This document shows positions 1-64,000 of a stretch of DNA of 64,000 bases, one piece after another. The DNA is from Candidatus Magasanikiibacteriota bacterium (GTDB lineage: Bacteria > Patescibacteriota > Patescibacteriia > Magasanikbacterales > GWA2-37-8). A model generated the notes under the pieces. The model did not search any database. It was given only the letters and a program-made list of their open reading frames with translations, and had not been told where the DNA came from. Location: contig CALRGC010000001.1 of NCBI GenBank assembly GCA_943357105.1, forward strand, positions 17,045-81,044, in the 5' to 3' direction. The translations under genes and the position numbers were made by a program. Positions within the stretch are counted from its first letter, which is position 1. Each line of letters starts with the position of its first letter.

Positions 1-98
1 TAAGAGCGGCAGGGAGGAGAGCAAAAACCGTTCACCAACCTGTTTTGTTTCTAAATATTTTGGAAATAAAATAAGTGAACGGTTTTTGTTTTTTATAG

Positions 99-127
99 AT
101 TGCCAAAAGCGTTTTTTTACATTATAA
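99..127 (+). promoter_or_regulatory. sigma70-like promoter (TTGCCA-17-TATAAT) for the MgtE-N/CBS gene
   Basis: TTGCCA at 99-104 and TATAAT at 122-127, followed by an AAGGGG RBS and ATG at 150. Confidence 0.5.
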
Positions 128-149
128 TTAAGGGGTAATAATTTTTGGT

Positions 150-1364
150 ATGCCATATTTAAGTCGTATTTTAAATAGCACTGTCAGTGATAGTAGTGAA
201 GCGGTAGTTGGCAAGCTAGAAGATATTTTGGTGAAACCAAAAGCGGGGGAATATTGTCCGCTTGAATATCTGATTGTCAAAAAGCGTCATTCCAAAAAAA
301 GAGTAATTATTCCTTATGAGGCGGTGGAAAATTTTAGCAAAGAAGAAGTTTCTTTGCGTGTTTTATTTTCCAAAATAAATTTTTTGGATACTGTGCCAGA
401 AGGTTATGTCCGACTTAATCGCGATGTGATGGATCAACAAATTGTGGATTTGTCCGGCGCGCGGGTAGTGCGGGTAAACGATCTTCGTATTGGTGATTTT
501 GAAGGCAAAATGAATGTTTTAGCGATAGATATTAGCAATCGCGGGCTTTTGCGTCGCTTGGGTGTCACTTGGCTGGATCTATTTAATTTGATGAAAGTAA
601 ATTTGATTGACTGGCGCAAAGTGCAACCGGTAAAAGGCGAATTAAAATTGGATAGCGCTTCAAAAGATCTTACGAAATTGCATCCGGCCGACATCGCCAA
701 TATTGTGGAAGATTTAAATTTAAAACAAGGTAGTAATTTAGTTTTGTCACTCGACAAAAATACGGCCGCGCAAGTATTTGAGGAGATTGATCCGGAGATG
801 CAAAAATTGTTGATTTCTCATCTTAGTCCCGAACACGCCGCGCGTATTAGTGAGCGCATGTCGGTAGATGAGCTAGTGGATTTGATTCACTTTTTGCCGG
901 AACACAAATCCAAACAACTGATGGATTATGTGGAAAAAGATCGTATGAAACATGTCCACAAACTTTTGAAATATGAGGACAATACGGCCGGTGGTTTGAT
1001 GTCGCTAGATTATCTCAGTTGTTTACCGGAAGAGACGGTGGGTCAGGCGATAGAGAAAATTAGAAAACTTTCCGATAAATTTCGCGCCATTAACTATGTC
1101 TATATTTTGGATGATAAAAATAAATATAAAGGGGTAGCATCTTTGCGCAGATTGCTCATCAATGATTCTAGCACTCCTATTGGTAAGATTATGAAAAAAA
1201 GTACCAACTTACCGGTGTTGCATCCAAATCATTCCATAAAAAGAGTGGCTCATATGATGACCAAATATGATCTCAATACCGTGGCCGTGCTGGATAAAGA
1301 TAATAATTTTTTGGGAGTCGTAACGGTCGATGATGTGATGCGCGTATTACTGCCAAACGCCTAA
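150..1364 (+). CDS. MgtE N-terminal domain plus CBS-pair cytosolic protein with no membrane domain
   Basis: 404 aa; MgtE_N-like helical region followed by tandem CBS domains (end ...VLDKDNNFLGVVTVDDVMRVLL); no TM helices; stop lies 3 nt before the next gene. Confidence 0.7.
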   Translation: MPYLSRILNSTVSDSSEAVVGKLEDILVKPKAGEYCPLEYLIVKKRHSKKRVIIPYEAVENFSKEEVSLRVLFSKINFLDTVPEGYVRLNRDVMDQQIVDLSGARVVRVNDLRIGDFEGKMNVLAIDISNRGLLRRLGVTWLDLFNLMKVNLIDWRKVQPVKGELKLDSASKDLTKLHPADIANIVEDLNLKQGSNLVLSLDKNTAAQVFEEIDPEMQKLLISHLSPEHAARISERMSVDELVDLIHFLPEHKSKQLMDYVEKDRMKHVHKLLKYEDNTAGGLMSLDYLSCLPEETVGQAIEKIRKLSDKFRAINYVYILDDKNKYKGVASLRRLLINDSSTPIGKIMKKSTNLPVLHPNHSIKRVAHMMTKYDLNTVAVLDKDNNFLGVVTVDDVMRVLLPNA

Positions 1365-1367
1365 AAT

Positions 1368-2624
1368 ATGAGCACTGAAAAAAAACCTAAAAGACTTTGG
1401 ACCAAGATTTTATTAATCAGTTCGGTAGTTGGGCCGGGGATTATTGCCGGCACAGCCGATAATGACGCCGGTGGTATCGCCACTTATTCGGTGGCTGGCG
1501 CGCAATTTGGATATCATTTGATTTGGGTATTATTTTTGGTTACTTTTGTTTTGGCGATTACGCAGGAGATGGGCGCGCGTCTGGGAATAGTCTCAGGCAA
1601 AGGTTTGGCCGCTTTGATTCGTGAAAATTTTCCTTTCAAAGCGACATTTCTCATAATACTTTTAAGTTTTATCGCCAATTGGGCTAATATTTTGGCCGAT
1701 GTCGCCGGTATGTCGGCGGTTGCTAATATTTATGGAATTCCAGCCTGGATTTTTGTTTTAAGCTCGGCGGCTTTGCTTAGTTGGTTGGTAATTTCTGGTA
1801 ATTTTAAAAATATTCAGCGGGTATTTCTCACTTCTTCGCTAATGTATCTGGCTTATGTATTTGCCGGATTTATGATTCATCCGGATTGGACTGAGGCGAC
1901 CAGATCAATTGTGGTGCCGTCAATTATTCCAACCGCCAATTTTTTATTTATGGCGATTGCCTTAATTGGTACTACCGTTACTATCTGGGGACAGTTTTTT
2001 GTGCAATCATATTTTGCGGAAAAGGGTGTGCGAGCCGAAGATTTGCCGTTGGCTAGATTGGATGTTGGCGCGGGCGCGATTTGGACAAATTTTGTCGCTT
2101 TTTTTATCATTGTGGCGACTGCCGGCACGCTGTATGTGAAGCATATTAACATTTCCGATGCCGCGGACGCCGCGTTGGCACTCGAGCCATTTGCCGGCGC
2201 TTTGGCCAAGCATCTTTTCGCGTGGGGTTTATACAATGCCGCCATGCTTGGCGCCGGTGTGGTGACGATTTCTACCGCTTACACGATTACCGAAGCGTTT
2301 GGTTGGGAGGGTAAAATAAATGCCGGTTTTAAAGAATCCGCTTCGTTTTATAAGATATTTTTGTTTTGTATTTTTTCGGCGGCTCTGCTTGTGCTCGTGC
2401 CACATTTTCCGATAGTGCCGGTACTGGTCGCCTCGCAAGCATTAAATACTTTTATCTTGCCAATCTTGTTTATTTTTTTGTTGCGCCTGCTCAATCGCAA
2501 AGATATTATGGGCAAATATACCAATGGAATGAGTAGTAATATTTTTGGTTGGGTTTCAATTGTCGGCCTATCGCTTTTAAATTTAGCTTATTTTGTCTAT
2601 CTGATTGTTTCTAAATTTAGATAA
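1368..2624 (+). CDS. Nramp/SLC11-family divalent cation transporter with a non-canonical metal-site motif
   Basis: 418 aa; about 11 TM helices; TM1 motif GPGIIAGTADNDAGG; TM6 region lacks the canonical MPH motif. Confidence 0.8.
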   Translation: MSTEKKPKRLWTKILLISSVVGPGIIAGTADNDAGGIATYSVAGAQFGYHLIWVLFLVTFVLAITQEMGARLGIVSGKGLAALIRENFPFKATFLIILLSFIANWANILADVAGMSAVANIYGIPAWIFVLSSAALLSWLVISGNFKNIQRVFLTSSLMYLAYVFAGFMIHPDWTEATRSIVVPSIIPTANFLFMAIALIGTTVTIWGQFFVQSYFAEKGVRAEDLPLARLDVGAGAIWTNFVAFFIIVATAGTLYVKHINISDAADAALALEPFAGALAKHLFAWGLYNAAMLGAGVVTISTAYTITEAFGWEGKINAGFKESASFYKIFLFCIFSAALLVLVPHFPIVPVLVASQALNTFILPILFIFLLRLLNRKDIMGKYTNGMSSNIFGWVSIVGLSLLNLAYFVYLIVSKFR

Positions 2625-3762
2625 TTTTGGCGATTGTTGTTAGCCAATTGGCGGCGGCTTTTTCCCAAGAGTAATTTTCGGCCACAGCGTGGCCTTTTTT
2701 AATATAACTATTTTTTAGTTCGGTGTCAGTGAGTAAAATTTTCATCGCTTGACTCAAGTCACTTATCTTATTGGGGTTTACTAGATAGCTGGCGTTATCG
2801 GTAATTTCCGGCAGAGAGGCGCGATTGGCGGCAATGGTAGGTGTGCCCATACGCATAGCTTCAATGAGTGGGAAGCCAAAACCTTCATAGAAACTATCAA
2901 AAATAAATAATGAAGACAGAGAATAAAAAATTGGTTTATCTTCGGCGGCAATGTAGCCAATAAATTTTATATTTGATGCCAGCGGAGATTTGGTGGCGGT
3001 ATCATAAATCTCTTTATTTTTCCAGCCGGGCGCGCCAACAATTATTAGTGAATATTTGGCGGTAATTTCAAGGGGTAACTTTTCATAAGCCTTGATAATT
3101 GTTGTAATATTTTTGCGCGGTTCAATTGACCCTAAGAATAAAATAAAATTTTCCGGTAGACCATATCGGTTTAGGACTCTGGTTTTGTCGGCGGCCAAAT
3201 TTGGGTTGGTTAGAGAAAAATTATCATTCACACCAGGGTAGATTACCTCTATTTTTTCTTTTGGTATTTCATAATAATTCATCAGATCACGTTTGGTATT
3301 GGCCGATGGTACGATGATTAGTTTGGCACTTTGACACTGTCTTTTTGAGCCGATTATTTTGTGCCAGAAATTTTGTTTGGCGGTATAGAATTCGGGGAAT
3401 AGTTTAAATGACAGGTCGTGAATAGTAAGTATATACGGAATTGTAGAGGAAAGATTAAAAAAATTAAGATTAGGCGCGTACCAGCAGTCAATTTTGACCG
3501 GAATAAATTGATCGATTTTTATCAATTTGAGCGTAAGCGCCAGATTGAAAATTTTATTTGGATAACGGCTTTCTATATAGTGAACATTATCCTGTTGCCA
3601 GGGTAAATTTTTGAGATTATAATTTTTGACGGCATTATAAAATAAATAATATTGATTTTTGGTATCCAATTTAAAAACAGCGCTGAGGAGCTCATAAGTA
3701 TACTCGCCAACGCCGGTTTTGTTTTTGGTCATGAGTGGGCGGATGTCGATGCCGATATTCAT
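2617..3762 (-). CDS. glycosyltransferase family 4 (GT1 fold)
   Basis: C-terminal EGFGFPLIEAMRMGTPTI motif; start trimmed to MNIGIDIRPL because the upstream ORF extension runs into the repeat element. Confidence 0.75.
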   Translation of the reverse strand: MNIGIDIRPLMTKNKTGVGEYTYELLSAVFKLDTKNQYYLFYNAVKNYNLKNLPWQQDNVHYIESRYPNKIFNLALTLKLIKIDQFIPVKIDCWYAPNLNFFNLSSTIPYILTIHDLSFKLFPEFYTAKQNFWHKIIGSKRQCQSAKLIIVPSANTKRDLMNYYEIPKEKIEVIYPGVNDNFSLTNPNLAADKTRVLNRYGLPENFILFLGSIEPRKNITTIIKAYEKLPLEITAKYSLIIVGAPGWKNKEIYDTATKSPLASNIKFIGYIAAEDKPIFYSLSSLFIFDSFYEGFGFPLIEAMRMGTPTIAANRASLPEITDNASYLVNPNKISDLSQAMKILLTDTELKNSYIKKGHAVAENYSWEKAAANWLTTIAKII

Positions 3763-3784
3763 AGTGTGTTCAAGTATCACGCCT

Positions 3785-3950
3785 GAGAAGACATTTGGCA
3801 ATTTTTACCTGATAAAAGTTCGCATAATTGGCTATAAATTTTCGTTACGGCTCTAAGGGTAGAGCCGTTGCCCTGACGGGCACCACGAAAATTTACTTAC
3901 GCCAATTAGGGGCTCACTTTTATGCGGTAAAAATTGCCAAATGTCTTCTC
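3785..3950. repeat. Structured repeat family 1, copy 1: conserved ~130 bp core inside a 25-bp perfect copy-specific inverted repeat
   Basis: Terminal IR gagaagacatttggcaatttttacc / ggtaaaaattgccaaatgtcttctc; core is about 88% identical to 17006-17135; paired positions covary between the two copies. Confidence 0.8.
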
Positions 3951-5052
3951 AGTCTAGATTATTCTGGAATTGAGAAAACTGTTCGGTTACAAAATTTTTT
4001 ATTTCGTTTTTGAAACGGTCGGTAGAAAAATTTTGCGCGTGCGCGCGAATTTTGGCGCTGTCAAATGCGCTTGAGTCAAAATTCAGCAGTGTATGTAGTA
4101 GTGATTCCCAAGTTTGTTGTTCAAAAAATACTCCAGTTTCATTAGGCAAAACTGTTTCGGTAGCACCTCCCTGACTGTAAGCAATTACGGGGCGGCCAGC
4201 GGCCATGGCTTCGAGCGGAGTGATGCCAAAATCTTCTTTTTGGGGATGGATAAAGGCAATCGCTTCACTGAGAAGCTGAGCTTTTTCATCTTCGGAAATT
4301 TTTCCGTAAAATTCAATATTGGCCTTGGCGATTTTTTTCAGATAAGGATATTCTGATCCGATACCAAAAATTTTTAGCGGCCAACCCAGACGATTGAAAA
4401 CTTTTATTACTAAATCCAGGCGTTTGTATGGCACGAGGCGCCCACCGGCCACATAATAATTTCCTACTTTGGCCGCGGTTTGAAATCTATCGGTATCAAC
4501 CGGCGGAAAAATGACTTGACTGTCACGGCGATAATATTTATTGATGCGACGTTTTACCGTATTGGAATTGGCAATAAAATTATCTACGCGTTTAGTACTG
4601 AGTTGATCCCACAAACGCAAGCGATGAGTCAAAATTGGTAAGAAAATTTTTACCAGCCGATTATTTTTGAGATCCGACAGATAATTATTGCCGTCACCCC
4701 ACAAAAAACGCGGCGGGGTGTGACAATAGGCGATATGCAGAGTGTCGGTGGAGGTGATTATGCCCTTGGCAAACCCGGACGAAGAAGAAATAACCAGATC
4801 ATAGCCCTGGAGTTGGTGACGCTCGGTGGCTACAGGCATCAGTGGCAAATACCACTGGAAGATTTGATTGACAAAAGGCAAGCGATTGAGAAAAGAAGTA
4901 TGAATTTTATCCTGATCCAAATAATTTATTTTGTTGGCATCGTGAAATAAAACAAAAATTGGCGCGTCCGGCCAAATTTCGTGTAAGGCTTTGAGCACTC
5001 TCTCCGCCCCTCCATCTTGAGACAGATAGTCGTGAACTAGGGCGACCTTCAT
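3949..5052 (-). CDS. glycosyltransferase family 4
   Basis: 367 aa; N-terminal MKVALVHDYL; GT4-like; TGA stop at 3949-3951 overlaps the repeat IR. Confidence 0.75.
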   Translation of the reverse strand: MKVALVHDYLSQDGGAERVLKALHEIWPDAPIFVLFHDANKINYLDQDKIHTSFLNRLPFVNQIFQWYLPLMPVATERHQLQGYDLVISSSSGFAKGIITSTDTLHIAYCHTPPRFLWGDGNNYLSDLKNNRLVKIFLPILTHRLRLWDQLSTKRVDNFIANSNTVKRRINKYYRRDSQVIFPPVDTDRFQTAAKVGNYYVAGGRLVPYKRLDLVIKVFNRLGWPLKIFGIGSEYPYLKKIAKANIEFYGKISEDEKAQLLSEAIAFIHPQKEDFGITPLEAMAAGRPVIAYSQGGATETVLPNETGVFFEQQTWESLLHTLLNFDSSAFDSAKIRAHAQNFSTDRFKNEIKNFVTEQFSQFQNNLD

Positions 5053-6470
5053 ATGATGGATCCGGTTTTGCGCAAAACAATAAAAGGAGTTTTAATTAAA
5101 ATTACCAGATCGGTAAATAGGCTCCAATGTTCAATATAGAAAATATCCAGGCGCGCTTCTTCGTCAAAGCTCAGATTGCTACGTCCGGAAATCTGAGTAA
5201 TACCGGTGATGCCCGGTTTGATAGCCAGCACGGTTTTGTGCCATTTCTCATATTTGTTTACTTCGCGTTCCTGGTGAGGGCGCGGACCAACCAAACTCAT
5301 TTCACCCTTTAAAACATTATAAAATTGCGGAATTTCATCAATGCTCAATACACGAATAAAACGACCAAATGGGGTAATGCGCGGATCATTTTTTATTTTA
5401 TAAACCGGTCCTTTTTTTTCACTTTTTTCTTCAATTAATTTTTTTTCCAGTTTCAGCGCCTCTTGTCCGTTTTTACCAAACTGTTCGCCGGTGCAATATT
5501 TTTGGTACATTGAACGGAATTTGAGGGTAAGAAATTTTTTGCCTTCTTGCCCCACGCGTTCATTTTTATAAATAATCGGCGTTCCGGTTTCGAGCAAAAT
5601 TATTAACGAAGTAATCAAAAATATTGGCAGAAAAATTATCATTAAAAATAGACTGCCGACAATATCCACGGTGCGTTTGAGTATGCGACCCCAGCCACCC
5701 AGGCGGGTGCGACGCAATTCAATAATTGGAATGCCGGCAATCGTGGATACGGCCATATTGGAAGAAACGGTAGCGAAAAGGTCGGCCGAATATTTGAAAG
5801 TGATGTGGTGCTCGTTGGCAAAATCTATGGCTTGCAGAGCTTCATCTTCGTGACTCTTGGGATCGGTAAAAATAATTTCATCAATACCGGTTTTTTTCAA
5901 AGTTTTTAGTTGGTTTAAATTAAAATTAGGAATCTGTCCAATAATTTTATAACCAAAATGGGAATGTGAATCTAAAGTATTCAAAATTTGTTCTTCTATT
6001 TGGCCACTACCAATAATCACGGTGCGGCGCAGACCAAGCCCCAGGCGATAGCAGAGAATTTTTAGCAGTCGCCAAGCGATTCTGCCGGCATAAACATAGA
6101 TAATGGCAAAAATCCAACTAGCTAAAACCAAAAAGCGTGAATCAAATTTTTGGAAAGTAAAAAAGACATAAATTGTAATCGCGGCAAACCCAGTAGCACA
6201 GGCAAAAAAGACGCGATTGAGTTCGCTGGTGAGTTTGCGATTGGGATTGGCGCTGTATAACCCGGAAAAAGCGAAGATAACTATCCAGCCGCCCGCGACT
6301 ATAAGTGCCAATGGCCAATATTTTTCCCAAGGTAAATTAAAAATCACCGGACGAATGGCCGTAGTGATCTTGGCAAAACGCAAACTATAGGCCGTAAAGG
6401 CGGCCAATATCAGCATGAGATAATCTAGAGGTAGCTGTAAAAAAGTAAATGTAAGTTCAAAGCGTTTCAT
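5049..6470 (-). CDS. undecaprenyl-phosphate sugar phosphotransferase (WbaP/bacterial sugar transferase family)
   Basis: 473 aa; N-terminal TM helices; C-terminal sugar-transferase domain (LSIDEIPQFYNVLKGEMSLVGPRP); 4-nt overlap with the downstream GT gene. Confidence 0.8.
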   Translation of the reverse strand: MKRFELTFTFLQLPLDYLMLILAAFTAYSLRFAKITTAIRPVIFNLPWEKYWPLALIVAGGWIVIFAFSGLYSANPNRKLTSELNRVFFACATGFAAITIYVFFTFQKFDSRFLVLASWIFAIIYVYAGRIAWRLLKILCYRLGLGLRRTVIIGSGQIEEQILNTLDSHSHFGYKIIGQIPNFNLNQLKTLKKTGIDEIIFTDPKSHEDEALQAIDFANEHHITFKYSADLFATVSSNMAVSTIAGIPIIELRRTRLGGWGRILKRTVDIVGSLFLMIIFLPIFLITSLIILLETGTPIIYKNERVGQEGKKFLTLKFRSMYQKYCTGEQFGKNGQEALKLEKKLIEEKSEKKGPVYKIKNDPRITPFGRFIRVLSIDEIPQFYNVLKGEMSLVGPRPHQEREVNKYEKWHKTVLAIKPGITGITQISGRSNLSFDEEARLDIFYIEHWSLFTDLVILIKTPFIVLRKTGSII

Positions 6471-6529
6471 GCTCTATATTTTAAGGCAAAATGCCAATAT
6501 AGTCAATTTATTGACAAAAGTCGCATTTC

Positions 6530-6892
6530 GTGCAGAAGCTCGTCGGGGAGGCCATCCCCGCCGAAATGACCGTCGGCGGCGTCACCTATGAGATCCTCTC
6601 CTTCCACGAGGAAGGTGAAAACTCGGTCGGCGGCGGTGTCATGGTCGAGCGTTCCAAGACGCTCAACGCCCACCAGGGCAAAAAGGAGCGGGAACACCTT
6701 CTGGCCAACCAGGCCGACATTCCGGTGGCCTGCCGCGGCAGGACGGCTTTCGTCTTCACCGACGAAAGGCATCCTGACGTTCCCGACGAGGGCGTCTACT
6801 ATGTCTGCTGGCGCGACGGCCGCTGGGTCGAGGGCTGGGACTGGCTCGACGAAGACTGGGGTCGCGGCGACCGGGTGCTCCGTCGCAAGTAG
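6530..6892 (+). CDS. hypothetical protein encoded in a high-GC (~63%) island, probably foreign or a gene fragment
   Basis: GTG start; strong GC3 codon bias unlike its neighbours; antisense ORFs on the other strand are GC artefacts. Confidence 0.4.
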   Translation: MQKLVGEAIPAEMTVGGVTYEILSFHEEGENSVGGGVMVERSKTLNAHQGKKEREHLLANQADIPVACRGRTAFVFTDERHPDVPDEGVYYVCWRDGRWVEGWDWLDEDWGRGDRVLRRK

Positions 6893-7091
6893 CCCTAGGA
6901 TTCTGGGCACCTTGGTCCTCAAGGTCGCTTGGATCATCCTTCGGTTCACTTTGGTAATTGGCCCACATCAGTACGATCCTTCGGGATACGACTGGTGTGG
7001 GCGCTTCGTTTTTATGCTGGTTATGGTCTTAAAATAGGTTGACAAAAACACTTTTTGGATGTATGATAATAATATATAATTAGAAATAATT

Positions 7092-7328
7092 ATGCAAAAA
7101 AATAATTTACAATTTTCAGTTGTTTATCAACAAGATCTCGACGGTGGTTTTATTGCTACTGTTCCCGCTTTGCCTGGTTGCCATACTCAAGGAAAAGATT
7201 TATCTCAGACTACTTTTAGAATAAAAGAAGCGATAGATTTGTATTTGGAAAGTTTTAAATCTGAAAAATCTATTCGTCAGGCCGCACAAAAACAAATTTT
7301 ATTTGGAACGGTAATGATAGGTGGTTAG
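7092..7328 (+). CDS. hicB: HicB-family antitoxin
   Basis: 78 aa; HicB/UPF0150 N-terminal domain (FIATVPALPGCHTQGKDLSQ). Confidence 0.7.
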   Translation: MQKNNLQFSVVYQQDLDGGFIATVPALPGCHTQGKDLSQTTFRIKEAIDLYLESFKSEKSIRQAAQKQILFGTVMIGG

Positions 7329-7566
7329 TATGGTTAGCTTTAGTCAATTACCAAATCTAAAAGCAAAACAATTAGTGCGTGTTTTGGAAAAGATAGGTTT
7401 TGTGGTGGTCAGGCAAAAAGGCAGTCACGTTATTTTGGTTAATGAAAAAAGTAAACTGCGTACCGTTGTACCAGTGCACACAGGAGAAACAATTAGAAAA
7501 TCATTGTTGATGGAAATTATAAAACAAGTAAATTTAACGGTAGAGAATTTTTTGGAGTTGTTATAA
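7321..7566 (+). CDS. hicA: HicA-family mRNA interferase toxin
   Basis: 81 aa; KGSHVIL...VPVHTGETI motif; 8-nt overlap with hicB. Confidence 0.7.
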   Translation: MVSMVSFSQLPNLKAKQLVRVLEKIGFVVVRQKGSHVILVNEKSKLRTVVPVHTGETIRKSLLMEIIKQVNLTVENFLELL

Positions 7567-7579
7567 TTAGAAGTATATT

Positions 7580-7607
7580 CAAAATAGCCAAATAAGGCTA
7601 TTTTTTA
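7580..7607 (+). terminator. intrinsic terminator after hicA
   Basis: atagcc-aaataa-ggctat stem followed by a T-tract. Confidence 0.6.
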
Positions 7608-7660
7608 ATATCCAAGATTGACTTTTGCCCATAATTTAGATAAAATTAACCCATTAAAAT

Positions 7661-7960
7661 ATGCAATTAATAATCCTCGCTAGCCAAGTCAGTGATCCCG
7701 AACAGTTTATCCGCCGTTGTGGATATGGACAGCACCGCACGCGTACCGGTGAGACTAGTTATGTGAAGCGTGTGCATCGCGACTGGTATCCGCGTTTCCA
7801 TGTGTATGTGAAAAAACAGGGTGAAAATTTTGTTTTCAATCTGCATCTGGATCAGCGGGCGCCGGTATATGAAGGTCAGACCGCTCATGCCGGGGAATAT
7901 GACGGCGAAGTAGTAGAGCGAGAAATGGAAAGAATTAAAAGTTTTGTAGTAGCAGTATGA
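7661..7960 (+). CDS. hypothetical protein (99 aa) with a 4-nt overlap onto the adk start
   Basis: Non-repetitive ORF, slightly GC-elevated; ATGA overlap suggests translational coupling with adk. Confidence 0.4.
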   Translation: MQLIILASQVSDPEQFIRRCGYGQHRTRTGETSYVKRVHRDWYPRFHVYVKKQGENFVFNLHLDQRAPVYEGQTAHAGEYDGEVVEREMERIKSFVVAV

Positions 7961-8616
7961 AAAAAATATTAATATTTATTGGTCCACCAGGATCCGGCAA
8001 AGGCACTCAGGCCAAATTGTTGGCGCAAAAATACGGTTTTAAACATATTTCTACCGGTGATTTATTGCGCGCGCTTTCTGTGGATGCTAAAGCTAGCGCT
8101 GAACAGAAGACAGCTTTGGAAGAAATGAAAGCCGGTAAGCTCGTGCCTGATTGGTTGATCTATGAACTGGCTTTTGAGGCGGTGAAAGAAAATTTAGCAA
8201 GCGGTAAAGGCGTGGTACTCGATGGCGCGATTCGCAATGTTGAACAGGCCCAAAAATATCAAGATTTTTTTGAACAAAATGGTTGGAACGATGAAGTGGC
8301 GGTAATAGAAGTGGCCTTAAGTGACGAAGAAGCATTTAATCGCTTGACCAAGCGCCGTATTTGTAAAAATTGTGGTGAAATAATTCCCTATTTATCAGCT
8401 ACCAAAGATTTAGTTGATTGCCCTAAATGTGGTGGCAAATTAATTTATCGCCAAGATGATAAAAAAGAAATAATTGAAGCGCGTATTCGTGAACAAGGCA
8501 ACGAAGCCTTGAAGCCAATCGTGGATTTTTATGAAAAGTTGGGAATATTAAAAGTTTTGGACGGAAATCAAACTATTGAAAAAGTGAATGCTGAAATTTT
8601 TGCGTTATTTGAATAA
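7957..8616 (+). CDS. adk: adenylate kinase
   Basis: P-loop GPPGSGKGTQA; zinc lid CKNCG...CPKCG. Confidence 0.92.
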   Translation: MKKILIFIGPPGSGKGTQAKLLAQKYGFKHISTGDLLRALSVDAKASAEQKTALEEMKAGKLVPDWLIYELAFEAVKENLASGKGVVLDGAIRNVEQAQKYQDFFEQNGWNDEVAVIEVALSDEEAFNRLTKRRICKNCGEIIPYLSATKDLVDCPKCGGKLIYRQDDKKEIIEARIREQGNEALKPIVDFYEKLGILKVLDGNQTIEKVNAEIFALFE

Positions 8617-8625
8617 TTTTATCTT

Positions 8626-9438
8626 ATGGCCAACATTAAAACTCCAGCGGAAATAAAACAAATTATCACTGCCTGTAAATTGACCGGCGAGATTTTGGAA
8701 AAATTGCAAAAGTGGGTAAGGCCGGGAGTGAGTACTTTGGAAGTAGATGAATTGGCCGAAAAAATGATTCGTGATGCTGGTGGGCGCCCGGCTTTTAAAG
8801 GCTATACGACTGGTCCTGGTGATTCTCCATTTCCCAATACTATTTGTGCATCCGTAAATGAAGAGTTGGTGCACGCTATTGCCACCAAAGAAAAAGTTCT
8901 CAAAGACGGCGATATTTTTACGATTGATATTGGTATGCAATGGCCATTTAAAAAAGGTGAGCCGGGATATTTTACCGATACGGCCGTGACTTTTGTGGTG
9001 GGCAATAAAAAACCAACTGCGGAAATTCAGAAATTATTGGATGTGACGCGCGATTCGATGTATGCCGGTATCGCGGCGGCGGTGCCGGGTAATAGTGTGG
9101 CTGATATTGGTAAAGCGGTAGAAAATTATGTAAATTCCAAAGGCAAATATGGTATCGTGCGTGATTTGGTTGGGCACGGAGTAGGCCACGCGGTGCATGA
9201 AGATCCCAAGATTCCAAATTATTACGATCCAAAATTGGAAAAGATAAAACTCAAACCCGGGATGGTGATTGCGATTGAGCCGATGATTGCGCTGGGGACT
9301 TGGAAGGTGAAAATGCACGATGATGGGTGGACTATTTTGATGGCGGATAATTCGATGTGTGCGCATTTTGAGCATACGGTTGTCATTACTGAAACTGGGA
9401 ATATTGTGGCGACTCAGCGGCCTAGTGAGAAGATTTAA
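8626..9438 (+). CDS. map: methionine aminopeptidase type I
   Basis: 270 aa; conserved D/H/E metal ligands; conserved adk-map order. Confidence 0.9.
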   Translation: MANIKTPAEIKQIITACKLTGEILEKLQKWVRPGVSTLEVDELAEKMIRDAGGRPAFKGYTTGPGDSPFPNTICASVNEELVHAIATKEKVLKDGDIFTIDIGMQWPFKKGEPGYFTDTAVTFVVGNKKPTAEIQKLLDVTRDSMYAGIAAAVPGNSVADIGKAVENYVNSKGKYGIVRDLVGHGVGHAVHEDPKIPNYYDPKLEKIKLKPGMVIAIEPMIALGTWKVKMHDDGWTILMADNSMCAHFEHTVVITETGNIVATQRPSEKI

Positions 9439-9476
9439 ATTTATCATTTCATAAATATTTTAATCTCTCTCGCCTG

Positions 9477-9596
9477 TGAAAATTCTCGGATAATTTGCAA
9501 CTCACTCCGGCTCTGGCCATGAACTCGTCGCTCGGCTCCTCAAACAGCAGGGCCAGCCACGCCTGCGTGACTCACAAATTATTTCCGAGAATTTTC
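9477..9596. repeat. Structured repeat family 2, copy A: GC-rich ~75 bp core flanked by a ~21 bp AT-rich inverted repeat
   Basis: IR tgaaaattctcggataatttg / caaattatttccgagaattttca; core matches the reverse complement of 63669-63747 at about 80% identity. Confidence 0.7.
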
Positions 9597-9597
9597 A

Positions 9598-10017
9598 ATG
9601 GCTCGTTCGATTAAAATATTTATTCCATTTTTATATATGAATATCCTTGCTATTGATTTTGGAACGAAAAATATTGGCCTGGCCTGGAGCGATACCGGGA
9701 TTGGGGTGGTGTTTCCGTTTGGGGTGATTAAGAATGAGGATAAGAATAAAGCTAAAAAAGAATTGCTCGATTTTATTAAAAAAGAACACGCGGAAAAATT
9801 GGTAGTGGGTCTGCCGCTTTCTCTGGATGGCGCGGAAAATAAAAACACTGAGCGTATTCGGGAATTTGTTGCAGATTTAAAAACCGATATCAAAGTAGAA
9901 TTTTTTGACGAGCGGTTTTCATCGGCGCAGGCGGATCGCTCCGAGGGTGGGGTGAGTCGCGATGAAAAATCGGCCATGATAATTTTGGAGGGATATTTGC
10001 ACAAGCTAAAAAAATAA
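9598..10017 (+). CDS. ruvX: Holliday-junction resolvase-like nuclease YqgF/RuvX
   Basis: 139 aa; N-terminal ILAIDFGTKNIGLA motif. Confidence 0.8.
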   Translation: MARSIKIFIPFLYMNILAIDFGTKNIGLAWSDTGIGVVFPFGVIKNEDKNKAKKELLDFIKKEHAEKLVVGLPLSLDGAENKNTERIREFVADLKTDIKVEFFDERFSSAQADRSEGGVSRDEKSAMIILEGYLHKLKK

Positions 10018-10020
10018 AGC

Positions 10021-10728
10021 ATGTATTCCTTTGTTCTCAAGCGTTCTGATTTGCGTGAGCAGGACCAAATAGTGACCCTGTATACTTTGGAAAAAGGCAA
10101 AGTGGACGCTTTGGCGCGCGGGGTAAAAAAAATACTTAGCAAAAACTCGGCCTATCTGTTGCCGGTTTTTTTGATTGATGCCGAAGTGTTGTCCGGCAAA
10201 GAAGTAAATCATCTTACCAAGGCTGTGCCGGTATTTGTCTATAAAAATATTTTGGAGGATTTGAGTAAAATGAGTTTATTGCAAACGGTTTTCAAATGGG
10301 TAAATATTTTGACCAAGTACGAGCGCGAACCAAAAATTTTTCTTTTGATAAAAAGTTGGTTGGAATTTTTGGATGCTACGGATAAAGTGGAAACGGCTTT
10401 GGCGTATGGATTTCTGGGAAATATTTTAACGCATTTGGGGTTTGCGCCTGAGCTCGACAATTGTATTTTTTGTCAGAATAAAAATAATTTAGTGGCTTTT
10501 TATCCGGCCGGTGGCGGGGTGGTTTGTAAAAATTGTTTTTTGCTCAAGAGGCAGGCGGACAATAAAATTTATCCACTTCGAGCCATAGATTTACAGGCTA
10601 TGAGCTTGCTTTTCGCCAGTAATTGGCAAAAAATTCTGAGTCATAATACCGAGATTGCCAATCGGTTGGTATTTTTATATGGGCAATATCACAGTGAGCG
10701 AAAGTTGAATAAAATTAAACTTTTTTAG
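10021..10728 (+). CDS. recO: DNA repair protein RecO
   Basis: 235 aa; OB-fold N-terminus; C-terminal zinc motif CIFCQ...CKNC. Confidence 0.75.
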   Translation: MYSFVLKRSDLREQDQIVTLYTLEKGKVDALARGVKKILSKNSAYLLPVFLIDAEVLSGKEVNHLTKAVPVFVYKNILEDLSKMSLLQTVFKWVNILTKYEREPKIFLLIKSWLEFLDATDKVETALAYGFLGNILTHLGFAPELDNCIFCQNKNNLVAFYPAGGGVVCKNCFLLKRQADNKIYPLRAIDLQAMSLLFASNWQKILSHNTEIANRLVFLYGQYHSERKLNKIKLF

Positions 10729-10783
10729 TCAGTGGAGTGTGTTTTTATAAGTTATAATTATTTACTTTAAATTAAAATTATTG

Positions 10784-10803
10784 TAAACTATGTTCATAGT
10801 TTA
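10784..10803. promoter_or_regulatory. 20-bp near-perfect palindrome (taaactatg-tt-catagttta) immediately upstream of fic; operator-like
   Basis: aaactatg / catagttt inverted repeat with a 2-nt spacer, 10 bp before the fic ATG. Confidence 0.4.
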
Positions 10804-10812
10804 TTGAATTTT

Positions 10813-11901
10813 ATGCAACCGTATATTCCAGAGTCCCTGCCACTCAAAGAGTTAAATTGGGATAAGTATGTTTCTCTGATAGGCAAAGCTAATGCAGAAG
10901 TAGCCAGATTTGATGGTTTGCTACAAGGAATGCCAAATCCAGAAGTTTTGTTGTCGCCTCTTACTATGCAAGAAGCGGTTTTATCTTCCAAAATTGAAGG
11001 TACTATGGCATCTTTAAAGGATGTTTTAGAGTTTGAAGCTGATCCGCAAAAGAAAACAGAAAAATATGATGATATTCAAGAAGTTTTAAATTATAGAAAG
11101 GCAATGCGTTTTTCAGTAAAGGAAATGGAAACCCTGCCTCTGGTTAATAGGCTTATAAAAAATGTACATTCAATATTATTAGACAGTGTTCGCGGACAAA
11201 ATAAACAACCGGGTAGTTTTCGTAGTGGTCAAGTACATATTGGTAAACCAGGGAGTACCCTGGAAACCGCCACGTATGTTCCTCCTGTTCCAAATACAGT
11301 ATCGGATTGTATGAATAATTTGGAAAAGTATTTTCATTATGATGAAAAAGATTTTTTAGTCCAACTGGCCATCATTCATGGACAATTTGAAATTATTCAT
11401 CCGTTTTGGGACGGGAACGGTCGTATTGGTAGAATATTATTACCATTATTTTTATATTACAAAAAAGTTTTATCTACACCAATGTTCTATTTGAGCGCCT
11501 ATTTTGAATCTCACAGAGAAGAATACTATGATAAATTATTACATGTATCCAAGGATAAAGATTGGGATAGTTGGATTATTTATTTTTTACAAGCAATTAT
11601 AGAACAGTCACGAATAAATATAAAAAAGGCTACCGCAATCCATGCTCTGTATGATTCAAAAAAAGAAGAAATAATGAATCTTACCAACTCAAAGTACGCT
11701 ATTAAAACTTTAGATTTTATTTTTAGCTATCCTATTTTTAATAGCACCAATTTTATTAAAACATCCAAAATACCAAAACCTAGTGCTATGAGGGCTTTGT
11801 CGGCTTTAGAGAAAGGTGGTTTATTGAAGAAGATTCATGGTGGTTCCGGTAGAAAACCAGCCACCTATGTATTTGCTAAGTTGTTATCCATAGTTGGGTA
11901 G
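10813..11901 (+). CDS. fic: Fic/Doc family protein (AMPylase-type)
   Basis: Canonical Fic motif HPFWDGNGRIGR; ATG at 10813 preferred over TTG at 10804. Confidence 0.85.
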   Translation: MQPYIPESLPLKELNWDKYVSLIGKANAEVARFDGLLQGMPNPEVLLSPLTMQEAVLSSKIEGTMASLKDVLEFEADPQKKTEKYDDIQEVLNYRKAMRFSVKEMETLPLVNRLIKNVHSILLDSVRGQNKQPGSFRSGQVHIGKPGSTLETATYVPPVPNTVSDCMNNLEKYFHYDEKDFLVQLAIIHGQFEIIHPFWDGNGRIGRILLPLFLYYKKVLSTPMFYLSAYFESHREEYYDKLLHVSKDKDWDSWIIYFLQAIIEQSRINIKKATAIHALYDSKKEEIMNLTNSKYAIKTLDFIFSYPIFNSTNFIKTSKIPKPSAMRALSALEKGGLLKKIHGGSGRKPATYVFAKLLSIVG

Positions 11902-11919
11902 TAGTGTATCATGTAATCA

Positions 11920-11997
11920 ACACTAAATATCTTGTGTATCAAATATTGAAATAAATGACACACTAAATATCTTGTGTATCAAATGGCATATTTAGTA
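11920..11997. repeat. Two 25-bp direct repeats (acactaaatatcttgtgtatcaaat) 40 bp apart, plus inverted half-sites (atatttagt)
   Basis: Exact 25-mer at 11920-11944 and 11960-11984; reverse-complement half-sites at 11988-12010. Confidence 0.7.
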
Positions 11998-12175
11998 TCT
12001 TAGTGGCTATATTTAGCCATTATTTTATTTGAGTTGAGAATTAGAGGACAACAGGAAGTTCGTTTAATTTATACATTCCATAGTAATAAAGCTATAGTTT
12101 TGCACGGATTTTTGAAAAAGTCTCAAAAGATTCCGCAAAAGGAAATTGCTATAGCACAGAAAAAATTATTTTTAC

Positions 12176-12210
12176 TTGACATGGTATAACATATATGTTA
12201 TATTAAATAT
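12176..12210 (+). promoter_or_regulatory. promoter TTGACA-17-TATATT upstream of the XRE gene
   Basis: ttgacatggtataacatatatgttatatt. Confidence 0.5.
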
Positions 12211-12212
12211 GT

Positions 12213-12488
12213 ATGAAATTATATACCAAAATTAAAAGTCAACTTCTTAAAGATAAGCTAACTCGTAAGGCCTATAAAGACCTGGGTGTGGAATTTATGT
12301 TAGCACAAATGGTAATCGAGAAACGCCTTGCCAAGGGATTTACTCAAGCCACTTTGGCCCATAAATTAGGCACTAAGCAGTCCGCAATCGCGAGGCTTGA
12401 ATCTGGTAATTATAACCCGTCCCTAGCCTTTATGGAAAAAATTGCTAAGGCGCTAGATACAAAATTGAAAATTTCTCTAGTAAAATAA
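12213..12488 (+). CDS. XRE-family helix-turn-helix transcriptional regulator
   Basis: 91 aa; HTH LAQMVIEKRLAKGFTQATLAHKLGTKQSAIARLESG. Confidence 0.8.
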   Translation: MKLYTKIKSQLLKDKLTRKAYKDLGVEFMLAQMVIEKRLAKGFTQATLAHKLGTKQSAIARLESGNYNPSLAFMEKIAKALDTKLKISLVK

Positions 12489-12600
12489 TGACCATCAGGG
12501 TCGTTATTTTTATAATAATCAGTACCTTGCCTTTTTTAGCTTAATTTGATAAGATTTACCTGTTTTAGATTCCCGTTTTCACGGGAATGACAATATAAAT

Positions 12601-13893
12601 ATGAATATCCTTATTAAAGAAATTTCCAAACATGTCGGCGAGACCGTGACTATCAAAGGCTGGCTCTACAACAAACGCAGTAGCGGGCCAATCGCCTTCC
12701 TGGAATTGCGTGATGGTTTTGGGTTTGTGCAGGGTGTGGCGGTGCAAAACACTCTGGCTCCGGAAGTGTGGCAGGCTTGTGAAGATGTGACTCAGGAGTC
12801 GTCTATTGAAGTGTCCGGTGAAGTCACCAAACATCCAAAAAAAGAAAATGTTTTTGAATTGCAGATAAAAGATTTTAAGATTTTGCAAAAGGCCGTGGAT
12901 TATCCGATAGCGCACAAAGAGCATGGTCCGGATTTTCTCATGGACAATCGTCATCTGTGGCTACGTAGCAAACGCCAGTGGGCGATTTTGCGCGTGCGTG
13001 ACGCGGTGATTATGGCGATCAATGAATATTTGCATCAGCAGAATTTTATCAAGACCGATTCACCGGTTTTCACGCCCAATGCTTGTGAAGGTACGACCAC
13101 ACTTTTTGCCGTGCCATATTTTGATCTGGGCGAAGCGTTTCTTTCTCAGTCCGGTCAGCTCTATATTGAGGCGGCGATTGCGTCGGTGGGCCGCTGTTAT
13201 GATTTTGGTCCGGTGTTTCGCGCGGAAAAAAGTAAGACCAAACGCCATCTCACTGAATTTTGGATGATGGATGCCGAGGGCGCGTTTGTGGAACATGAAG
13301 AAAATTTGAAAATTCAAGAAGGTTTGGTGCGTCATATTGTGCGCTATTGTTTGGAACATTGTATGGAGGAACTCATTATCTTGGAACGCAATATTGAAAA
13401 TCTCAAAAAAGCCGACGCTCCGTTTACGTGCTATACTTATGATGAAGCGATAGTAAAATTAAACGCGATGGGTAGCGATATTAAATATGGTGAAGATTTG
13501 GGCAATGATGATGAAGGACTGCTGACCAAAGATTCGGAAGTGCCGGTCTTTATCGAAAAATGGCCAAAGAGTATTAAACCATTTTATATGAAACGATCGG
13601 CGGAAAATCCAGATTTGGTTTACAATGATGATTTGATTGCTACTGAAGGTGGCGGTGAATTGATCGGTGGTAGTCAGCGTGAAGATGATATTGAATTATT
13701 GATTGCTTGCATCAAAGCCGAAGGACTAAATGAAGCGGACTATAGCTGGTATACAGATCTGCGCAAATATGGCAGTGTGCCACATTCCGGATTTGGTATT
13801 GGGCTAGAGCGCGCGGTGCGCTGGATCACCGGTGTGGAGCATATTCGCGAATGTATTCCGTTCCCACGTACCATCAGCAGATTGAAACCATAA
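12601..13893 (+). CDS. asnS: class IIb aminoacyl-tRNA synthetase, asparaginyl (or archaeal-type aspartyl)-tRNA ligase
   Basis: 430 aa; N-terminal OB anticodon-binding domain; class II motifs (FRAE, GSQRE, GFGIGLER). Confidence 0.8.
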   Translation: MNILIKEISKHVGETVTIKGWLYNKRSSGPIAFLELRDGFGFVQGVAVQNTLAPEVWQACEDVTQESSIEVSGEVTKHPKKENVFELQIKDFKILQKAVDYPIAHKEHGPDFLMDNRHLWLRSKRQWAILRVRDAVIMAINEYLHQQNFIKTDSPVFTPNACEGTTTLFAVPYFDLGEAFLSQSGQLYIEAAIASVGRCYDFGPVFRAEKSKTKRHLTEFWMMDAEGAFVEHEENLKIQEGLVRHIVRYCLEHCMEELIILERNIENLKKADAPFTCYTYDEAIVKLNAMGSDIKYGEDLGNDDEGLLTKDSEVPVFIEKWPKSIKPFYMKRSAENPDLVYNDDLIATEGGGELIGGSQREDDIELLIACIKAEGLNEADYSWYTDLRKYGSVPHSGFGIGLERAVRWITGVEHIRECIPFPRTISRLKP

Positions 13894-13902
13894 AATTAAA
13901 AT

Positions 13903-13940
13903 AAAAAATCACTCGATTATTTCGGGTGATTTTATTTTTT
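13903..13940 (+). terminator. intrinsic terminator after asnS
   Basis: atcactcga-ttatt-tcgggtgat stem followed by a T-tract. Confidence 0.7.
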
Positions 13941-14100
13941 ACCTTTTCGTCCTGAAAAAATATTTTGGACTCATCAGTGACAGCGTTACTGTCAGAAGGT
14001 GTGGAGAATGGGCAGTCATTCTCCGGCCCCCTTTTTGTTTTTTAACTTTACCTCCTGGTTAGTTATTATTTTTTGACGTATCGCTCTGCCGGCGATCGTC

Positions 14101-14481
14101 TTACTGATCCAACTGATCGCAACTCACCGTGATCAAACGGTGTTGGTCGAATTGAGTCCCGCCGCTGAGATCGTAGTTGAGGCTGAGTTGGTTGAGGATC
14201 ACGAGGTGCTCTCTTGGTCCCTGAGAAAAAACCGTTTCACCGGCTTGCTTGGTGCATGGGGAGAAGAAGCGCCCAGGCGTCCCATTGATATTGGGACAGG
14301 ATTGCTCCAAGATCGTATGTTGAGCGGTGACGCCTTTGGCGATACCGATCGCATTGATATCACGGAGCTTCAGACCAGCAGTTTCGCACCGTCGTACCAA
14401 TTCGCTTTCGGTGATGCACTCCAGAGCCAGTTTGTTCAGATCTGCCTTGTTCATTGTTTCCTTGTCGTCCGTTTTGCCCAC
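14101..14481 (-). CDS. hypothetical protein in a GC-elevated (~50%) segment; strand and start uncertain
   Basis: 126-aa ORF with GTG start; internal ATG has an AAGGA RBS; an overlapping plus-strand ORF 14140-14541 is equally possible. Confidence 0.3.
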   Translation of the reverse strand: MGKTDDKETMNKADLNKLALECITESELVRRCETAGLKLRDINAIGIAKGVTAQHTILEQSCPNINGTPGRFFSPCTKQAGETVFSQGPREHLVILNQLSLNYDLSGGTQFDQHRLITVSCDQLDQ

Positions 14482-14609
14482 GGAACCGGGGAAAGAGCGT
14501 TGCTGAAATTAGGCCTCAGCCGACTGTCTACTCTAAAATAGATAATCGGTTAGTGTCTAACTTATGGCAGATAATATCTTCTATTTTTATGTTTGTCAAC
14601 CCTGTTCGT

Positions 14610-15182
14610 TTATTCTTTTTTTAGCGAGATTTTTTTAATAAATTTTTTAGTTTGTTTTGTTATTCTAATAGTGTATTTATCCGCATTTTTTGTTTTTATT
14701 TTATACAAATTAGCCTTAAAATTTAACCGAGCGATCATTTTTAAAACTTCATCGGCTAATTTCGGTATTATTGTTACAAAATTTACCATTATATATCCTC
14801 GATCGGAATAAATGGATCCGTCGGTTTCTATTAGTCCGCGCAGACATTCAATAGAAAATTTTTTATTATTCAATATCCATTTTGGTATTTTAATATTTTG
14901 TTTATGTTTCGGCCCATTATTTGCTTTCCAGCCAAGCAATTTTTCCCATTGATTGGAATAACAGCTGATATCGCAACAATTTTGTTTTCTGGTGACTATA
15001 GAAATTTTATTTTTAGACATTATTTCTCGTATAACTTCAATAATCCTTTGTCGCAATTTAGGATATTTATTATCACAAGTAATCCGTAGTCGTACGGCGC
15101 GTCCGTTGGGATTAGAAAGATTACCGTCGCCAATGGCGAGGCCTATTAGATAAGCTAGTTTACCCCTCCTAGTTTGAAGCAT
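14610..15182 (-). CDS. LAGLIDADG-family homing endonuclease (two motifs), free-standing, starting 3 nt after tRNA-Leu
   Basis: Motifs LIGLAIGDGNL and LRGLIETDGSI; the annotated ORF extension to 15242 overlaps the tRNA, so the internal ATG at 15182 was chosen. Confidence 0.7.
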   Translation of the reverse strand: MLQTRRGKLAYLIGLAIGDGNLSNPNGRAVRLRITCDNKYPKLRQRIIEVIREIMSKNKISIVTRKQNCCDISCYSNQWEKLLGWKANNGPKHKQNIKIPKWILNNKKFSIECLRGLIETDGSIYSDRGYIMVNFVTIIPKLADEVLKMIARLNFKANLYKIKTKNADKYTIRITKQTKKFIKKISLKKE

Positions 15183-15185
15183 ATT

Positions 15186-15270
15186 TGGTGCCGATGGTGG
15201 GACTTGAACCCACAAACCCGAAGGCACATGATTTTGAGTCATGCATGTTTACCAATTTCATCACATCGGC
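15186..15270 (-). tRNA. tRNA-Leu (anticodon CAA), long variable arm, CCA encoded
   Basis: Cloverleaf: acceptor GCCGATG/CATCGGC; anticodon loop CTCAAAA; T-loop GGTTCAAGTCC. Confidence 0.8.
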
Positions 15271-15325
15271 GCGGTTGCAACTCAATATTGCCAGCTAATT
15301 ATAGTAAATCTTTTGTTTTTTGTCA

Positions 15326-15352
15326 ACCTTATGATATAATATTGCTACTAAT
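15326..15352 (+). promoter_or_regulatory. promoter TTGTCA-15-TATAAT for parA
   Basis: ttgtcaaccttatgatataat. Confidence 0.5.
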
Positions 15353-15358
15353 AATTTT

Positions 15359-16126
15359 ATGTCTGTAGTGATCTCTGTAGTCAACCAAAAAGGCGGAGTG
15401 GGTAAGACTACTTCGGCCGTAAATCTCGCGGCCGGTCTCGCGGAAGCGGGTAAATTTGTGCTCCTTGTCGACCTAGATCCGCAGGGAAATGCCACTTCGG
15501 GACTGGGAATAAAATATCGTGAGCTGGCCAGTGGGCTCTATAATGCGCTGATGGGTCAGGCGCGCGTGCATGATGTGATTGCCAATACTTTGCATACCGG
15601 ATTGCGCGTGGTGCCAGCTACCGCCGACTTGGCAGGCGCCAATGTGGAGTTGGTGAGCGTGGATGGTCGGGAGCGCAAGCTGTCGGATCTGCTCGCTGAG
15701 GTGCGACATGCCTATGATTATGTGATTATTGATTGTCCGCCATCGCTTGGTATTCTTACGCTCAATGGTTTGGTGGCGGCGGACTACATCCTTATTCCAG
15801 TACAAGCCGAATATTACGCGCTCGAAGGTTTGGAACAACTTTTGAAAACTGTAGATTTGGTTCGTGAAAATATTAAGCCGGAATTAAATGTGCTGGGCGC
15901 GATTCTCACCATGTTTGATAGCCGCAATAAACTATCCGAAGAAGTAATGGGTGAACTATATAAATTTTTTCCAAATAATATTTTTCGTTCGGTCATTCCC
16001 CGCACCGTCCGACTGGCTGAAGCGCCCAGTTATGGAAAAAGTATTTTTCACTACGAACCAAAAGGCAAAGGCGCGAAAGCGTATGAGCGCCTCACGCGCG
16101 AAATTTTAGATTTATTTGAAAAATAA
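15359..16126 (+). CDS. parA: chromosome partitioning ATPase ParA/Soj
   Basis: Deviant Walker A KGGVGKTT. Confidence 0.9.
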   Translation: MSVVISVVNQKGGVGKTTSAVNLAAGLAEAGKFVLLVDLDPQGNATSGLGIKYRELASGLYNALMGQARVHDVIANTLHTGLRVVPATADLAGANVELVSVDGRERKLSDLLAEVRHAYDYVIIDCPPSLGILTLNGLVAADYILIPVQAEYYALEGLEQLLKTVDLVRENIKPELNVLGAILTMFDSRNKLSEEVMGELYKFFPNNIFRSVIPRTVRLAEAPSYGKSIFHYEPKGKGAKAYERLTREILDLFEK

Positions 16127-16976
16127 TATGTCATTAGGACGAGGATTAGGCGCGCTTATAACGCCCACCGGAAAAAATAATTCAGTCAGTGTCAGTGCCG
16201 ATGAAGGTAAAGTTTGGTTTATACCGCTGAGCAAAGTGACGGCTGATCCCAATCAGCCGCGTAAAAAATTTAATCAAGAGGAATTAAATCAATTAGCCGC
16301 GTCAATAAAAGAGCATGGCGTGCTTCAACCGATTTTGGTAGTAGAAAAAAACGACGGTGGTTATGAGTTGGTGGCTGGTGAACGCCGCTGGCGTGCTTCG
16401 CACATCGCGGGCATGACCACAATTCCGGCTTTAATTAAAAAATTGGCCGATCAACAAAAAGTAGAAATTTCTTTGATTGAAAATATTCAGCGCCAAGATT
16501 TGGATCCGATCGAAGAAGCCTTTGCGTATAAAAGATTGATGGAAGAATTTAATCTCACTCAGCAACAGGTGGCGGATAAAGTTGGCAAGAGTCGTCCGGC
16601 GGTGGCCAACGCGGTGCGATTGTTGGATTTACCGGTAGAGGTGCAGGCGGCTTTGGTAGAGAGGAAGATAAATTCTGGTCAGGCGCGTGCCTTGTTGGCT
16701 TTATCGACTGAAAAAGAACAGCTAGATATGCTCGCCTCGATGATGGGAGAAAAAATCACCGTGCGTGAGATTGAGCGTGAAGCCAACAAACAAAAAGTTT
16801 TGCATCATCGGCCGATTCGCAAAGATGCCAATCTGTTATTTTTGGAAGATAAATTGCGGGCGGAGTTTGGGACAAAAGTTAATATTACTCAAAAGGGGGA
16901 TAGAGGGACCGTCGTGATTGATTATTATTCGCAGGAGGAATTGAAGCGGGTGATTAAAAAATTACTTGGTGAATAA
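16116..16976 (+). CDS. parB: chromosome partitioning protein ParB/Spo0J
   Basis: ParB box GERRWRA; HTH. Confidence 0.9.
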   Translation: MKNNMSLGRGLGALITPTGKNNSVSVSADEGKVWFIPLSKVTADPNQPRKKFNQEELNQLAASIKEHGVLQPILVVEKNDGGYELVAGERRWRASHIAGMTTIPALIKKLADQQKVEISLIENIQRQDLDPIEEAFAYKRLMEEFNLTQQQVADKVGKSRPAVANAVRLLDLPVEVQAALVERKINSGQARALLALSTEKEQLDMLASMMGEKITVREIEREANKQKVLHHRPIRKDANLLFLEDKLRAEFGTKVNITQKGDRGTVVIDYYSQEELKRVIKKLLGE

Positions 16977-16987
16977 ATTTTTAAAAT

Positions 16988-17152
16988 AAAAAAGACTTTG
17001 GATTTTTTACCTGATAAAAGTTCGCATAATTGGCTATAAATTTTCGTTATGGCCCTAAGGGTAGGGCCATTGGCCTTACGGCCACCACTCAAATTTACTT
17101 AACGCCAATTAGGGGCTCACTTTTATGCGGTAAAAAATCCAAAGTCTTTTTT
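16988..17152. repeat. Structured repeat family 1, copy 2, between convergent parB and tsaD
   Basis: IR aaaaaagactttggattttttacc / ggtaaaaaatccaaagtctttttt; core about 88% identical to copy 1 with compensatory changes; A-tract and T-tract flanks. Confidence 0.8.
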
Positions 17153-17155
17153 ATT

Positions 17156-18235
17156 TTAAAAATTGAGGTGCCAATTTGGGTCTGCCTTTATATCCTCCCA
17201 TTTTGTATAATTATTCTTTTGGGCTTGGTAATATCCGGCCACGGCAATCATCGCGCCGTTATCCATGCAGTATTTTAATTCTGGGCAGAGGAATTTTGTG
17301 TCTGGGAAATTGTCGGTAATATTTTTTTGTAAACATTCCCGTAGTTTTTTATTGGCGCTGACGCCGCCAGCCAGCACCAAAGTTTTTGGTTTTATTTTTT
17401 CTACGGCCTTGAGAGTTTTATAGGCCAACACATCTACTATCGACTGTTCAAAGCTGGCGCAGAAATCTTCGCGGGTGATTGGGTCACCGGAGATACCTAG
17501 TCGGCTTGGCAACCAAGAAAAAATTTTTCCAATTCCAGTAGGATTTACAGCAGCTAGTTTATGATCCCGTAGCCAATACAGTGCGGCGGTTTTTAATCCG
17601 GAAAAAGAAAATTCAAAATTATTTTCTTTGATCATCGGACGCGGTAAATTTATCGCGTCAGTTTTGCCATTCATCGCCAGTTTGGAAATTTGAGGACCAC
17701 CGGGATAGGGAATATCCAATAATTTAGCGACTTTATCAAAACATTCACCAGCGGCATCATCTTTGGTGGCGCCGAGCACTTTATAACTTCCCGGTTCATT
17801 AATTTGGACTATTTCAGTATGACCTCCGCTCACGACTAGAGCAATCGCGGGATATTCGATTTTTTGTCCCGGCGTTAATTCCACCGAATATACATGACCC
17901 TGGAGATGATTGGTCGCAATAAGTGGGATGTTCCAGACCATAGATAAAGTGCGAGCGGCTTCCACGCCCACAATCAATCCGGTGATTAAGCCAGGTCCAG
18001 CCGTGACCGCGATGGCGTCAGGTTTCGGTTGGTCTTTGAGAATTTCTTCAATCAGTGGAATAATTTTTTCGGCATGCATGCGTCCGGCGATTTCCGGCAC
18101 TACACCGCCGTATTTTTTATGCACATCAATTTGCGAAGCAGTTTTTTCGGATAACACAACACAGCCTTGTTCACTACAATCTAGTAGTGCTACGGAAGTA
18201 TCATCACAAGATGATTCAATGCCAAGTATAATCAT
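17156..18235 (-). CDS. tsaD: tRNA N6-adenosine threonylcarbamoyltransferase TsaD
   Basis: 359 aa; Kae1/TsaD family (MIILGIESSCDDTSVALL). Confidence 0.9.
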   Translation of the reverse strand: MIILGIESSCDDTSVALLDCSEQGCVVLSEKTASQIDVHKKYGGVVPEIAGRMHAEKIIPLIEEILKDQPKPDAIAVTAGPGLITGLIVGVEAARTLSMVWNIPLIATNHLQGHVYSVELTPGQKIEYPAIALVVSGGHTEIVQINEPGSYKVLGATKDDAAGECFDKVAKLLDIPYPGGPQISKLAMNGKTDAINLPRPMIKENNFEFSFSGLKTAALYWLRDHKLAAVNPTGIGKIFSWLPSRLGISGDPITREDFCASFEQSIVDVLAYKTLKAVEKIKPKTLVLAGGVSANKKLRECLQKNITDNFPDTKFLCPELKYCMDNGAMIAVAGYYQAQKNNYTKWEDIKADPNWHLNF

Positions 18236-18275
18236 AAAATAGTGAAACTATTTAATCATAATTTTTCTCTCTTGG

Positions 18276-18314
18276 CAATAAAAACAGAACCCCACCGGCA
18301 TGTGCCGGTGGGGG
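18276..18314 (-). terminator. GC-rich intrinsic terminator for prs
   Basis: ccccaccggca-catg-ccggtgggg stem plus T-tract on the minus strand. Confidence 0.7.
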
Positions 18315-18349
18315 AAAGACTGTCGTGATACGCATCGGCTTGACGCGCA

Positions 18350-19288
18350 TCAAAACAAATCGCTGATTGAATCGCCGTCGTGGGTACGGCGAACGGCCTT
18401 GGCGAAGAGGCCGGCGACCGACACGACCTCGAGCTTGTCACTCACCTTCCCTTTCAAGGGGATGGTGTCGCTGACGAGCACCCGCTCGATGATGCTCTGG
18501 TTGATGCGGTCGATGGCCGGTCCAGAGAGGACCCCGTGGGTGGCCACGACCCGGACCGACAAGGCCCCGCGGTCCATGACGAACTTGGCGGCTTCCACGA
18601 TGGTCCCGCCCGTAGCAATTTCGTCATCCACGATGATCGCGTGCAGGCCACTGACATCCCCGATGAGGTTGGTGGCCGTCGCCTTGTCGTCGTCGCCGTA
18701 GCGGCGTTTGTCCACGACCGCGACTGGAAGTTGCAGACGATTGGCGAATTTGCCAATGTCCTTTGTTTCTCCCACATCGCCGGCGACCAGCACACAACCT
18801 TCCAGCTTCCACTGCTTCTTCATGTACTCGCAGAGCGTCGGCGCTCCCACCAGGTGATCGGTCGGGATGCGGAAGAAACCCTGGATCTGCGGGGAATGCA
18901 AGTCCATCATCATCACTCGATTGGCGCCAGCTGTATGCAGGAGATCGGCCATCAGGCGCGCCGTGATCGAGATCCGGGGCTTGTCCTTCTTGTCGGAGCG
19001 AGCATAGAAGTAGTAGGGCATGACGACCGTGATCCGATTCGCCGACGCGTGTTTGAGGGCGTCGACAGCGATGAGCATTTCCACAATGCCGTCGCTGACC
19101 GGAGGGGCCATGGTCTGGATGTAGAAGACATCACAGCCGCGGACATTTTCGCCGATCTGGACCATCAGATTCTCGTTGCTGAAGCGCACCGTCTTGCTCG
19201 GAGTGAGCTTGAGATCCAGATGACCGCAGATGTTCTCAGCGAAATGGGTGTGGCTGCTACCGGAGATGACGCGAATGTTGCCGTTCAT
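18350..19288 (-). CDS. prs: ribose-phosphate pyrophosphokinase (PRPP synthetase) at ~60% GC, atypical for this genome
   Basis: 312 aa full-length Prs; strong GC3 bias; TGA stop; overlapping antisense ORFs are GC artefacts. Confidence 0.9.
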   Translation of the reverse strand: MNGNIRVISGSSHTHFAENICGHLDLKLTPSKTVRFSNENLMVQIGENVRGCDVFYIQTMAPPVSDGIVEMLIAVDALKHASANRITVVMPYYFYARSDKKDKPRISITARLMADLLHTAGANRVMMMDLHSPQIQGFFRIPTDHLVGAPTLCEYMKKQWKLEGCVLVAGDVGETKDIGKFANRLQLPVAVVDKRRYGDDDKATATNLIGDVSGLHAIIVDDEIATGGTIVEAAKFVMDRGALSVRVVATHGVLSGPAIDRINQSIIERVLVSDTIPLKGKVSDKLEVVSVAGLFAKAVRRTHDGDSISDLF

Positions 19289-19431
19289 GGTGTTTCCTCA
19301 CTTTGAAAAGAGCGTTTGGGTACGAAAAACGATCCGCCTTGGATCGTTGCTGAGTTGTTAATTATATTAAACCTTCCAATACTCATAATGTCAATCAAGT
19401 GTCAATATATTTTTGTTTACTTTTGTTATAC

Positions 19432-19466
19432 CTTGACTTTTTGATAAAATAATATATAATATGGTT
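19432..19466 (+). promoter_or_regulatory. promoter TTGACT-17-TATAAT upstream of tRNA-Glu
   Basis: ttgactttttgataaaataatatataat. Confidence 0.5.
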
Positions 19467-19472
19467 CGTAAT

Positions 19473-19544
19473 GGCCTCATCGTCTAATGGTTAGGACAGC
19501 TCGCTTTCAATGAGCAAATACGAGTTCGATTCTCGTTGGGGCTA
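19473..19544 (+). tRNA. tRNA-Glu (anticodon UUC)
   Basis: Positions fit the standard cloverleaf numbering; anticodon loop CTTTCAA; T-loop TTCGATT; two G-U pairs in the acceptor stem. Confidence 0.75.
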
Positions 19545-19824
19545 CAAAACGGGTTTTACCTTCGGCGAAAGCCTTGGAAAGCTCAAAGGTTAGCGACAAT
19601 TTAGGTGTTCCATTAACTAAATTTTCGTAGGTTGGGAATTCCTTGAACAACAGGCCAAACATGGCCTGTTGTTTTGTCATATTATCGCTAACTATAAGGA
19701 AATACTCAGGGTGTTCCATTAAATATTTGACGTGATTTATAAACGCCTTAATTTCGTATTCTGTCACCTCAATTTCTTGTCTTTCTTCTTGAGTGTTTAT
19801 AATTCGTTTTTCTAAACCACTCAA
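19507..19824 (-). CDS. questionable ORF (105 aa) overlapping the 3' half of tRNA-Glu and its terminator
   Basis: Protein-like composition, but it spans a 12-bp perfect hairpin and 38 nt of the tRNA; probably spurious. Confidence 0.25.
   Translation of the reverse strand: MSGLEKRIINTQEERQEIEVTEYEIKAFINHVKYLMEHPEYFLIVSDNMTKQQAMFGLLFKEFPTYENLVNGTPKLSLTFELSKAFAEGKTRFVAPTRIELVFAH
19645..19678 (+). terminator. intrinsic terminator after tRNA-Glu (12-bp perfect stem plus T-tract)
   Basis: aacaacaggcca-aaca-tggcctgttgtt followed by ttgtcat. Confidence 0.65.
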
Positions 19825-20308
19825 GCGCGGTGACAGAGGCCATGACGTAGAACATTTGCAGATACTTTTGGCCAGCCATCCTTTTCTTTATAAAGAGGGG
19901 CTAATTACCGGATATTACAGCAATCTTACAGAGCGGGCAGTCTCGTCGTTTCAAGATCATTATAAACTCAATGTTCCGGTAGTAGGATTGGCCGATCTAC
20001 GCACCCTGAAAGAATTAGAGATGGTTTCGGCAGTTGAGCAAGTTGGCATTGCCGCGGACAAAGTAATATGGTTGGATAGTTTACGTTATGGTTCGGTAGG
20101 TGAAGATGTCGTGAGATTGCAAAAGGCTTTAATCAATTTTGAAAGTTATCCCGAAGCTTTGGTAACCGGATATTTTGGTCCACTTACTCGTAAAGCCGTA
20201 GCGCGTTTTCAAAAAGAACATTACATCTTTCCGGCGGTTGGGTACTTTGGCGCTGTAACACAGCATCGTATGCACGATCTGCTTAGAGCTCAGCGAGTGA
20301 CTTGGTAG
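19793..20308 (+). CDS. peptidoglycan-binding domain protein (two PG_binding_1 repeats); no good start codon, possibly N-terminally truncated
   Basis: Repeats GDRGHDVEHLQILLA...ITGYYSNLTERAVSSFQ and GSVGEDVVRLQKAL...VTGYFGPLTRKAVARFQ; only GTG/TTG starts available. Confidence 0.45.
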   Translation: MFIIRFSKPLKRGDRGHDVEHLQILLASHPFLYKEGLITGYYSNLTERAVSSFQDHYKLNVPVVGLADLRTLKELEMVSAVEQVGIAADKVIWLDSLRYGSVGEDVVRLQKALINFESYPEALVTGYFGPLTRKAVARFQKEHYIFPAVGYFGAVTQHRMHDLLRAQRVTW

Positions 20309-20447
20309 TCTGACTCTTGACAAAAACCATATTTTATGCTATACTTAACTGTTTTTAATCAACAGCCGTGACTTTCGCGGCCTAGACTCGAATCTCTTCA
20401 AGTGTCGCATTTATGTGGCCCCAAGTGAAATCGGGTCACATATATTT

Positions 20448-21743
20448 ATGACACAGATACAAAAAAGTATCACTAATTTTGGTGAATTGGGCTTAGCGCC
20501 CAAATTACTCTCGGTCCTTGAGACCAATGGTTTTATTCATCCGACACCTATTCAACAGCAGGCTATCCCGTTTGCTTTGCAAGGTAAAGATGTAGTAGGA
20601 ATAGCGCAAACCGGTACCGGCAAGACGCTGGCTTTTGGTTTGCCGATGATTCAGATTTTGTCTCGCAATAAGGGGCAAGGTTTGGTATTGGTCCCAACGC
20701 GCGAGCTCGCTTTGCAGGTAGAAGAAACTTTACAAAAAGTTGGTCGCTCAATTGGGTTGCAAACCGTGGTGCTAATTGGAGGCGCGCCAATGTATGCGCA
20801 GACTAGAGCTTTGCGTAATAGTCCGCATATTATTATCGCTACTCCTGGGCGTCTGATGGATCACATGGAGCAGAAGACGGTAAATTTACAAAATGTTAAA
20901 ATCGTGGTGCTTGATGAAGCCGATCGCATGTATGATATTGGTTTTGCTCCACAGGTAAAACAAATTTTGCGCGCGGTGCCAAGCGATCGTCAAAGTATGT
21001 TGTTTTCAGCGACTATGCCGACCGCGATTGCTTCTATTGCCACCCACTCGATGAAAAATCCGGTGCGCGTGGAAGTGGCACCGGTGGGTACGACTGCCAA
21101 ACTGATTGATCAAGCCATATATATGGTAGGCAAAGAATTACGCTTGCAGTTACTTGATTTTTTATTAGAAAAAGAACCAGGCACAGTGTTGGTTTTTTCT
21201 CGCACCAAACATGGCGCCAAAAAAATCGCGTCTGCTATTCGCAATATGAATCACACCGCGATGGAAATCCACTCGGATCGTTCGTTGGCTCAACGCCGCG
21301 CCGCACTCAGTGGATTTAAATCTGGCGCGCATCGCGTACTGGTAGCTACTGATATTGCCGCGCGCGGTATTGATGTAACTGGAATTTCTTTGGTTATAAA
21401 TTTTGATCTGCCAAATAATTCGGAAGACTATGTGCATCGCATTGGCCGTACTGGTCGTGCCGGTGCGTCTGGTCGGGCGGTTTCTTTTGCTTCGCCGGAT
21501 GAACGCGGCGTGTTGCGTGATATCGAACGCCTGATAAAAAAACCTTTACCAATTTTGGCTTTGCCGGTGTTGCCGCCAAAGCGTCCTCAATCCAATTCGG
21601 CTCATACTATGAATCATGAACCTCGTGTCCATAGTCACGCCAATCACAGTCGACCAAGATGGGGAAATAATCAACGTGGTGGTGGAAACGGTCAGCGTAC
21701 CAATAAATTCTCTAATCCTCGTCACGCCCGCGGTCGCTACTAA
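20448..21743 (+). CDS. DEAD-box ATP-dependent RNA helicase
   Basis: Motifs AQTGTGKT, DEAD, SAT, HRIGRTGRAG; basic C-terminal tail. Confidence 0.9.
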   Translation: MTQIQKSITNFGELGLAPKLLSVLETNGFIHPTPIQQQAIPFALQGKDVVGIAQTGTGKTLAFGLPMIQILSRNKGQGLVLVPTRELALQVEETLQKVGRSIGLQTVVLIGGAPMYAQTRALRNSPHIIIATPGRLMDHMEQKTVNLQNVKIVVLDEADRMYDIGFAPQVKQILRAVPSDRQSMLFSATMPTAIASIATHSMKNPVRVEVAPVGTTAKLIDQAIYMVGKELRLQLLDFLLEKEPGTVLVFSRTKHGAKKIASAIRNMNHTAMEIHSDRSLAQRRAALSGFKSGAHRVLVATDIAARGIDVTGISLVINFDLPNNSEDYVHRIGRTGRAGASGRAVSFASPDERGVLRDIERLIKKPLPILALPVLPPKRPQSNSAHTMNHEPRVHSHANHSRPRWGNNQRGGGNGQRTNKFSNPRHARGRY

Positions 21744-21756
21744 TTTTATAAGTTTA

Positions 21757-21789
21757 AGCTCCTCCAGAATTTGGGGGAGCTTTTTGTTT
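21757..21789 (+). terminator. intrinsic terminator after the helicase
   Basis: agctcc...ggagct stem plus T-tract. Confidence 0.6.
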
Positions 21790-21900
21790 ACCATTGACTT
21801 TTTGGCTTAAGTATGATTAAATATTGTCCATGTTGTGCCGCCACTTCGGTTGCATGATGAGTCCAGCACCTGTATGGTGCGTTTCCCAGGAGTTATCCCA

Positions 21901-22071
21901 TGGCCAAGACCCGCGAGTTCGACCGCATCCCGTTCGCCGAGATCACCAAGAAGTTCCGGCAGGACAAGCTGAACGCCAATACGGCTTCTAGCCGTCCGAC
22001 CAAGCGTCGCCGCGAGAACCGGACCCAGGTCCAGTTCGTGCGGCCTGTCCGTCGCCGCAAGCAGTCGTAGG
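21901..22071 (+). CDS. small basic protein (56 aa) in a ~62% GC island with an AGGAG RBS
   Basis: MAKTREFDRIPFAEITKKFRQDKLNANTASSRPTKRRRENRTQVQFVRPVRRRKQS; GC3-biased; not in the ORF track (<60 aa). Confidence 0.4.
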
Positions 22072-22194
22072 CGGGCCTCTCCGCCGCTGTTCCTTGCGGG
22101 CAACCGCAGCAGGGCGTTGCGGTTCTCCTCCAGACCGTTCGCCTTCGCTATCTGCAAACAAATTTTGTTTTCAGATAGCGCGAACGATCTCTTA

Positions 22195-22229
22195 TAAAAA
22201 CATCCCTATTTCATAGGGATGTTTTTTTT
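22195..22229. terminator. bidirectional intrinsic terminator (catccctat-ttc-atagggatg with A- and T-tracts)
   Basis: Perfect 9-bp stem between an A-tract and a T-tract. Confidence 0.7.
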
Positions 22230-22254
22230 GTTATACTATCTTTATCAATTTTAT

Positions 22255-23298
22255 ATGTATAAACAATTAATTTTTCCCATCCTTTCTAAATTCGACCCCG
22301 AAGACGCCCATAATTTTATTTTTTCTTTTCTTAAAATAATTTTTCGTTTTCCCGGCGCCGGCTTGATAACTAAAAAAATTTATAGCGTCCAGAATAAAAA
22401 ATTAGAGCGTACGGTTTTTGGTTTGAAATTTAAAAATCCGGTTGGTCTGGCCGCCGGACTGGACAAAGGCGCCAAACTCTTTGAAGAACTAGCTTGTTTT
22501 GGTTTTGGCTTTATTGAAATTGGTACCGTCACTCCCAAGCCCCAGCCCGGCAATGATCGCCCGCGTCTTTTTCGTCTCAAGAGCGATGAAGCACTTATCA
22601 ATCGTATGGGTTTTAATGGCGAAGGGGTGCAAGCGGTGGTGGAGCGTCTGAAAAAAAGAAGCAACTATGAGGTAGTGATTGGTGGCAATATTGGAAAAAA
22701 TAAAGTAACCAGCAATGAAGAAGCGGTCAATGATTATGAAATTTGTTTTAATGAGCTTTTTCCTTGGGTTGATTATTTTGTTGTCAATGTTAGCTCGCCC
22801 AATACTCCCGGGTTACGCGCTCTGCAAGATAAAGAGCCACTCACAAAATTATTATGCCATTTGCAAAAATTAAATTGGCAAAAAGATAATCCCAAACCGA
22901 TTTTATTAAAAATTGCGCCCGATCTTACCAACGAACAGCTGGATGATATTATTGAAATTATCAAAAATACAAAAATTGATGGCGTGATTGCGACCAATAC
23001 TACTATTGAAAGAGGGGGACTAAAAATATCTTCGGCAGAAATTGAAAAAATCGGTATGGGTGGATTGAGTGGTCGTCCACTAATGAAGCGCAGTACTGAG
23101 GTCGTTCGTTATCTGGCCGATAAATCCGGACATAGTTTTCCGATAATCGCGGCGGGTGGTATTCATACTTCGGCCGATGCGATTGAAAAAATAAAAGCAG
23201 GCGCCACTTTGGTACAAATTTATACCGGTTTTATTTACGAAGGCCCGGCATTGATCAAAAAAATCAATCGAGCCATCTTGTCCACAGAGGTGGTTTGA
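22255..23298 (+). CDS. pyrD: dihydroorotate dehydrogenase (class 2-like)
   Basis: PyrD family; start trimmed to [10 protein letters not shown] because the longer ORF begins inside the terminator T-tract. Confidence 0.85.
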
Positions 23299-23371
23299 CG
23301 GGAAAAATTTTAAGAATTATCATACCATCATATATTGGTAAATTATATATATCTATTTTTAAATTTTTAAT

Positions 23372-23602
23372 ATGGGTGTTGAAATTTGGAATCGTGAAGA
23401 AGGAGATTGGGAAGAAGGTTGGAGTACGACAAAAAAGAAAAAACCAGCTGATCAGCCCAAGCCTGAGGATATGCCTGATATTCGAGATTTACCGGAGTTG
23501 GGAATTATTCCAGCGGTGCCGAATAAGAGAAATAATGATCGACCTGGGTCTGGCAGATTGCCTGGTGAATTAAATAAAGATAAAAAAGAAGATGTAAATT
23601 AA
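23372..23602 (+). CDS. hypothetical low-complexity acidic/basic protein
   Basis: 76-aa ORF with ATG start just upstream of the DoxX gene. Confidence 0.35.
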   Translation: MGVEIWNREEGDWEEGWSTTKKKKPADQPKPEDMPDIRDLPELGIIPAVPNKRNNDRPGSGRLPGELNKDKKEDVN

Positions 23603-23605
23603 AAT

Positions 23606-24013
23606 ATGAATAATCAAAAATTATCTTCGTTGGCTCCGTTGGTTTTGCGCCTAGGGATGGGCGTGGTGGTGGCGTGGTTTGGTACTTCGCAAATTCACAA
23701 TCCGGCTGATTGGGCGGACTTAGTACCGGGCTGGGCGTCTGATCTATCTGGATTGAGTGGTTTGTTAATTGTTAATATTAATCGTTGGTTTGAGGTGATT
23801 GCCGCCTTGTTGTTGGCCTTGGGTTTTTGGGTGCGTTGGGTAGGATTACTTTTGGCCGTTCATTTGTTTGTGATTGCCAGTACTTTTGGCTTCACCAGTC
23901 CCACCGGTATTCGAGATTATGGTTTGAGCTTCGCCCTACTTTCAATTTTTTTTGCCGGTCAAGATAAATATTGTCTTGGTAAGAAAGAAGTGGTAGTCAC
24001 GGAAAATAAATAA
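23606..24013 (+). CDS. DoxX-family membrane protein
   Basis: 135 aa; DoxX-like TM helices (LVLRLGMGVVVAWFGTSQI). Confidence 0.7.
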   Translation: MNNQKLSSLAPLVLRLGMGVVVAWFGTSQIHNPADWADLVPGWASDLSGLSGLLIVNINRWFEVIAALLLALGFWVRWVGLLLAVHLFVIASTFGFTSPTGIRDYGLSFALLSIFFAGQDKYCLGKKEVVVTENK

Positions 24014-24064
24014 TTTTTTTAACAAAAAATACCCTCGATATATTTCCAGGGTATTTTATTTTTA

Positions 24065-24580
24065 TTATTCTACAGTCAAAGTGCCGGTCATATCACGGTG
24101 ACCTTCGCCGCATGGTACGCCACAGCGGAAATTGAAAGTGCCGGCTTTGTCGGCGACAAATTCTACCGTCTGGGTCTGTCCAGGTTCGAGCATCACATTC
24201 AGATTATAATCTTTTAGCATAAAACTGTGGGTCACATCAGTGCTGGTAATTGTCAGGCGAACTTTATCACCTTTTTTTACCGTAATATTATTGGGCGCAA
24301 ATTGCCAATCTTTGGCGGTGATAGTAAACTCTTTTATTGTTTCTTTGGCTGGGGTTGAGACAGGGGCGGGAGCGGGAGTCGGGACGACAGTCTTAGCCAC
24401 TGGCGGTTTTGCTATTGTGGCATTTGTGCCAAGATTTTGATTCTGCTCAGCAGTAGTATTTTTTTCTTCGCCTTTTTCTTGGGCGTTCAAATTATTTGGA
24501 GTAGATGAATTACAACCTGCCCCCATGAGCATTAAAGCGGCTACGGTTCCAGCCAACAAACCAAACTGTTTTTTGTTCAT
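24065..24580 (-). CDS. cupredoxin-fold copper-binding lipoprotein (COX2/CuA-like ligand pattern)
   Basis: Lipobox LMGAGC; H...C-x3-C-x3-H-x2-M (THSFM...FRCGVPCGEGHRDM). Confidence 0.65.
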   Translation of the reverse strand: MNKKQFGLLAGTVAALMLMGAGCNSSTPNNLNAQEKGEEKNTTAEQNQNLGTNATIAKPPVAKTVVPTPAPAPVSTPAKETIKEFTITAKDWQFAPNNITVKKGDKVRLTITSTDVTHSFMLKDYNLNVMLEPGQTQTVEFVADKAGTFNFRCGVPCGEGHRDMTGTLTVE

Positions 24581-24742
24581 ATTTATTAAAATTATGAATT
24601 ATAAATCTAATTATAGATGATTTTTTGAATCCAAGCAACCGGCTGTTTTTTTCAGGATTTCAACCTTTATTACAGCTGTTTTTGCTCTTTTATTTCAATT
24701 AGTTTAGGTCTTGTCTAAATTTTCAATAGTGTGTAAGATAAT

Positions 24743-26404
24743 ATGGTAAAATTAACCTTTTTTATGAAAGCATCGGATTTATTTATCAAATGTTTGGAGG
24801 CTGAGGGCGTTAAGTATGTGTTTGGTGTACCGGGGGAAGAGAATCTGGACTTGCTTGAATCAATGCGTCAGTCGAGTATAAAATTTATTACTACCCGTCA
24901 TGAGCAAGCGGCGGTTTTTATGGCGGCTACTTTTGGACGATTGACTGGTAAGGCTGGGGTAGCTTTGTCTACCTTGGGTCCAGGCGCGACTAATCTGGTC
25001 ACTGGTGTGGCCTATGCTCAGTTGGGTGGGATGCCACTTCTGGTAATTACTGGCCAGAAACCAATTCGTAAAAGTAAACAGGGTCGATTTCAAATCGTCG
25101 ATATTGTGCAGATGATGACTCCACTTACAAAAATGTCAGAGACGATTGTGAGCGCCGACCGAATTCCATCTTTGATCCGCCAAGCTTTCAAGGTGGCTGA
25201 ATCGGAATTACCAGGAGCGGTACATTTGGAATTACCGGAAGATATCGCGGTAGAAGAAAGTGATACGCTGCCCATAGTGCCGGTAAAAATTCGTCGCGCC
25301 GGTCCTGATCCCAAAGCGATAAATATGGCGTTTGAATTATTGAAACAAGCGCAGTCACCAATAGTGTTGATTGCCGCTGGCGCCAATCGTAAATTGGTGC
25401 GCAAACATTTGCAAGCCTTTTTGGATAAAACTAAGATTCCTTTTATTTCCACGCAGATGGGCAAAGGAGTGGTCGATGAAGCATCGGAACTTTATTTGGG
25501 TACGACTGCTCTAAGCACGGGAGATTTTGTTCATAAGATGTTACAAAAATCCGATTGTGTGCTGGTGGTCGGCCATAATATCAATGAAAAACCGCCGGTA
25601 GGGTTGAGTTCTCAAGAGCGTAATGTGATTCATCTGAATTTTAACGAAGCCGATGTAGATGATGTTTATATTCCGACACTCGAAGTAGTGGGCGATGTCG
25701 CGCATTCTATTTGGGCGTTGACCGAAGATATTACGCCCTCACCGCACTGGAATTTTGATTATTTTTATAGTCTGAAAAATAAATTACAAGAACATATCAA
25801 TGAAAAAAGTGCTGATGATAGTTTTCCTCTCAAGCCGCAACGGTTGGTGGCTGATTTGCAGGCAGTATTACCAAATGACGCTATTATGGCTCTAGATAAC
25901 GGCATGTATAAATTATGGATAGCTCGTCACTATAGTGCCCATGGACAAAATACCGTGTTGCTCGATAATGCTTTGGCCACAATGGGCGCGGGATTGCCCG
26001 GAGCAATGGGAGCCAAAATTTTATTTCCTGACAAAGCGGTGGTAGCTTTGGTTGGTGATGGTGGTTTGATGATGTCGGCTCAGGAAATTGAGACCGCTAT
26101 GCGCTTGAAATTAAATCTCGTCGTAGTGATAGTCAATGATAATGGTTATGGGATGATCAAATGGAAACAGCAAGGTGCTAAGTTTGATAATTTTGCTTTG
26201 GAATTTGGCAATCCAGATTTTGTGAAATTCGCCGAAAGTTTTGGTGCGCGTGGAGTGCGCGTGGAGAGTGCGCATGAATTCAGAGAAAAATTAAAATACG
26301 CTTTAGAGAATGGTGGTTTTTGGTTGATTGATTGTCCCGTAGATTATAGCGAAAATATTTTGGTTTTTGACAAAGAATTAAAAGAAAAGACTAAAGATTT
26401 ATAA
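24743..26404 (+). CDS. thiamine-diphosphate enzyme of the acetolactate synthase / 2-oxoacid decarboxylase family
   Basis: 553 aa; TPP N, M and C domains (GDGGLMMSAQEIETA...NDNGYGMI). Confidence 0.85.
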   Translation: MVKLTFFMKASDLFIKCLEAEGVKYVFGVPGEENLDLLESMRQSSIKFITTRHEQAAVFMAATFGRLTGKAGVALSTLGPGATNLVTGVAYAQLGGMPLLVITGQKPIRKSKQGRFQIVDIVQMMTPLTKMSETIVSADRIPSLIRQAFKVAESELPGAVHLELPEDIAVEESDTLPIVPVKIRRAGPDPKAINMAFELLKQAQSPIVLIAAGANRKLVRKHLQAFLDKTKIPFISTQMGKGVVDEASELYLGTTALSTGDFVHKMLQKSDCVLVVGHNINEKPPVGLSSQERNVIHLNFNEADVDDVYIPTLEVVGDVAHSIWALTEDITPSPHWNFDYFYSLKNKLQEHINEKSADDSFPLKPQRLVADLQAVLPNDAIMALDNGMYKLWIARHYSAHGQNTVLLDNALATMGAGLPGAMGAKILFPDKAVVALVGDGGLMMSAQEIETAMRLKLNLVVVIVNDNGYGMIKWKQQGAKFDNFALEFGNPDFVKFAESFGARGVRVESAHEFREKLKYALENGGFWLIDCPVDYSENILVFDKELKEKTKDL

Positions 26405-26405
26405 T

Positions 26406-27776
26406 ATGGTAATAATTTCTAAAAGTCCGGTCACTTGTGAAGTATTTGCTCAATTTTCTGAACTGAGTGGTGATGAAATAGAAAAAAAATTAGCGCTAGC
26501 GCGTAGTGTTTTTTTGAGTTGGCGTCAAACTAGCCTGGAAGAACGCGCGGTTTTGATGAGAAAAGTGGCGATAAAATTGCGTGAACAAAAAAATGATTTG
26601 GCCATTTTGATGGCGCAGGAGATGGGGAAAATTATCAAAGCCGGGCAAGCCGAAATAGAAAAATGTGCCAGTGTGTGCGATTATTACGCGGATAATGCCG
26701 CCAAATTTTTAGCATCAGATATTATTGCCACTGAAGCCAAAGAAAGTTTTGTCCGTTTTGATCCATTGGGTCCGGTGTTGGCGGTAATGCCGTGGAATTT
26801 TCCTTTTTGGCAAGTGTTGCGTTTTGCCGCGCCCGCGCTGATGGCCGGTAATGTTGGTTTGCTCAAACACGCTTCCAATGTGCCGCGCTGTGCTTTGGCT
26901 ATTGAAAAAATTTTTATTGATTGCGGATTTCCGGTGGGAATTTTTCAAACTTTATTAATTGGATCCGGTGCGGTAGAAAAAGTAGTTTTAGATGATAGAA
27001 TCGCGGCCGTGACTTTGACCGGTAGTGAATTTGCGGGTAGTCAGGTAGCCGCCGCCGCTGGTAAAGCGCTCAAAAAATGTGTGCTGGAATTGGGCGGCAG
27101 TGATCCGTTTATTGTTTTGGCTGACGCGGATTTAGTCGGGGCCGTAAAAGCGGCCGCTACAGCCAGAATGCAAAATAATGTTGGACAAAGTTGTATCGCT
27201 TCCAAAAGATTTATTGTGGAAGAATCGGTCGCGGCGGAATTTACCGCTGGTTTGGTCAAAGAATTTTCCGCATTAAAGGTGGGGGATCCCATACTCCCTG
27301 ATGTTAATGTTGGACCACTGGTAAACGAAACTGCTTTGAAAGAAATAGATAATCAAGTGCAAAAAACTTTGGCCATGGGGGCAAAATTAGAATTTGGTGG
27401 AAGTAGAGTGGGGGAAGTTGGAAATTTTTATTTGCCAACGGTGGTGAGTGGTGTTACTCAAGAAATGCCTTTATTCTCCGAAGAAGTTTTCGGCCCGGTA
27501 GCGCCTATTATGGTGGTAAAAAATTCAGATGAAGCTATAGCTGTCGCCAATAATTCTGCCTATGGTTTAGGGGCCACTATTTGGACTATGGATTTGGATA
27601 AGGCCAAAAGAATGGCTTCTCAAATAGACAGTGGTAGCGTGTATATTAATGGTGCCATGAAATCGGATGTGCGTTTGCCGTTTGGGGGGATAAAAAAGTC
27701 TGGTTTTGGGCGTGAGCTTGGATCTTATGGGATCAGAGAATTTGTTAATGTAAAGACGGTAGTGGTAGAAAAGTAA
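26406..27776 (+). CDS. NAD(P)-dependent aldehyde dehydrogenase (succinate-semialdehyde dehydrogenase-like)
   Basis: 456 aa; ALDH motifs ELGGSDP and catalytic Cys region (GQSCIASKR). Confidence 0.85.
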   Translation: MVIISKSPVTCEVFAQFSELSGDEIEKKLALARSVFLSWRQTSLEERAVLMRKVAIKLREQKNDLAILMAQEMGKIIKAGQAEIEKCASVCDYYADNAAKFLASDIIATEAKESFVRFDPLGPVLAVMPWNFPFWQVLRFAAPALMAGNVGLLKHASNVPRCALAIEKIFIDCGFPVGIFQTLLIGSGAVEKVVLDDRIAAVTLTGSEFAGSQVAAAAGKALKKCVLELGGSDPFIVLADADLVGAVKAAATARMQNNVGQSCIASKRFIVEESVAAEFTAGLVKEFSALKVGDPILPDVNVGPLVNETALKEIDNQVQKTLAMGAKLEFGGSRVGEVGNFYLPTVVSGVTQEMPLFSEEVFGPVAPIMVVKNSDEAIAVANNSAYGLGATIWTMDLDKAKRMASQIDSGSVYINGAMKSDVRLPFGGIKKSGFGRELGSYGIREFVNVKTVVVEK

Positions 27777-27866
27777 TTTTTGTGTGGATAGCTTATATTT
27801 ACCAACTACCTGTTTCTTGCTATAATTATATATAGTAATCAAGTTTAATTATTAAATTGTACACTT

Positions 27867-28412
27867 ATGTGTAACAAAATGAGTGCGATGTCTTGCGTAC
27901 ATGGCAAGATGAAGGATTTTGGTCTTTTGGCTTTGCGCCTGGCTTTGGGCGTGATTTTTATCTATGCCGGTTATGAAAAACTTGGTCCTGGTCATGCTAT
28001 GGCTGTTGGAATGTTTGGTAAGATGATTGGTCCAGAATCAGCCGGTGCTTTTTGGGCATATTTTGTCGGTTTGGCTGAATTTGTCGGTGGTTTGATGGTA
28101 TTGCTGGGTGTTTTTGCTACTTATGCTTCAGCTTGGTTGTCGGTAATTATGGTGGTAGCACTAGTATTATTGGCCAGAACTGGCGGTGGCTTCATGAATT
28201 TATTTACTCCGATCGCTGTTTTGGGTGGTACTTTAGCTTTATTGGGTTCTGGTGCCGGCAGTTACCGTTTGGTACAATGTGAATGTCATTGTCCAAAATG
28301 CAAAGCAATGTGTGGTGATGGACAGTGTGAACCAAAAGCCGCAATGTCACCAATGGATGTAAAATCGATGGGTGGATGCTGTGGATCAGGCAACTGCGGA
28401 GATAAAAAATAG
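27867..28412 (+). CDS. DoxX-family membrane protein with a Cys-rich C-terminal tail
   Basis: DoxX TM core followed by CECHCPKCKAMCGDGQCEP...GGCCGSGNCGDKK. Confidence 0.6.
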   Translation: MCNKMSAMSCVHGKMKDFGLLALRLALGVIFIYAGYEKLGPGHAMAVGMFGKMIGPESAGAFWAYFVGLAEFVGGLMVLLGVFATYASAWLSVIMVVALVLLARTGGGFMNLFTPIAVLGGTLALLGSGAGSYRLVQCECHCPKCKAMCGDGQCEPKAAMSPMDVKSMGGCCGSGNCGDKK

Positions 28413-28424
28413 AAAACTAAAAAC

Positions 28425-28466
28425 AAAAACACCTCGGAAAAAATTTCGAGGTGTTTTTAATTTTCT
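28425..28466. terminator. bidirectional terminator between the convergent doxX-like and ABC-F genes
   Basis: acacctcg...cgaggtgt stem between A- and T-tracts. Confidence 0.65.
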
Positions 28467-30265
28467 ATTTTTTCTTGGAGAGCTAGCCACTCATCTTCTT
28501 TGTTTTTGATCTCTTTATCGAGGTCGCCGAGGTGGCGGTAGTCGGCTAGTTGGAATTTGGTAGGATCTTTGGCTTGTTTGCGCAGGAGTTTGGTTTTCAC
28601 TTTTTCCATTTCACAGATGTCTTCTTCGATTTTTTGGAGTTTCTTTTTTTCGGCTTTTATTTCTTCGTAGCGCTGTTTTTTTTCTTCGTCGGTTTTTTCT
28701 ACTGGAGCGACTTCTTCTTTTTTCTCCGGCTCTATGGATTGTTCCAAATTATAAATATATTCTTCATAATTACCCGGGTAGCGGCACACTTCGCCGTTTT
28801 TGACTTCGATAATCATCGTGGCTACGGAGTTTACAAAAGTGCGATTGTGGCTGATAAACAAGACTGTGCCGTTGAATTCTTCCAGGGCCAAGCCAAGCGC
28901 TTCCACGGTTTCAAAGTCGAGGTGGTTGGTAGGTTCATCCAGTAATAATACTTTGCTTTTGGATAGCAGAATACTAACCAGGCAGAGGCGCGCTTTTTCA
29001 CCGCCACTGAGCATGTGGATATATTTTTCCAGGTCATTTTCGTGGAACAAAAAATTCCCGGCCATTCTAAGAATTTCTTCATCGTTGATCTCGCTGGGAG
29101 CGGTAGCGCGTAAATTTGTCCAGACTTTATCTTCTGAATTTAGGGAGTTTGGCACATGTTGGGCATAGTAGGCGAAAGTGGTGTCGATTGCCCATTTAAA
29201 TTTGCCTCCTAGAGACGACAGTTCACCCGCCAGAGTTTTGAGAAAAGTGGTTTTGCCTTGGCCGTTGTCGCCGAGAATAGCGACATGTTCGCCGCGTTCA
29301 ATGTCCAGAGTAATATTTTCAGCGATAATCTTTTCACCATAACCTATAGTTAATTTTTCACTGCGAAATAGTAAACCCTTTTTTGTTTCCACATTGGGAA
29401 TATGAATTTTGACGGTGGAGAGCGGGCTTTGGATATCGAGTTTTTTTAGTTTTTCAATTGCTTTGAGTTTGCTTTGTGCTTGGCTCGCTTTGCTGGCTTT
29501 ATAACGAAATTTATCTACAAAATTTTGCAGATGTCTTTGTTCGCGTTCAATTTTTTTGTTATATAGTTTGGCAAAGGCCAGGCGTTCTTCTTTGTATTCC
29601 AAATATTCATCAATTGGACGCGGAAACAAGGTGAGGTTGCCTTGTTCGATTTCTAAAGTTTGTTCGCAAGTGCGTTTGAGAAATTCGCGATCGTGTGAAA
29701 TGATAACAAAAGATTCACTGTAATCGCGTAAAAATTTTTCTAACAATAACTGAGTGTGAACATCGAGATAGTTGGTAGGCTCATCAAGCAAAAATAAATT
29801 TGGATCTTTGAGCAGCATCGCGGTCAATCGCGCGCGCATCTGGTAGCCGCCCGAGAGAGTAGAGAGTTTGGAGTCAAGCAGTTCATTTTTGATTTCAAAT
29901 TTGCCGGCCATCTTGGCGCATTGCCAATTTTTTTTGCCGCTTTGGCGTTCGAGAAATTGGAGTACGGTTTCATCATCAGCAATTTTTTCGTGCTGTTCTA
30001 GATATTCCAATCTAGTGATGGGTTGAAGAGTGATCACGCCAGAATCGGCCTGCTCTTGGCCCACGATCATGCGCAAGAGGGTGGATTTGCCAGCGCCGTT
30101 GCGACCGATGACGCCGATTTTTTGTTTGCTATGAATAGCCAGATTGGCATCACGAAAAATTACCTGTTGGTGGTAGGATTTATTGAGTTTTTCGATTGTG
30201 AGCAAAGTGGCCACAGTGGGGAAAGGATAACAAAAAAAGATGGATTTGTAAATAAAAAACATCCG
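28457..30265 (-). CDS. ABC-F family ATPase (translation/ribosome-associated, EttA/Uup-like)
   Basis: Two ABC domains (Walker A GRNGAGKST and GDNGQGKTT; LSGGEK signatures); C-terminal coiled coil; start uncertain because the long ORF overlaps divergent dus. Confidence 0.85.
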   Translation of the reverse strand, partial: RMFFIYKSIFFCYPFPTVATLLTIEKLNKSYHQQVIFRDANLAIHSKQKIGVIGRNGAGKSTLLRMIVGQEQADSGVITLQPITRLEYLEQHEKIADDETVLQFLERQSGKKNWQCAKMAGKFEIKNELLDSKLSTLSGGYQMRARLTAMLLKDPNLFLLDEPTNYLDVHTQLLLEKFLRDYSESFVIISHDREFLKRTCEQTLEIEQGNLTLFPRPIDEYLEYKEERLAFAKLYNKKIEREQRHLQNFVDKFRYKASKASQAQSKLKAIEKLKKLDIQSPLSTVKIHIPNVETKKGLLFRSEKLTIGYGEKIIAENITLDIERGEHVAILGDNGQGKTTFLKTLAGELSSLGGKFKWAIDTTFAYYAQHVPNSLNSEDKVWTNLRATAPSEINDEEILRMAGNFLFHENDLEKYIHMLSGGEKARLCLVSILLSKSKVLLLDEPTNHLDFETVEALGLALEEFNGTVLFISHNRTFVNSVATMIIEVKNGEVCRYPGNYEEYIYNLEQSIEPEKKEEVAPVEKTDEEKKQRYEEIKAEKKKLQKIEEDICEMEKVKTKLLRKQAKDPTKFQLADYRHLGDLDKEIKNKEDEWLALQEKIEN

Positions 30266-30328
30266 GAGATTTTCAACGGCATAGATTGACTTTTCCCAAT
30301 AAATATAGGATAATGACCCAATAAATTT

Positions 30329-31309
30329 ATGATTCAAGGATTTTGGAAAAATTTAAAAAAACCGATTATGGTCCTGGCCCCGATGGCCAATGTCACGGAC
30401 TGTGCTTTTCGTCGCATCATCGCTAAATATGGCAAGCCGGATGTAATCTGGACCGAGTTTGTGTCTTGTGATGGCCTCATGTCGCGCGGTCGCGAACATC
30501 TCATGGTCGATCTCAAATACTCTGAAATTGAACGCCCGATTGTGGCGCAGATTTTTGGTAGCAAACCAGAGAATTTTTTTAAGACAGCGCAACTAATAAA
30601 AGAACTGGGATTTGATGGTATTGATATCAATATGGGCTGTCCCGATAGAAATGTAGAAAAGCAGGGAGCCGGAGCTTGTATGATAAAAAATCCTGAAAGC
30701 GCCAAAGAAGTAATCCTGGCCACGATGGCTGGCGCGCCGGATCTGCCGGTATCCGTGAAAACTCGCATTGGCTATAATAAAAATACTTTGTCTGAATGGT
30801 TACCGGTCTTGCTTTCGACCAATCTGGCCGCTATCACTATTCACGCGCGCACGCGCAAAGAAATGTCGCTCGTACCAGCTCGCTGGGGGCATATTAAAGA
30901 AGCGGTAGAAATTCGCGATGCTATTCAAACTGGAGAGGAAAAAACTTTGATACTGGGAAATGGCGATGTCAAAAATCTTACTGAAGCGTATCAAAGAGTA
31001 GAAGAAACCAGCTGTGACGGCGTGATGATCGGTCGCGGAATTTTTGGTAATCCTTGGTTGTTCAACAAAGATATGATTGGTAAAGAAATTTCGATAAAAG
31101 AAAAATTGCGCGTGATGGTAGAGCACACCAAACTTTTTGAAGAGCTACTCGGCGAACACAAAGGTTTTGAACTGATGAAAAAACATTATAAGGCGTATGT
31201 AAATGGTTTTGATAAAGCCAAAGAGTTACGCATTGAACTGATGGAAAAATCTGATAACGCGGCGGCCGTAGAAACCATAGTCAATCACTTTCTTGCTAAA
31301 AATTTTTAG
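30329..31309 (+). CDS. dus: tRNA-dihydrouridine synthase
   Basis: 326 aa; Dus family (VLAPMANVTDCAFRR; catalytic Cys). Confidence 0.9.
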   Translation: MIQGFWKNLKKPIMVLAPMANVTDCAFRRIIAKYGKPDVIWTEFVSCDGLMSRGREHLMVDLKYSEIERPIVAQIFGSKPENFFKTAQLIKELGFDGIDINMGCPDRNVEKQGAGACMIKNPESAKEVILATMAGAPDLPVSVKTRIGYNKNTLSEWLPVLLSTNLAAITIHARTRKEMSLVPARWGHIKEAVEIRDAIQTGEEKTLILGNGDVKNLTEAYQRVEETSCDGVMIGRGIFGNPWLFNKDMIGKEISIKEKLRVMVEHTKLFEELLGEHKGFELMKKHYKAYVNGFDKAKELRIELMEKSDNAAAVETIVNHFLAKNF

Positions 31310-31351
31310 AGTTGGTATACTTATTTTATAATAAAAATAGCTAAATTTGAT

Positions 31352-31885
31352 ATGTTTGATAAACTTTTAAGTAGATTTAACAAAGCTGAAGAAGCTAGAA
31401 GAATGGCCTTAAAACCAGACGAAAAACAAGCCCCGACTCCAGACCCAAAAAGATTGAAGGGAATGGATGATAAGACTCAATTGGAAACTTGGTCAAAAGA
31501 AGACAAAACAGGCGAAAGTTTTGCAGGTCTTAAAGAATTTACCTATCAAGGTGAAGATGGGAAATTGATCAATGGAGAGAAAATAGAAGAACATCCTCAA
31601 CCACACGTGAAATTGGTGGTAGATAATACCAAGCCTGATCATGATAAGAAAATTCAACAAATTGAAGAAACGGCAGAAATGCCAGCGATAGAAGCCGCCA
31701 ATTCAGAGGCAGAAGTAGTTGATGAAACCGAACTTAGAATGCAAAATGAATTAAGTGAAGCCAAAGCAGAAGTTGCGGAAGCTCAAGCTAGGTTTGAAGC
31801 GGCTCAAGCAAAATTTGTTGCTAAGCAAAGAGATTTAGAGGATTATCAGGCCACTAAGGATCATATTGATAAAATCGCGGCTTAA
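31352..31885 (+). CDS. hypothetical charged/coiled-coil protein
   Basis: 177-aa ORF rich in E/K/A. Confidence 0.45.
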   Translation: MFDKLLSRFNKAEEARRMALKPDEKQAPTPDPKRLKGMDDKTQLETWSKEDKTGESFAGLKEFTYQGEDGKLINGEKIEEHPQPHVKLVVDNTKPDHDKKIQQIEETAEMPAIEAANSEAEVVDETELRMQNELSEAKAEVAEAQARFEAAQAKFVAKQRDLEDYQATKDHIDKIAA

Positions 31886-31891
31886 GCTTAT

Positions 31892-32944
31892 ATGAAAGTA
31901 AATGGACAAGATTTTAAAACCGTTTGGCGCGTGGGTGCCTCGGTTTTTTTAATTGAGCAAAATATTTTGCCGTTTGAGTTTAAAATTTTCGAAAGTAAAA
32001 ATTACCGTCAAACTTGTGAGGCGATTATCATCATGCTCGTTCGCGGCGCGATCGCTTTGGAAGCGACTGCGGCTTATGCTTTGGTGCAAGCTTTTTTGGA
32101 AGCGACACAAAATAATTTATGGCAGTATGTAGATCAAGCCAAAAAAGAAATTGAAGCCACTCGTCCCACGGCGGTAAATTTATTTTACGCGGTAAAGCGC
32201 GTCTATGACGCGGCTAAAAATTCTGCTGATCCAGTCAACGCCGCCCAAGCGGAAGCGGAAAAAATGGTGGCCGAAAGTATTGCCGCTACTAAAAAAATTG
32301 GTGAGTATGGCGCTGAACTCATCATCGATGGTATGAATATTGAAACCCACTGTAATGCCGGTTGGCTTGGCTGTGTGGATTGGGGTACGGCATTGTCCCC
32401 AATGTATATTGCCCATCGGGCTGGCAAAAAAATATTTGTTTATGCCGATGAAACCAGACCGCGCGGCCAAGGTTCGCGTCTTTCCGCTTGGGAATTGCAT
32501 AATGAAGGTGTGCCTCACGCCATAATTCCCGACAATGCCGGAGCCTATCTGATGGGTCAAGGGAAAGTAGATTTGATGATTGTGGGAGCTGACAGAATTG
32601 CCGCTAATGGTGACACCGCCAACAAAATCGGCACTATGGAAAAAGCGATTGCCGCTAAATATTTTGGTATACCTTTTTATGTCGCCGCGCCACTAGCCAC
32701 TTTTGATATTAATTGTGAGAGTGGGCAAAATATTAAAATTGAAGAGCGTAGTCAGGATGAAGTGCTCTATCAGACTGGCCCGGATGAAAACGATCAGATA
32801 AAAAAAGTGTTGGTTTGCTCACCAGGATCAAGCGCGGTGAATCCAGGATTTGATGTTACGCCCGCTGAACTGATCACCGGGATTATTACCGAAAAAGGCA
32901 TAATCAAACCAACGATAGAAAATATCAAAGCGCTGTTTGTTTAA
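31892..32944 (+). CDS. mtnA: eIF-2B alpha/beta/delta-like family: methylthioribose-1-phosphate isomerase (MtnA) or ribose-1,5-bisphosphate isomerase
   Basis: 350 aa; LMIVGADRIAANGDTANKIGT motif. Confidence 0.75.
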   Translation: MKVNGQDFKTVWRVGASVFLIEQNILPFEFKIFESKNYRQTCEAIIIMLVRGAIALEATAAYALVQAFLEATQNNLWQYVDQAKKEIEATRPTAVNLFYAVKRVYDAAKNSADPVNAAQAEAEKMVAESIAATKKIGEYGAELIIDGMNIETHCNAGWLGCVDWGTALSPMYIAHRAGKKIFVYADETRPRGQGSRLSAWELHNEGVPHAIIPDNAGAYLMGQGKVDLMIVGADRIAANGDTANKIGTMEKAIAAKYFGIPFYVAAPLATFDINCESGQNIKIEERSQDEVLYQTGPDENDQIKKVLVCSPGSSAVNPGFDVTPAELITGIITEKGIIKPTIENIKALFV

Positions 32945-33566
32945 TATGTCTTTTCACGCGGTAAAATTTCAGACAAAAATACTTTATCGCGCCACGCCGC
33001 AAGACAAGCGCATTGATGAAATTCGTAAATGGGCGAAAATTTTTCATGCTAATAATCTAACGCCAATCATTGAAAGTAATATTTCTTGTGGCAATCTCAG
33101 TTTTCGTATCAATCCCGGTGAGAATAAATTTATTATTACCTGCTCTCAAATGGGTTTTAATAAAGAGCTGTCCGAAGATGCTTTTGCTCAAGTTTTTGAT
33201 TGTAATTTTGAACAGGGCGTAGTGTTTGCACTGGGCGAACGTGAGCCGTCTTCCGAAAGTATGTTGCATTTTGCTATCTATAAATCGCGTCCCGAAGTGA
33301 ACGCGATTTTTCATGGCCACAGTGCGAAAATTTTGGAAAATTATTCCTCACTAAAATTAGTAGAGACGGTCAAGGAACAACCTTACGGCACACCGGAGCT
33401 AGCTTTCGAAGTTTTAGATGTTTTGAAAGATAATAATTTTGTAGTAATGAAAAACCACGGATTTGTATCCGTGGCTGAGACGATGGATGAAGCCGGAAAT
33501 GGAACCTTAAAAATTTTGTTTGATATTTATTCTCCTTCAAATTCTACCAGCGCAAAAGTTTTGTAG
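32937..33566 (+). CDS. class II aldolase/adducin-family protein (methylthioribulose-1-phosphate dehydratase-like)
   Basis: 209 aa; His-rich metal site AIFHGHS; 8-nt overlap with mtnA. Confidence 0.65.
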   Translation: MFNMSFHAVKFQTKILYRATPQDKRIDEIRKWAKIFHANNLTPIIESNISCGNLSFRINPGENKFIITCSQMGFNKELSEDAFAQVFDCNFEQGVVFALGEREPSSESMLHFAIYKSRPEVNAIFHGHSAKILENYSSLKLVETVKEQPYGTPELAFEVLDVLKDNNFVVMKNHGFVSVAETMDEAGNGTLKILFDIYSPSNSTSAKVL

Positions 33567-34060
33567 CCGGCGTCTTCCAGTCTTTTTTTGCCACCTAAAT
33601 CCGGCAGATCGATCACAAAACAACATTCAATTACATCGCCTTGTAATTTTTTTATTAGGCTGGCGGCGGCCATCGCCGTACCACCGGTCGCGATTAGGTC
33701 ATCCACCAATAATATTTTTTCATTGGGCTCAATCGCGTCTTCGTGTAGTTCGATTTTATCGGTGCCATATTCGAGCGCGTATTCTTGAGAAACGGTTTTA
33801 AATGGTAATTTGCCTTTTTTACGAATAGGAATAAACCCAACGCCCAGGCGATGAGCGAGCGCGGCGCCAATAATAAATCCACGAGATTCAATACCGGCTA
33901 TCAGATCAATTGGTGTATCTTTATAGCGTTCTACCAGCAGATCCAACATCTCTTTAAAACCATGCGCGTCTTGTAATAATGTAGTGATGTCGCGAAACAT
34001 TATTCCCGGTTTTGGCCAGTGCGGCACCGTACGAATTTTATCTTTTATAGCTTGCGACAT
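33527..34060 (-). CDS. apt: adenine phosphoribosyltransferase
   Basis: PRPP-binding motif VLLVDDLIATGGT. Confidence 0.9.
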   Translation of the reverse strand: MSQAIKDKIRTVPHWPKPGIMFRDITTLLQDAHGFKEMLDLLVERYKDTPIDLIAGIESRGFIIGAALAHRLGVGFIPIRKKGKLPFKTVSQEYALEYGTDKIELHEDAIEPNEKILLVDDLIATGGTAMAAASLIKKLQGDVIECCFVIDLPDLGGKKRLEDAGYKTFALVEFEGE

Positions 34061-34061
34061 A

Positions 34062-34811
34062 CTATTTAATTTTAGGAATAATATTAGTAAGCAAATCGGT
34101 TACTTTGGCTACATTGTCTTTAAAAATTTCTATTACCGCTTCCCAAGTTACCGGCGCTTCATCTTCTTTCCAACAATCATAATCAGTGGACATAGCAACC
34201 GAAGCGTAGGGGATGCCGAGTTCATTAGCCAAGGCCGCTTCCGGACCAGTGGTCATATTAATAACTTCCGCGCCCCAAGCTCGAAACATTTTGCTTTCCG
34301 CGCGAGTGGAAAATCTTGGACCTTCGATAGTTACAATTGTACCGGTTTTGTGATGCTTGATATTTAGATCTTCACAGCCTTTGATTAAAAGTTCACGCAA
34401 ATTTTTATTAAAGGGATCAGCCATCGGCGTATGTTTCATTTCACCCGGTTCAAATTTTTCAAAAAAAGTAATCGCGCGATGGCGAGTGAAATCAATAAAT
34501 TGATCCAGTACTACCAGATCACCGCGACCAATTTCGAGCTTCAAAGAGCCAACCGCCGTAGTCGCTACGATATGAGTACAGCCAGCTTCTTTGAGCGCCC
34601 ACAGATTAGCGCGAAAGTTTACTTGGGTCGGCGGGATAGTATGCTCACGGCCATGGCGAGCAATTAAAGCCACTTTTTGTCCACCAATGGTGCCAGTTTT
34701 GAGTGGAGATGATGGCGAACCATAGGGAGTATTAATTTCTACATCTTTAGCGTTTTCTAAAATATTTGGATTGTCCAAGCCTGAGCCTCCAATAATACCA
34801 ATTTTTATCAT
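34062..34811 (-). CDS. mtnP: S-methyl-5'-thioadenosine / purine nucleoside phosphorylase
   Basis: PNP/MTAP family (MIKIGIIGGSGLD); start trimmed to MIKIGII. Confidence 0.85.
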   Translation of the reverse strand: MIKIGIIGGSGLDNPNILENAKDVEINTPYGSPSSPLKTGTIGGQKVALIARHGREHTIPPTQVNFRANLWALKEAGCTHIVATTAVGSLKLEIGRGDLVVLDQFIDFTRHRAITFFEKFEPGEMKHTPMADPFNKNLRELLIKGCEDLNIKHHKTGTIVTIEGPRFSTRAESKMFRAWGAEVINMTTGPEAALANELGIPYASVAMSTDYDCWKEDEAPVTWEAVIEIFKDNVAKVTDLLTNIIPKIK

Positions 34812-34920
34812 AAAAAAATTAATTATAATCAACTCAATAATTGTATCATATTTCTTTATTAAGTAAATATAAGCTTTATATTGACTTTTAAGAGTTTTTT
34901 TGTTAGTATATCAATCACTT

Positions 34921-34997
34921 GTCAGGGTAGCTCAGCTGGTTAGAGCACGGCATTCATAACGCCGAGGTCGGGAGTTCGATTCTCCCCTCTGACACCA
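34921..34997 (+). tRNA. tRNA with CAU anticodon (elongator Met or Ile2-lysidine type)
   Basis: Cloverleaf with G1-C72; anticodon loop TTCATAA; T-loop TTCGATT; CCA encoded. Confidence 0.75.
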
Positions 34998-35078
34998 TTG
35001 TCCACCCCGACCCCCGGCTTAAGACACCTGCGCTTTCTTACGTCGCTTCGCTCCTATCTTTCCACTGTCGGGGTGTCC

Positions 35079-35113
35079 AAAAACAAAAAAACCGTCGCAA
35101 GACGGTTTTTTTG
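35079..35113. terminator. bidirectional terminator (accgtc-gcaa-gacggt) between tRNA and hup
   Basis: A-tract / stem / T-tract. Confidence 0.7.
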
Positions 35114-35123
35114 TTTAATTTTT

Positions 35124-35405
35124 TTAGCTAGCTTTGAGCGCGTCTTTCAAAGCTTTACCAGCCTTGAATTTTGGCACTTTCACCGCAGGAATTTGAATTT
35201 TTTCAGTTGGCTTTTGTGGGTTGACACCAGTGCGAGCGGCGCGAGTCTTGGCGCTAAAAGCACCAAAACCAGTGAGCACCACTTCGTCACCTTTTTTCAA
35301 AGTGGCGATAGTGAGATCCACAAAAGCGTTGATCATGTCTTCGGCTTCACGCTTGGAGACATTTAATTTTTCGGATAGTGCTTGAGCTAATTCAGCTTTG
35401 TTCAT
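35124..35405 (-). CDS. hup: HU-family DNA-binding protein
   Basis: 93 aa; HU fold (GFGAFSAKTRAARTGVNPQ). Confidence 0.9.
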   Translation of the reverse strand: MNKAELAQALSEKLNVSKREAEDMINAFVDLTIATLKKGDEVVLTGFGAFSAKTRAARTGVNPQKPTEKIQIPAVKVPKFKAGKALKDALKAS

Positions 35406-35430
35406 ATTATTTAAATTTATTAATTACAGA

Positions 35431-35533
35431 GTAACAGGGAGGCAAATTACTTTTGAGCGGGTTATGAGGCCAAGCCTCATCCTTTCGCCCTCGCGGGCGA
35501 AAAAAGCGAAAAAGTCATTTGCCTCACTGTTAC
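35431..35533. repeat. Structured repeat family 3, copy 1: ~57 bp GC-rich core with two short hairpins inside a copy-specific ~24-bp inverted repeat
   Basis: Core gagcgggttatgaggccaagcctcatcctttcgccctcgcgggcgaaaaaagcgaaaa is identical in 47331-47388; flanks gtaacagggaggcaaattactttt / aaaagtcatttgcctcactgttac. Confidence 0.75.
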
Positions 35534-35599
35534 GAAACTATTATATCATAGCAACCATTTTTTCGCTACAATAGGCGATAATCACTTTTCCACAGCTCT

Positions 35600-37126
35600 T
35601 TAGCGAGCGTATTCGATGATACGAGATTCGCGAATAACATTGATGCGAATTTCACCAGGGTATTGTAAATCTTCCTCCACTTTGTGAGCGATATCTTTGG
35701 CCAACTGATAGGCGCCGTAGTCATCAATTTCATTTGGTTTGACAAACACACGCACTTCACGACCAGCCTGGATAGCATAAACTTTGTCGATACCCGGGAA
35801 GGACATGGCGGTTTTTTCTAATTCTTCCAGACGAGCCACAAATTGCTCCACGCTGTCGCGACGAGCGCCAATGCGAGCGCCAGAGATAGCGTCAGCGGCT
35901 TTGGCAATACAAGCGTAGATGCTTTGGGGTTTGTCCAAATGGTGATCGCGAGCGGCTTGGCAGACATCATCATCAATATTGAATTTTTTCAAAATCGCGT
36001 AGCCCACTTCCGGATGCGAACCTTGAGTTTCTTGATCCACGGCTTTTCCAATATCGTGGAAGAAGCCGGCCTTTTTGGCTTTGGATTGATCCAGACCTAA
36101 TTCAGCGGCCATGATACCGGCGAGATAACCAGTTTCCATCGAATGATTCATAATATTTTGGCCATAGCTGGTGCGATATTTCAGACGACCAACAATGCTG
36201 ACCAATTTTGGATCAATACCCACGATGTTCATTTTGTATAGAGCTTCTTCACCGGCCTTTTTGATCGCCAAAGCTAAATCTTGTTTGGCTTTTTCGACAA
36301 ACTCTTCGATACGAGCCGGCTGAATGCGGCCGTCGGCCATTAATTTTTCCAAAGCCAAACGAGCGACTTCGCGACGAATTGGGGAGAAACAAGAAATAAT
36401 AATAGATTCTGGAGTGTCATCAATTACAATTTCACAACCAGTAAGTTTTTCGATAGTTTTAATGTTGCGGCCTTCTTTACCGATGATGCGGCCTTTCATC
36501 TCTTCGCTTGGCAGATGAATTACCGAACCGGTAGTTTCAGCGGAATGAGAAGAAGCGGTGCGCTGGATCGCTTCGGTCATGAGGTTGCGAGCTTTTTCTT
36601 CGTAATGTTCAGTGGCTTCTTTTTCTAATTTAGAAATACGAGCGTAGAGATCAATTTTACTTTCTTCCTCCACAATAGCGAGCAATTCCAATTTGGCTTC
36701 TTCTCTGGTGAGACCGGCCAATTCCGTCAATTTTTCGGTCTGCTGAACTTTGAGGTTTTCTACCTCTTGTTTAATGGCCTTTACTTTCTCTACCTTTTCT
36801 TGAAGTTTATTTTGACTGTCTTGAAACTCTAACAATTTTTGATCAAACATCGTTTCACGTTTTTCCAAACGCTCTTGGGCGTTGTGGGCTTCGGCGCGAA
36901 TCTGTTTTTCTTCGGCCTTGGCTTCGTCGATAATTTTTTGGGCTTTTTCTTTACCTTCGATGACCAATTCCTGTTGTTTGGTCTTGGCCTCGGTAATCAT
37001 TTTTTCCGCTTTGGCCTCGATGGAGTTGGCCTGGGCCTGGGCGAATTTTTTGCGTAAAAAATATCCGCAGAAGCCGCCAACTATCGTCGCCACTAGGGCC
37101 ACGGCCAGCATAATTAATGAATTCAT
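35600..37126 (-). CDS. rny: ribonuclease Y
   Basis: N-terminal TM, coiled coil, KH and HD domains (FFHDIGKA). Confidence 0.9.
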   Translation of the reverse strand: MNSLIMLAVALVATIVGGFCGYFLRKKFAQAQANSIEAKAEKMITEAKTKQQELVIEGKEKAQKIIDEAKAEEKQIRAEAHNAQERLEKRETMFDQKLLEFQDSQNKLQEKVEKVKAIKQEVENLKVQQTEKLTELAGLTREEAKLELLAIVEEESKIDLYARISKLEKEATEHYEEKARNLMTEAIQRTASSHSAETTGSVIHLPSEEMKGRIIGKEGRNIKTIEKLTGCEIVIDDTPESIIISCFSPIRREVARLALEKLMADGRIQPARIEEFVEKAKQDLALAIKKAGEEALYKMNIVGIDPKLVSIVGRLKYRTSYGQNIMNHSMETGYLAGIMAAELGLDQSKAKKAGFFHDIGKAVDQETQGSHPEVGYAILKKFNIDDDVCQAARDHHLDKPQSIYACIAKAADAISGARIGARRDSVEQFVARLEELEKTAMSFPGIDKVYAIQAGREVRVFVKPNEIDDYGAYQLAKDIAHKVEEDLQYPGEIRINVIRESRIIEYAR

Positions 37127-37388
37127 ATATAAAAAATCTTTCAGAGTGAACTGAAAGACAGCATTTTGCCACTACTTGGCAAAAAAGGAAGAATTTTTGG
37201 TGGAAGATTACAAATTACTCGTTGGCACGAGTAGCACTTAAGTGAGGAAGGAAAAAGTCGATTTTGAAGCGATATTTTCGGTCAATCCAGCCGATAAAAT
37301 GTTGAAATTTGTAGTCATCTTAGCCAAATTTTATTATTTCTCCCAAACGCTGTTTTTGCAGTCAGCTCAGTTGTTATTTAAGTGCTTT

Positions 37389-37417
37389 TATAATAGCACA
37401 AATTGGGTAAAATGTCA
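37389..37417 (-). promoter_or_regulatory. consensus promoter TTGACA-17-TATTAT about 290 nt upstream of rny (long structured leader)
   Basis: Reverse complement reads ttgacattttacccaatttgtgctattat. Confidence 0.45.
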
Positions 37418-37418
37418 A

Positions 37419-38099
37419 TCAACCTTTATTTAAAGGTTTTAATTCGATAGCATCTTCAATTTTGTATTCACCGATTTTGGTGCGGCGCAAAGCCGAGCAA
37501 TAGGCGCCAATCCCAAGTTGTTCTCCAATATCATTGGCTAGAGTGCGAATATATGTGCCGGCTGAGCAACTAACTTCTATGATGAGCTCCGGATAAGAGT
37601 AACTTAAAAATTTAATATCAAAAATTGTAATTCTATTTGGTTGGCGCTTAACCTCTTTGCCTTTGCGCGCCAGTTTATAGAGCCGCTGGCCGTTTATTTT
37701 TTTGGCGGAAAACATCGGCGGGAGTTGGTCTTGTTCGCCAATAAAATTTTGTAATACTTTTTTTATATCTTCTAGATCTACTGGTTTGGCATCCGGATAT
37801 TGCATGATAGTGCCGGTGCTATCAAAGGTGTCAGAAGTAGTCCCTAGGCGTAGGGTGGCAGCATATGTTTTTGGCAGATGCGCAAATTCATCTATTTTTT
37901 TGGTATTCTCGCGCCCAATAGCCACAATCAGTAGTCCGGTAGCAAATGGGTCCAGCGTGCCGGTGTGGCCAACTTTTATTTTTTTATTGCCGGTAGCGTA
38001 GCGTAGCTCGGAGCGAATAAAATTCACGGCGTCAAAACTGGTCCAGGTGGCTGGTTTGTCTATGAGCACTAAATCTTTGTTTAAAAATTGACTATTCAT
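37419..38099 (-). CDS. truB: tRNA pseudouridine(55) synthase TruB
   Basis: TruB family (catalytic GHTGTLDPFATGLL). Confidence 0.9.
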   Translation of the reverse strand: MNSQFLNKDLVLIDKPATWTSFDAVNFIRSELRYATGNKKIKVGHTGTLDPFATGLLIVAIGRENTKKIDEFAHLPKTYAATLRLGTTSDTFDSTGTIMQYPDAKPVDLEDIKKVLQNFIGEQDQLPPMFSAKKINGQRLYKLARKGKEVKRQPNRITIFDIKFLSYSYPELIIEVSCSAGTYIRTLANDIGEQLGIGAYCSALRRTKIGEYKIEDAIELKPLNKG

Positions 38100-38104
38100 T
38101 TAAT

Positions 38105-38385
38105 TTGGAAAGGAGGTTGGGACGGCGTGCACGGGAGGAGGGTGCGCACGCCGTCCCTTTGTCAGTTGTCTCGCTGTTGGACGGTCGACGATCCGCGGGG
38201 AGGAGGGTGGGGACGGATCGTGACATGAATTGCACTTTGCGCTCTTTTGTTCCACCGCACGGGCAGAATAGAGGCCAAAGTAGGCTCGGTGGAAGATTGC
38301 AGCAAGCCTGAAACAACATAACATCATATAAATTAGCCTTTATTTTTAGAAAAGTCAACTCTGGGTCAAAGTTTGACTTTTTCAT
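38105..38385 (+). ncRNA. candidate structured element or sRNA: two GC-rich hairpins with near-identical GGGAGGAGGGTG loops, ending in an intrinsic terminator
   Basis: 12-bp stem gggacggcgtgc/gcacgccgtccc with loop acgggaggagggtgc; 8-bp stem acgatccg/cggatcgt with loop cggggaggagggtgggga; aagtcaa...ttgactt stem plus T-tract at 38353-38385. Confidence 0.3.
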
Positions 38386-38415
38386 AAATTTACATTATAA
38401 TAGCCCAATAATAAT

Positions 38416-40399
38416 ATGAATGTTAGTGAATTAGCTAGACAACTCCGAGTCCATCCTGCCAAGCTCCTGCAAATTTTGCCGGAGTTCGGTTTTGATATCG
38501 GCGCGCGCGCCGTAAAAATCGATGATCGGGTGGCGGCGCAAATTCAGCGCGATTGGCGTCGAATAAAATTTGTGCTCGAGGACAGAGAACTAAAAGCCAA
38601 AGAAAAAGAAAAAGAGTTGGAACGTCAAATGCGCAAAGAAAGTGGTGTGGTGGTGGAGATTCCCAATGTTTTGACGGTGCGTGAACTGTCCGATTTGCTC
38701 AATATGCCGATCAATAAGTTGATTTTGGAATTGATGAAAAATGGTATCTTGGCTACTCAAAATGAAAAGATTGATCGGGACTCCGCTTCTTTAATTGCTC
38801 AAGAACTTGGTTTTACTACTTCGGTAAAAAATGAAAATCAAGTCGTGCCAGAAGATACTACTCACTTGGAAAATTTAGAAAAAATATTATCCAGCAGTGC
38901 CGATACCGCTCGCCCGCCAGTAGTAGTGGTGATGGGCCATGTAGATCATGGTAAAACCAAATTATTGGATTCGATTCGTAGTGCCAATGTGATGGCTAGT
39001 GAAGCCGGTGGTATTACTCAGCATATTGGCGCGTACCAAGTAATTTGGAATAATCCAAAAACCAAAGAAAAATCTCCACTTACTTTTATTGATACTCCAG
39101 GCCACGAAGCTTTTACCGTGATGCGTAGCCGTGGCGCCAAGGTGGCCGATATCGCGATTCTCGTAGTTGCCGCTGATGATGGTGTGAAACCTCAAACTGT
39201 AGAAGCGATCAATATTATTAAGGCTGCCAAATTACCGGTAGTCGTAGCCATAAACAAAATTGATAAACCAGGTGCTGACGTGCAGAAAGCCAAAAGTGAA
39301 TTATCAACACATAATTTAATTCCCGATGATTGGGGTGGCGATGTGCCGATGGTAGAAATTTCCGCTAAAGAAAATTTGAATATTGATAAATTGCTCGATA
39401 CTATTTTATTGGTGGCGGAATTAAATGCTGTGACTATTAAAGCCGATGCTACTCGTGCCGCCGCCGGTACCGTAATCGAAGCCCATGTTGACAAAGGCCA
39501 AGGCCCAGTGGCGACTGTATTGGTGCAAACCGGTACTCTGAAAGTAAATGATCCGCTTGTAGTGAACGGTGAAATTTACGGCAAAGTGCGCGCGATGAAA
39601 AATTATCGCGGTGATGATATGAAAACCGCCACTCCTAGTACGCCGGTGAGAATTCTTGGTTTTAAATTAGCACCTCGCGTGGGAGATGTGCTGGATGTCG
39701 GTAGTGTTGATAGCGCGTCAGAAATTAATCTGAAAAATAAACGCGTACAAAATACCGGCGCCGAACAACGTCCGCTGGCCTCTACCGGTGACACCGAAGC
39801 GGATGAAGCGCGCAAAACTTTTAATATTGTTATCAAGACCGATGTGCTCGGATCGCTTGAAGCCATTACCGCCTCGCTCGAAAAAATGAAAAATGATGAA
39901 GTTAGTGTGAAAGTGGTTGGCAAAGGTTTGGGCCACGGGCGCGCAAGTTTTTGGTTTTAATGTTACCACCAGCTCCCTGGCTAATGAGATGATGGGCAAT
40001 ACCGGCGTCCAATTCAAACAGTTCAAAATTATCTATGACCTTTTTGATTATGTCAAAGAAGAGTTGGAAAAACTTTTGAATCCGGAATTAATTATCACCG
40101 AATTGGGTAATATCAAAATCATGGCTATCTTCCGCACGGAAAAAGGCCATATGATCGTCGGTGGTCGCGTGGAAATGGGCAAACTGCAAAAAGATTGCAA
40201 AGTGCGCGTGAAACGCAATAAAGAAATTATTGGTAAAGGCGCCCTGTCTCATCTGCAGACCGGTAAACAAGAAGTAAAAGAAATTCCTGAAGGCACGGAA
40301 TGCGGTGTACAGTTTGATGGTAAGCTGAGACTTGAAGTTGGGGATGTGCTCGAAGCGTATAAGGAAGAGAAGAAAGAAAAGAAATTGGTTTTGAGCTAA
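38416..40399 (+). pseudogene. infB: translation initiation factor IF-2 with the reading frame broken near 39925-39950 (roughly 29 nt missing)
   Basis: ORF 38416-39960 (G domain VVVMGHVDHGKT) and ORF 39917-40399 (IF-2 C-terminus AQVFGFNVTTSS) are in different frames. Confidence 0.8.
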
Positions 40400-40430
40400 A
40401 ATTATTTAAATACTTTTAATTTCTTATAAT

Positions 40431-40751
40431 ATGGAACACACATTTACTGACGCAAATTTTAAAGCTGAAGTTTTGGAAAGCAAAACTCCGGTGTTTGTGG
40501 ATTTTTGGGCACCATGGTGCGGACCTTGTCAGATGATGGGGCCGATTGTGGAAGAATTGGCCAAAGAATTGGACGGCAAAAATATTAAAATCGGCAAATT
40601 GAATGTGGATGAAAACAATGACACCTCGACTGCCTACAGCGTGATGAGTATCCCAACTTTCTTGATATTCAAAGGTGGGGAAGTGGTGGATCAGATTACC
40701 GGTGGTGTGCAGAAGGAAAAATTGAAAGAAATGATGGCAAAGTATCTGTAA
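40431..40751 (+). CDS. trxA: thioredoxin
   Basis: WAPWCGPCQMM. Confidence 0.9.
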   Translation: MEHTFTDANFKAEVLESKTPVFVDFWAPWCGPCQMMGPIVEELAKELDGKNIKIGKLNVDENNDTSTAYSVMSIPTFLIFKGGEVVDQITGGVQKEKLKEMMAKYL

Positions 40752-40759
40752 AATTAAAA

Positions 40760-40797
40760 TAAAAAACACTCGAATATTCGAGTGTTTTTTATTTTTT
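40760..40797 (+). terminator. intrinsic terminator after trxA
   Basis: acactcgaatattcgagtgt palindrome plus T-tract. Confidence 0.7.
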
Positions 40798-40842
40798 CTA
40801 GCCATTGCTATGTAACAAAAATTTAGGTAAAATAACCCCGCT

Positions 40843-43800
40843 ATGAAAGACTTTGTCCACCTCCACGTTCACTCCCATTATTCGCTTCTCGAAGGTTTGC
40901 CAAAAGTGGCTGACCTGGTAAAAGCCGCCAAAAAGCGGGGTTTTTCGGCGTTGGCGCTCACCGACCACGGTAATATGTATGGGGCAATTGAGTTTTATCA
41001 GGAGTGTGAAAAAAATGGGATAAAGCCGATTATTGGTACCGAAGTTTATGTGGCGGCCAAAAGTCACCTTGATAAAGACGAACATGAAAATTATTCACGC
41101 TTGATTTTGCTCGCGATTGATAACGTCGGTTACCACAATCTTATTACGCTTACTTCGATTGCTCAGACTGCCGGTTTTCATCTCAAACCGCGGGTCGACA
41201 AAGAATCATTAAAAAAATATCACAGCGGGATTGTGGCACTGTCGGGTGGATTTGATGGTGAGATTGCTATAGCCTTGCGCAAAGAAAATAATTTAGATAA
41301 AGCCAAAAAATTAGCTTTGGAATATAGAGATATTTTTGGTGAAGATAATTTTTATTTGGAATTAATGGATCTGCCGGCGCGCGAAGGTCAGACGGAATTA
41401 AATTCATCCTTGATTGAACTAGGACAAGAAACCGATGTGCCATTAGTAGTCACGCGCGATGTTCATTATTTGGATCTGGACGATGCCGAAGCGCAAGATG
41501 TGCTTACTTGTATTCGTGATGGAAAAAATGTCGAAGATGTGAATCGTTATTCCATGGTGGGCGTAGATTATTCGCTCTGTGATGGTGATGATATTGCCAG
41601 CCGATTTTCTCATATTAAAATTGCTTTAGAAAATACTGCGAAAATTGCGGCGCGGGCCAATATAAAATTGGAATTAAACAAATGGCATTTTCCTCATATT
41701 GATCTGCCAGTTGGCAAAAATGCCGATCAATATTTGAGCGATTTGGTCTATGAACGCCTAACCAAATTAATTGAGATTAATGATGCGGTGCGTGAAAGAG
41801 TGGAATATGAATTAGGGATTATTGCTACCAAAGGATACTCCCCATATTTTATCGTGGTGGCGGATTATGTAAATTACGCGCGCGATAATGGTATTGTTGA
41901 AACGACTCGTGGCTCCGGTGCCGGTTCAATTGTGGCCTATGCGATGGGCATTACGACCGTTAATCCGCTTTTTTTCAAATTACCATTTGAGCGTTTTCTC
42001 AATCCTTATCGTCCCAGCGCTCCCGATATTGATGCGGACTTTGCCGATGATCGCCGTGATGAGATGATCGCTTATGTAACCAAAAAATATGGCGCCGATA
42101 AGGTCGCCCAGATTATTACTTTTGGTACGATGGCGGCGCGCGGCGCTATTCGTGATGTTGGTCGCGCACTCGGGTATTCTTATTCTTTTTGTGATCAGGT
42201 TTCCAAGATGATACCCATTGGTGCTCAAGGTTTTCAGATGACTTTGGACAAAGCTTTGAATTTGGAAAAAGATCTGATGGAGCTGTATAAAAAAAATCCT
42301 CAGGTACAAAGATTAATTGATCTGGCCAAAAAAATTGAAGGTTGTGCCCGTCATACTTCAATGCACGCGGCCGGGGTAGTAATTTCGCCAACCCCGCTGA
42401 CTGATTTTACTCCGGTGCAATACGAAACCGGTGGTGATAAAATTACTACCCAATATGAAATGCACGCGGTGGAGGCGGCTGGTCTGCTCAAGATGGATTT
42501 CTTGGGTATTCGCAACTTGTCAATTTTGGGTCGCGCGGTGGAAATCGTGGAAAAAACTACCGGAAAGAAAATAGATATTTTTCAAATTCCTTGGGATGAT
42601 CAAAAAACTTACGATATGTTATCGCGCGGTGAGACCAATAGTGTGTTTCAACTTGCCGGTTCGGGTATTACCCGCTATCTCAAAGAACTAAAACCATCTT
42701 CGATTTTTGATATCACCGCCATGGTGGCGCTGTTTCGCCCTGGTCCAATGGAACAGATTCCAGAATACATTCGTCGTAAACATCATCCGGAAATGGTAGA
42801 TTATCTAGATCCGCGCATGAAAGAATATTTGGATCAATCTTTGGGTTTGATCGTGTATCAAGACGATGTGTTGCTTACTTCTATTCATCTGGCCGGCTAC
42901 AATTGGGAAGAAGCCGATAAATTCCGCAAAGCCATGGGCAAAAAAATTCCCGAAGAGATGGCCAAGCAAAAAGAAAAATTTGTGAAAGGCTGTCGGGAGT
43001 TTGGAAAATTACCGGAAGCCAAAATCCATCTATTATGGGAAATGATCGAGCCGTTCGCGGCCTATGGTTTTAACAAAGCGCACGCGGCCAGCTATGGCGT
43101 AGTGGCCTACCAGACCGCTTATCTGAAGGCCAATTTTCCGGTGCAATATATGACCGCGGTGCTGATAGCGGAAAGTGGGGATATGGATAAAGTGCCGGAA
43201 ATTATTCGCGAATGTGAACGCATGGGAGTAAAAGTTTTGCCGCCAGATATCAATGAAAGTTTGAAAACTTTCGCGATGATTGGTTGGGAAAACGGTGGTA
43301 ATGCCCATATTCGTTTTGGTCTTAGTGGTATAAAAAATTTGGGTGAACATATTGCTGAGGCAATTTATCGCGAACGCAAAGACAATGGACGCTATTTCGA
43401 TCTCACCGATTTTCTTCAGCGTGTTCAGCATAAAGATCTTAATAAAAAGTCACTAGAAAGTTTGATTAAATGTGGTGCCTTGGATTGTTTTGGATTTGAT
43501 CGCGGCGTGCTTTTGGCCAATACCGAAAATTTATTATATTTTTCCAAAAATTTTGGCGAACAAAAAAGAACTTCACAAAATTCTCTTTTTGCCGGTACTG
43601 GAATTGATTTTTCTTCCAAGCTCCATTTAAACAAAGCACCCAATGCCACTCAAGATGAAGTGCTGATTTGGGAAAAAGAGTTACTGGGACTGTATGTCAC
43701 TGCCCATCCATTTGCGCCATTAGCAGCCCAGTTATCAGCCTGTTTAACCGATATTAAAGATTTGGGGAGTTATAGTCGCAACGAGTGGATAGTAGTCGGC

Positions 43801-44304
43801 GGCATTATTGATAGTGTAAAGAAAAAAATTACTCGTAGTGGCTCACCGATGAGTTTTGTGACGATTCAGGACACCACTGATCGTCTGGAGCTCTTGGTAT
43901 TTCCGAAAGTTTATGAAAAAACCAAAGAAATTTGGGCTGAAGGTAAGATGGTCGTAGTAGTTGGTAAAACTTCCCAAGAAGAAGGGGATAATAAATTATT
44001 TGTAGAGAAGGCTTATGCTTTGACTCTCGAGAACGCGGCTCAACTAGCTTCGCAATTGGGCGATGGAAAGAAAAATTCTATTCGCCAGTATGTGTCTCCA
44101 GAATTGTCGGAAAAGACCTTTGAAATCAGCATTACCGCCGATTATCTCAAAGCAAAAGCTGATGATATCAAAGCTTTGTTGGCTTCGGTCCCGGGAGATG
44201 AGGCCGTATATTTGGTAGTAGGGCAGAAAAAAATAAAAACTTCTTATAAAATAAAAACTTCTCCTGAGTTTCAAGAGAAGTTAAGGATTATTTTAGACAG
44301 TTAA
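40843..44304 (+). CDS. dnaE: DNA polymerase III alpha subunit
   Basis: 1153 aa; PHP domain (HLHVHSHYSLLEG); pol III alpha core; OB fold. Confidence 0.95.
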   Translation: MKDFVHLHVHSHYSLLEGLPKVADLVKAAKKRGFSALALTDHGNMYGAIEFYQECEKNGIKPIIGTEVYVAAKSHLDKDEHENYSRLILLAIDNVGYHNLITLTSIAQTAGFHLKPRVDKESLKKYHSGIVALSGGFDGEIAIALRKENNLDKAKKLALEYRDIFGEDNFYLELMDLPAREGQTELNSSLIELGQETDVPLVVTRDVHYLDLDDAEAQDVLTCIRDGKNVEDVNRYSMVGVDYSLCDGDDIASRFSHIKIALENTAKIAARANIKLELNKWHFPHIDLPVGKNADQYLSDLVYERLTKLIEINDAVRERVEYELGIIATKGYSPYFIVVADYVNYARDNGIVETTRGSGAGSIVAYAMGITTVNPLFFKLPFERFLNPYRPSAPDIDADFADDRRDEMIAYVTKKYGADKVAQIITFGTMAARGAIRDVGRALGYSYSFCDQVSKMIPIGAQGFQMTLDKALNLEKDLMELYKKNPQVQRLIDLAKKIEGCARHTSMHAAGVVISPTPLTDFTPVQYETGGDKITTQYEMHAVEAAGLLKMDFLGIRNLSILGRAVEIVEKTTGKKIDIFQIPWDDQKTYDMLSRGETNSVFQLAGSGITRYLKELKPSSIFDITAMVALFRPGPMEQIPEYIRRKHHPEMVDYLDPRMKEYLDQSLGLIVYQDDVLLTSIHLAGYNWEEADKFRKAMGKKIPEEMAKQKEKFVKGCREFGKLPEAKIHLLWEMIEPFAAYGFNKAHAASYGVVAYQTAYLKANFPVQYMTAVLIAESGDMDKVPEIIRECERMGVKVLPPDINESLKTFAMIGWENGGNAHIRFGLSGIKNLGEHIAEAIYRERKDNGRYFDLTDFLQRVQHKDLNKKSLESLIKCGALDCFGFDRGVLLANTENLLYFSKNFGEQKRTSQNSLFAGTGIDFSSKLHLNKAPNATQDEVLIWEKELLGLYVTAHPFAPLAAQLSACLTDIKDLGSYSRNEWIVVGGIIDSVKKKITRSGSPMSFVTIQDTTDRLELLVFPKVYEKTKEIWAEGKMVVVVGKTSQEEGDNKLFVEKAYALTLENAAQLASQLGDGKKNSIRQYVSPELSEKTFEISITADYLKAKADDIKALLASVPGDEAVYLVVGQKKIKTSYKIKTSPEFQEKLRIILDS

Positions 44305-45816
44305 TTAAGTAATTTTTTTCTCAAACAAGTCTTTTATCCAACTGGTCTTGGAAGTATTGAGAGCGGATTTAATATGGCTTTTGGCCGCGTGAGTTTTGAC
44401 AAATTTGAGCCAATCAGGGCTTGGACCTTTGCGATTTTTATCGGTAATCACATCCACTACGTCACCACTTTTTAAAATTGAATCCAAGCTCACCATCTGA
44501 TCATTTATTTTGGCGCCGTTACATTTATTGCCCACTTCGGTATGAATATGATAAGCAAAATCAATCGGTGTAGCATCTTCGGGCAGATCGATAACATCAC
44601 CTTTGGGAGTAAAGACAAAAATATGATTGCGGAAAAAGTCCACTTTCATCTCTTCTAGGTCTTTGAGATTATTGAGAATATCTTTTTGCATTTTGGCCAG
44701 TTCTTTGGCCCAATTATAATCTTTTCTAGATTGATGATGGCCGCTTTTATCATAATTCCAATGCCCAACCGTGGCTCCGTATTCGGCTTCTTCATGCATC
44801 GCTTTGGTGCGAATTTGAAATTCTACGATTTTACCCTCGTCGCAAAACACAGTAGTATGCAAACATTGATAGCCATTTGGTTTGGGTTGAGCGACATAGT
44901 CTTTGATGCGGCCTTTAAGCGGCGGCCAGAGGCGATGAATAACCCCCAAAGTAGCGTAACAGTCGCCCACATCTTGGACAATAATTCTGACGGCCACAAT
45001 ATCGTAGACATTGTTGATGTCCCAATTTTTGCGGATTAATTTTTTGTATAAACTGTAGAGACTTTTTTCTCGTCCGTGAATATTGATAAATTTTACTTCG
45101 GCGGATTTAGATTCGGTTTCCAATTTTTTCATTATCTTTTCTAGATAAATATTGGTCTCCGCCACTTTTTCTTCACGCATCTGTTTGACCCGCTGGTATT
45201 CTTTTGGTTCCAAATGTTTAAAAGACAGATCTTCGAGCAAACTTTTGAATTCACCCATACCCAAACGATTGGCAATCGGAGCGTATATTTCCATACTCTC
45301 CAGAGCGATGCGTTGGCGTTTTTTTTCGGGCAGAGAATCCAGTGTGCTCAAATTGTGAATACGATCGGCAAATTTGATAATCATCACGCGGATATCTTCG
45401 GCCATGGCCACAAAAAGTTTGCGCAGATTTTCGATATAGCGTTCCATGCCACGATATTTTAATTTGCCCAATTTGGTAATGCCGTTGATCATGTTGGCGA
45501 TATCCGGACCAAAGTTTTTTTCAATTTCTTCCAGAGTGACTTCGGTATCTTCTGGCACGTCATGCATTAAGGCAGCAATAATAATGTTTGGTTCAGCCTG
45601 GATCTGCGACAAGATAAAAGCGGCAATGGTCGGGTGGATAATATATGGTTCGCCGGATTTACGAAATTGACCGCTGTGGGCCGCCGCCGCGAAATCATAA
45701 GCTAGGCGAACAGTTTCAATATCGCTGGCGGTACAATATTTTTTGAGATTGGTTATTAAGTCCTCCAGTGAAGCGGATTTGGGGACATTTAGGTGAGAAA
45801 ATAGTAGCTTATCCAT
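44305..45816 (-). CDS. rel: (p)ppGpp synthetase/hydrolase of the RelA/SpoT family (HD, synthetase and TGS domains; no ACT domain)
   Basis: HD motif HDVPEDT; RelA_SpoT synthetase region; TGS domain. Confidence 0.85.
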   Translation of the reverse strand: MDKLLFSHLNVPKSASLEDLITNLKKYCTASDIETVRLAYDFAAAAHSGQFRKSGEPYIIHPTIAAFILSQIQAEPNIIIAALMHDVPEDTEVTLEEIEKNFGPDIANMINGITKLGKLKYRGMERYIENLRKLFVAMAEDIRVMIIKFADRIHNLSTLDSLPEKKRQRIALESMEIYAPIANRLGMGEFKSLLEDLSFKHLEPKEYQRVKQMREEKVAETNIYLEKIMKKLETESKSAEVKFINIHGREKSLYSLYKKLIRKNWDINNVYDIVAVRIIVQDVGDCYATLGVIHRLWPPLKGRIKDYVAQPKPNGYQCLHTTVFCDEGKIVEFQIRTKAMHEEAEYGATVGHWNYDKSGHHQSRKDYNWAKELAKMQKDILNNLKDLEEMKVDFFRNHIFVFTPKGDVIDLPEDATPIDFAYHIHTEVGNKCNGAKINDQMVSLDSILKSGDVVDVITDKNRKGPSPDWLKFVKTHAAKSHIKSALNTSKTSWIKDLFEKKIT

Positions 45817-45903
45817 AGTTTTAACAATTATTTAATTATATCAGGTTCTTGGCCAATTGCAAACTAAACTTGACAAAACGGCTATTTGGTGTTATATTAT
45901 TAG

Positions 45904-46295
45904 GCGTTTACAGTGGATGATCGTCCCTGACCTAGTCAGGGGAGGAAAGTCCGAACACTTTCTTTGAAAAAAGAAAAAAGGCAGTGGGTAACACCCACCG
46001 GTTTGGCGGCAACGTCAAACAAGGGAAAGCGGCACAGAGACAATACTATCCCAGAGCAATTTGGGAGAAAGGTGAAAAGAATATGGAAGTTCTGACTCTA
46101 GAACAGAGCTACCATATACCGACCGTTGTGAGACGGTCTGGTGCCAAGCCCTGCCTGGGTGCAAGAGCAGCCTATGAGAGAGACATAGGAAAAGTTCGCT
46201 CGCTTGATTTTGGCAGTAATGCCAAAACTAGATAAATGATCGTCACGTCTTGCTAAACACAAGACGTACAGAATTCGGCTTATAACTGTAAACTC
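45904..46295 (+). ncRNA. rnpB: RNase P RNA (bacterial type)
   Basis: P4 halves gaggaaagtccgaac and acagaattcggcttat; P1 pairing gtttacagt/actgtaaac; gggtaacaccc element; terminator follows. Confidence 0.8.
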
Positions 46296-46300
46296 ATCAA

Positions 46301-46330
46301 CCTCGTATCTTCGGATGCGAGGTTTTTGTT
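46301..46330 (+). terminator. intrinsic terminator after rnpB
   Basis: cctcgtatc-ttcg-gatgcgagg plus T-tract. Confidence 0.7.
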
Positions 46331-46374
46331 ATTGTGATATAATTATCATGAATATAATTTTTTACCTAATAAAT

Positions 46375-47301
46375 ATGGAATCTTATTCTTTTGATCACGC
46401 GCAAAAAATCGTGGTCATTGGGGCCGGAGCAGTTGGCGCTACAGTGGCTTACACTTTGATGCTGAAAAATTTAGCCGCGCGCATTGTTTTGATTGATGTT
46501 AATATTCAAAAGCAAGAAGGTGAAGTGATGGATATTGATGATGTTTTAAGTTTTGTGGAAACCGGTTCCATTAGTTCGGGTAATTTTAAAGATGCTATTG
46601 ATGCCGACGTGATTATTTTGACCGCTGGGGCGGCGCAAAAGCCGGGTGAGACTAGGTTGGATTTGATAAATAAAAATAAAACTATAACCAGATCTATTTT
46701 TAAAGAAATTGGAAAATTAAAATCTACCGCCATTGTATTGGTAGTGGCCAATCCGGTAGATATTTTGACTTATTTAGTTCAAGAAGTTTCTGGTTTGGAC
46801 CACAAACGAGTTTTTGGTTCCGGCACCAGTTTGGACACTGCCCGTCTGCGCACGGAAATTTCTAAAGTTTTAAAAGTATCTGCCCAAAATGTTGAAGGTT
46901 ATGTTTTGGGAGAACACGGCGATACCGAGTTTGATGCTTTTAGTACAGTTTCGGTCGGTGGTATTTTGATCAAAGATTTTAAATTGCCTAGAGCCAAATT
47001 GGATGAGATCGAAAGTAAAGTAAAAAATGCAGCTTATGATATTATCAATCGCAAAGGCGCGACTTTTTATGGGATCGCGATGGTAGTGGCCGATATTGTG
47101 GAAGCAATTTTATTTGATCAAAGAAAAATTATGCCTTTGTCGGTAAGGTTAGAAGGTTGGAATGGAATTTCCGGAGTATGTCTAAGTGTTCCTGTCGTGG
47201 TAGGGAGACAAGGAATAGAAAAAGTTTGGCCGGTAAAATTAAATTTTTCCGAAAAAATTCGTCTCAAAAAATCCACCAAGGAAATCAAGAAATTCTTGTA
47301 G
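46375..47301 (+). CDS. ldh: L-lactate/malate dehydrogenase
   Basis: NAD-binding VVIGAGAVGATVAY; LDH/MDH family; TAG stop. Confidence 0.85.
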   Translation: MESYSFDHAQKIVVIGAGAVGATVAYTLMLKNLAARIVLIDVNIQKQEGEVMDIDDVLSFVETGSISSGNFKDAIDADVIILTAGAAQKPGETRLDLINKNKTITRSIFKEIGKLKSTAIVLVVANPVDILTYLVQEVSGLDHKRVFGSGTSLDTARLRTEISKVLKVSAQNVEGYVLGEHGDTEFDAFSTVSVGGILIKDFKLPRAKLDEIESKVKNAAYDIINRKGATFYGIAMVVADIVEAILFDQRKIMPLSVRLEGWNGISGVCLSVPVVVGRQGIEKVWPVKLNFSEKIRLKKSTKEIKKFL

Positions 47302-47305
47302 AATT

Positions 47306-47411
47306 AAAAAACACGGCGCATAGTTACCTTTGAGCGGGTTATGAGGCCAAGCCTCATCCTTTCGCCCTCGCGGGCGAAAAAAGCGAAAAGGTCACTGTGC
47401 GCCGTGTTTTT
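47306..47411. repeat. Structured repeat family 3, copy 2, inserted in the loop of a canonical bidirectional terminator (acacggcgca/tgcgccgtgt with A- and T-tracts)
   Basis: Same core as 35454-35511; flanks aaaaacacggcgcatagttaccttt / aaaggtcactgtgcgccgtgttttt. Confidence 0.75.
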
Positions 47412-47429
47412 GTTTGCAAGACTAGAAGT

Positions 47430-49268
47430 TTAAACTTCAATAATCACCGGTAAAATCATCGGACGTTTTTCAGTTTTGGTATAGAGAAACTGTCCCACGT
47501 AGTCGCGAATTTTATTGCGAATATTATTGGTATCGGCCCAAGAGAGCGGGTCAGATTCGGTAACAATTTTTTTCACGCGATGACGTAGATCCTCGATCAG
47601 TTCTTTATGCTCTTTGAGGAAGATAAAACCACGAGAAATAATATCTGGATTTTGAACCAATCTTCCACTTTTGGAATCAACGGTAGCGATAATTACCACC
47701 ATACCATCCTCAGCCAATACTTGGCGATCGCGCAAGACGACGTTGGTTTCATCCGATACTCCGAGGCCATCGACAAACACATAGTCAGACGGAATTTTTT
47801 CTTTGGTCAAAGTACCGACACCATTTTGGAATTCCATTACCTGGCCATTGTCAGCAATAAATACATTTTCTTTGGCCATGCCGATAGAGGTGGCGATGCG
47901 GCCGTTATAATGTAATAAGAAGTGGTTGCCGTGAATTGGTACAAAATATTTTGGCGCGACTAAACGCAACATTAATTTTACATCGTCGGCTTTGGCATGA
48001 CCACCAGCATGCACATCCATCATCTGATAATGAATCACTTCGGCGCCACGGCGAAATAGAGTGTCTTTGAGTCTTTGCACCGTGCGTTCGTTGCCCGGAA
48101 TTACCGAAGATGAAAAGACAATCGTGTCACCCGGAATTAATTTGATAAAGCGATGTTCGCCATTGGCGATACGCATCAGGGCGGCATTTTTTTCCCCTTG
48201 AGCGCCGGTACAGATAATCATCGTTTTATTTTTTGGGTAATTATCTAGTTGTTTTAAATCCACGATAGTTTTGGAATTAAATTTCATGTAGCCGAGCTCC
48301 TAGGCGATTTCGATATTATTTTTCATGGAGAAGCCTTCAATGGCCACTACTTTGCCGGCTTTTTCGGCGATTTCGATCATCTGTTTAATGCGCGATAATA
48401 AGGAAGCAAAAGTACCGATGATCAAGCGACCCGGGACTTTTTTGATAATATCTTCTAGATTAGTACCAATTTCTGATTCAGAAATTTGGTGGCCAGGCTG
48501 TGAAGCATTGGTAGAGTCGGAAAGTAAAGCCAGTACGCCTTCGCTACCGATTTTGGCAATCTTTTGCAGATCAGCCGGAGCATCACCAGCTACCGGTTGA
48601 TAGTCAAATTTCCAGTCACCGGTATGAATAATCACACCTTCCGGTGTGCCAACTTTGATACCCATGGAGTCTGGAATATTATGATTGAGATGGAAAAATT
48701 CCACTTCAAAAATACCGAGTTTGAGTTTATTTTCTAAATTAACATTGTGAATAGATAAAGGACGCAGACCCTTGTAGTCTTCTTGGCGTTTTTTGATAAT
48801 GGCGTTGGTCAAAGGCAAGCCGTAAATTGGCGGATAACCCAAAACCGGAATAAGGTGAGGAATTCCGCCGATATGATCGTAGTGACCATGAGTGATAATT
48901 ACCCCGCGGATATTTTTTTCTTTACCTTTAAGGTAGTTCATGTTTGGGATGATGTAATCAATACCAGGCATGTCTTCTTCGGGGAATTGTAAACCCATGT
49001 CGATAATAATAATATCGTCACCGTATTCGAGAATAGTGCAGTTGCGGCCGATTTCTTCCAGACCGCCGACTACCATGACGCGTAATTTTTTTCCAAATGT
49101 AGCTGGAGTCGGAATGGTGGTGCGTACTCTTGGGAAAGAAGGTCCGCGAAAATTTCGCATTGAGTTAAAAGGTTGTGCTCCTTGCGGTTTGGCCGCTGGA
49201 GAATTTGGTGTTCGATTTGGCCGCGCGCTGTTGGCGCTGGCAAACGAACTTCTTGGTTGTGAAATCAT
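47430..49268 (-). pseudogene. rnj: ribonuclease J (MBL/beta-CASP) interrupted by one in-frame TAG codon at 48300-48302
   Basis: ORF 48300-49268 (HGHYDHIGG MBL domain) and ORF 47430-48287 (beta-CASP/C-terminus) are in the same frame, reading ...IEIA-TAG-ELGYMKFNS... Confidence 0.8.
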
Positions 49269-49330
49269 AGATGATTTTTCTTTAAATAAATTAAAAGAAG
49301 ATATTTCCGCTTAAGCGCGGATTTAAATAA

Positions 49331-49414
49331 GTTTGTATTGTGGGCGAGAGAGGACTCGAACCTCCACAGGATTGCTCCCACAGGCTTCTGAGACCTGCGC
49401 GTCTACCAATTCCG
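49331..49414 (-). tRNA. tRNA-Leu (anticodon CAG), long variable arm
   Basis: Acceptor GGGTGAG/CTCGCCC; anticodon loop CTCAGAA; T-loop GGTTCGAGTCC. Confidence 0.8.
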
Positions 49415-49428
49415 CCACTCACCCGAAT

Positions 49429-51387
49429 TTAAAATTTAATTTGTCTGGTAGTTTTGGTGTACCAGTAATTTAGACCGCTCAATCTATCTTGAGGGCTTAC
49501 TAGGTTACCGGTTTCAACCCCTTTGATATCTTTGCTCACCGCCATAATATAGGTAGGTGAATAAAGGAAAATGGCCGGTAATTCAGAGGCTAAAATACCT
49601 TGAAATTTTTGATAAAGTTTCGCGCGGCTGTCGGTGTTTAGTGTCGTGCGGGCAGATTCCAATAATTTATCCGCGTCACGATTGGCAAACTTGGCTAAAT
49701 TTAGACCAGGATAATCGCTCTGGGTAGAATGCCAAAAAGAATATAGATCAGGATCGGCGCCAATCATTTCGCCATAAATCAAAATTTGATAATTTCTTTC
49801 TTTGAGCACATCGCGTACGATCTGGCGGCTATTGACCGAAATAACATTCGTTTGAATTCCTAAAGAGCGCCACATTTGAGCGATTTGTTCGGCCGTTTTT
49901 ATATATTCGGGAGTATCAGCCGTAGTAATGGATAAACGCAAGACATCATTTTTTCCGTTTTGACGGTAGAAACTTTGCCCCGAAGTCATTTCGGCACGAA
50001 TAGTTTGATTGATATTATTCTCATCACTAGCGGAGATTGGCTGAGTGGTTTCGGTAGTTGTTTTTTTACTTTTGCTATCAGCAGTATTGGTTGTCGGTGC
50101 TAAACTTTTGATAATTTGGGCGTAACGAATTTTAAAATATTCTTCCGGCTGAATGCGCGGCCATTTTTTGTCCAGGATAGTATTAGCGGCAGTCAGATCA
50201 AAGGGAATTTTTTTCACATCATCATAATATCCTAGATTACCTGGCAAGATTGGAGCGTCTAGCGCGATACCGTCGCCGTTTAAGGCTTCGTTGATAACGG
50301 TTTTTTTGTCTATTCCTTGAGCCAAAGCTCGGCGTAGGCTATCATCTTTTAGTTCGGTAGTATTTTGGTTAAAAAATAACGCGGTGTATTGTGGTAGTTG
50401 TAATCCAAAGTTATTTAGATTTTTTCCACTCACTTTATCTTTTAGATTGTGTGGTACAAAACTTAATCCTAAAATATTTTGACTGCGTAAAGATGAAAGT
50501 GCGTCATTAAAATTATCAAAAAATTTAAAAGTAACATTATTTAAATACGGTTTTTGTCCATAATAGTTGGTATTAGGAGCAAGTGTGTAGCTCTGTAAAT
50601 TACCACCACTATCTTTGACCATTTTTTCAAATTTCCATGGACCAGATCCGATTGGTTGTAAGTTGAATTTAGCCAAGCGCATATTGGCGGGAGTAATTTC
50701 CGACCAAATATGTTCTGGTAATATGCCCAAAGTAAGACTATCCAAAAAAGGCGCATAAGGAGTCTTAAGGGTAAAACGCACAGTGTTGTCAGAAATTTTG
50801 TCTATCCGCACTCCTTGAAAAGCCACAATTAACGGGCTACCAACTTCAGCATTTTGAAGAGTTTCAAAAGTGAATAAAATGTCATTGACGGTAAGCGGCT
50901 CGCCATCAGACCATTTTAGGTTTGGTTTAAGTTGGATATCATAGGTTTTTTGGTCCGCTCCCACTACAAATTTTTCAGCTAAATCTGGAACCAATTGTTT
51001 TTTGGAGTCATATTTGAGCAGACCGGAATAGATCAGAGAAGAGATGTCCGTATCAATATCATTGGTGGAAGCGAAAATCGGATTGACATATTTGGGAGTG
51101 CCTATAAGACCTTCGGAATATTCGCCGCCATTTTTTGGCGAAAGAATCGAATGTGTGGAAATAAAGTATGTGACCCAACCAATTAAAGTAACGGTCAATA
51201 AGACACTAGCGGCAATCAAAGTTTTCTTTTCGGTAGTACTAAGAAAATTTCCCAAGTATTTAAACTGGGTTAAGTTCGGAAGTTTGTCGGATTTGATTTG
51301 GTTACGAAGTTTTTTATCCAAGTAGTTACTTGGATTGGATTTGGCGCGTTTAAAACGTTCCAAATAGGAAGAAAGTTTCCAACTCAT
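49429..51387 (-). CDS. ABC-transporter substrate-binding protein family 5 (oligopeptide/nickel type), membrane-anchored
   Basis: 652 aa; N-terminal TM; SBP_bac_5-like domain. Confidence 0.75.
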   Translation of the reverse strand: MSWKLSSYLERFKRAKSNPSNYLDKKLRNQIKSDKLPNLTQFKYLGNFLSTTEKKTLIAASVLLTVTLIGWVTYFISTHSILSPKNGGEYSEGLIGTPKYVNPIFASTNDIDTDISSLIYSGLLKYDSKKQLVPDLAEKFVVGADQKTYDIQLKPNLKWSDGEPLTVNDILFTFETLQNAEVGSPLIVAFQGVRIDKISDNTVRFTLKTPYAPFLDSLTLGILPEHIWSEITPANMRLAKFNLQPIGSGPWKFEKMVKDSGGNLQSYTLAPNTNYYGQKPYLNNVTFKFFDNFNDALSSLRSQNILGLSFVPHNLKDKVSGKNLNNFGLQLPQYTALFFNQNTTELKDDSLRRALAQGIDKKTVINEALNGDGIALDAPILPGNLGYYDDVKKIPFDLTAANTILDKKWPRIQPEEYFKIRYAQIIKSLAPTTNTADSKSKKTTTETTQPISASDENNINQTIRAEMTSGQSFYRQNGKNDVLRLSITTADTPEYIKTAEQIAQMWRSLGIQTNVISVNSRQIVRDVLKERNYQILIYGEMIGADPDLYSFWHSTQSDYPGLNLAKFANRDADKLLESARTTLNTDSRAKLYQKFQGILASELPAIFLYSPTYIMAVSKDIKGVETGNLVSPQDRLSGLNYWYTKTTRQIKF

Positions 51388-51409
51388 GAAATATTGTTAA
51401 GCTCCCGGT

Positions 51410-51631
51410 TTATTGGATAACCAGGCGAACCAAAGAAACGATGAAGAAAATAGCGGCGGTGGCAATCGTGATATAGTGCAAAATTTTGTCCAGACCACGT
51501 TTGGTGCTGTAAATATTGCCTGATCCGCCAAAAATACCACTTAGACCACTGCCTTTTTGTTGTAGTAAGACTGTTAAAATTAGCACAATGGCTAAAACCA
51601 ACTGGATGATGTTTAAGATAGTTTCTTTCAT
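51410..51631 (-). CDS. secG: preprotein translocase subunit SecG
   Basis: 73 aa; two TM helices and Gly-rich loop (LLQQKGSGLSGIFGGSG). Confidence 0.75.
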   Translation of the reverse strand: MKETILNIIQLVLAIVLILTVLLQQKGSGLSGIFGGSGNIYSTKRGLDKILHYITIATAAIFFIVSLVRLVIQ

Positions 51632-51760
51632 AAACTGTTTTAAGCCTAAAGAAGACGATTATAGTGGTTATTATTATACCATGATTGATCCAAAGTGTCA
51701 ATGGGAGTATTGATTTATTTTAAATTGTGGTATAATATGACTGCTTAATATAATAATCCT

Positions 51761-52516
51761 ATGGTTTTTAATAATTCACCACTTTCCTTGCGCTGGTATC
51801 AGCGTTTTGGTGGAGTGCTGGGGGTAGCGCTTGGGGTGACCGCTGTTGCCGCAGTTCTTTTTTTTGCTGGTTTTGTTTGGTATTATTACCATCAAATTCA
51901 AAACGGTAATGGTGAAATATTATTACAAAATTTTTATGGCGGATTTACGGCGGCCGATAAGAATTCCAAAATTGGATCATCTGATGTGAATCGCTCTGAA
52001 GTTGAGCTGGTTGGAGCACCATTTATTGGCAGTAATAATCCCAAAGTCACTATAGTTGAATTTGTAGATTTTAAATGTCCAAATTGTAAGGCCGAAGCGC
52101 CAATTTTGCGTCAGGTGATGCAGAAATATGGCGGCAAGGTAAAATTAATTATGCGTAATTTTCCGATAGAATCTACCCATCCCGGCGCCAATCAACTGGC
52201 AGTTTTGGGGCAGTGTGCCTATTACCAAGGCTGGTATTGGCCCCTACACGATTGGCTGTTTAATAATCAAGATAAACTCGGCGATAGTTTTGCTACTAGT
52301 GATATTGATGATTTGAATATATTTTTTTCTTGGGACGCCAAAAAAATGAAAGAATGTTTTAATAGCCAGGAGGCAAAAGTTTTAGTAAATAAAGATTATG
52401 CCGATGCTGGTCGTTTCGGTGTGGCCGGTACGCCAACTTTTTTTATCAACGGTAAAAAAGTGGAGGGTGTTATCCCGTTTGAAGTCTGGGATAATTTTTT
52501 AAGAAACGTTAAATAA
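51761..52516 (+). CDS. DsbA-like thiol:disulfide oxidoreductase, membrane-anchored
   Basis: N-terminal TM; thioredoxin fold with CPNC active site. Confidence 0.75.
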   Translation: MVFNNSPLSLRWYQRFGGVLGVALGVTAVAAVLFFAGFVWYYYHQIQNGNGEILLQNFYGGFTAADKNSKIGSSDVNRSEVELVGAPFIGSNNPKVTIVEFVDFKCPNCKAEAPILRQVMQKYGGKVKLIMRNFPIESTHPGANQLAVLGQCAYYQGWYWPLHDWLFNNQDKLGDSFATSDIDDLNIFFSWDAKKMKECFNSQEAKVLVNKDYADAGRFGVAGTPTFFINGKKVEGVIPFEVWDNFLRNVK

Positions 52517-52520
52517 TTTT

Positions 52521-54086
52521 ATGCGAACAAAAATTTTATTGACGTTAATTGTTTTTTCTTTTTTAGTACCTGTTTTGGTAAAAGCCGCTGGAGTGACTCC
52601 AGAGTTAAATCCGATCTGTTGGCGCGAAAAAGACTGCCAAACGGCCAGATCTAAGTTTAATATTGATCCCAGTAATAGCGGTTGGCTGAAAAATGAAGAT
52701 CCCTGCAATAGTCCGGAATGGGGTAAATGTTTGCCTACCTCTCAAACTAAAACTACTATTTCTTTTGGTGGTAGAAAATCCTTTTCTGATATTGGAGATT
52801 TTATTAAATATAATTATAATCTAGCTTTGAGTATTGCTGGTATCTTGGCGGTAATTATGATGGTAGTGGCCGGAATCCAATGGGTGACATCGGGTGGAAA
52901 CAGCGAGATGATCAGTAGCGCTAAAAAAAGAATTGGTGGTGCGCTCATTGGTTTATTGATTGCCTATTTATCTTATACTATATTGAATACGGTCAATCCG
53001 GCATTGGTAAATTTACGTTTGCCCCAAGTTTATATGATCAGGCCGGTGAATTTGGTGCTGGGTAACAATTGTGTTGATTTGGAAAAACCTTGGAAAGTTG
53101 CGCCAGTGAAAGATGCGACTGAAGTGCCGGCAGAAAATACGTTCATTGATCCGTTTAAAGAGTTTGATTTAAAGGATATCTGTAAAGACGATGTTAGCAA
53201 TGCTAAGGCCTTAAATCCATTTCGAGAAGATTTTACCAAATGTGGGCAGATGTATTTGGTAAAAGATGGTGGTGGCAATACTTGTATGGGTACTAAATGT
53301 GATAAAGAAGAGGTGTGTAATAAGAATAAATGTGAAAAGTTTGTTAGCCCGGGTGGTGGCCAAAACAATGGTATTATGGGAAAAATTTCCTTTAGCGATG
53401 ATAAATATCTCGACGGCCTTCAGCTGTATGCCGCCTGTAAAGATGGTTCTTCAGTAAAAGTTAATCCGGAGATGGGCAAAGGTAATGGATTTTTGTCTTA
53501 TGCCTCTACCAATATAAATTTATCCAACGACTCTGGCACCTATTGTGGTGGTTTTGATAATATCGATGGTTTCTTTTTTGAGATGGAAGTTAATGATTCT
53601 GACACAGCTCCTAGTAAAGACGATGAGTGGATAGGTGGCATATCTTTATGTAAAAATATTTCCGGTGGTGGTAGCTGTGGTGCTTGGGGTGGCAATAGTA
53701 TTGATGCTGAAGAAAAAAGTTTGGCGGTCCTTAGCATGGGACTTAATGGACAGCTTATTCCTGCCGAAAATTTGAAGAACGGTTTTATATGTGATCTGGA
53801 TATCAATCCACAGTCAATGCCCAATATTGGAAATGGAATTTTACAAAGTACTGGGGCTGGTTTAGTTGGTATGGTTTTTTCAGAAAAAGGAGTCAAGTTG
53901 GCTCAGAAAGTTGATTTACTTAAGCAAGAAAATTATATTGCCGGTGTAAATTATAGTTGTGCCGCTTTTGATAAAAGCGCCGGAGCATTTCAAGCAAAAT
54001 TAAAAAAGGTACAGTGTAAATGTTGGGATACTTGGAGTGAAAATGCCAAACAGAAGCATCCTAAAGATGAATTTTGTAGTAATTAA
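52521..54086 (+). CDS. secreted/membrane protein with a VirB2/TrbC-pilin-like hydrophobic hairpin and a large Cys-rich domain
   Basis: Signal peptide; LAVIMMVVAGIQWVTSGGN...GGALIGLLIAYLSY segment; more than 25 Cys residues. Confidence 0.5.
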   Translation: MRTKILLTLIVFSFLVPVLVKAAGVTPELNPICWREKDCQTARSKFNIDPSNSGWLKNEDPCNSPEWGKCLPTSQTKTTISFGGRKSFSDIGDFIKYNYNLALSIAGILAVIMMVVAGIQWVTSGGNSEMISSAKKRIGGALIGLLIAYLSYTILNTVNPALVNLRLPQVYMIRPVNLVLGNNCVDLEKPWKVAPVKDATEVPAENTFIDPFKEFDLKDICKDDVSNAKALNPFREDFTKCGQMYLVKDGGGNTCMGTKCDKEEVCNKNKCEKFVSPGGGQNNGIMGKISFSDDKYLDGLQLYAACKDGSSVKVNPEMGKGNGFLSYASTNINLSNDSGTYCGGFDNIDGFFFEMEVNDSDTAPSKDDEWIGGISLCKNISGGGSCGAWGGNSIDAEEKSLAVLSMGLNGQLIPAENLKNGFICDLDINPQSMPNIGNGILQSTGAGLVGMVFSEKGVKLAQKVDLLKQENYIAGVNYSCAAFDKSAGAFQAKLKKVQCKCWDTWSENAKQKHPKDEFCSN

Positions 54087-54089
54087 TCT

Positions 54090-56930
54090 ATGCCAAAAAT
54101 AAATCATGATCAGCTCATTATAAGAGGTGCTCGGGTCCACAATCTAAAAAATGTCAGTGTCGAAATTCCCAAAAATAAATTAGTGGTGGTGACTGGATTG
54201 TCTGGTTCCGGCAAATCTTCTTTGGCTTTTGACACTATCTATGCCGAAGGTCAGCGCCGTTATGCCGAGTCGCTGTCGGCCTATGCCCGGCAATTTATGG
54301 ATGTGCAGGATAAGCCGGCGGTGGACTCTATTGATGGATTGTCGCCAACTATCGCGATTGATCAAAAAATTTCTACGCAAAATCCGCGCTCGACCGTGGG
54401 TACGACTACCGAGATTTATGATTATTTGCGTTTGTTGTTCGCGCGTGCCGGGACGCAATATTGTCCGGATTGTCATGAAGTCGCTCAGTCCAATACTTTG
54501 GGCGAAATCGTGGAACAAGCCAGAAAATTGGCGCGTACTAGTGCCCCAGTTTTGATTTTATGCCCTCTGGTTCGTCGTGATGTAATTGAATTAAAGTCGG
54601 TGCTCGAAACGGTGGAGCGTTCGGGCTATGATTTGGTGCGGCTGGATGGCAAAACTATGAAGATTCACGATTTGGTGAAATGTCATTTTGAACCCAATGA
54701 AAAACATGATTTGGAGATCGTAATTGGTAAAGTCAGTGATGTCAAAAAGGACGATCTATTTAAAGCCATCAATACAGCCATAGATCTAAGTAACGGTAGC
54801 TGTGTGCTCTCGGCCAAAGGCGACGATCATTTTTTTACCACTTTTGCCTATTGTGCCAAGTGTGGGCGCAAGATGCCGGAATTGGATGTGCGTAGTTTTA
54901 GCTTTAACAGTCCATTTGGCGCATGTCCGCGTTGTACCGGTCTTGGGGTGACGATGGAAGTCGATGCGGAATTGGTGATGCCTAATACCAGGCTATCACT
55001 TTCTGAGGGAGCGATTCAGCCGTGGATGCGCATTACCGGCAATCAGGTTTGGTATACCAAACTCCTCCAAGCGGTGGCGGCTAAGCACGATTTTTCTTTG
55101 CATCTGCCGGTGGCTGATCTGCCCTCTAGAGTACTGGATATGATTTTATATGGTACGGGTAGCGATGTTTATGAAATTGAAAATAAAAAAGTAAGTTTTA
55201 GTGGGGTAGTATCCGATCTGCTCAAACGACACCTGGAAACCAATTCAGAATATGTGCGCAAAGAGATCGAGCAATATATGCGTGAAAAAACTTGTCCGGT
55301 TTGTCAGGGCAAGCGTTTGCGTCAAGAATCGCTCTGGGTAAAAATTAAAGATATAAATATAGCGGATCTGGCGGCTCTGAGTATTGACGAAGATGTGGAG
55401 ATGCTCAAAAAATGTGAAGAGGGTAATAAGAATGACGATGTTAAAGGAAAAATTTTTGAAACTATTATTAAAGAATTAAAACCACGTTTGCGTAATTTGT
55501 CGCAAGTGGGTTTGGGGTATCTGAGTTTGGATAGATCTATGAATACACTTTCGGGTGGTGAAGTGACCCGTGTGCGTTTGGCCACTCAACTTTCTTCTGG
55601 TTTGACCGGCGTGATTTATGTGCTCGATGAACCATCGGTCGGTCTGCATTCGCGTGATAATGAAAAATTAATTTCTACCTTGAAATATTTGCGTGATTTG
55701 GGCAATAGCGTGATTGTGGTAGAGCACGATAGCGCGATGATGGCCGCGGCCGATTATCTCATTGATGTTGGTCCGGGCGCGGGAATTTATGGTGGTAAAA
55801 TTATTGCCGAAGGTACCTATGAACAGATAAAGAAAAATAAAAATTCTCTTACCGGTGCTTATCTGAGTGGTCGGGAATCTATTTATGAAGCTCCAACTAA
55901 ATCCAAAAGTAAAAAAGAGACAACAAATACTAAAAACAATAAAAAAGAAAAATTTTTGTCGGTAGTTGGCGCTTCCGCTTTTAATTTAAAAAATATTACC
56001 GTGGATTTTCCACTCAATAAGACGGTCTGTGTCACCGGTGTTTCCGGTTCCGGTAAATCCACCCTGGTAATTAATATTTTGGCCGCCGCTTTGAGCAAAC
56101 ATTTTTATCGCAGTAAAGAAGAACCTGGATCACATAAAGAGATTAAGGGTTTGGAAAATATCGACAAAGTAATTTCTATCGATCAAGTGGCTATCGGACG
56201 CACCCCGCGCTCCAATCCGGCTACTTATACCGGTATTTTTACTCTGATTCGCGATCTATTTTCAGCTTTGCCCGAAGCCAGAATGCGCGGTTATGATGCC
56301 GGCAAATTTAGTTTTAATGTTAAAGGCGGGGGTCGTTGTGAAGCCTGCGCCGGTGAAGGCTATGTGCGTATTCCAATGCAATTTTTGGCCGATGTTTTTG
56401 TGACTTGTAGTGAATGTGGTGGTACGAGGTACAATCAAGAAGTATTGGAAGTACATTACTTGGATAAAAATATTGCCGAAGTATTGAATATGACGGTGGA
56501 GGAGGCTTATAAATTTTTTAGTGGCGTGCCGACTTTGGCGGAGAAATTAAATATTTTGCGCAATGTTGGTTTGGGGTATCTCGCTTTGGGACAGCCAGCG
56601 ACTACATTGTCCGGCGGTGAAGCTCAGCGTATTAAATTGGCCACCGAATTGGCGCGTGTTTCTACCGGCAATACTTTATATATTTTGGATGAGCCGACTA
56701 CTGGCTTGCATTTTGAAGATATAAAAAGATTGCTCGCGGTATTGAAACAACTTTCCGACAAAGGTAATACTGTGCTCATTATTGAACACAACACCGACGT
56801 GATTAAATCTTGTGACTGGGTAATTGAGCTTGGTCCTGAGGGCGGCAAAGGTGGCGGTGAATTGGTATTTGCCGGTTTGCCAGAAGATCTCAAGAAGAGT
56901 AAGAAAAGTTGGACGGCAAAGTATCTATAA
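54090..56930 (+). CDS. uvrA: excinuclease ABC subunit A
   Basis: 946 aa; two ABC ATPase modules; zinc fingers. Confidence 0.95.
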
Positions 56931-56977
56931 TCTATAAAAAGAAAAAGACCACAATTTTGTGGTCTTTTTTATAAATT

Positions 56978-57310
56978 TTATTTTGCTTCCTGTAATTTGC
57001 GTTTGAAATCCGGATTGCGTAAGTAGTTGAGGCGAGCACGGCGCACAGCCATCTGTTTTACTACTTCGATTTTGTCCACTACGGGAGAATAGATTGGGAA
57101 GATTTTTTCCACACCGACACCGTCGGAAACTTTGCGAACGGTAATGGTGGATCCGGCCTCTTTGCCGTGTTTGGCGGCAATTACTGTGCCTTCAAAGATC
57201 TGGATACGCTCTTTTTCTTCACCCTTGGTATTCATTTCTTTAATTTTTTGGTGGACTTTTACCACCATGCCCGGCTTGTAGATAACAGCCGTATTAGTAT
57301 TTTCAGTCAT
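56978..57310 (-). CDS. rplS: 50S ribosomal protein L19
   Basis: L19 family ([12 protein letters not shown]...[15 protein letters not shown]). Confidence 0.9.
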
Positions 57311-57392
57311 AAGATTATTTTAGCTTTTAACAGTGGGCTTATTTTAGCCGATTTTTTGAATTTTGTCAATATCTGGTCGGTTTAGTCGTTTT

Positions 57393-57953
57393 TTACTGAT
57401 TAGAAGAGATAATTTTGGCTACGTTGTCGATAGTTTCGTCCAAATGGCCGGCTTTATTAACTACTTGAAATTGATATTCTTTGGCTGCCTGGATTTCCTG
57501 TTTGGCCGTTTCAAGGCGTAATTCCAATTCCGCCTCATTGACCCCACCGCGGTTCAAGATACGCTTTTTAAGATCATTCAAATTATCCGGTAATAAAAAA
57601 ATGGATAAATTTTTTATGCCGGCTTGGGCATAATTACGACGTCCCTGCACATCCACATTGGAGAAGACAACATCAAAATTTTGTAATTTGTTTTCCAGTT
57701 CGGATTTTTGCACGCCGTAGTAATTATCTGCGTAAGTAGCGTATTCCATCATTTCACCATTTTTTATCTTGTTTTCAAAATCCGTTTTGTCGGTAAAATA
57801 ATAAGTGATGCCACTTATGTCTTCGGGACGAGGAGAGCGGGTAGTAGTGGTGACTAATTTGGCGGAGCGTGGAATTCTTTTTATCAGTGCGCGAATCACC
57901 GCGTCTTTGCCTCCGCCCGATGGTGAAGAAATTATTACAAACAATCCAGACAT
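57393..57953 (-). CDS. gmk: guanylate kinase
   Basis: P-loop SSPSGGGKD; Gmk family. Confidence 0.9.
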   Translation of the reverse strand: MSGLFVIISSPSGGGKDAVIRALIKRIPRSAKLVTTTTRSPRPEDISGITYYFTDKTDFENKIKNGEMMEYATYADNYYGVQKSELENKLQNFDVVFSNVDVQGRRNYAQAGIKNLSIFLLPDNLNDLKKRILNRGGVNEAELELRLETAKQEIQAAKEYQFQVVNKAGHLDETIDNVAKIISSNQ

Positions 57954-57954
57954 A

Positions 57955-58920
57955 TTATTTCAGGAGCAATAAAAAGTCGGCCAACGGTTTGGGCAGAGCG
58001 GAAATAAATTCTTGCTTTTCACCATTTAAATCCACAAAACCTAATTTAACACAGTGTAAAAATAATCGGCCACAAACTCTATCCCATTTGTCTTTGCGTT
58101 TTTTTTGAAAGTACAAAGGGTCACCAACGACTGGATGATTATAGGCGAGCAGATGGGCGCGAATTTGGTGCATGCGTCCGGTGTGAATTTTTACTTTCAA
58201 AAGAGTAAAATTTATGAAACGTTTTTCGACATCAAATTCAGTAAGCGCTTCTTTACCAAGAGTATTCACGCGTCCGTATTCGGTGGCGGGTAGAGCCGAC
58301 ATTCTTTCGACATTGCGACCGCGTTCAAGTGGAAAATTGATAGAATCAAAATCTTTGCTGGTTTTACCGTGAGCCAATACGAGATATTCTTTTTCCACGG
58401 TGCGATTTTTGAATTGATCTTTGAGATGCTCAAACATTTTTTGTGTTCGCGCTACCACCAATAGACCAGAGGCTTCTTTGTCGAGGCGGTGCACAATGCC
58501 CGGACGTTTTGGATCATCACCGACTTTTTTTAAGGCCGGATATTTTTTGGCCAGCATTGAAGCTAGTGAATCGGTTTCGTTTTTTTCGGTGGAGTGGGTG
58601 AGTAGGCCATAAGGTTTTTCTACTACCAAATAGTCCGGAGTTTCTTTGATAATGTTAATTTTAAATTTTTCTTTTTTTATTTTTTCCTCTTTGACGGTTA
58701 ATTTTTTTTCTGGCGCGGCTTTATTCACAATTACTTTGTCGGTGGCGCGAATCGAGCCGCCGGTTTTGGTAACAATTTTTCCATTTACGGTTACCTGATT
58801 ATTATCAATCAATTTTTTTATTTGCGAGCGGGAAATTTTTAGTTTGGCGGATAAAAAAATATCCAACCGTTGTGATGGTATGGGTTTCTGCTCTTGATTT
58901 TTTTTGGCAATTTTTTTCAT
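57955..58920 (-). CDS. rluD: RluA-family 23S rRNA pseudouridine synthase (RluD-like, S4 domain)
   Basis: S4 RNA-binding N-terminus; catalytic HRLDKEASGLLV. Confidence 0.85.
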   Translation of the reverse strand: MKKIAKKNQEQKPIPSQRLDIFLSAKLKISRSQIKKLIDNNQVTVNGKIVTKTGGSIRATDKVIVNKAAPEKKLTVKEEKIKKEKFKINIIKETPDYLVVEKPYGLLTHSTEKNETDSLASMLAKKYPALKKVGDDPKRPGIVHRLDKEASGLLVVARTQKMFEHLKDQFKNRTVEKEYLVLAHGKTSKDFDSINFPLERGRNVERMSALPATEYGRVNTLGKEALTEFDVEKRFINFTLLKVKIHTGRMHQIRAHLLAYNHPVVGDPLYFQKKRKDKWDRVCGRLFLHCVKLGFVDLNGEKQEFISALPKPLADFLLLLK

Positions 58921-59502
58921 TTAGATTGATAATTTGATACGCGGAGCGGTTGGCCGGCCGCTGTTACTAGGTAAATTAGGAATGGAAGGATTATTTTTAT
59001 TTCTAATGGAGCTGGCAATACCACTGGAACCGTGGATGGTTTGACCGGCTGACACCACTCTGGTTTGGTCGCCAATCTGACTGACTTTAGCCGATGGTTG
59101 GCCAGCAATTGAAGTAATGCCGTGTGACTGAATTTCATCGCCGGCGCGGATAATGTCGCGACGAATGACCGGTTTCATCAGATGATGACTTAATTTTTTT
59201 ACGGCTTCGTGTTCGGTGGCGCTGAGATGTTCGCCTTTCATCGCCGCTTCGTGGCTGATTTTATGCATCATTTTTTCCGCTTGATTTTTGCTTAAACCGC
59301 CACGGCGAATGAGGTGTTGATTTTTTAGAACTACCGCGTTGATGACTTCTACCGCTACTTTGTTATCCTTGAGCGTGCCCATGCCGTGATAATTATTGAT
59401 AACGGCACTATGAAGTTTGCCGGCAAAACCGGAAGTATGTTTGGCTTGAAAAGACAAACCCGGCTTGGCGGTTGGCGAACTAAAATGTTCTAAAATTGAC
59501 AT
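58921..59502 (-). CDS. hypothetical protein (193 aa), translationally coupled to rluD
   Basis: Start/stop overlap with rluD; no recognisable motif. Confidence 0.45.
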   Translation of the reverse strand: MSILEHFSSPTAKPGLSFQAKHTSGFAGKLHSAVINNYHGMGTLKDNKVAVEVINAVVLKNQHLIRRGGLSKNQAEKMMHKISHEAAMKGEHLSATEHEAVKKLSHHLMKPVIRRDIIRAGDEIQSHGITSIAGQPSAKVSQIGDQTRVVSAGQTIHGSSGIASSIRNKNNPSIPNLPSNSGRPTAPRIKLSI

Positions 59503-59517
59503 ATGTAAGAATTATTG

Positions 59518-59591
59518 TGCTCCCAGATGGACTTGAACCATCGACCACCAAATTATAAGTCTGGTGCTCTAACCAGCTGAGCTATGGGAGC
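59518..59591 (-). tRNA. tRNA-Ile with UAU anticodon (AUA decoder)
   Basis: Acceptor GCTCCCA/TGGGAGC; anticodon loop CTTATAA; Ile-type D and T arms. Confidence 0.7.
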
Positions 59592-60254
59592 ATATTTAGC
59601 AGTTTCTGCCACTAACCTTAGCTGCATCATTATTTTTTGTTTTAATTCTACACTGTAAAATGCGATTCTGCAAGTCCCATGGCCAAATCCGCCCTTGTGG
59701 TTTATTCTGCTTAAATTAGTATTTTTTATGTATGGTTTTCTAAATTGTTTATGTGATATTTCTAAAATTTTAGACCAATAATTAGTTTCTTTTTTTATGT
59801 TCATATCATTATATAAATGCAACGTTACCACTAGGTCTTTTTTATTAATTTCGTATATATTTTTTAGCCATACAATAAAAAATTTAAGTATATCAGGGTC
59901 AGTGTTGGTAATTGCAACTTTAGACCAATCTGATTTTGATCCTTCTCCCCAGTAAAGAGCCAGACCGGTAAGCATAATATCTCGCCTTGATAATTTTTTA
60001 ATATTATTTTTTTCAGCACTGTATATTTCTTCAAGTTTTAGCACCCTCTTTTTTGCCATTGTTTGTCTAAATTTTTCAATCCTTGATTCGTTTCTGTCGC
60101 GTAATTTTTTAATAATAGATTTTGGTAGTGGATAATCTTTTAACCAGCTACTTAGGGTGCTTTTGGGCACCCCGAGCCTATTTTTTATTTGTGAATAACT
60201 CAAGTTTCTTTTTCGTAAAAAAATTACCTTTTCCCTCAATTTTATATTAGACAT
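59553..60254 (-). CDS. HTH plus degenerate LAGLIDADG-like (LTGLALYWGEGS) endonuclease-like protein in a very AT-rich island; 3' end overlaps tRNA-Ile by 39 nt
   Basis: N-terminal HTH (LSYSQIKNRLGVPKSTLSSWL); single LAGLIDADG-like motif; about 25% GC. Confidence 0.5.
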   Translation of the reverse strand: MSNIKLREKVIFLRKRNLSYSQIKNRLGVPKSTLSSWLKDYPLPKSIIKKLRDRNESRIEKFRQTMAKKRVLKLEEIYSAEKNNIKKLSRRDIMLTGLALYWGEGSKSDWSKVAITNTDPDILKFFIVWLKNIYEINKKDLVVTLHLYNDMNIKKETNYWSKILEISHKQFRKPYIKNTNLSRINHKGGFGHGTCRIAFYSVELKQKIMMQLRLVAETAKYAPIAQLVRAPDL

Positions 60255-60403
60255 ATGAATGTATATATTATGGCACTAATCTATAGGTTCAATATTATAT
60301 TATTTTAGCATAAAAAATTAAAGAATTCAAATTTTAGTTTTATTTATTAGCTGTTTTATATAGGGTTGCCAAGGAGGCTAAAAATTGGTAAAATTGGAGC
60401 ACT

Positions 60404-60937
60404 ATGAATTGGAATGATAAACTATTCTTAAGGATTAATGCTAGTGTGGGCCAAAATCGTTGGCTGGATGCTTTTGGGCGCGCTGGGGCCGAATGGGTGG
60501 TAGTAGGCATGGGCGGTTGGTATGCTACCGTGAGCTTTATTTTGCATTATGGCAACCAGCATTTGATGTGGTTGCCAATTTTTACTTTTGCCGGTGCTGA
60601 AATTTTTGGTTTGCTAGTCAGTAATATATTAGGGCTAGTTTTTCAAGAAGTGAGACCACGTTTACGTTTCCCCGAGATTAAAATTTTGTTTTTGCCGGCG
60701 TCGCCTTGGAAATCTTTTCCTTCCGATCACAGCATGACAGTTTTTTTAATATTTTTTTTAGCGCTGGCCTTTGGTTTTCCGACTGCTTGGTCGCTCTTGC
60801 CGCTGGCTTTATGGGTAGCTTGGGGCAGAGTATATAGCGGCGTGCATTATCCAATAGATATTTTAGGCGGTATTACTTTGGCCGCGTTTGTGTCGGTGTT
60901 GGCCTGTGCCGTTTTGTTACATTTTAATTTGATTTAA
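60404..60937 (+). CDS. PAP2-family membrane phosphatase (undecaprenyl-diphosphatase-like)
   Basis: PAP2 motifs PSDHS and SGVHYPIDILGG. Confidence 0.8.
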   Translation: MNWNDKLFLRINASVGQNRWLDAFGRAGAEWVVVGMGGWYATVSFILHYGNQHLMWLPIFTFAGAEIFGLLVSNILGLVFQEVRPRLRFPEIKILFLPASPWKSFPSDHSMTVFLIFFLALAFGFPTAWSLLPLALWVAWGRVYSGVHYPIDILGGITLAAFVSVLACAVLLHFNLI

Positions 60938-60944
60938 ATTCAAT

Positions 60945-61637
60945 ATGAAAGCGATTATTTTGGCTGGGGGACTTGGTACCAGGTTGCGTCCTTTGACGGA
61001 CATTACTCCCAAACCACTTTTGCCCATAAAAGGTAAACCAATCATTGAACATGCGATTTTGAATTTTAAAAAACACGGCATCAAGGATATTATTTTATCG
61101 ATTGGTTATAAGGCCGAAACTATTAAAGAATATTTTGGCGACGGAAAAAAATGGGAAGTGAAAATTAGTTACGCGGTGGAGGATCAGCCGCTTGGTACGG
61201 GCGGCGCCTTGAAGATGGCTTCGACGGGAGTGAAAGAAACTTTTGTGGCTATCAATGGCGACAATCTGGCGGATTTTGATTGGACTGCGGCAATAGAAAC
61301 GCATAAAAAAAATAAAGCTAAAGTGACTTTACAGCTTTTTCCGGTGGAAGATGTTACGAAGTTTGGAATCGCGCGTTTGGATGATGGGAAAATTGTGGAA
61401 TTTATTGAAAAACCAACAGTGGAACAGGCGCCTTCTAATTTGAATAATGCCGGTGGTTATATTTTAGAAGCGGATGCCTTGGATATTTTGCCGGAAGGGT
61501 TTTGTATGATTGAAAAGGATTGTTTTGAGAAATTAGCTTCGACTGGAGTGGTGTTTGCGCATCATCATGGTGGACAGTGGTTTCCGACGGACACGATTGA
61601 GAAATATACTCACGCGGATGAGAATTTTAATCCATGA
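60945..61637 (+). CDS. sugar-1-phosphate nucleotidylyltransferase
   Basis: LAGGLGTRLRPLT signature; TGA stop. Confidence 0.8.
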   Translation: MKAIILAGGLGTRLRPLTDITPKPLLPIKGKPIIEHAILNFKKHGIKDIILSIGYKAETIKEYFGDGKKWEVKISYAVEDQPLGTGGALKMASTGVKETFVAINGDNLADFDWTAAIETHKKNKAKVTLQLFPVEDVTKFGIARLDDGKIVEFIEKPTVEQAPSNLNNAGGYILEADALDILPEGFCMIEKDCFEKLASTGVVFAHHHGGQWFPTDTIEKYTHADENFNP

Positions 61638-62503
61638 ATTTAATTTTTGAAAAATATAAATTTCTCCTCATTCCGACGGCACTGGCGATTTTTTTATTTG
61701 GAGGACTGCTGTCTTACAGACATTTTAGCCGGCCTAAGCGTGTGGCGATACCACCGCGGGCGGAAATAAATATTACGATTATTCCCGGGTGGAATTTGCG
61801 TCAGATCGCGGCCGATTGGCAGGCCAAAGGTCTGATAAAATCCGAGGATGAATTGTATGATTTGGTAGGCAAACCGGCTTATAATTACAAAGCGCATGCG
61901 CGCAGAGCGCCGGTTTTGGATTTTGTTTCCACTTCGAGCTTTGATTATTTTTTTGCCGGTAAATCAAAATATTTATCTTATGAGGGATATTTTTTACCGG
62001 ATACTTATCGGGTATATGCTGACGCGAACGCCAAAGATATTATCAAAAAAATATTTAATCATTTAGATGAAGATATTACTCCGGAAATGCGCGCGGAAAT
62101 TTCACGTCAAGGGAAAAGTTTCCAAGATATTTTAAATATGGCTTCGGTGGTGGAAAAAGAAGCGCCGACGGCGGATAGTATGGGGATGGTGGCGGATATT
62201 TTTTGGCGCCGCCTCAAGTCTGGTTGGCCTTTGCAATCTTGCGCCACGATAAATTATATCACCGGCAAAAATGATCCGGCCGCTTCGGCCAAAGACAAAG
62301 TGATTGATTCTCTCTATAATACTTATAAGTACCCGGGTCTGCCTCTTGGACCGATTAGCAACCCAAGTTTTAATGCTATTAAGGCCGTGATTTATCCGAT
62401 AAAAAATGATTATTGGTATTTTATGAGCGGTACGGATGGACAATTGCATTTCGCGAAGACTCTAGACGAGCACAATCGGAATGTTTATAAATATTTACGG
62501 TAG
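61634..62503 (+). CDS. mltG: endolytic murein transglycosylase MltG/YceG
   Basis: N-terminal TM; YceG domain. Confidence 0.85.
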   Translation: MNLIFEKYKFLLIPTALAIFLFGGLLSYRHFSRPKRVAIPPRAEINITIIPGWNLRQIAADWQAKGLIKSEDELYDLVGKPAYNYKAHARRAPVLDFVSTSSFDYFFAGKSKYLSYEGYFLPDTYRVYADANAKDIIKKIFNHLDEDITPEMRAEISRQGKSFQDILNMASVVEKEAPTADSMGMVADIFWRRLKSGWPLQSCATINYITGKNDPAASAKDKVIDSLYNTYKYPGLPLGPISNPSFNAIKAVIYPIKNDYWYFMSGTDGQLHFAKTLDEHNRNVYKYLR

Positions 62504-62517
62504 ACATAAATATTTTT

Positions 62518-63615
62518 ATGAAAACAAAAGATTTTGATTATTTTCTTCCACACGAATTAATCGCGCAATTCCCAGCGGAGCCGCGGGATTCTTCACGGTT
62601 GATGGTGGTGGATAAAAATACTCAGCAGACAAAGCATGAACATTTTTACGATATTATAAATTATTTGCAAGCAGGGGATTTGCTGGTGTGGAATAATTCC
62701 AAAGTTTTTAAGGCGCGTTTGCGGGGAACGATTGAACTGGATGAAAAAACCGCGGATACTAAAATTCCGGCCAATGCCACAGATAAAATTCTCAACGCCG
62801 CTAAGGTAGAAATATTTTTGGTGCGGCCGATGGAAAATTTTGGCGTGTGGAAGGCGCTGGCCAAACCAGGGAGAAAATTGCGCCTGGGAATAAAAATAAT
62901 ATTTGCTAAAGATTTTTTTGCGGAAGTAATTTCCAAAGAGAGTGATGGCACATTTTTATTGCAATTTAAAGATGATGATATGGAAGTGCGCGCTAAAGCC
63001 AATAAGTATGGCGAAGTGCCAACACCGCCATATATTAAATCCGGTGAATTTGCCAATTTGGATAAACGCTATCAGACGGTGTATGCCAAGCACGAAGGCT
63101 CGGTGGCCGCACCCACGGCCGGGTTTCATTTCACACCGGAGCTGATAGAGAAATTAGAAAAAAAGGGAGTGCAGTTTGCTGAAGTAACATTACATGTTGG
63201 ACTCGGTACTTTTATGCCAGTAAAGACTGAGGCAATCGAAGATCACAAAATGCACAGTGAATGGGTAGAGCTATCCGACAAAAATGCGCATCTAATAAAT
63301 AACGCCAAAGCCGAAGGTCGCCGCGTCATCGCGGTCGGCACTACTACTGTGCGCACCGTCGAAGGCTTGGCTCTAAAATTTGCCAAAGATCAGCTTGAAC
63401 CATATCAAGGCGATATAAATATTTTTATCACGCCTGGTTTTAAATTTAAAATGATTGACGCGTTGATTACCAATTTTCATTTACCGCAGTCTACACTTTT
63501 GATGCTCGTTTCCGCTTTTGCTGGTGACAGGGAATTTATGCTCAAATGTTATGAAGAAGCCGTAAAAGAAGAATATCGATTCTTTAGTTTTGGTGATGCG
63601 ATGTTGATAAAATAG
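62518..63615 (+). CDS. queA: S-adenosylmethionine:tRNA ribosyltransferase-isomerase
   Basis: 365 aa; QueA family. Confidence 0.9.
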   Translation: MKTKDFDYFLPHELIAQFPAEPRDSSRLMVVDKNTQQTKHEHFYDIINYLQAGDLLVWNNSKVFKARLRGTIELDEKTADTKIPANATDKILNAAKVEIFLVRPMENFGVWKALAKPGRKLRLGIKIIFAKDFFAEVISKESDGTFLLQFKDDDMEVRAKANKYGEVPTPPYIKSGEFANLDKRYQTVYAKHEGSVAAPTAGFHFTPELIEKLEKKGVQFAEVTLHVGLGTFMPVKTEAIEDHKMHSEWVELSDKNAHLINNAKAEGRRVIAVGTTTVRTVEGLALKFAKDQLEPYQGDINIFITPGFKFKMIDALITNFHLPQSTLLMLVSAFAGDREFMLKCYEEAVKEEYRFFSFGDAMLIK

Positions 63616-63646
63616 AGAAACAAATATTTTTATTGAACGAACCGCT

Positions 63647-63767
63647 GAAAACACGAGGAAATAATTTGTGAGCCGACGAGGCGTGGCTGGCTCTGCTGTT
63701 TGAGGAGCGTCAAGCGACGAATTCAGAGCCAGAGCTTCGGCGGGTTGCAAATTATCCGAGTGTTTTC
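63647..63767. repeat. Structured repeat family 2, copy B (inverted orientation relative to copy A)
   Basis: IR gaaaacacgaggaaataatttg / caaattatccgagtgttttc; core about 80% identical to the reverse complement of 9498-9573, including a compensatory pair change. Confidence 0.7.
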
Positions 63768-63812
63768 ATAGGTGAGTGAGATAAAAATATTTGTTTCTCT
63801 ATTTTTGAGAAT

Positions 63813-63850
63813 AAAAAAATCCCTCGATTTTACTCGGGGGATTTTTAATT
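63813..63850. terminator. bidirectional terminator downstream of rplK
   Basis: ccctcga...tcggggg stem between A- and T-tracts. Confidence 0.55.
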
Positions 63851-63857
63851 TATTTTA

Positions 63858-64000
63858 TTCGATAGTCACACCCATCTGACGGGCAGTCCCTTCGATCATT
63901 TTCATCGCGGCCTCAAGGCTGTTCACTTTGAGATCCGGCAATTTCTTTTCAGCAATTTCTTTGAGCTGAGCTTTGGTCAATTTGCCAACTTTTTCACGCA
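63858..64000 (-). CDS. rplK: 50S ribosomal protein L11, C-terminal part (partial at window edge)
   Basis: ...[45 protein letters not shown]. Confidence 0.8.

Follow-up and report, generated by a model that had tools for sequence, protein, structure and literature searches.

Two GC-rich palindromic stretches, one at the map–ruvX junction (copy A) and one downstream of queA (copy B), raise the question of whether they are remnants of a duplication, copies of an RNA gene or ruvX regulator, or members of a mobile family.

Two Copies of One Long Hairpin

A repeat search of the window (the entire 64-kb stretch of DNA analyzed) confirmed two copies in opposite orientation, as described in an earlier note, and returned the inverted pairs 9535–9636/63607–63708 (102 nt, 79% identity) and 9453–9532/63713–63792 (80 nt, 81% identity). 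Alignment of A and B with MAFFT gave a mean column identity of 89% over ∼156 nt, or 80% identity over the full 175 nt including gaps. The note had proposed an ∼80-nt core within a ∼120-nt unit, each unit enclosed by its own ∼21-bp AT-rich inverted repeat. Instead, the A/B homology spans ∼170 nt (Table 1), and the AT-rich arms, gaaaaTTctcgg/ccgagAAttttc in A and gaaaaCAcgagg/ccgagTGttttc in B, are homologous between the copies, with compensatory changes. These repeats are the lower stem of a single long hairpin and part of the element. That no ORF is conserved was borne out; the core contains a 2-nt indel, and the reading frames of A and B diverge. The motif strand of copy A is the minus strand, antisense to both map and ruvX, and that of copy B is the plus strand, in the same sense as queA, the TAG stop codon of which (63613–63615) is overlapped by the 5′ arm of the hairpin.

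Copy A had also been thought to abut the ruvX start codon, but the ATG in question (9598) falls within the element and is probably not the start. RuvX proteins of relatives are 126 residues long and begin MNILAIDFG; the equivalent position here is the ATG at 9637, 14 to 16 nt past the hairpin end, which, judged by these homologs, is probably the true start codon.

One account of such a pair, a recent segmental duplication or a chance similarity of two GC-rich palindromes, would fit the presence of only two copies in the window. However, the repeat family extends beyond them, as the note had anticipated: nine more full-length members (n = 11 in total) were found at other loci in independent Candidatus Magasanikbacteria-type assemblies. 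In addition, the flanks of A and B are unrelated, fold z-scores lie between −11 and −13, and covariation exceeds all controls. Duplication or chance is thereby refuted and retains practically no probability.

Table 1. Coordinates of Family 2 features in the window
Feature	Position	Strand	Remarks
Copy A, full hairpin	9451..9623	−	R1 model 176.6 bits
Copy A, conserved element	9453–9621	−	AAATATTT at start, AAATATTT at end
Copy A, apical motif	9522..9547	−	Loop without GU, reads CGA
Copy A, basal tandem-GA motif, 5′ strand	9601..9608	−	GAACGAGC on minus strand
Copy A, basal tandem-GA motif, 3′ strand	9466..9473	−	GCGAGAGA on minus strand
Probable true ruvX start codon	9637..9639	+	MNILAIDFG...; from relatives' RuvX
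Empty site just past infB stop	40396..40398		Family 2 copy here in related MAG CAYHBZ01 (L002)
Copy B, full hairpin	63609..63805	+	R1 model 189.6 bits; −98.3 kcal/mol, z = −13.4
Copy B, conserved element	63622–63792	+	Outside it, copy-specific outer stem
Copy B, apical motif	63696..63723	+	CU-GUUUGAGGAGC-GUCAA-GCGACGA-AUU
Copy B, basal tandem-GA motif, 5′ strand	63635..63642	+	GAACGAAC; pairs with 63772–63779
Copy B, basal tandem-GA motif, 3′ strand	63772..63779	+	GUGAGUGA
Left flank of copy B	63609..63624	+	AAAATAGAGAAACAAA; orthologous to unique sequence at L025 empty site; includes queA stop
Inverted copy of B left flank	63790..63805	+	TTTGTTTCTCTATTTT; without counterpart at empty site
Putative target-site duplication, right copy	63807..63815	+	GAGAATAAA
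Bidirectional intrinsic terminator, queA–rplK	63815..63846		Also at empty site

The Fold Is Kept by Compensatory Change and Is Strand Specific

Both copies fold far beyond chance, B(+) with z = −13.4 and A(−) with −81.9 kcal/mol and z = −10.9. The aligned copies show that the Family 2 element is one long imperfect hairpin, or rod, whose stems evolve by compensatory change. Double compensatory changes were found at 28 of 64 pairs (19 of 50 in another count), 87.3% of cells were paired compared to 32 to 44% with the partners slid (shifted controls), and the observed pairing and covariation values were reached by none of 500 shuffles. A conserved structure with genuine covariation was thus upheld, the test on aligned copies exceeding all controls; of the A/B stem change originally cited, one pair is indeed compensatory (C–G in A, U–A in B), but the next pair along is mismatched in A (C·U).

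In 16/16 elements, the motif strand is more stable than its complement, and it accommodates 81 G·U pairs vs. 23 on the complement. Four tandem mismatches of the sheared G·A type (eight G·A positions) never vary, and covariation is seen in the Watson–Crick pairs beside them. The apical motif, which is asymmetric and ∼30 nt long, is likewise invariant. Both features, together with most of the G·U pairs, are present on one strand only. It is this asymmetric apex, not the ends, that is most conserved; the termini drift in sequence yet stay paired (L001, ACATACAT.../...ATGCATGT; L008 also differs).

The proposed apex fold consists, in order, of U·A (U·G in most copies), (G·A A·G), G:C, (G·A A·G), G:C and C:G, with a loop of 3 to 5 nt, and the pair G6:C5′ is swapped to C:G in L027. 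The apical motif recurs in nine different stem contexts, including divergent CPR lineages; in several distant relatives it is all that is common, set in unrelated stems, and distant relatives carry a second conserved hairpin. Some of this apex conservation reflects ascertainment, since both collection scans were run with core or apex patterns. In the basal motif, G·A/A·G is invariant in 10 of 10 copies, and the Watson–Crick pairs between the mismatches covary (AC/GU to GU/AC in L002 and L027).

Junctions Are Filled or Empty among Close Relatives

Comparison of orthologous junctions shows that close relatives differ in whether a given tight gene junction contains the element. The queA site is empty in L025, the QueA of which is 90% identical. 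At map–ruvX, the window and L027/L028 (81%) carry a copy, and L026 (Map 92% identical), P0122 and L029–L036 lack one; at infB, L002 has a copy where the window has none. At the clpP junction, copies are present in L003 and L021; for this junction in 23 other loci, the R1 model gave zero hits in 260 kb, and the DHH–clpP gaps read measure 56 to 78 bp in L037 and L050 and 107 to 220 bp in L044, L045 and L047. Absence from close relatives at every locus checked indicates that the element is dispensable and not syntenic.

Orthologous junctions of different lineages can also be filled in opposite orientation (L003 vs. L021; L004 vs. L020). Copies at different loci in different genomes reach 88 to 94% identity (B–L003), above the ∼80% of host genes and coding DNA, whereas copies at the same loci share 73% (L003–L021) or 61% (A–L027), showing that copies cluster by host clade and not by locus. 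Across loci there was no orientation bias relative to flanking genes: roughly half run antisense to the genes on both sides, within tight operons (A, L002, L003, L020, L027), and several copies lie in sense orientation in 3′ UTRs ahead of a terminator (B, L001, L005, L015). GC skew does not switch within the window although A and B are opposite; therefore, orientation is not uniform relative to replication direction.

These distributions bear on two readings in which the element serves its host. A host-functional structured RNA module, the rod being transcribed within neighboring mRNAs or alone and acting by way of the protein-binding apical/GA motif (for instance, to stabilize mRNA 3′ ends, to serve in processing or as an insulator, or to act as a sponge or scaffold for protein), would draw on the strand-specific tandem G·A and G·U pairs typical of RNA, the apical motif kept in nine unrelated stems across CPR lineages, conservation above that of host coding DNA, the sense 3′ UTR copies, and the second hairpin of distant relatives, which is reminiscent of a longer ncRNA. 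Mobility or duplication would then be secondary, for which sRNAs derived from MITEs are a precedent. We consider this possible though doubtful, given the antisense copies inside tight operons, the lack of any promoter-like site (σ70-like) on the motif strand, the absences from close relatives, the reversals of orientation between orthologous sites and the lack of an Rfam match. The apex conservation across CPR bacteria and the B–L003 identity would also be expected if a host function placed the element under purifying selection.

A DNA-level host site, that is, a cruciform or strand-specific single-stranded DNA (ssDNA) hairpin used, for example, in replication priming, fork handling, nucleoid organization or integron-attC/Xer-type recombination, appears very improbable. 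The hairpin features can form in DNA as well (sheared G·A, G·T), and position is independent of transcription direction, but the element is patchy among close relatives and low in copy number, lacks a cassette-array context and R′/R″ core sites at its ends, and is oppositely oriented in A and B relative to a constant GC skew.

Two of Three Junctions Carry a Putative Insertion Signature

Relative to the empty site in L025, the left flank of copy B holds the left copy of a putative target-site duplication, GAGAAACAAA. At that site, AAGAAATAAA occurs once, and L025 positions 3337–3342 align on both sides of B. The 16-nt inverted flank copy constitutes the copy-specific outer stem of B, and the queA–rplK terminator is pre-existing and outside the element. 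Imperfect direct repeats of 7 to 10 bp are found at two of three junctions (GAGAAACAAA/GAGAA-TAAA and ATGGAAT/ATGAAAT) and are ambiguous at the third.

Such junctions are what a classical DDE-type MITE would leave, its terminal inverted repeats (TATTTT.../...AAAATA) being bound in double-stranded form by a trans-acting IS transposase that makes staggered cuts. The elements are indeed short, noncoding, bounded by terminal inverted repeats, insertion-polymorphic and found in both orientations. The hairpin potential would be incidental, and the apparent covariation would reflect mutational palindrome correction (template switching between arms) rather than selection; fold-back copying does happen at these hairpins, as the inverted flank copy of B attests. 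Yet the termini are unconserved in sequence while pairing is kept, the asymmetric apex rather than the ends is most conserved, and palindrome correction should erase asymmetric mismatches, contrary to the eight invariant G·A positions and the one-stranded G·U excess. A parental IS was not found, and we regard this origin as unlikely.

A Mobile Hairpin Is the Favored Reading

Taken together, the data point to a mobile, insertion-polymorphic hairpin over a dedicated ncRNA gene or ruvX regulator because relatives have empty sites, junctions are filled either way, copies cluster by host clade and the motif strand has no promoter-like site. We put at roughly 55% the probability that A and B belong to a non-autonomous, MITE/REPIN-like mobile hairpin family in which the folded single strand is what is recognized; on the best reading, its hosts are Candidatus Magasanikbacteria and other CPR bacteria.

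Such a family would spread by copying and insertion, using those few AT-rich intergenic sites that a compact genome leaves permissive. The machinery of insertion would recognize the motif strand as a folded single strand, either ssDNA or RNA, with the apex and GA motifs as a protein handle. A staggered cut at insertion would yield the ∼7- to 10-bp target duplication. The long outer stems may arise afterward, or during gap repair, by fold-back/template-switch copying of the flank, a step proposed because B shows an inverted flank copy. Effects on neighboring genes, for example from a very stable hairpin in the queA 3′ UTR or the map–ruvX spacer, would be by-products.

No transposase, recombinase or reverse transcriptase was found, ten unassigned ORFs of the window having been tested, and no neighboring gene recurs across loci. 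Copy number looks low (2 in the 64-kb window, 0 in ∼380 kb from other Magasanikbacteria, a sequence set with some redundancy). Low copy number and imperfect target duplications speak against mobility; moreover, target duplications would be left unexplained by an HUH ssDNA transposase, and a DDE transposase binding double-stranded DNA would not explain covariation or the invariant strand-specific G·A.

Comparison with Known Systems

The earlier note had allowed that a known repeat might account for the pair, but no match emerged from the collections searched: Rfam gave no family even at E ≤ 10, and phage, plasmid and viral-contig collections none to Family 2. Family 2 elements are previously uncatalogued ∼170-base hairpin-forming insertions of the tiny CPR (candidate phyla radiation) bacteria.

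Like 6S RNA and small SRP RNA, they are imperfect hairpins in the ∼100- to 190-nt range with conserved internal loops or apex. Those RNAs are single-copy, syntenic, essential or near-essential genes, whereas Family 2 has multiple copies that are insertion-polymorphic and lie in either orientation.

ERIC, Neisseria Correia/NEMIS, Rickettsia RPE and pneumococcal RUP/BOX elements are likewise 100- to 170-bp imperfect palindromes, intergenic or cotranscribed, that occur in both orientations, vary in presence by strain and can fold in mRNA. Their conserved part is the terminal inverted repeats, and Correia adds a fixed TA duplication; in Family 2, conservation lies in the apex and the strand-specific mismatches, and the termini change with compensation. 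These elements are not known to share sequence similarity with Family 2.

IS200/IS605-derived PATEs and integron attC sites share strand-specific recognition of imperfect hairpins and conservation of structure over sequence. PATEs have separate left-end and right-end hairpins and insert 3′ of a fixed tetra- or pentanucleotide without duplication, and attC sites form cassette arrays beside intI with R″/R′ core sites, none of which is seen in Family 2.

TIGR stem-loop arrays (TIGR-Tas) also occur in CPR bacteria, with flanking stems that vary yet are always palindromic around conserved short GA-type motifs. The TIGR motifs are box C/D, the units lie in tandem arrays beside a Tas (Nop-domain) gene, and the spacers are unpaired guides (PMC12045711). 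Family 2 units, in contrast, lie singly and dispersed between housekeeping genes, form no array and are paired over the full length of the rod.

REPINs, composed of REP sequences mobilized by RAYT transposases (Bertels & Rainey; PMC3116915, PMC3337134), are likewise noncoding intergenic hairpin repeats found in either orientation, with stems kept by compensatory change; like Family 2, they are thought to be recognized as a folded single strand by a single-copy enzyme in trans, and both persist within lineages. A REPIN is built from a pair of short, inverted REP units that carry a conserved GTAG end; tens to hundreds of copies are usual, and the RAYT gene is flanked by REPs (PMC3116915, PMC3337134). 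In Family 2, no RAYT was seen, copy number is low, and the element is a single rod of 170 nt that bears four tandem G·A motifs together with an asymmetric apex that is conserved; its junctions may carry 7- to 10-bp duplications. In having moved between gene junctions with a precise, strand-specific fold retained, Family 2 has the look of a novel kind of miniature mobile element, not of an ordinary gene or duplication.

Family 2 Copies A and B Are Single Long Noncoding Hairpins

A repeat search of the window returned two inverted pairs, 9535-9636/63607-63708 (102 nt, 79% identity) and 9453-9532/63713-63792 (80 nt, 81%), and reading of both sites placed copies A and B of the Family 2 element where the earlier note had put them, in opposite orientation. 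The unit is longer than the ~120 nt proposed there, as homology spans from the octamer AAATATTT to its inverted partner. The element is thus ~170 nt long, noncoding and within the size range of MITEs (<~300 bp), and its core carries a 2-nt indel. When the reverse complement of A is aligned with B, the mean column identity is 89% across the central ~156 nt. The AT-rich inverted repeats, which had been taken as each copy's own, are instead homologous between A and B and differ by paired changes; they form the lower stem of one long hairpin. The Family 2 ends are inverted (AAATATTTT.../...AAAATATTT), as in the terminal inverted repeats of MITEs, and the terminal sequence drifts with compensation. 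The strands that carry the noncanonical motifs described below (motif strands) have fold energies of -98.3 kcal/mol (z = -13.4) for B(+) and -81.9 kcal/mol (z = -10.9) for A(-), and the complementary strands fold 18-22 kcal/mol worse.

Contrary to the earlier note, copy A probably does not abut the ruvX start codon: ATG 9598 falls inside the element, and the RuvX start of relatives (126 aa, N terminus MNILAIDFG) corresponds to ATG 9637. The proposed absence of a conserved ORF was borne out when the frames of A and B were compared. The sole ORF start common to the copies is a TTG (MQ..), the frame of which is gone after ~13 codons, and the indels are not multiples of three. No conserved small hydrophobic ORF of the type I toxin-antitoxin (Sib/Ibs-like) kind was found on either strand of Family 2, and a type I toxin-antitoxin repeat was therefore rejected.

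Coordinates of hairpin elements and other features
Feature	Sequence	Position (strand)	Remark
Family 2, copy A	window	9451-9623 (-)	homology 9453-9621
Family 2, copy B	window	63609-63805 (+)	homology 63622-63792
Family 1	window	3776-3959	~185-nt hairpin element
Family 1	window	16976-17164	~185-nt hairpin element
Family 3	window	35431-35520	~90-105-nt hairpin element
Family 3	window	47307-47411	~90-105-nt hairpin element
Family 3	L020	4929-4996, 8884-8945
Family 3	L021	6912-6985, 12850-12925
Family 3	L027	17161-17276
Bidirectional terminators	window	13893-13940, 40750-40797, 63815-63846
infB	window	38416-40399	ORFs 38416-39960 and 39917-40399
RNase J	window	47430-49268 (-)	in-frame TAG at 48300-48302
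LAGLIDADG-type ORF	window	14610-15185 (-)	PF14528, E = 1e-12
tRNA-Leu	window	15186-15270
Fic-family gene	window	10804-11901

Further Full-Length Members Occur in Other Assemblies

The family is not limited to the two copies in the window, in line with the earlier note; further full-length members were found in other assemblies, and the 11 full-length copies occupy eight different gene junctions, three of which are each common to two copies. Four copies, three in the metagenome-assembled genome (MAG) CAYHBZ01 and one in a Magasanikbacteria MAG, came from an exact search with a 22-base core pattern, run on one genome per species. Scanning of metagenomes for an apical-loop pattern added four more full-length members (L006, L008, L020 and L021) and, besides these, more distant relatives (L005, L012, L013, L015, L019 and possibly L007), which share the apical motif only, within long hairpins of unrelated sequence. 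The copy of loci L027/L028 was found without any pattern, through map-ruvX synteny. A covariance model built from ten copies recovered only A and B as Family 2 in the window, its weak Family 1 matches stemming mainly from the common rod shape. Beside these members, duplication or chance similarity as the source of the likeness between A and B is exceedingly improbable. Contigs CAYHBZ010000001/2, which hold loci L001-L003, are titled "uncultured Gammaproteobacteria bacterium"; they are syntenic with the window (rny-infB-trx-dnaE region) at ~80% nucleotide identity, and the label is probably wrong. The window itself belongs, by its QueA and Map proteins, to Candidatus Magasanikbacteria (CPR/Patescibacteria).

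Rfam 15 scans agreed with the view that no known RNA family is matched: at gathering thresholds (window and 10 loci) they returned tRNAs and RNase P only, and at permissive thresholds (E<=10, E<=5) terminator-driven noise only, the scans overall taking in the window, copy B and 13 loci. SRP RNA, 6S RNA and a hammerhead-like core were considered, and their defining features were not found. Neither a pattern scan of IMG/VR nor BLAST against a phage collection and a plasmid collection gave a Family 2 match, and the literature on MITEs or hairpin repeats of CPR bacteria yielded nothing specific. Syntenic loci of relatives (~380 kb), scanned for extra copies that would give pattern-unbiased apices, held none; only L027 supplied an independent apex variant.

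Covariation Supports a Rod with Invariant Tandem G·A Motifs

Covariation was analyzed on a MAFFT alignment of the 11 copies, with the rod structure taken from B. Standard pairs fill 87.3% of the cells, compared to 32-44% in controls with the partners shifted by 1-3 columns, and 28 of the 64 pairs show changes on both sides; 0 of 500 shuffles attained the observed values. RNAalifold independently gave double changes in 19 of 50 pairs. The inner stem, for instance, occurs as CTGGCTCTG/CAGAGCCAG, CTGGCCCTG/CAGGGCCAG, CTGACCGTG/CACGGTCAG, CTGACTCTG/CAGAGTCAG and CTGTCTCTG/CAGAGACAG.

The rod pairs noncanonically at two places, near the base and at the apex, and both are invariant. The basal motif, 5'-GAACGAAC with GUGAGUGA on the 3' strand, reads [G·A A·G] A:U C:G [G·A A·G] A:U C:G; the apical motif, 5'-UGAGGAGC/GCGACGAG, reads U·G [G·A A·G] G:C [G·A A·G] G:C C:G and closes a 3-5-nt loop. 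Among the 10 copies with both motifs, none of the eight G·A positions varies. Between the basal tandems, the Watson-Crick pairs change from AC/GU to GU/AC in L002 and L027, and at the L027 apex (GUCCGACGAGC...GCGAGGAGUU) the pair between the apical tandems is swapped from G:C to C:G. The apical pairing proposed by RNAalifold, UGUUUG/CAAGCG, was rejected in favor of the GA-rich hairpin because L027 breaks the former and compensates the latter. Because the apical motif doubled as a search pattern, ascertainment accounts for part of its invariance, a bias that does not affect the stems, the basal motif or L027. The architecture stem-YU-GUUUGAGGAGC-N2-4-CNAGCGACGA-GUU-stem was found with nine unrelated stem sequences. 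A kink-turn or box C/D motif has a 3-nt bulge with tandem sheared G·A pairs directly after it. Family 2 has tandem G·A pairs four times, the basal ones lying in a regular helix without a bulge, and at the apex a CUG bulge is followed by three U·U/U·G positions before the first G·A; a kink-turn geometry is possible.

On the complementary strand, the GA motifs turn into U·C/C·U mismatches, consistent with the motif strand being the more stable one. Indeed, the motif strand is more stable than its complement in 16 of 16 elements and has 81 G·U pairs versus 23. Such RNA-like motifs, together with an apex that is conserved in distant lineages, favor a host-functional RNA module, the main rival to a mobile element. 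A second conserved hairpin, (U)ACUUUUGG...CCAAAAGU(A), which follows UUUUG 20-40 nt 3' of the rod in L005, L012, L015 and L007, is a further point for this rival; purine-rich tracts come after it in L005 and L012. In these lineages, a longer RNA or element may include the rod as one of its domains.

Family 2 Is Insertion Polymorphic and Occupies Junctions in Either Orientation

The loci of relatives (8-20 kb each) contain empty sites at four loci, and this insertion polymorphism, with dispersed copies, is as found for MITEs. At the queA locus, L025 (QueA 90% identical) has a 48-bp queA-rplK spacer without the element, and the flanks align on both sides of B. The map-ruvX junction is filled in the window and in L027/L028 (81%) and empty in L026 (92%, 8-bp spacer), in P0122 (87%, as judged from gene coordinates) and in L029-L036 (73-77%). 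The infB locus is filled in L002 and empty in the window at 40396-40398. Both L003 and L021 carry a copy at the DHH-clpP junction, and the covariance model found no copy in 23 other Magasanikbacteria clpP loci (260 kb); where the DHH-clpP gap was read, it measures 56-78 bp (L037 and L050) or 107-220 bp (L044, L045 and L047).

With flanks aligning on both sides, the element lies in opposite orientations at the DHH-clpP junction (L003 versus L021) and upstream of glyA (L004 versus L020). The copies sit between housekeeping genes (map/ruvX, queA/rplK, infB/trx, clpP and glyA), their orientation relative to the flanking genes is split about evenly, and A and the copies of L002, L003, L020 and L027 lie antisense inside co-directional gene pairs. 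A consensus scan predicted no sigma-70-like promoter on the motif strand. Antisense copies within operons, the lack of promoters and the dispensability of the element all speak against the RNA module, which we regard as possible but improbable. GC skew is positive across the whole window; thus, A and B are also opposite relative to replication, and a replication-strand bias was rejected. That the repeat is a site serving the host at the DNA level is very unlikely. By pairwise identity, copies group by host clade, not by locus: B and the L003 copy, from different loci and different genomes, are 88-94% identical, compared to 73% (L003 versus L021) and 61% (A versus L027) for same-locus pairs.

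Junctions Suggest Target Duplication and Fold-Back Copying

The queA empty site reads ...ATAAAATAAAGAAATAAAAAAATCCC, and the filled site ...ATAAAATAGAGAAACAAA[TATTTT...AAAATA]TTTGTTTCTCTATTTT-T-GAGAATAAAAAAATCCC. The element is thereby flanked by a direct repeat, GAGAAACAAA / GAGAA-TAAA, the sequence of which is present once in the empty site. Between the element and the right repeat lie 16 nt that match the left flank, queA stop codon included, in reverse complement. We take this to show that the long copy-specific outer stem of B was generated by inverted copying of the flank and not from a pre-existing palindrome, a fold-back seen in one copy only. Insertion into pre-existing terminator hairpins was rejected as the source of outer stems because the empty sites of relatives have no hairpin. 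At map-ruvX, the element lies between ATGGAAT and ATGAAAT, both similar to the single spacer of the empty site, GTTGGAAA; the infB junction is ambiguous. These repeats suggest a target duplication of 7-10 bp. The element is preceded by different sequences (GAGAAAC, TTTTAGA and ATGGAAT), and the empty sites do not support the palindromic AAATATTT as an insertion target.

A Non-Autonomous Mobile Element Fits the Combined Features Best

Family 2 is dispensable in close relatives, repeatedly occupies a few permissive junctions in either orientation, is similar by clade, lacks coding capacity and a promoter, and is bordered by junction repeats. A non-autonomous mobile element best fits these combined features, a reading to which we assign a probability of roughly 55%. 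It is unlike ordinary MITEs, as its ends drift with pairing kept while the strand-specific noncanonical motifs and the asymmetric apex are invariant. This combination suggests a candidate protein that would recognize a folded single strand, either ssDNA or RNA. A MITE with double-stranded terminal inverted repeats (DDE type), its palindrome kept by mutational correction, would leave the invariant asymmetric mismatches unexplained and is unlikely.

A Pfam scan of ten unassigned window ORFs found no transposase, recombinase or RT domain, only a LAGLIDADG-like ORF and HTH proteins, and no gene recurs beside the copies across loci. The LAGLIDADG-type ORF, homing-endonuclease-like and free-standing, adjoins tRNA-Leu, and similar ORFs are annotated near asnS in relatives. 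Where the window has the Fic-family gene, close relatives have a diversity-generating-retroelement-like pair (bAvd and RVT_1), a few kb downstream of map-ruvX-recO. In the window, infB consists of two overlapping ORFs in different frames, an apparent frameshift or assembly error, compared to one 671-aa ORF in the syntenic L002, and RNase J is interrupted by one in-frame TAG (...NNIEIA*ELGYMKFN...) with Pfam domains on both sides.

Two Other Hairpin Families Share the Macro-Architecture

Families 1 and 3 have a macro-architecture like that of Family 2 and are likewise insertion polymorphic. Family 1 has a three-way junction at its apex; the two GC-rich hairpins there covary between copies, and the outer stems are copy specific. 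L026 and L027 lack the first window copy of Family 1, and at this position their two glycosyltransferase genes are separated by 3-4 bp. The window copies of Family 3 have an identical 60-nt core, and ~8 of the 22 positions of the outer stem differ between them, nearly always with compensation, which leaves one or two mispairs per copy; the syntenic L002 lacks the first copy. At parB-tsaD, the window has a Family 1 element and L027 a Family 3 element, and the Family 3 copies of L020 and L021 lie within a few kb of Family 2 copies. Taken together, these observations suggest a common, structure-directed mobilization route in these genomes. The bidirectional intrinsic terminators of the window (A-tract, short GC stem, T-tract), which have similar sequence (AAAAAAnCnCTCGAnT...), are ordinary and distinct from the hairpin families.

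More tentatively, Family 2, perhaps with Families 1 and 3, could represent CPR-wide mobile structured elements in which the tandem-G·A rod and asymmetric apex are the handle for a putative hairpin-recognizing protein. Such a protein might be a new type of transposition or integration enzyme, which would act on folded single strands and still leave target duplications and fold-back flank copies. Alternatively, it might belong to a domesticated RNA-protein system, in which a functional RNA module would be distributed over the operon junctions of minimal genomes. We consider this proposal speculative.

Implications and Comparison with Known Systems

CPR/Patescibacteria genomes are ~1 Mb, tightly packed and thought to be repeat-poor; they nonetheless hold several insertion-polymorphic hairpin families, in operon junctions of 1-10 bp. 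Family 2 unites signatures that usually belong to different mechanisms, namely RNA-like covariation with invariant strand-specific G·A motifs, target-duplication-like repeats and fold-back flank copying. If a partner protein is found, it could define a new DNA mobility route or an RNA-protein module in an uncultured phylum. In practice, the hairpins give false start codons (as at ruvX 9598), very stable mRNA hairpins, and assembly and annotation artifacts in MAGs, and they could act as strain-level markers.

In behavior, Family 2 is closest to REPINs, hairpin repeats that are mobilized in trans and kept by compensatory change (PMC3116915, PMC3337134), and likewise to palindromic MITE-like repeats (ERIC, Correia and RPE). 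However, a REPIN has two inverted REP units and a conserved GTAG-type end, neither of which is present in the single rod of the Family 2 alignment, and no RAYT (Y1 HUH) gene was seen next to any Family 2 copy. An IS200/IS605 PATE inserts 3' of a fixed tetra- or pentanucleotide without duplication, whereas the 5' sequences of Family 2 vary and direct repeats are present at two junctions. The attC sites have R''/R' core sites (GTTRRRY) and lie at the ends of cassettes arrayed beside intI, whereas Family 2 lies at housekeeping junctions and ends in AAATATTT. TIGR forms a tandem array adjoining a Tas (Nop-domain) gene (PMC12045711), whereas the two Family 2 copies of the window are single and 54 kb apart, with no array. 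We file Family 2 among the small palindromic mobile repeats, as a variant not previously described, with a non-negligible chance that it is something more distinct.

Follow-up and report, generated by a model that had tools for sequence, protein, structure and literature searches.

Introduction

LAGLIDADG homing endonucleases constitute a class of enzymes that cleave long DNA targets (about 20 bp) in a site-specific manner, and free-standing representatives are rare outside organelles. I-DmoI and I-Tsp061I are compact single-chain members of archaeal origin, and domesticated LAGLIDADG proteins of the WhiA type have lost the catalytic acidic residues. tRNA-punctuated transcripts, for their part, are familiar from mitochondrial tRNA punctuation and from bacterial tRNA-mRNA operons such as the tufB operon. 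In bacteriophage T4, SegB is a free-standing homing endonuclease of the GIY-YIG type located in the tRNA gene cluster; its site contains the conserved TpsiC stem-loop, and its homing co-transfers neighbouring tRNA genes (PMC2330249). In CPR bacteria, LAGLIDADG endonucleases have been reported in rRNA genes, within insertion sequences and group I introns, in a paper that does not mention tRNA (PMC11270868). A search of the accessible literature found no free-standing LAGLIDADG homing endonuclease associated with the 3' terminus of a tRNA gene in bacteria.

The gene described here lies in a window of 64,000 nucleotides from a Candidatus Magasanikiibacteriota genome (contig CALRGC010000001.1) and resembles each of these systems in part. 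With I-DmoI and I-Tsp061I, its product shares a predicted monomeric, two-motif organization of about 190 aa in which an acidic residue ends each LAGLIDADG helix; however, it is only about 20% identical to I-DmoI in sequence, and the I-DmoI gene is embedded in an rRNA intron, whereas the window gene is free-standing, bacterial, and positioned behind a tRNA gene. As in the SegB system, a free-standing endonuclease gene is found among or next to tRNA genes, and here too the adjacent tRNA allele changes with the presence of the gene. SegB nevertheless differs in its GIY-YIG fold, its phage genome as opposed to a cellular one, and its experimentally demonstrated activity and homing, which for the window protein are putative; moreover, no promoter sharing across a near-zero spacer has been described for SegB. 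The LAGLIDADG endonucleases of CPR rRNA genes have the same phylum-level hosts, belong to the same superfamily, and likewise appear to target a highly conserved RNA gene, but they reside inside rRNA genes, often within introns (PMC11270868), while the window gene stands beside an uninterrupted tRNA gene. The reading that best accounts for the data, to which we assign a probability of about 0.68, is that of an intact free-standing LAGLIDADG homing endonuclease of a CPR family, inserted after tRNA-Leu(CAA), driven by the tRNA promoter, and passing through a cycle of homing and loss.

Organization of the locus

The features discussed below are the following.

15298-15326, minus strand: sigma-70-type promoter sequence TTGACA-17 nt-TATAAT upstream of the tRNA, 12/12 consensus match
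15186-15270, minus strand: tRNA-Leu(CAA), "type W" allele (ARAGORN and Rfam, 63 bits), with CCA encoded at 15188-15186
15183-15185, minus strand: 3-nt spacer AAT between the CCA end of the tRNA and the endonuclease ATG, read directly from the sequence
14610-15182, minus strand: free-standing gene for a predicted single-chain LAGLIDADG endonuclease of 190 aa (ATG at 15182-15180, TAA at 14612-14610)
15117-15158, minus strand: first LAGLIDADG helix and motif, residues 9-22, LAYLIGLAIGDGNL, with Asp19
14808-14846, minus strand: second LAGLIDADG helix and motif, residues 113-125, CLRGLIETDGSIY, with Asp121
14101-14454, minus strand: hypothetical gene, 117 aa from ATG (126 aa from a GTG at 14481)
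13908-15296, no strand: variable block relative to L173, the closest relative with an empty site; homology stops at 13907 and resumes at 15297

On the minus strand, the junction reads ...GGCACCA AAT ATG, that is, tRNA 3' end, spacer, and endonuclease start. The original prediction, namely a double-motif LAGLIDADG ORF starting 3 nt after the CCA of tRNA-Leu(CAA) on the same strand, agrees with ARAGORN, Rfam, and the reading of the ORF; the two motifs it had named are present (LIGLAIGDGNL at residues 12-22 and LRGLIETDGSI at residues 114-124), as is the upstream minus-strand ORF at 14101-14481. A longer 210-aa ORF starting at 15242 represents the endonuclease frame read back through the tRNA. 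The region had also been described as a 1.2-kb compositional island. Its composition does depart from that of the window (41.6% GC) but is far from uniform, with 31% GC in the endonuclease gene and 52% in the hypothetical ORF. Similarly, the block placed between the asnS terminator and the tRNA is indeed variable, yet it extends further than had been proposed and takes in the tRNA itself: next to the tRNA allele and its leader, it contains the endonuclease gene and the hypothetical gene, as well as a hammerhead-like motif and the terminator region of asnS. An intron-encoded (group I) endonuclease was considered and ruled out, since the tRNA is continuous and Rfam detected no intron in 13800-15500 (E <= 1).

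Properties of the endonuclease protein

The 190-aa protein matches the Pfam family LAGLIDADG_3 (PF14528; E = 1e-12). Among 46 homologues, G18, D19, and G20 of the first motif and C113, L114, G116, L117, T120, D121, and G122 of the second are invariant, as are R28, R31, R33, K92, and Q95, and the family alignment contains 41 invariant columns in all. Both motifs thus have a conserved acidic residue at their end, which assigns the sequence to the single-chain two-motif LAGLIDADG class. The AlphaFold2 model (pLDDT 93.6) shows two repeats of helix, beta-hairpins, and helix, in agreement with the pseudo-dimeric alpha-beta-beta-alpha-beta-beta-alpha fold that such enzymes contain twice. D19 forms the C-terminal end of predicted helix 2-19 and D121 the end of predicted helix 107-121; D19 occupies the position at which LAGLIDADG enzymes have their catalytic acidic residue. 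Among PDB structures, I-DmoI is the closest in fold (TM 0.73-0.77); I-Tsp061I and the endonuclease domains of inteins are also among the top matches, and the Foldseek matches include I-DmoI, PI-SceI, and I-AniI (E about 1e-9 to 1e-7), while a profile search of PDB sequences returned no match at E <= 0.01. The reading frame is intact, and a dN/dS of 0.12 against the nearest homologue, in L001, shows that it evolves under purifying selection.

WhiA shares the fold (rank 48 in the fold search), and some sources automatically annotate family members as "WhiA". However, the window protein has only 190 aa, lacks the C-terminal helix-turn-helix, and keeps both catalytic Asp residues; in addition, a WhiA-type regulator would be expected throughout the lineage, whereas the endonuclease gene is sporadic and absent from five of the six close relatives sampled. 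A WhiA-type regulator was therefore ruled out by the invariant Asp residues, the lack of an extra domain, and the sporadic presence.

A large family linked to tRNA-Leu(CAA)

The protein belongs to an apparently hitherto undescribed, large family that appears confined to CPR/Patescibacteria. More than 1000 homologues, mostly of 188-194 aa, are 55-91% identical to the window endonuclease, and the family exceeds 1000 clusters at 90% identity. It is sharply set off from the longer LAGLIDADG proteins of 240-300 aa, towards which identity falls from 44-58% to about 30-37%. In current annotation its members are labelled "hypothetical" or "WhiA", or their start is placed too far upstream, so that translation through the tRNA adds 20-50 spurious residues.

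Association with tRNA-Leu(CAA) is nearly invariant in the family: in 71 of 73 assessable unique loci, this tRNA lies directly upstream on the same strand with the start codon 0-30 nt away, and in the remaining two (L107 and L111) Rfam found no tRNA. The spacer to the ATG is mostly 0-17 nt (70 unique related loci), and the start codons of L094, L105, L108, and L170 lie 1 nt beyond the discriminator base. The linkage also holds where parAB is not adjacent, e.g., in loci with a preceding tRNA-Cys or tRNA-Ala.

This constancy raises the question of whether the protein has been domesticated, i.e., whether an ancient gene became fixed in the tRNA-Leu(CAA) operon of a CPR clade, was inherited vertically with a cellular role, and was lost in some lineages; such a role might be, for example, to bind or cleave DNA or RNA site-specifically in connection with tRNA-Leu(CAA). 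Several observations speak for it in addition to the fixed gene order with the tRNA, the 41 invariant columns, and the low dN/dS. Family conservation at depth matches that of ParA and reaches a plateau near 59% identity, a level retained between lineages whose ParB proteins are only about 40% identical. The more distant the hosts, the more distant their endonucleases (Mantel r = 0.69, reached in 0/5000 permutations), and a neighbour-joining (NJ) tree of the endonucleases is roughly concordant with host clades, albeit at low bootstrap support (computed with our own numpy implementation). Against homing, pairwise comparison of loci revealed no pair combining near-identical endonucleases with distant hosts. 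All of the at least 80 copies retrieved are intact, with no degenerate copies seen in searches that are biased towards intact genes, and a protein scan of IMG/VR viral contigs found no copies. On the other side, both catalytic Asp residues are invariant, unlike in WhiA-type proteins; GC content is consistently atypical, with a higher AT content in the endonuclease gene than in parA at all 43 of 43 loci; and endonuclease identity in the Magasanikbacteria clade reaches only 58-69%, against 82-86% for ParA/ParB. Together with the distribution among close relatives and the exchange at the locus described below, these features make domestication an improbable reading, although the most probable of the rivals to homing.

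Occupied and empty sites among relatives

Six close relatives were collected by way of their ParB proteins, without regard to the endonuclease, and only one of the six carries the gene. Sites are occupied in the window, L001, and the P0289 contig, and empty in L171, L172, L173, L175, and L176. The original prediction had proposed comparing the asnS-tRNA-Leu-parA locus between related genomes, and this comparison yielded empty sites. The clearest is that of L173, a near-conspecific genome whose ParB, AsnS, and ParA are 95%, 96.5%, and 96.9% identical to those of the window: the order there is asnS, terminator, tRNA, and parA with no further gene, and the counterpart of the variable block measures about 0.13 kb (terminator, type N tRNA, and leader). 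Clean absence from so close a genome, and from most of the ParB sample, argues against a domesticated, fixed gene. The identity of the first nine contexts was compatible with a conserved host gene, but the ParB-based sampling speaks against this as the leading interpretation.

The boundary of the insertion is precise. Occupied L097 and empty L172 share 90 identical nt spanning the tRNA, and homology returns at the tRNA terminator directly after the ORF, so that the indel consists of the endonuclease ORF alone. The insertion site comprises the first few nucleotides following the 3' end of tRNA-Leu(CAA), ahead of the terminator of this tRNA. Close relatives differ in the presence or absence of the gene at one and the same site, as is characteristic of a mobile element. 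More distantly, at least five CPR loci have the tRNA-Leu(CAA)/parA arrangement without the endonuclease, with a terminator after the tRNA in three of five; these five were drawn from a ParA-based contig scan in which most of the 80 listed loci belong to unrelated phyla. One empty locus, L012, with a ParA sharing 80% identity with the L109 protein, nests among occupied lineages. This pattern suggests that the endonuclease behaves as a site-specific selfish gene. Its cleavage activity and target site are putative; the trailers 3' of the tRNA in empty sites have no common motif from which a target could be derived, no tRNA feature separating occupied from empty alleles is evident across CPR, and the tRNA gene stays intact in occupied loci, a point against homing, as the enzyme would then have to spare its own genome.

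Mobility of another kind had been envisaged in the original prediction, which took the block for the remnant of a tRNA-targeted mobile element. tRNA genes are common integration sites, and a decayed integrase-type island or prophage at tRNA-Leu would account for the absence of the block from close relatives. The empty sites uphold the mobility but not the remnant. The att-like repeats of the tRNA 3' end anticipated near the block are missing from 13850-15400, where only AT-rich chance repeats occur, and the block holds no integrase or recombinase gene, only the endonuclease gene and an ORF without a Pfam match; therefore, it is not an integrase-type island using the tRNA as its att site. Moreover, the indel in L097/L172 is restricted to an intact ORF under selection, and the tRNA is a complete alternative allele rather than a duplicated 3' end. 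The integrase-type reading is thus largely refuted, and we regard it as very improbable.

Exchange of tRNA alleles

The tRNA gene of the window matches that of L001 at 100% identity; against the type N tRNA of L173, L171, L175, and L176, identity drops to about 61%, although flanking proteins are up to 97% identical. Both alleles segregate on a background of 94-96% identical ParB, with type W mostly accompanied by the endonuclease gene and type N mostly without it; the empty L172 is a type W locus. At the nucleotide level, the endonuclease gene of the window is 90.8% identical to that of L001 and the tRNA 100%, as compared with 83-86.5% for the flanking genes; the dS between the two loci is 0.36 for the endonuclease gene against 0.73-1.07 for parA, parB, and tsaD. 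A dS below that of the flanking genes and the replacement of the adjacent tRNA allele further weaken the case for domestication. With regard to horizontal transmission the results oppose each other, as the low dS and the allele replacement stand against the Mantel correlation and the host-like NJ tree. As to the direction of allele replacement, two courses are conceivable: either the gene invaded together with the W allele, or the N allele replaced them.

The metallophosphoesterase gene, other ORFs, the hypothetical gene, and the tRNA allele vary independently at this locus among close relatives, and the neighbouring recO-asnS gap is variable as well. Both observations would be expected if the gene were a passenger in a recombination hotspot, where the asnS/tRNA-Leu/parA gap is swapped by homologous recombination after DNA uptake. 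The endonuclease would then be inactive or act elsewhere, e.g., on an rRNA gene, and would not drive its own spread at the tRNA locus. Yet a hotspot leaves unexplained why 71 of 73 copies follow tRNA-Leu(CAA), including those in genomes with quite different tRNA neighbours, and the invariance of catalytic and surface residues likewise speaks against it. This possibility appears slight, although greater than that of an integrase-type remnant.

Expression and proposed mechanism

The sole strong promoter lies upstream of the tRNA and is conserved there in relatives, and the space separating the tRNA from the endonuclease ATG is too short for a promoter-like site. The gene has no promoter of its own, so that co-transcription with the tRNA, one of the possibilities named in the original prediction, is the natural reading. 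The accompanying remark that the junction leaves no room for a Shine-Dalgarno sequence is correct but uninformative, as only 4 of 40 genes of the window have an SD-like motif. The tRNA promoter would thus drive a tRNA-mRNA co-transcript carrying the endonuclease ORF, from which tRNA 3' processing would release an mRNA with just 0-20 nt of 5' leader, probably translated in a leaderless-type manner without a Shine-Dalgarno sequence, as apparently are most genes of this organism. As in tRNA-punctuated transcripts, the mRNA would lie directly 3' of the tRNA, whose processing would set its 5' end; spacers of 0-17 nt before the start codon are, however, unusual in bacteria. The locus lends itself to testing whether a bacterial mRNA can owe its 5' end to tRNA processing.

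Under the preferred reading of a homing endonuclease, the enzyme would cleave those tRNA-Leu(CAA) loci of related cells that lack the gene, the cut falling at the tRNA 3' end or close to it. Repair from the occupied copy would insert the gene, often co-converting the adjacent tRNA allele; the gene would later be lost by deletion or allele replacement. Such a cycle would account for the mosaic of occupied and empty sites seen in close relatives. A bolder extension, which we put forward only tentatively and consider doubtful, is that tRNA-Leu(CAA) and the endonuclease form a two-part selfish "cleave-and-rescue" cassette. In that case, the endonuclease would cut the resident allele of a probably single-copy tRNA gene, the cassette would bring a resistant tRNA allele, and repair would replace the tRNA together with its trailer, while the leaderless mRNA released by tRNA 3' processing would tie endonuclease dosage to tRNA transcription. 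If true, this cassette would be a cellular LAGLIDADG counterpart of T4 SegB, maintained across much of Patescibacteria, and a bacterial example of tRNA-punctuated mRNA production.

The system is of interest in other respects. It provides a natural setting for studying the persistence of selfish genes in the tiny, streamlined genomes of CPR bacteria, and the recurrent replacement of tRNA alleles between near-identical genomes bears on DNA exchange in these uncultured organisms. Being compact (about 190 aa) and large as a family, with a well-defined candidate target region, the endonucleases also represent an attractive source of meganuclease scaffolds.

The neighbouring hypothetical gene

The GC-rich hypothetical ORF has no homologue but itself in a set of 5.8 billion proteins. 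It is probably coding, because substitutions relative to the L001 copy are distributed 28 : 9 : 11 over codon positions 3 : 1 : 2. It has its own promoter at 14599-14571. The original prediction had treated this gene and the endonuclease gene as parts of one element, a grouping contradicted by L171, where a 116-aa gene 31% identical to the hypothetical gene (E = 4e-15) adjoins an endonuclease-free tRNA. The hypothetical gene is a separate, fast-evolving, and clade-specific gene that does not form part of the endonuclease unit.

An intact LAGLIDADG enzyme encoded directly behind tRNA-Leu(CAA)

The LAGLIDADG open reading frame (ORF) originally predicted behind tRNA-Leu(CAA) is confirmed, with both proposed motifs inside it and a match to Pfam LAGLIDADG_3 at 1e-12, and the hypothetical ORF described beside it (14101-14481, minus strand) also exists.

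Features of the tRNA-Leu(CAA) locus
15326-15298, minus strand: sigma-70 promoter (TTGACA, 17 nt, TATAAT; 12/12 consensus), preceding the tRNA
15186-15270, minus strand: tRNA-Leu(CAA), found by ARAGORN and Rfam (63 bits), CCA encoded
15182 (ATG) to 14612-14610 (TAA), minus strand: endonuclease gene, an open frame of 190 aa
14101-14454, minus strand: hypothetical ORF with its own promoter at 14599-14571

On the minus strand the tRNA/ORF junction reads GGCACCA-AAT-ATG. A 210-aa ORF-finder call is the endonuclease frame reading back through the tRNA, and many over-long database homologues, such as entry P0003 with its extended N-terminus, arise from the same artefact. The 3-nt spacer between tRNA and ATG is too short for anything like a promoter, while the promoter ahead of the tRNA is also kept in relatives. 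When two related loci with and without the gene (L097 and L172, respectively) are compared, the ORF proves to follow the tRNA and to precede that tRNA's terminator. From this placement and the promoterless spacer, it is natural to infer that the endonuclease gene is co-transcribed with the tRNA, in which case tRNA 3' maturation would yield an endonuclease mRNA with almost no leader. The earlier argument that no room is left for a Shine-Dalgarno (SD) sequence carries little weight, since SD-like motifs precede only 4 of the 40 window genes. The starts of these 40 genes have A/T-rich contexts, and with so few SD-like motifs the organism appears to initiate translation independently of SD sequences.

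The AlphaFold2 model of the endonuclease, built with 46 homologues, is confident (pLDDT 93.6, pTM 0.90) and comprises two helix/beta-hairpin/helix repeats. Its top Foldseek match in the PDB is I-DmoI (TM 0.73-0.77, about 20% identity), followed by the intein endonuclease domains of PI-SceI and TliVMA, I-Tsp061I and I-AniI. WhiA ranks far down the list, and a sequence-profile search of the PDB returned no relative at E <= 0.01. All 46 aligned sequences keep unchanged the acidic residue at the end of each LAGLIDADG helix (D19 and D121) and many positions on the face of the predicted beta-sheet, among them R28, R31, R33, K92 and Q95. Comparison with the nearest homologue gives a dN/dS of 0.12. 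The ORF product is an intact, selected single-chain LAGLIDADG enzyme and, judging from its conserved residues and predicted fold, is probably catalytically competent.

A compact family with a fixed address

A word-indexed search of proteins yielded 1063 homologues. Among the best 120, identity is 54-91% and nearly all are 188-194 aa long, and their named sources are all Patescibacteria/CPR (Magasanikbacteria, Falkowbacteria, Uhrbacteria and "Patescibacteria group"). An exhaustive search of 50%-identity representatives likewise delineated a tight family, with about 20 such representatives at E < 1e-30, beyond which identity drops sharply to about 30-37% in longer LAGLIDADG proteins.

In all contexts first examined, the gene starts 3-30 nt past tRNA-Leu(CAA) and is oriented divergently to parA-parB. 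Another 80 loci came from scanning metagenomes with the family alignment, and tRNA-Leu(CAA) lies directly upstream on the same strand in 71 of the 73 unique loci with enough upstream sequence. This linkage persists where parAB is non-adjacent or where tRNA-Cys or tRNA-Ala precedes tRNA-Leu. The spacer from tRNA to start codon is mostly 0-17 nt, and in four loci the ATG stands one base past the discriminator. In the two exceptions, L107 (1-300) and L111 (1-215), a GC-rich, structured-looking segment and a promoter-like TTGGAA-17-TACAAT precede the gene instead of the tRNA; these segments match no Rfam family at gathering score.

The nearest described analogue is SegB of phage T4, a free-standing enzyme encoded in a tRNA cluster. 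Its 27-bp site takes in the TpsiC stem-loop, and nearby tRNA genes are carried along when it homes (PMC2330249), although SegB is a GIY-YIG enzyme and the window enzyme a LAGLIDADG one. In the literature we found no CPR bacterium described as having a LAGLIDADG gene linked to a tRNA; what is described instead are LAGLIDADG enzymes encoded by insertions in rRNA genes (PMC11270868) and group I introns situated in the anticodon loops of tRNAs (PMC13011429).

Occupied and empty loci and exchange of tRNA alleles

Close relatives were sampled through ParB homologues, independently of the endonuclease gene (n = 6); these homologues also placed the window's organism in Candidatus Magasanikbacteria. 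One was occupied, namely the contig of homologue entry P0289 (ParB 87%), with the order asnS, 123-aa ORF, 190-aa LAGLIDADG and parA, and five were empty: L171 (ParB 81%), L172 (78%), L173/L174 (95%), L175 and L176 (77%). The gene is also missing from five CPR loci at greater distance that retain the tRNA-Leu(CAA)/parA arrangement; in three of them a terminator hairpin comes after the tRNA, and one (L012) falls, by ParA identity, within a group of occupied lineages. Empty sites, which the original prediction proposed to look for, are therefore common, and the block is not conserved across the lineage.

L173 is closely related to the window (AsnS 96.5%, ParA 96.9%, ParB 94.7%, TsaD 93.6% identity), and its asnS-parA interval holds only a bidirectional terminator and tRNA-Leu(CAA). 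Homology between the two ends 14 nt past the asnS stop codon (13907) and picks up again at 15297, the -10 box of the promoter ahead of the tRNA, so that the tRNA itself falls within the segment that was replaced. The clade has two tRNA-Leu(CAA) alleles with a mutual identity of about 61%. Type W accompanies the gene in the window, L001 (the closest relative), L093, L097, L122, L164 and L133, and stands without it in L172; type N stands without the gene in L173, L171, L175 and L176, and a type N variant accompanies it in L091. The two types do not form separate groups in the ParB tree, where the ParB proteins of the window and L001 are 94-96% identical to that of L173. Outside the Magasanikbacteria clade, L121 versus L128/L130/L142 and L136/L145 versus L165 share 86-89% identity in ParA/ParB with tRNA-Leu(CAA) alleles only 67-70% identical; allele swapping therefore seems general in endonuclease-bearing CPR lineages.

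A clean boundary is provided by L097 and L172, which share 90 identical nt spanning the tRNA and match again right after the ORF, at the hairpin terminator directly behind the tRNA in L172. Their difference is an ORF-sized insertion or deletion (about 0.6 kb) at the tRNA 3' end. When the window is compared with L001, dS is 0.36 for the endonuclease gene versus 0.73-1.07 for parA, parB and tsaD, and nucleotide identity is 100% for the tRNA and 90.8% for the endonuclease gene versus 83-86.5% for flanking genes, which suggests a more recent common ancestor for the endonuclease/tRNA segment than for its flanks.

The proposed single compositional island does not hold, as GC content is 31% for the endonuclease gene, 52% for the ORF beside it and 41.6% for the window; the endonuclease gene is AT-richer than parA in 43/43 loci. 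The reading as an integration remnant fares no better, since no tRNA-derived direct repeats were found at the locus, the variable block contains no integrase, and the gene is intact. The tRNA gene of the occupied locus is intact as well.

Selfish gene or domesticated protein

At the sequence level, the data agree with a free-standing homing endonuclease that resides in the 3' flank of tRNA-Leu(CAA). The gene would be transmitted mostly within clades, which would account for its loose congruence with host markers, and recombination able to carry the tRNA allele along would add, remove or replace it time and again. The main rival, a vertically inherited domesticated protein that is frequently lost, keeps appreciable weight because conservation is strong, distances correlate with those of the host and no pseudogenes were observed. 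Endonuclease identity plateaus near 59%, about like ParA at depth, where ParB is at about 40%; its pairwise distances correlate with those of ParA+ParB (Mantel r = 0.69, reached by 0/5000 permutations); and its neighbour-joining tree loosely mirrors host clusters, with poor bootstrap support. The finding is real, and the endonuclease gene is probably a widespread, site-specific selfish gene of a known kind, with an apparently unusual expression mode, rather than part of a decayed island.

Neighbouring features

The hypothetical ORF has no Pfam match. It shows a coding-type substitution pattern against L001, and is 31% identical (E = 4e-15) to a 116-aa gene in L171 that adjoins an endonuclease-free type N tRNA. 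This clade-specific gene evolves fast and forms an indel of its own, distinct from that of the endonuclease gene. At codon 18 of the window ORF (14454-14101), L001 carries an in-frame TAA (GAA to TAA, at about 3780-3790 of L001) amid conserved codons, and its copy may be a pseudogene or start at the following TTG. The leader of about 100 nt between promoter and ATG (14455-14560, minus strand) is near-identical in L001, where the ORF is only about 80% identical in nucleotides; it has no Rfam match and may be a structured 5' UTR.

Between this gene and the asnS terminator lies a candidate type III hammerhead ribozyme (13941-14000, minus strand), in the block absent from L173. Its CUGAUGA...GAAA core is intact, with a UC cleavage site and stems I, II and III of 6, 4 and 5 bp, and core and stems form the minimum-free-energy fold. 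The Rfam Hammerhead_3 score is 22 bits, under the 48.5-bit gathering score (local E = 0.012). The core occurs once in the window and was absent from 1.5 Mb of related loci.

The prs gene (ribose-phosphate pyrophosphokinase; 18350-19288, minus strand) has 59% GC versus 41.6% for the window; L173 and L176 have a prs gene at the corresponding place, and so, by gene order, it is not a recent insertion. A second variable slot (10804-12488, plus strand) adjoins the first, between recO (10021-10728) and asnS.

Features of the recO-asnS slot
10804-11901, plus strand: Fic/DOC-family gene, followed by a short ORF
12213-12488, plus strand: HTH_3/XRE gene

In the 95%-related L173, recO abuts asnS directly (1704 to 1734), and the P0289 contig carries a reverse-transcriptase (RVT_1) gene ahead of asnS.

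Follow-up and report, generated by a model that had tools for sequence, protein, structure and literature searches.

The prs gene of the window (the whole stretch of DNA analysed here, 64 kb) very probably passed from a high-GC donor of Myxococcota type into the ancestor of a small clade of Ca. Magasanikbacteria, tiny AT-rich bacteria of the candidate phyla radiation (CPR). Its capture is an ordinary inter-phylum transfer into a reduced genome, and an unusually well documented one, since the gene is real, is common to sister species, and is drifting slowly towards the composition of its host. Taken alone it is a textbook case, and its value lies in being a clean and datable example.

Compositionally, prs has a GC content of 0.594 against 0.413 for the remaining window, with values of 0.60, 0.39 and 0.80 at the first, second and third codon positions. 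Across the 49 other open reading frames of at least 150 aa in the window, third-position GC (GC3) averages 0.388 (sd 0.052, maximum 0.47), which places prs 7.9 sd outside the composition of the resident genome, as expected of a xenolog, and the 1-kb interval starting at 18301 (0.594) is the GC maximum over all 64 kb (mean 0.417, sd 0.035, z 5.1). Both breaks are sharp: in 50-nt steps, GC rises from 0.28–0.36 to 0.60 at ~18300 and drops from 0.48 to 0.26 at ~19350. The GC-rich block is thus bounded at ~18290 and ~19352 and forms a single-gene cassette of ~1.06 kb (Table 1). The initial annotation had described a GC-rich prs with its own terminator and abrupt breaks in AT-rich surroundings, and this description is confirmed, except that its interval of 18276–19320 was slightly short on the 5′ side, where the block extends to ~19352. 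Besides prs, the sole feature of the window with such a bias is a second GC-rich island at 6530–6892; it has only eight homologues, among which its source was sought and not found, and the two with readable DNA also form GC-rich islands, within contigs of low GC.

Functionally, the gene is predicted to encode an intact class I PRPP synthase, the enzyme that converts ribose-5-phosphate and ATP to PRPP and AMP, with its catalytic core kept. The protein scores above the NCBIfam cut-offs of NF002320 (354.5 bits versus 297) and TIGR01251 (337.2 bits versus 113) and does not reach the NCBIfam species-group equivalog models, it has the full-length two-domain organization (PF13793, Pribosyltran_N, plus PF00156/PF14572, Pribosyltran/Pribosyl_synth), and it aligns with solved Prs structures (residues 7–312 with 5t3o/7pn0 at E 4e-89; 1dkr at E 3e-77). 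It keeps 54 of 55 near-invariant columns (those at least 97% conserved among 55 other Prs), the single change being I299V, and contains the motifs DLH-x-x-QIQGFF, DKRR and VDDEIATGGT. The domain set and motifs are thus those of known class I enzymes and no functional peculiarity sets it apart from them, although the window clade evolves faster than its genomic neighbours.

Table 1. Features of the prs cassette and of the slot that holds it, in window coordinates.
Feature	Position	Strand	Description
tsaD	17156-18235	minus	right-hand landmark of insertion slot; native GC3 0.39
Putative tsaD promoter	18248..18278	minus	downstream of terminator; TTGCCA-17-TTAAAT; read by eye
Terminator U-run TTCTGTTTTTATT	18277..18289	minus	right-hand junction between foreign block and host-like AT-rich DNA
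Terminator stem-loop CCCCACCGGCACATGCCGGTGGGG	18313-18290	minus	10 pairs, 9 of them G-C, then TTCTGTTTTT; terminator scan
3′ UTR, GC-rich	18290..18349	minus	ends in intrinsic-terminator stem-loop
prs CDS	18350..19288	minus	class I ribose-phosphate diphosphokinase, 312 aa, ATG start, TGA stop (ORF call, composition, NCBIfam)
5′ leader	19289..19352	minus	intermediate to high GC
Shine-Dalgarno GAGGA (GGAGG-type)	~19299-19295	minus	within 5′ leader
Leader hairpin, 8 bp + U5	19348-19325	minus	within 5′ leader
Putative prs promoter	19361..19405	minus	AT-rich, host-like; TTGACA 19394-19389, then TAATAT/TATAAT ~19369-19361; read by eye
tRNA-Glu(UUC)	19473-19545	plus	divergent; left-hand landmark of insertion slot

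The signals around the gene form a coherent set. The 3′ UTR has a predicted folding energy of −36.6 kcal/mol (z −5.5), and three pairs of the terminator stem are changed on both sides across the versions found in the window, in L003-type loci and in L050; the right-hand junction is identical in the five related loci L003, L039, L041, L050 and L114. Each of the five clade members retains the leader hairpin, a putatively functional element in which L003 has both bases of one pair altered, and the cassette UTRs match no known RNA element in Rfam at gathering thresholds and none credibly at E up to 1. The AT-rich sequence upstream of the leader, which was not called by a consensus promoter scan, is the putative prs promoter: it resembles the tsaD promoter region of sites without prs (AAATTG.C..TATGAT) as well as the promoter upstream of the L049 prs described below. 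The candidate tsaD promoter is conserved in the same five loci, and the tRNA-Glu promoter (TTGACT-16-TATAAT) matches the consensus at 11 of 12 positions. With this arrangement, a host-type promoter would drive transcription of prs, translation would start from the gene's own ribosome-binding site, and the terminator of the cassette would insulate prs from tsaD, which appears to be separately promoted.

Abrupt breaks in a contig from a short-read metagenome assembly (a k141 contig) are also what a piece of a GC-rich organism misjoined to CPR DNA, or an error of binning, would give, but we consider the probability of such an artefact negligible. A contig built by a different assembler, from the Logan data for run ERR5863125, agrees at 3704 of 3704 nt across both junctions. 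Moreover, the layout of tRNA-Glu, GC-rich prs, terminator and tsaD is repeated in five more assemblies from other samples and other metagenomes (L003/L004, L039, L041, L050 and L114, the last with a deletion-remnant version), which have diverged to ~80% nucleotide identity and in which the divergence of the cassette follows that of the neighbouring genes; L040, a 1-kb contig, contains the GC-rich gene alone. The earlier judgement that the pattern was not assembly chimerism was therefore sound, and so was the suggestion of a CPR recipient: named relatives of the AsnRS are all CPR, mostly Ca. Magasanikbacteria (76–87% identity), and the Prs neighbours give the same assignment.

Evolutionarily, the nearest Prs outside the window's own clade belong to Myxococcota MAGs (L005–L012; 68–73% identity), in which prs matches the GC content of its own genome (0.65–0.69) and lies in a conserved native context. 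Identity to CPR Prs of native composition is only 44–50%; such native genes sit downstream of tsaD in 15 loci. All trees were built by neighbour-joining, those of Prs from a single 310-aa protein, and in them the native CPR Prs and the window clade each form a group with 100% bootstrap support, while the window clade joins L049 and Myxococcota clade A at 98%, apart from the native CPR Prs. This nesting among Myxococcota, together with the foreign GC3, bears out the proposal of the initial annotation that horizontal transfer brought prs in from a high-GC donor. Its expectation of Actinobacteria did not hold: the named top matches and the GTDB species matches are Myxococcota/‘Deltaproteobacteria’, none of the named top matches is actinobacterial, and an actinobacterial donor was therefore rejected. 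A few Alphaproteobacteria occur among the matches at 61% identity. The window Prs does group with close relatives of this genome, an outcome that had been named in advance as speaking against transfer; the transfer nonetheless stands, because these relatives have the GC-rich cassette too and the clade in its entirety falls among Myxococcota sequences. The cassette UTRs have no recognisable homology to the prs flanks in the sampled donor-side loci (L005–L036), so the transferred fragment is not matchable end to end with these donors.

The acquisition had also been called recent, which is right only relatively speaking, in that amelioration of the cassette is still partial. It is not recent at the strain level and predates a species-level radiation: the same junctions recur in no fewer than five other assemblies, and there the genes next to the cassette differ from those of the window by a dS of ~0.6–2. 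Between the window and L003, flanking proteins are 85–97% identical (dS 0.55–2.1) and the dS of prs (0.67–1.8) lies within the range of its neighbours, with a dN of 0.12–0.13 versus 0.02–0.10. Across at least five species-level lineages Prs identity is 72–84% versus 85–97% for neighbouring proteins, the protein evolving 3–4 times faster than they do. On terminal branches, 46 synonymous third-position changes run from GC to AT versus 15 from AT to GC (window branch 20:3; binomial p 9e-5), where decay towards a GC3 of 0.39 predicts a flux of ~6:1 and maintained composition 1:1. Codons ending in A or T number 52–85 per gene, and only 4 are common to all five genes. The GC-to-AT excess and the near absence of common AT-ending codons indicate that amelioration is under way.

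These measurements bear on two further explanations. If prs had reached the window genome alone in a very recent, strain-specific event, a GC3 of 0.80 would be unsurprising, as it means that amelioration is far from complete. Such an arrival is nevertheless very unlikely, because the same junctions with homologous UTRs in the five related loci, the parity of dS with neighbouring genes, and the separate origin of AT-ending codons in each lineage date the event to before the radiation. We find it highly improbable, too, that prs is native and that its GC richness is upheld by selection or biased gene conversion. This explanation would fit a GC3 that stays at 0.73–0.83 throughout the clade although synonymous divergence is saturated or close to it, as well as the widespread adjacency of prs and tsaD in CPR; against it, the protein nests among Myxococcota and outside the native CPR clade with its full bootstrap support, the observed substitution flux is that of decay rather than maintenance, the copy held in the same slot by a sister family (L049/L042) has fully ameliorated, and no other gene of the window shows the bias save for the one small island.

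The slot between tRNA-Glu and tsaD is found in several states, from an empty site through a fresh insertion, a partly ameliorated radiation and a half-deleted remnant to a fully ameliorated older copy. It is empty in L045, L046, L047, L048 and L051, where tRNA-Glu lies ~100 nt from tsaD and prs is absent, as expected on the recipient side of a transfer. L114 is a deletion remnant, in which the 3′ UTR and terminator follow immediately after codons 1 to ~100. L049 and L042 carry a donor-type prs with a GC3 of 0.39. In a host-marker tree (TsaD+ParB+ParA), the relations of the window clade, L050, L048 and the L045–L049 clade are unsettled at the deep nodes, so the empty sites are either ancestral or clean losses. 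L050 has its 3′ UTR, terminator and right junction in common with the window clade, and yet the C-terminal 205 aa of its Prs are 83% identical to those of the Myxococcota L005–L007, with which they group at 98% bootstrap; this discord could mean that the window clade has accelerated, that a second conversion took place, or that the cassette has moved from one CPR lineage to another. A single ancient transfer for the window clade and L049/L042 was ruled out, both by CPR monophyly in 0 of 300 bootstraps and by compositions incompatible with equal age, and the window-clade cassette may have replaced a resident copy resembling that of L049.

This patchiness of filled, empty, remnant and ameliorated states among close relatives raises the prospect that the cassette is mobile among related CPR, exchanged by homologous recombination through the conserved tRNA-Glu/tsaD flanks, so that, once it had entered from Myxococcota one or a few times, lateral exchange inside CPR would account for its distribution. 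We consider this unlikely on balance, though it is the alternative to which we give most weight. The L050 UTRs and junction match the window clade while host markers never make L050 its sister, the ameliorated L049 belongs to a clade (99% support) in which the three remaining members have empty sites, and small insertions in the spacer beside tRNA-Glu vary between loci, one of them being a duplicated tRNA 5′ end in L039. However, the unsettled deep nodes of the host tree leave room for vertical inheritance with losses, the dS of prs matches that of its neighbours within the window clade, the window shows neither repeats nor a recombinase beside the cassette, and a search for a viral vector found none, the best IMG/VR Prs match being only 51% identical. 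Likewise, no consistent flanking repeat that could represent att sites or a target-site duplication was found around the cassette. An 8-nt ATTATGAT-like match upstream of both prs and tsaD was discounted as too short and AT-rich. The cassette resembles tRNA-adjacent genomic islands in adjoining a tRNA gene whose spacer is an indel hot spot, but differs from them in being a single gene with neither integrase or recombinase nor flanking direct repeats, and in its position, which is 5′ of the tRNA, where the promoter lies, instead of at the 3′ end. In L042, serine recombinases beyond the tRNA are part of a different insertion.

The explanation we favour is capture followed by vertical inheritance. 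By whatever mechanism it integrated, a unit of 5′ leader, prs, 3′ UTR and terminator would have moved as one into the ~100-nt spacer between tRNA-Glu and tsaD and then been passed down through a radiation of five or more species-level lineages, while synonymous sites decayed from a GC3 of ~0.9 or more towards the host value and one lineage lost half of prs. In the window family the usual CPR prs is absent from its position just downstream of tsaD, where distant relatives have it, so the acquired gene most likely serves as the PRPP synthase of the cell, a case of xenologous displacement. The initial annotation had raised the question of a second prs of native composition, and tblastn searches that used the window Prs as well as Prs of the ameliorated and native CPR types found no second prs within the 64-kb window, which is part of a 437-kb contig. 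CPR bacteria lack de novo nucleotide synthesis and need PRPP for salvage, and the gene may be physiologically necessary if it is expressed. Xenologous (orthologous) gene displacement with amelioration in the sense of Lawrence and Ochman is a known concept, and the present case conforms to it in that a housekeeping gene of foreign composition stands in for a missing native copy and in that third positions decay to the host equilibrium with the predicted GC-to-AT excess. It departs from it in that the new prs missed the native slot and lies on the other side of tsaD, and in that an older copy of the same donor type fills the same slot in a sister lineage.

Reports of prs transfer from Myxococcota to CPR were not found in a literature search. 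PRPP-related traits in CPR have been treated as presence or absence by Jaffe et al. (2020, BMC Biol 18:69, PMC7304191), and the present case is likewise one of a patchy CPR central-metabolism gene explained by transfer and loss; Myxococcota, Magasanikbacteria and GC anomalies are unmentioned in the searched text of that paper.

The wider interest is that several CPR lineages have independently swapped their own prs for Myxococcota alleles. The window clade has a well-supported place, with the older L049 copy, next to Myxococcota clade A. A Myxococcota-type prs adjoining tsaD was also gained independently by at least two more CPR lineages, with well-supported placements for L027 (within the L013–L022 Myxococcota clade) and L075/76 (with the Myxococcales MAG L020); L037 and L067 are further cases of GC-rich prs. 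That Magasanikbacteria-like CPR repeatedly re-acquire prs from Myxococcota, always beside tsaD, is conceivable but rather doubtful, and that the donor is the physical host of the CPR cell, an idea of the initial annotation, is speculation, although the repeated independent transfers from Myxococcota make it worth pursuing. If one donor phylum does keep supplying prs, a lasting CPR–Myxococcota association may exist, whether of epibiont and host or of prey and predator, and GC-rich prs alleles could be used as a genomic marker to predict the hosts of uncultured CPR such as Magasanikbacteria. All independently acquired cassettes have a promoter, a hairpin with U-run and a GGAGG leader in common, a combination that neither native CPR prs nor the sampled donors have; this may point to a need that all of them share in the expression or regulation of a foreign prs.

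Compositionally, the prs ORF (ATG to TGA, 312 aa) stands far outside its surroundings, with a GC content of 59.4% in a window of 41.6%, GC1/2/3 of 0.60/0.39/0.80, and third positions 7.9 sd from those of 49 other ORFs in the window (non-overlapping, ≥150 aa; GC3 0.388 ± 0.052, maximum 0.47). The highest-GC 1-kb window in the 64 kb starts at 18301 (z 5.1), and a scan in 50-nt steps placed the GC jumps at ~18300 and ~19350, bearing out both the GC-rich prs in low-GC DNA and the sharp break at each end described in the initial annotation. From composition steps and sequence-level landmarks together, the foreign block spans about 18290–19352; it lies where that annotation had put it (18276–19320), with a slight extension at its 5′ end. 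The GC-rich hairpin terminator quoted there is real, and the entire prs 3′ UTR folds at −36.6 kcal/mol, matched by 0 of 200 shuffles. The window Prs scores above the cut-offs of the NCBIfam ribose-phosphate diphosphokinase models and aligns along its whole length with solved structures (5t3o/7pn0, E 4e-89; 1dkr, 3e-77). Of 55 columns ≥97% conserved among 55 other Prs, it keeps 54; it is thus predicted to be an intact class I PRPP synthase.

Coordinates of features in the window and of GC-rich prs cassettes in other CPR-like contigs (L-numbers denote relatives' loci from other assemblies)
Feature	Position	Strand	Remarks
ORF of second GC-rich island	6530-6892	plus	120 aa; GC1/2/3 0.69/0.42/0.83
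HicB/HicA pair	7092-7328 and 7321-7566		
AsnRS gene	12601-13893		
LAGLIDADG-family ORF	14610-15242	minus	Pfam LAGLIDADG_3
tRNA-Leu(CAA)	15186-15270	minus	overlapped by LAGLIDADG-family ORF (~57 nt)
tsaD	17156-18235	minus	downstream of prs; native composition
Terminator hairpin	18313-18290	minus	10 pairs, 9 G-C; then TTCTGTTTTT
prs ORF	18350-19288	minus	
Leader hairpin	19348-19325	minus	
tRNA-Glu(UUC)	19473-19545	plus	directed away from prs; near-consensus promoter
tRNA-Ile	59517-59591	minus	anticodon UAU
L027 (Ca. Magasanikbacteria) GC-rich prs	leader L027:4300-4389		GC3 0.73; flanks 0.43
L037 GC-rich prs	leader L037:9900-10000		GC3 0.77; flanks 0.44
L067 GC-rich prs	leader L067:3600-3685		GC3 0.90; flanks 0.43
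L075/76 GC-rich prs	leader L075:4900-4986		GC3 0.82; flanks 0.46-0.49

The identical Prs protein is recorded on the 437-kb ENA contig from which the window derives and on a 3.7-kb Logan contig (run ERR5863125), the latter matching the window over 3704/3704 nt from inside tsaD to past the PG_binding gene and crossing both breaks. Diverged versions of the arrangement occur in other samples, namely L003/L004 (a 464-kb contig of a GTDB species representative), L039, L040 and L041 (three other sequencing runs), and L050 and L114 (JGI metagenomes). An assembly artefact is ruled out by these two lines of evidence, as the initial annotation had held. Window and L003 align collinearly through tRNA-Glu, spacer, prs, terminator and tsaD at ~80% nucleotide identity, and the composition changes at identical nucleotides in the two sequences. 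The gene was received by a clade of Ca. Magasanikbacteria: named relatives of the AsnRS are exclusively CPR, comprising Ca. Magasanikbacteria (87, 80, 79, 78, 77 and 76% identity) and ‘Parcubacteria group’/‘Patescibacteria group’ entries, and the Prs relative P0041/L042, in syntenic context, likewise carries a Ca. Magasanikbacteria label. Some TPA assemblies are annotated as ‘uncultured Gammaproteobacteria/Enterobacteriaceae’; gene content and relatives contradict this, and those names were set aside.

Evolutionarily, the donor is Myxococcota-type. In a comparison across 185,579 species genomes, the best matches to the window Prs, cassette clade aside (68–73% identity), belong to MAGs labelled Myxococcota, Myxococcales or Deltaproteobacteria by several groups. 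Their prs matches the surrounding DNA in composition (GC 0.62–0.65, flanks 0.65–0.69) and follows the same upstream gene in 8/8 Myxococcota-type MAGs, and is therefore native there. The usual CPR arrangement, recovered by a TsaD-based metagenome scan, is tsaD followed by a native-composition prs (15 loci), whose proteins are 44–50% identical to the window Prs; within this set, identity to the closest relative is ~60–69%. In an NJ tree of 52 Prs (200 bootstraps), native CPR Prs fall into a single clade (100%), support for monophyly of the window clade is likewise 100%, and the window clade groups with the Prs of L049, a Ca. Magasanikbacteria locus, and with Myxococcota clade A (98%). The horizontal transfer proposed from composition is thereby upheld; the actinobacterial donor then expected is not, since the nearest Prs are Myxococcota-type and no Actinobacteria appear among the named matches.

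The acquisition is also datable relative to its neighbors. Between window and L003, seven neighboring proteins are 85–97% identical (TsaD 93.6%) with dS of 0.55–2.1, and prs dS, from 0.67 (NG86) to 1.8 (YN00), falls within that range (dN 0.12–0.13 versus 0.02–0.10 for the neighbors), so the cassette diverged in step with its surroundings and the transfer preceded the window/L003 split. When changes on terminal branches were polarized within the window clade, synonymous third-position changes ran 46 GC-to-AT against 15 AT-to-GC (20 versus 3 on the window branch alone, p 9e-5), where ~6:1 is expected for decay towards GC3 0.39 and 1:1 for maintained composition. The five clade genes each carry 52–85 AT-ending codons and have only four in common, so their ancestor was nearly devoid of them, like present Myxococcota (GC3 0.85–0.98). 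Thus, prs entered shortly before the clade radiated and amelioration is now ongoing, the transfer being old enough for sister species to share and young enough for about one fifth amelioration. The earlier description of the acquisition as recent therefore holds on the amelioration scale and fails in the sense of a strain-specific event.

The tRNA-Glu/tsaD slot itself occurs in several states. Five relatives (L045, L046, L047, L048 and L051; TsaD 73–77% identical) have empty sites, with tRNA-Glu ~100 nt from the tsaD start and only two divergent promoters in the spacer. L114 (TsaD 88% identical, tRNA-Glu identical to the window's) retains the leader and codons 1 to ~100 of a GC-rich prs, after which the distal 3′ UTR and terminator follow immediately (L114:438-800), and is therefore a deletion remnant of the cassette. 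In L049/L042-44 (Ca. Magasanikbacteria), the slot holds a prs of native composition (GC3 0.39) that abuts tsaD (TAA-T-ATG) without a terminator, and its product is 72–73% identical to Myxococcota clade A and only 62–65% to the window clade. As CPR monophyly of window-clade and L049-type Prs was recovered in 0/300 bootstraps, the L049 copy is an older, fully ameliorated arrival from the same donor type. On inspection by eye, the AT-rich DNA that precedes the cassette looks like the tsaD promoter at the empty sites and like that of the L049 copy; the foreign DNA apparently inserted downstream of a promoter already present there. No integrase or flanking repeats were found at the cassette. Beyond tRNA-Glu in L042, an integrated element adjoins the same tRNA (L042:453-9283), with two large serine recombinases, an AAA_15/DUF4276 pair and hypothetical genes. 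Small insertions that differ between relatives occupy the spacer beside tRNA-Glu (L039:61-154, which includes a duplicated 15-nt tRNA 5′ end; L003:9843-9880; L114:217-262), a sequence pattern that suggests repeated integration and excision there.

How these states succeeded one another was weighed on a TsaD+ParB+ParA tree, which groups window, L003 and L039 (100%) and L045, L046, L047 and L049 (99%). Because it gives no firm position to L048 and L050, the empty sites could be ancestral or losses. The other three members of the clade that contains the ameliorated L049 copy have empty sites, a distribution that simple vertical descent does not readily explain. L050 has the terminator (third pair changed on both sides), right junction and tsaD promoter in common with the window clade, yet the C-terminal part of its Prs matches Myxococcota L005–L007 at 83% identity and joins them with 98% bootstrap support. 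The distances are consistent with a star-like three-way split in which the window clade accelerated; exchange of the cassette among CPR lineages via its conserved flanks, which agrees with them too, strikes us as rather unlikely.

Other GC-rich prs genes lie in low-GC, CPR-like contigs at the native position downstream of tsaD (L027, L075/76, L037 and L067). The L027 Prs is 79% identical to that of Deltaproteobacteria MAG L016 and is placed within a 99%-supported Myxococcota clade, and the L075 Prs pairs with Myxococcales MAG L020 (100%). From the placements of the window clade, L027 and L075, at least three separate Myxococcota lineages donated prs to CPR, and each donated gene adjoins tsaD. 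A literature search found no report of Myxococcota-to-CPR prs transfer, and a search for a viral carrier of prs found none. We speculate that repeated transfer may reflect a host association of CPR with Myxococcota. Xenologous displacement by a horizontally acquired housekeeping gene is already well known in kind; what the present case offers is an example whose stages are cleanly displayed, and an indication of a recurrent Myxococcota-to-CPR route. A native-CPR-type Prs at L092:7384-8316 (69% identical to L100) has GC3 0.71 on a contig of GC 0.50, so a moderately raised prs GC3 is not always a sign of Myxococcota origin. At L037:8898-10982, tsaD and the GC-rich prs each fall into two tblastn segments or stop early, and frameshifts, assembly errors or an alternative genetic code could account for these breaks.

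The independently acquired cassettes of the window and of L027, L037, L067 and L075 have the same leader layout: a putative TTGACA-type promoter, a 6–8-bp hairpin with a G-rich 3′ arm, a U-run, GGAGG and the start codon, with a AGATCTTT-like motif just before the hairpin in L027, L037 and L067. Within the window clade the hairpin is kept in 5/5 members, one pair being changed on both sides in L003, and folds with modest stability (z −1.4 to −2.3). Neither native CPR prs genes nor the regions upstream of prs in the sampled Myxococcota have it, and the window leader, the sole one scanned, matches no Rfam family. This hairpin may be either an attenuator or what is left of a terminator that belonged to the gene upstream in the donor.

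Elsewhere in the window, a second single-gene GC-rich island (6500–7000) holds an ORF with no Pfam match that adjoins the HicB/HicA pair and lies within ~1.1 kb missing from the same interval in L003. Only eight homologues were found among 5.8 billion proteins; the two with readable DNA (L125 and L126) are also GC-rich islands (GC3 0.90, contigs GC 0.32–0.48), that of L125 adjoining an rve integrase, and no high-GC home genome for the family was found. The LAGLIDADG-family ORF at tRNA-Leu(CAA) is absent from L003 at this place and present in L045 and L050. The window also encodes a tRNA-Ile with a UAU anticodon, an uncommon bacterial means of reading AUA.
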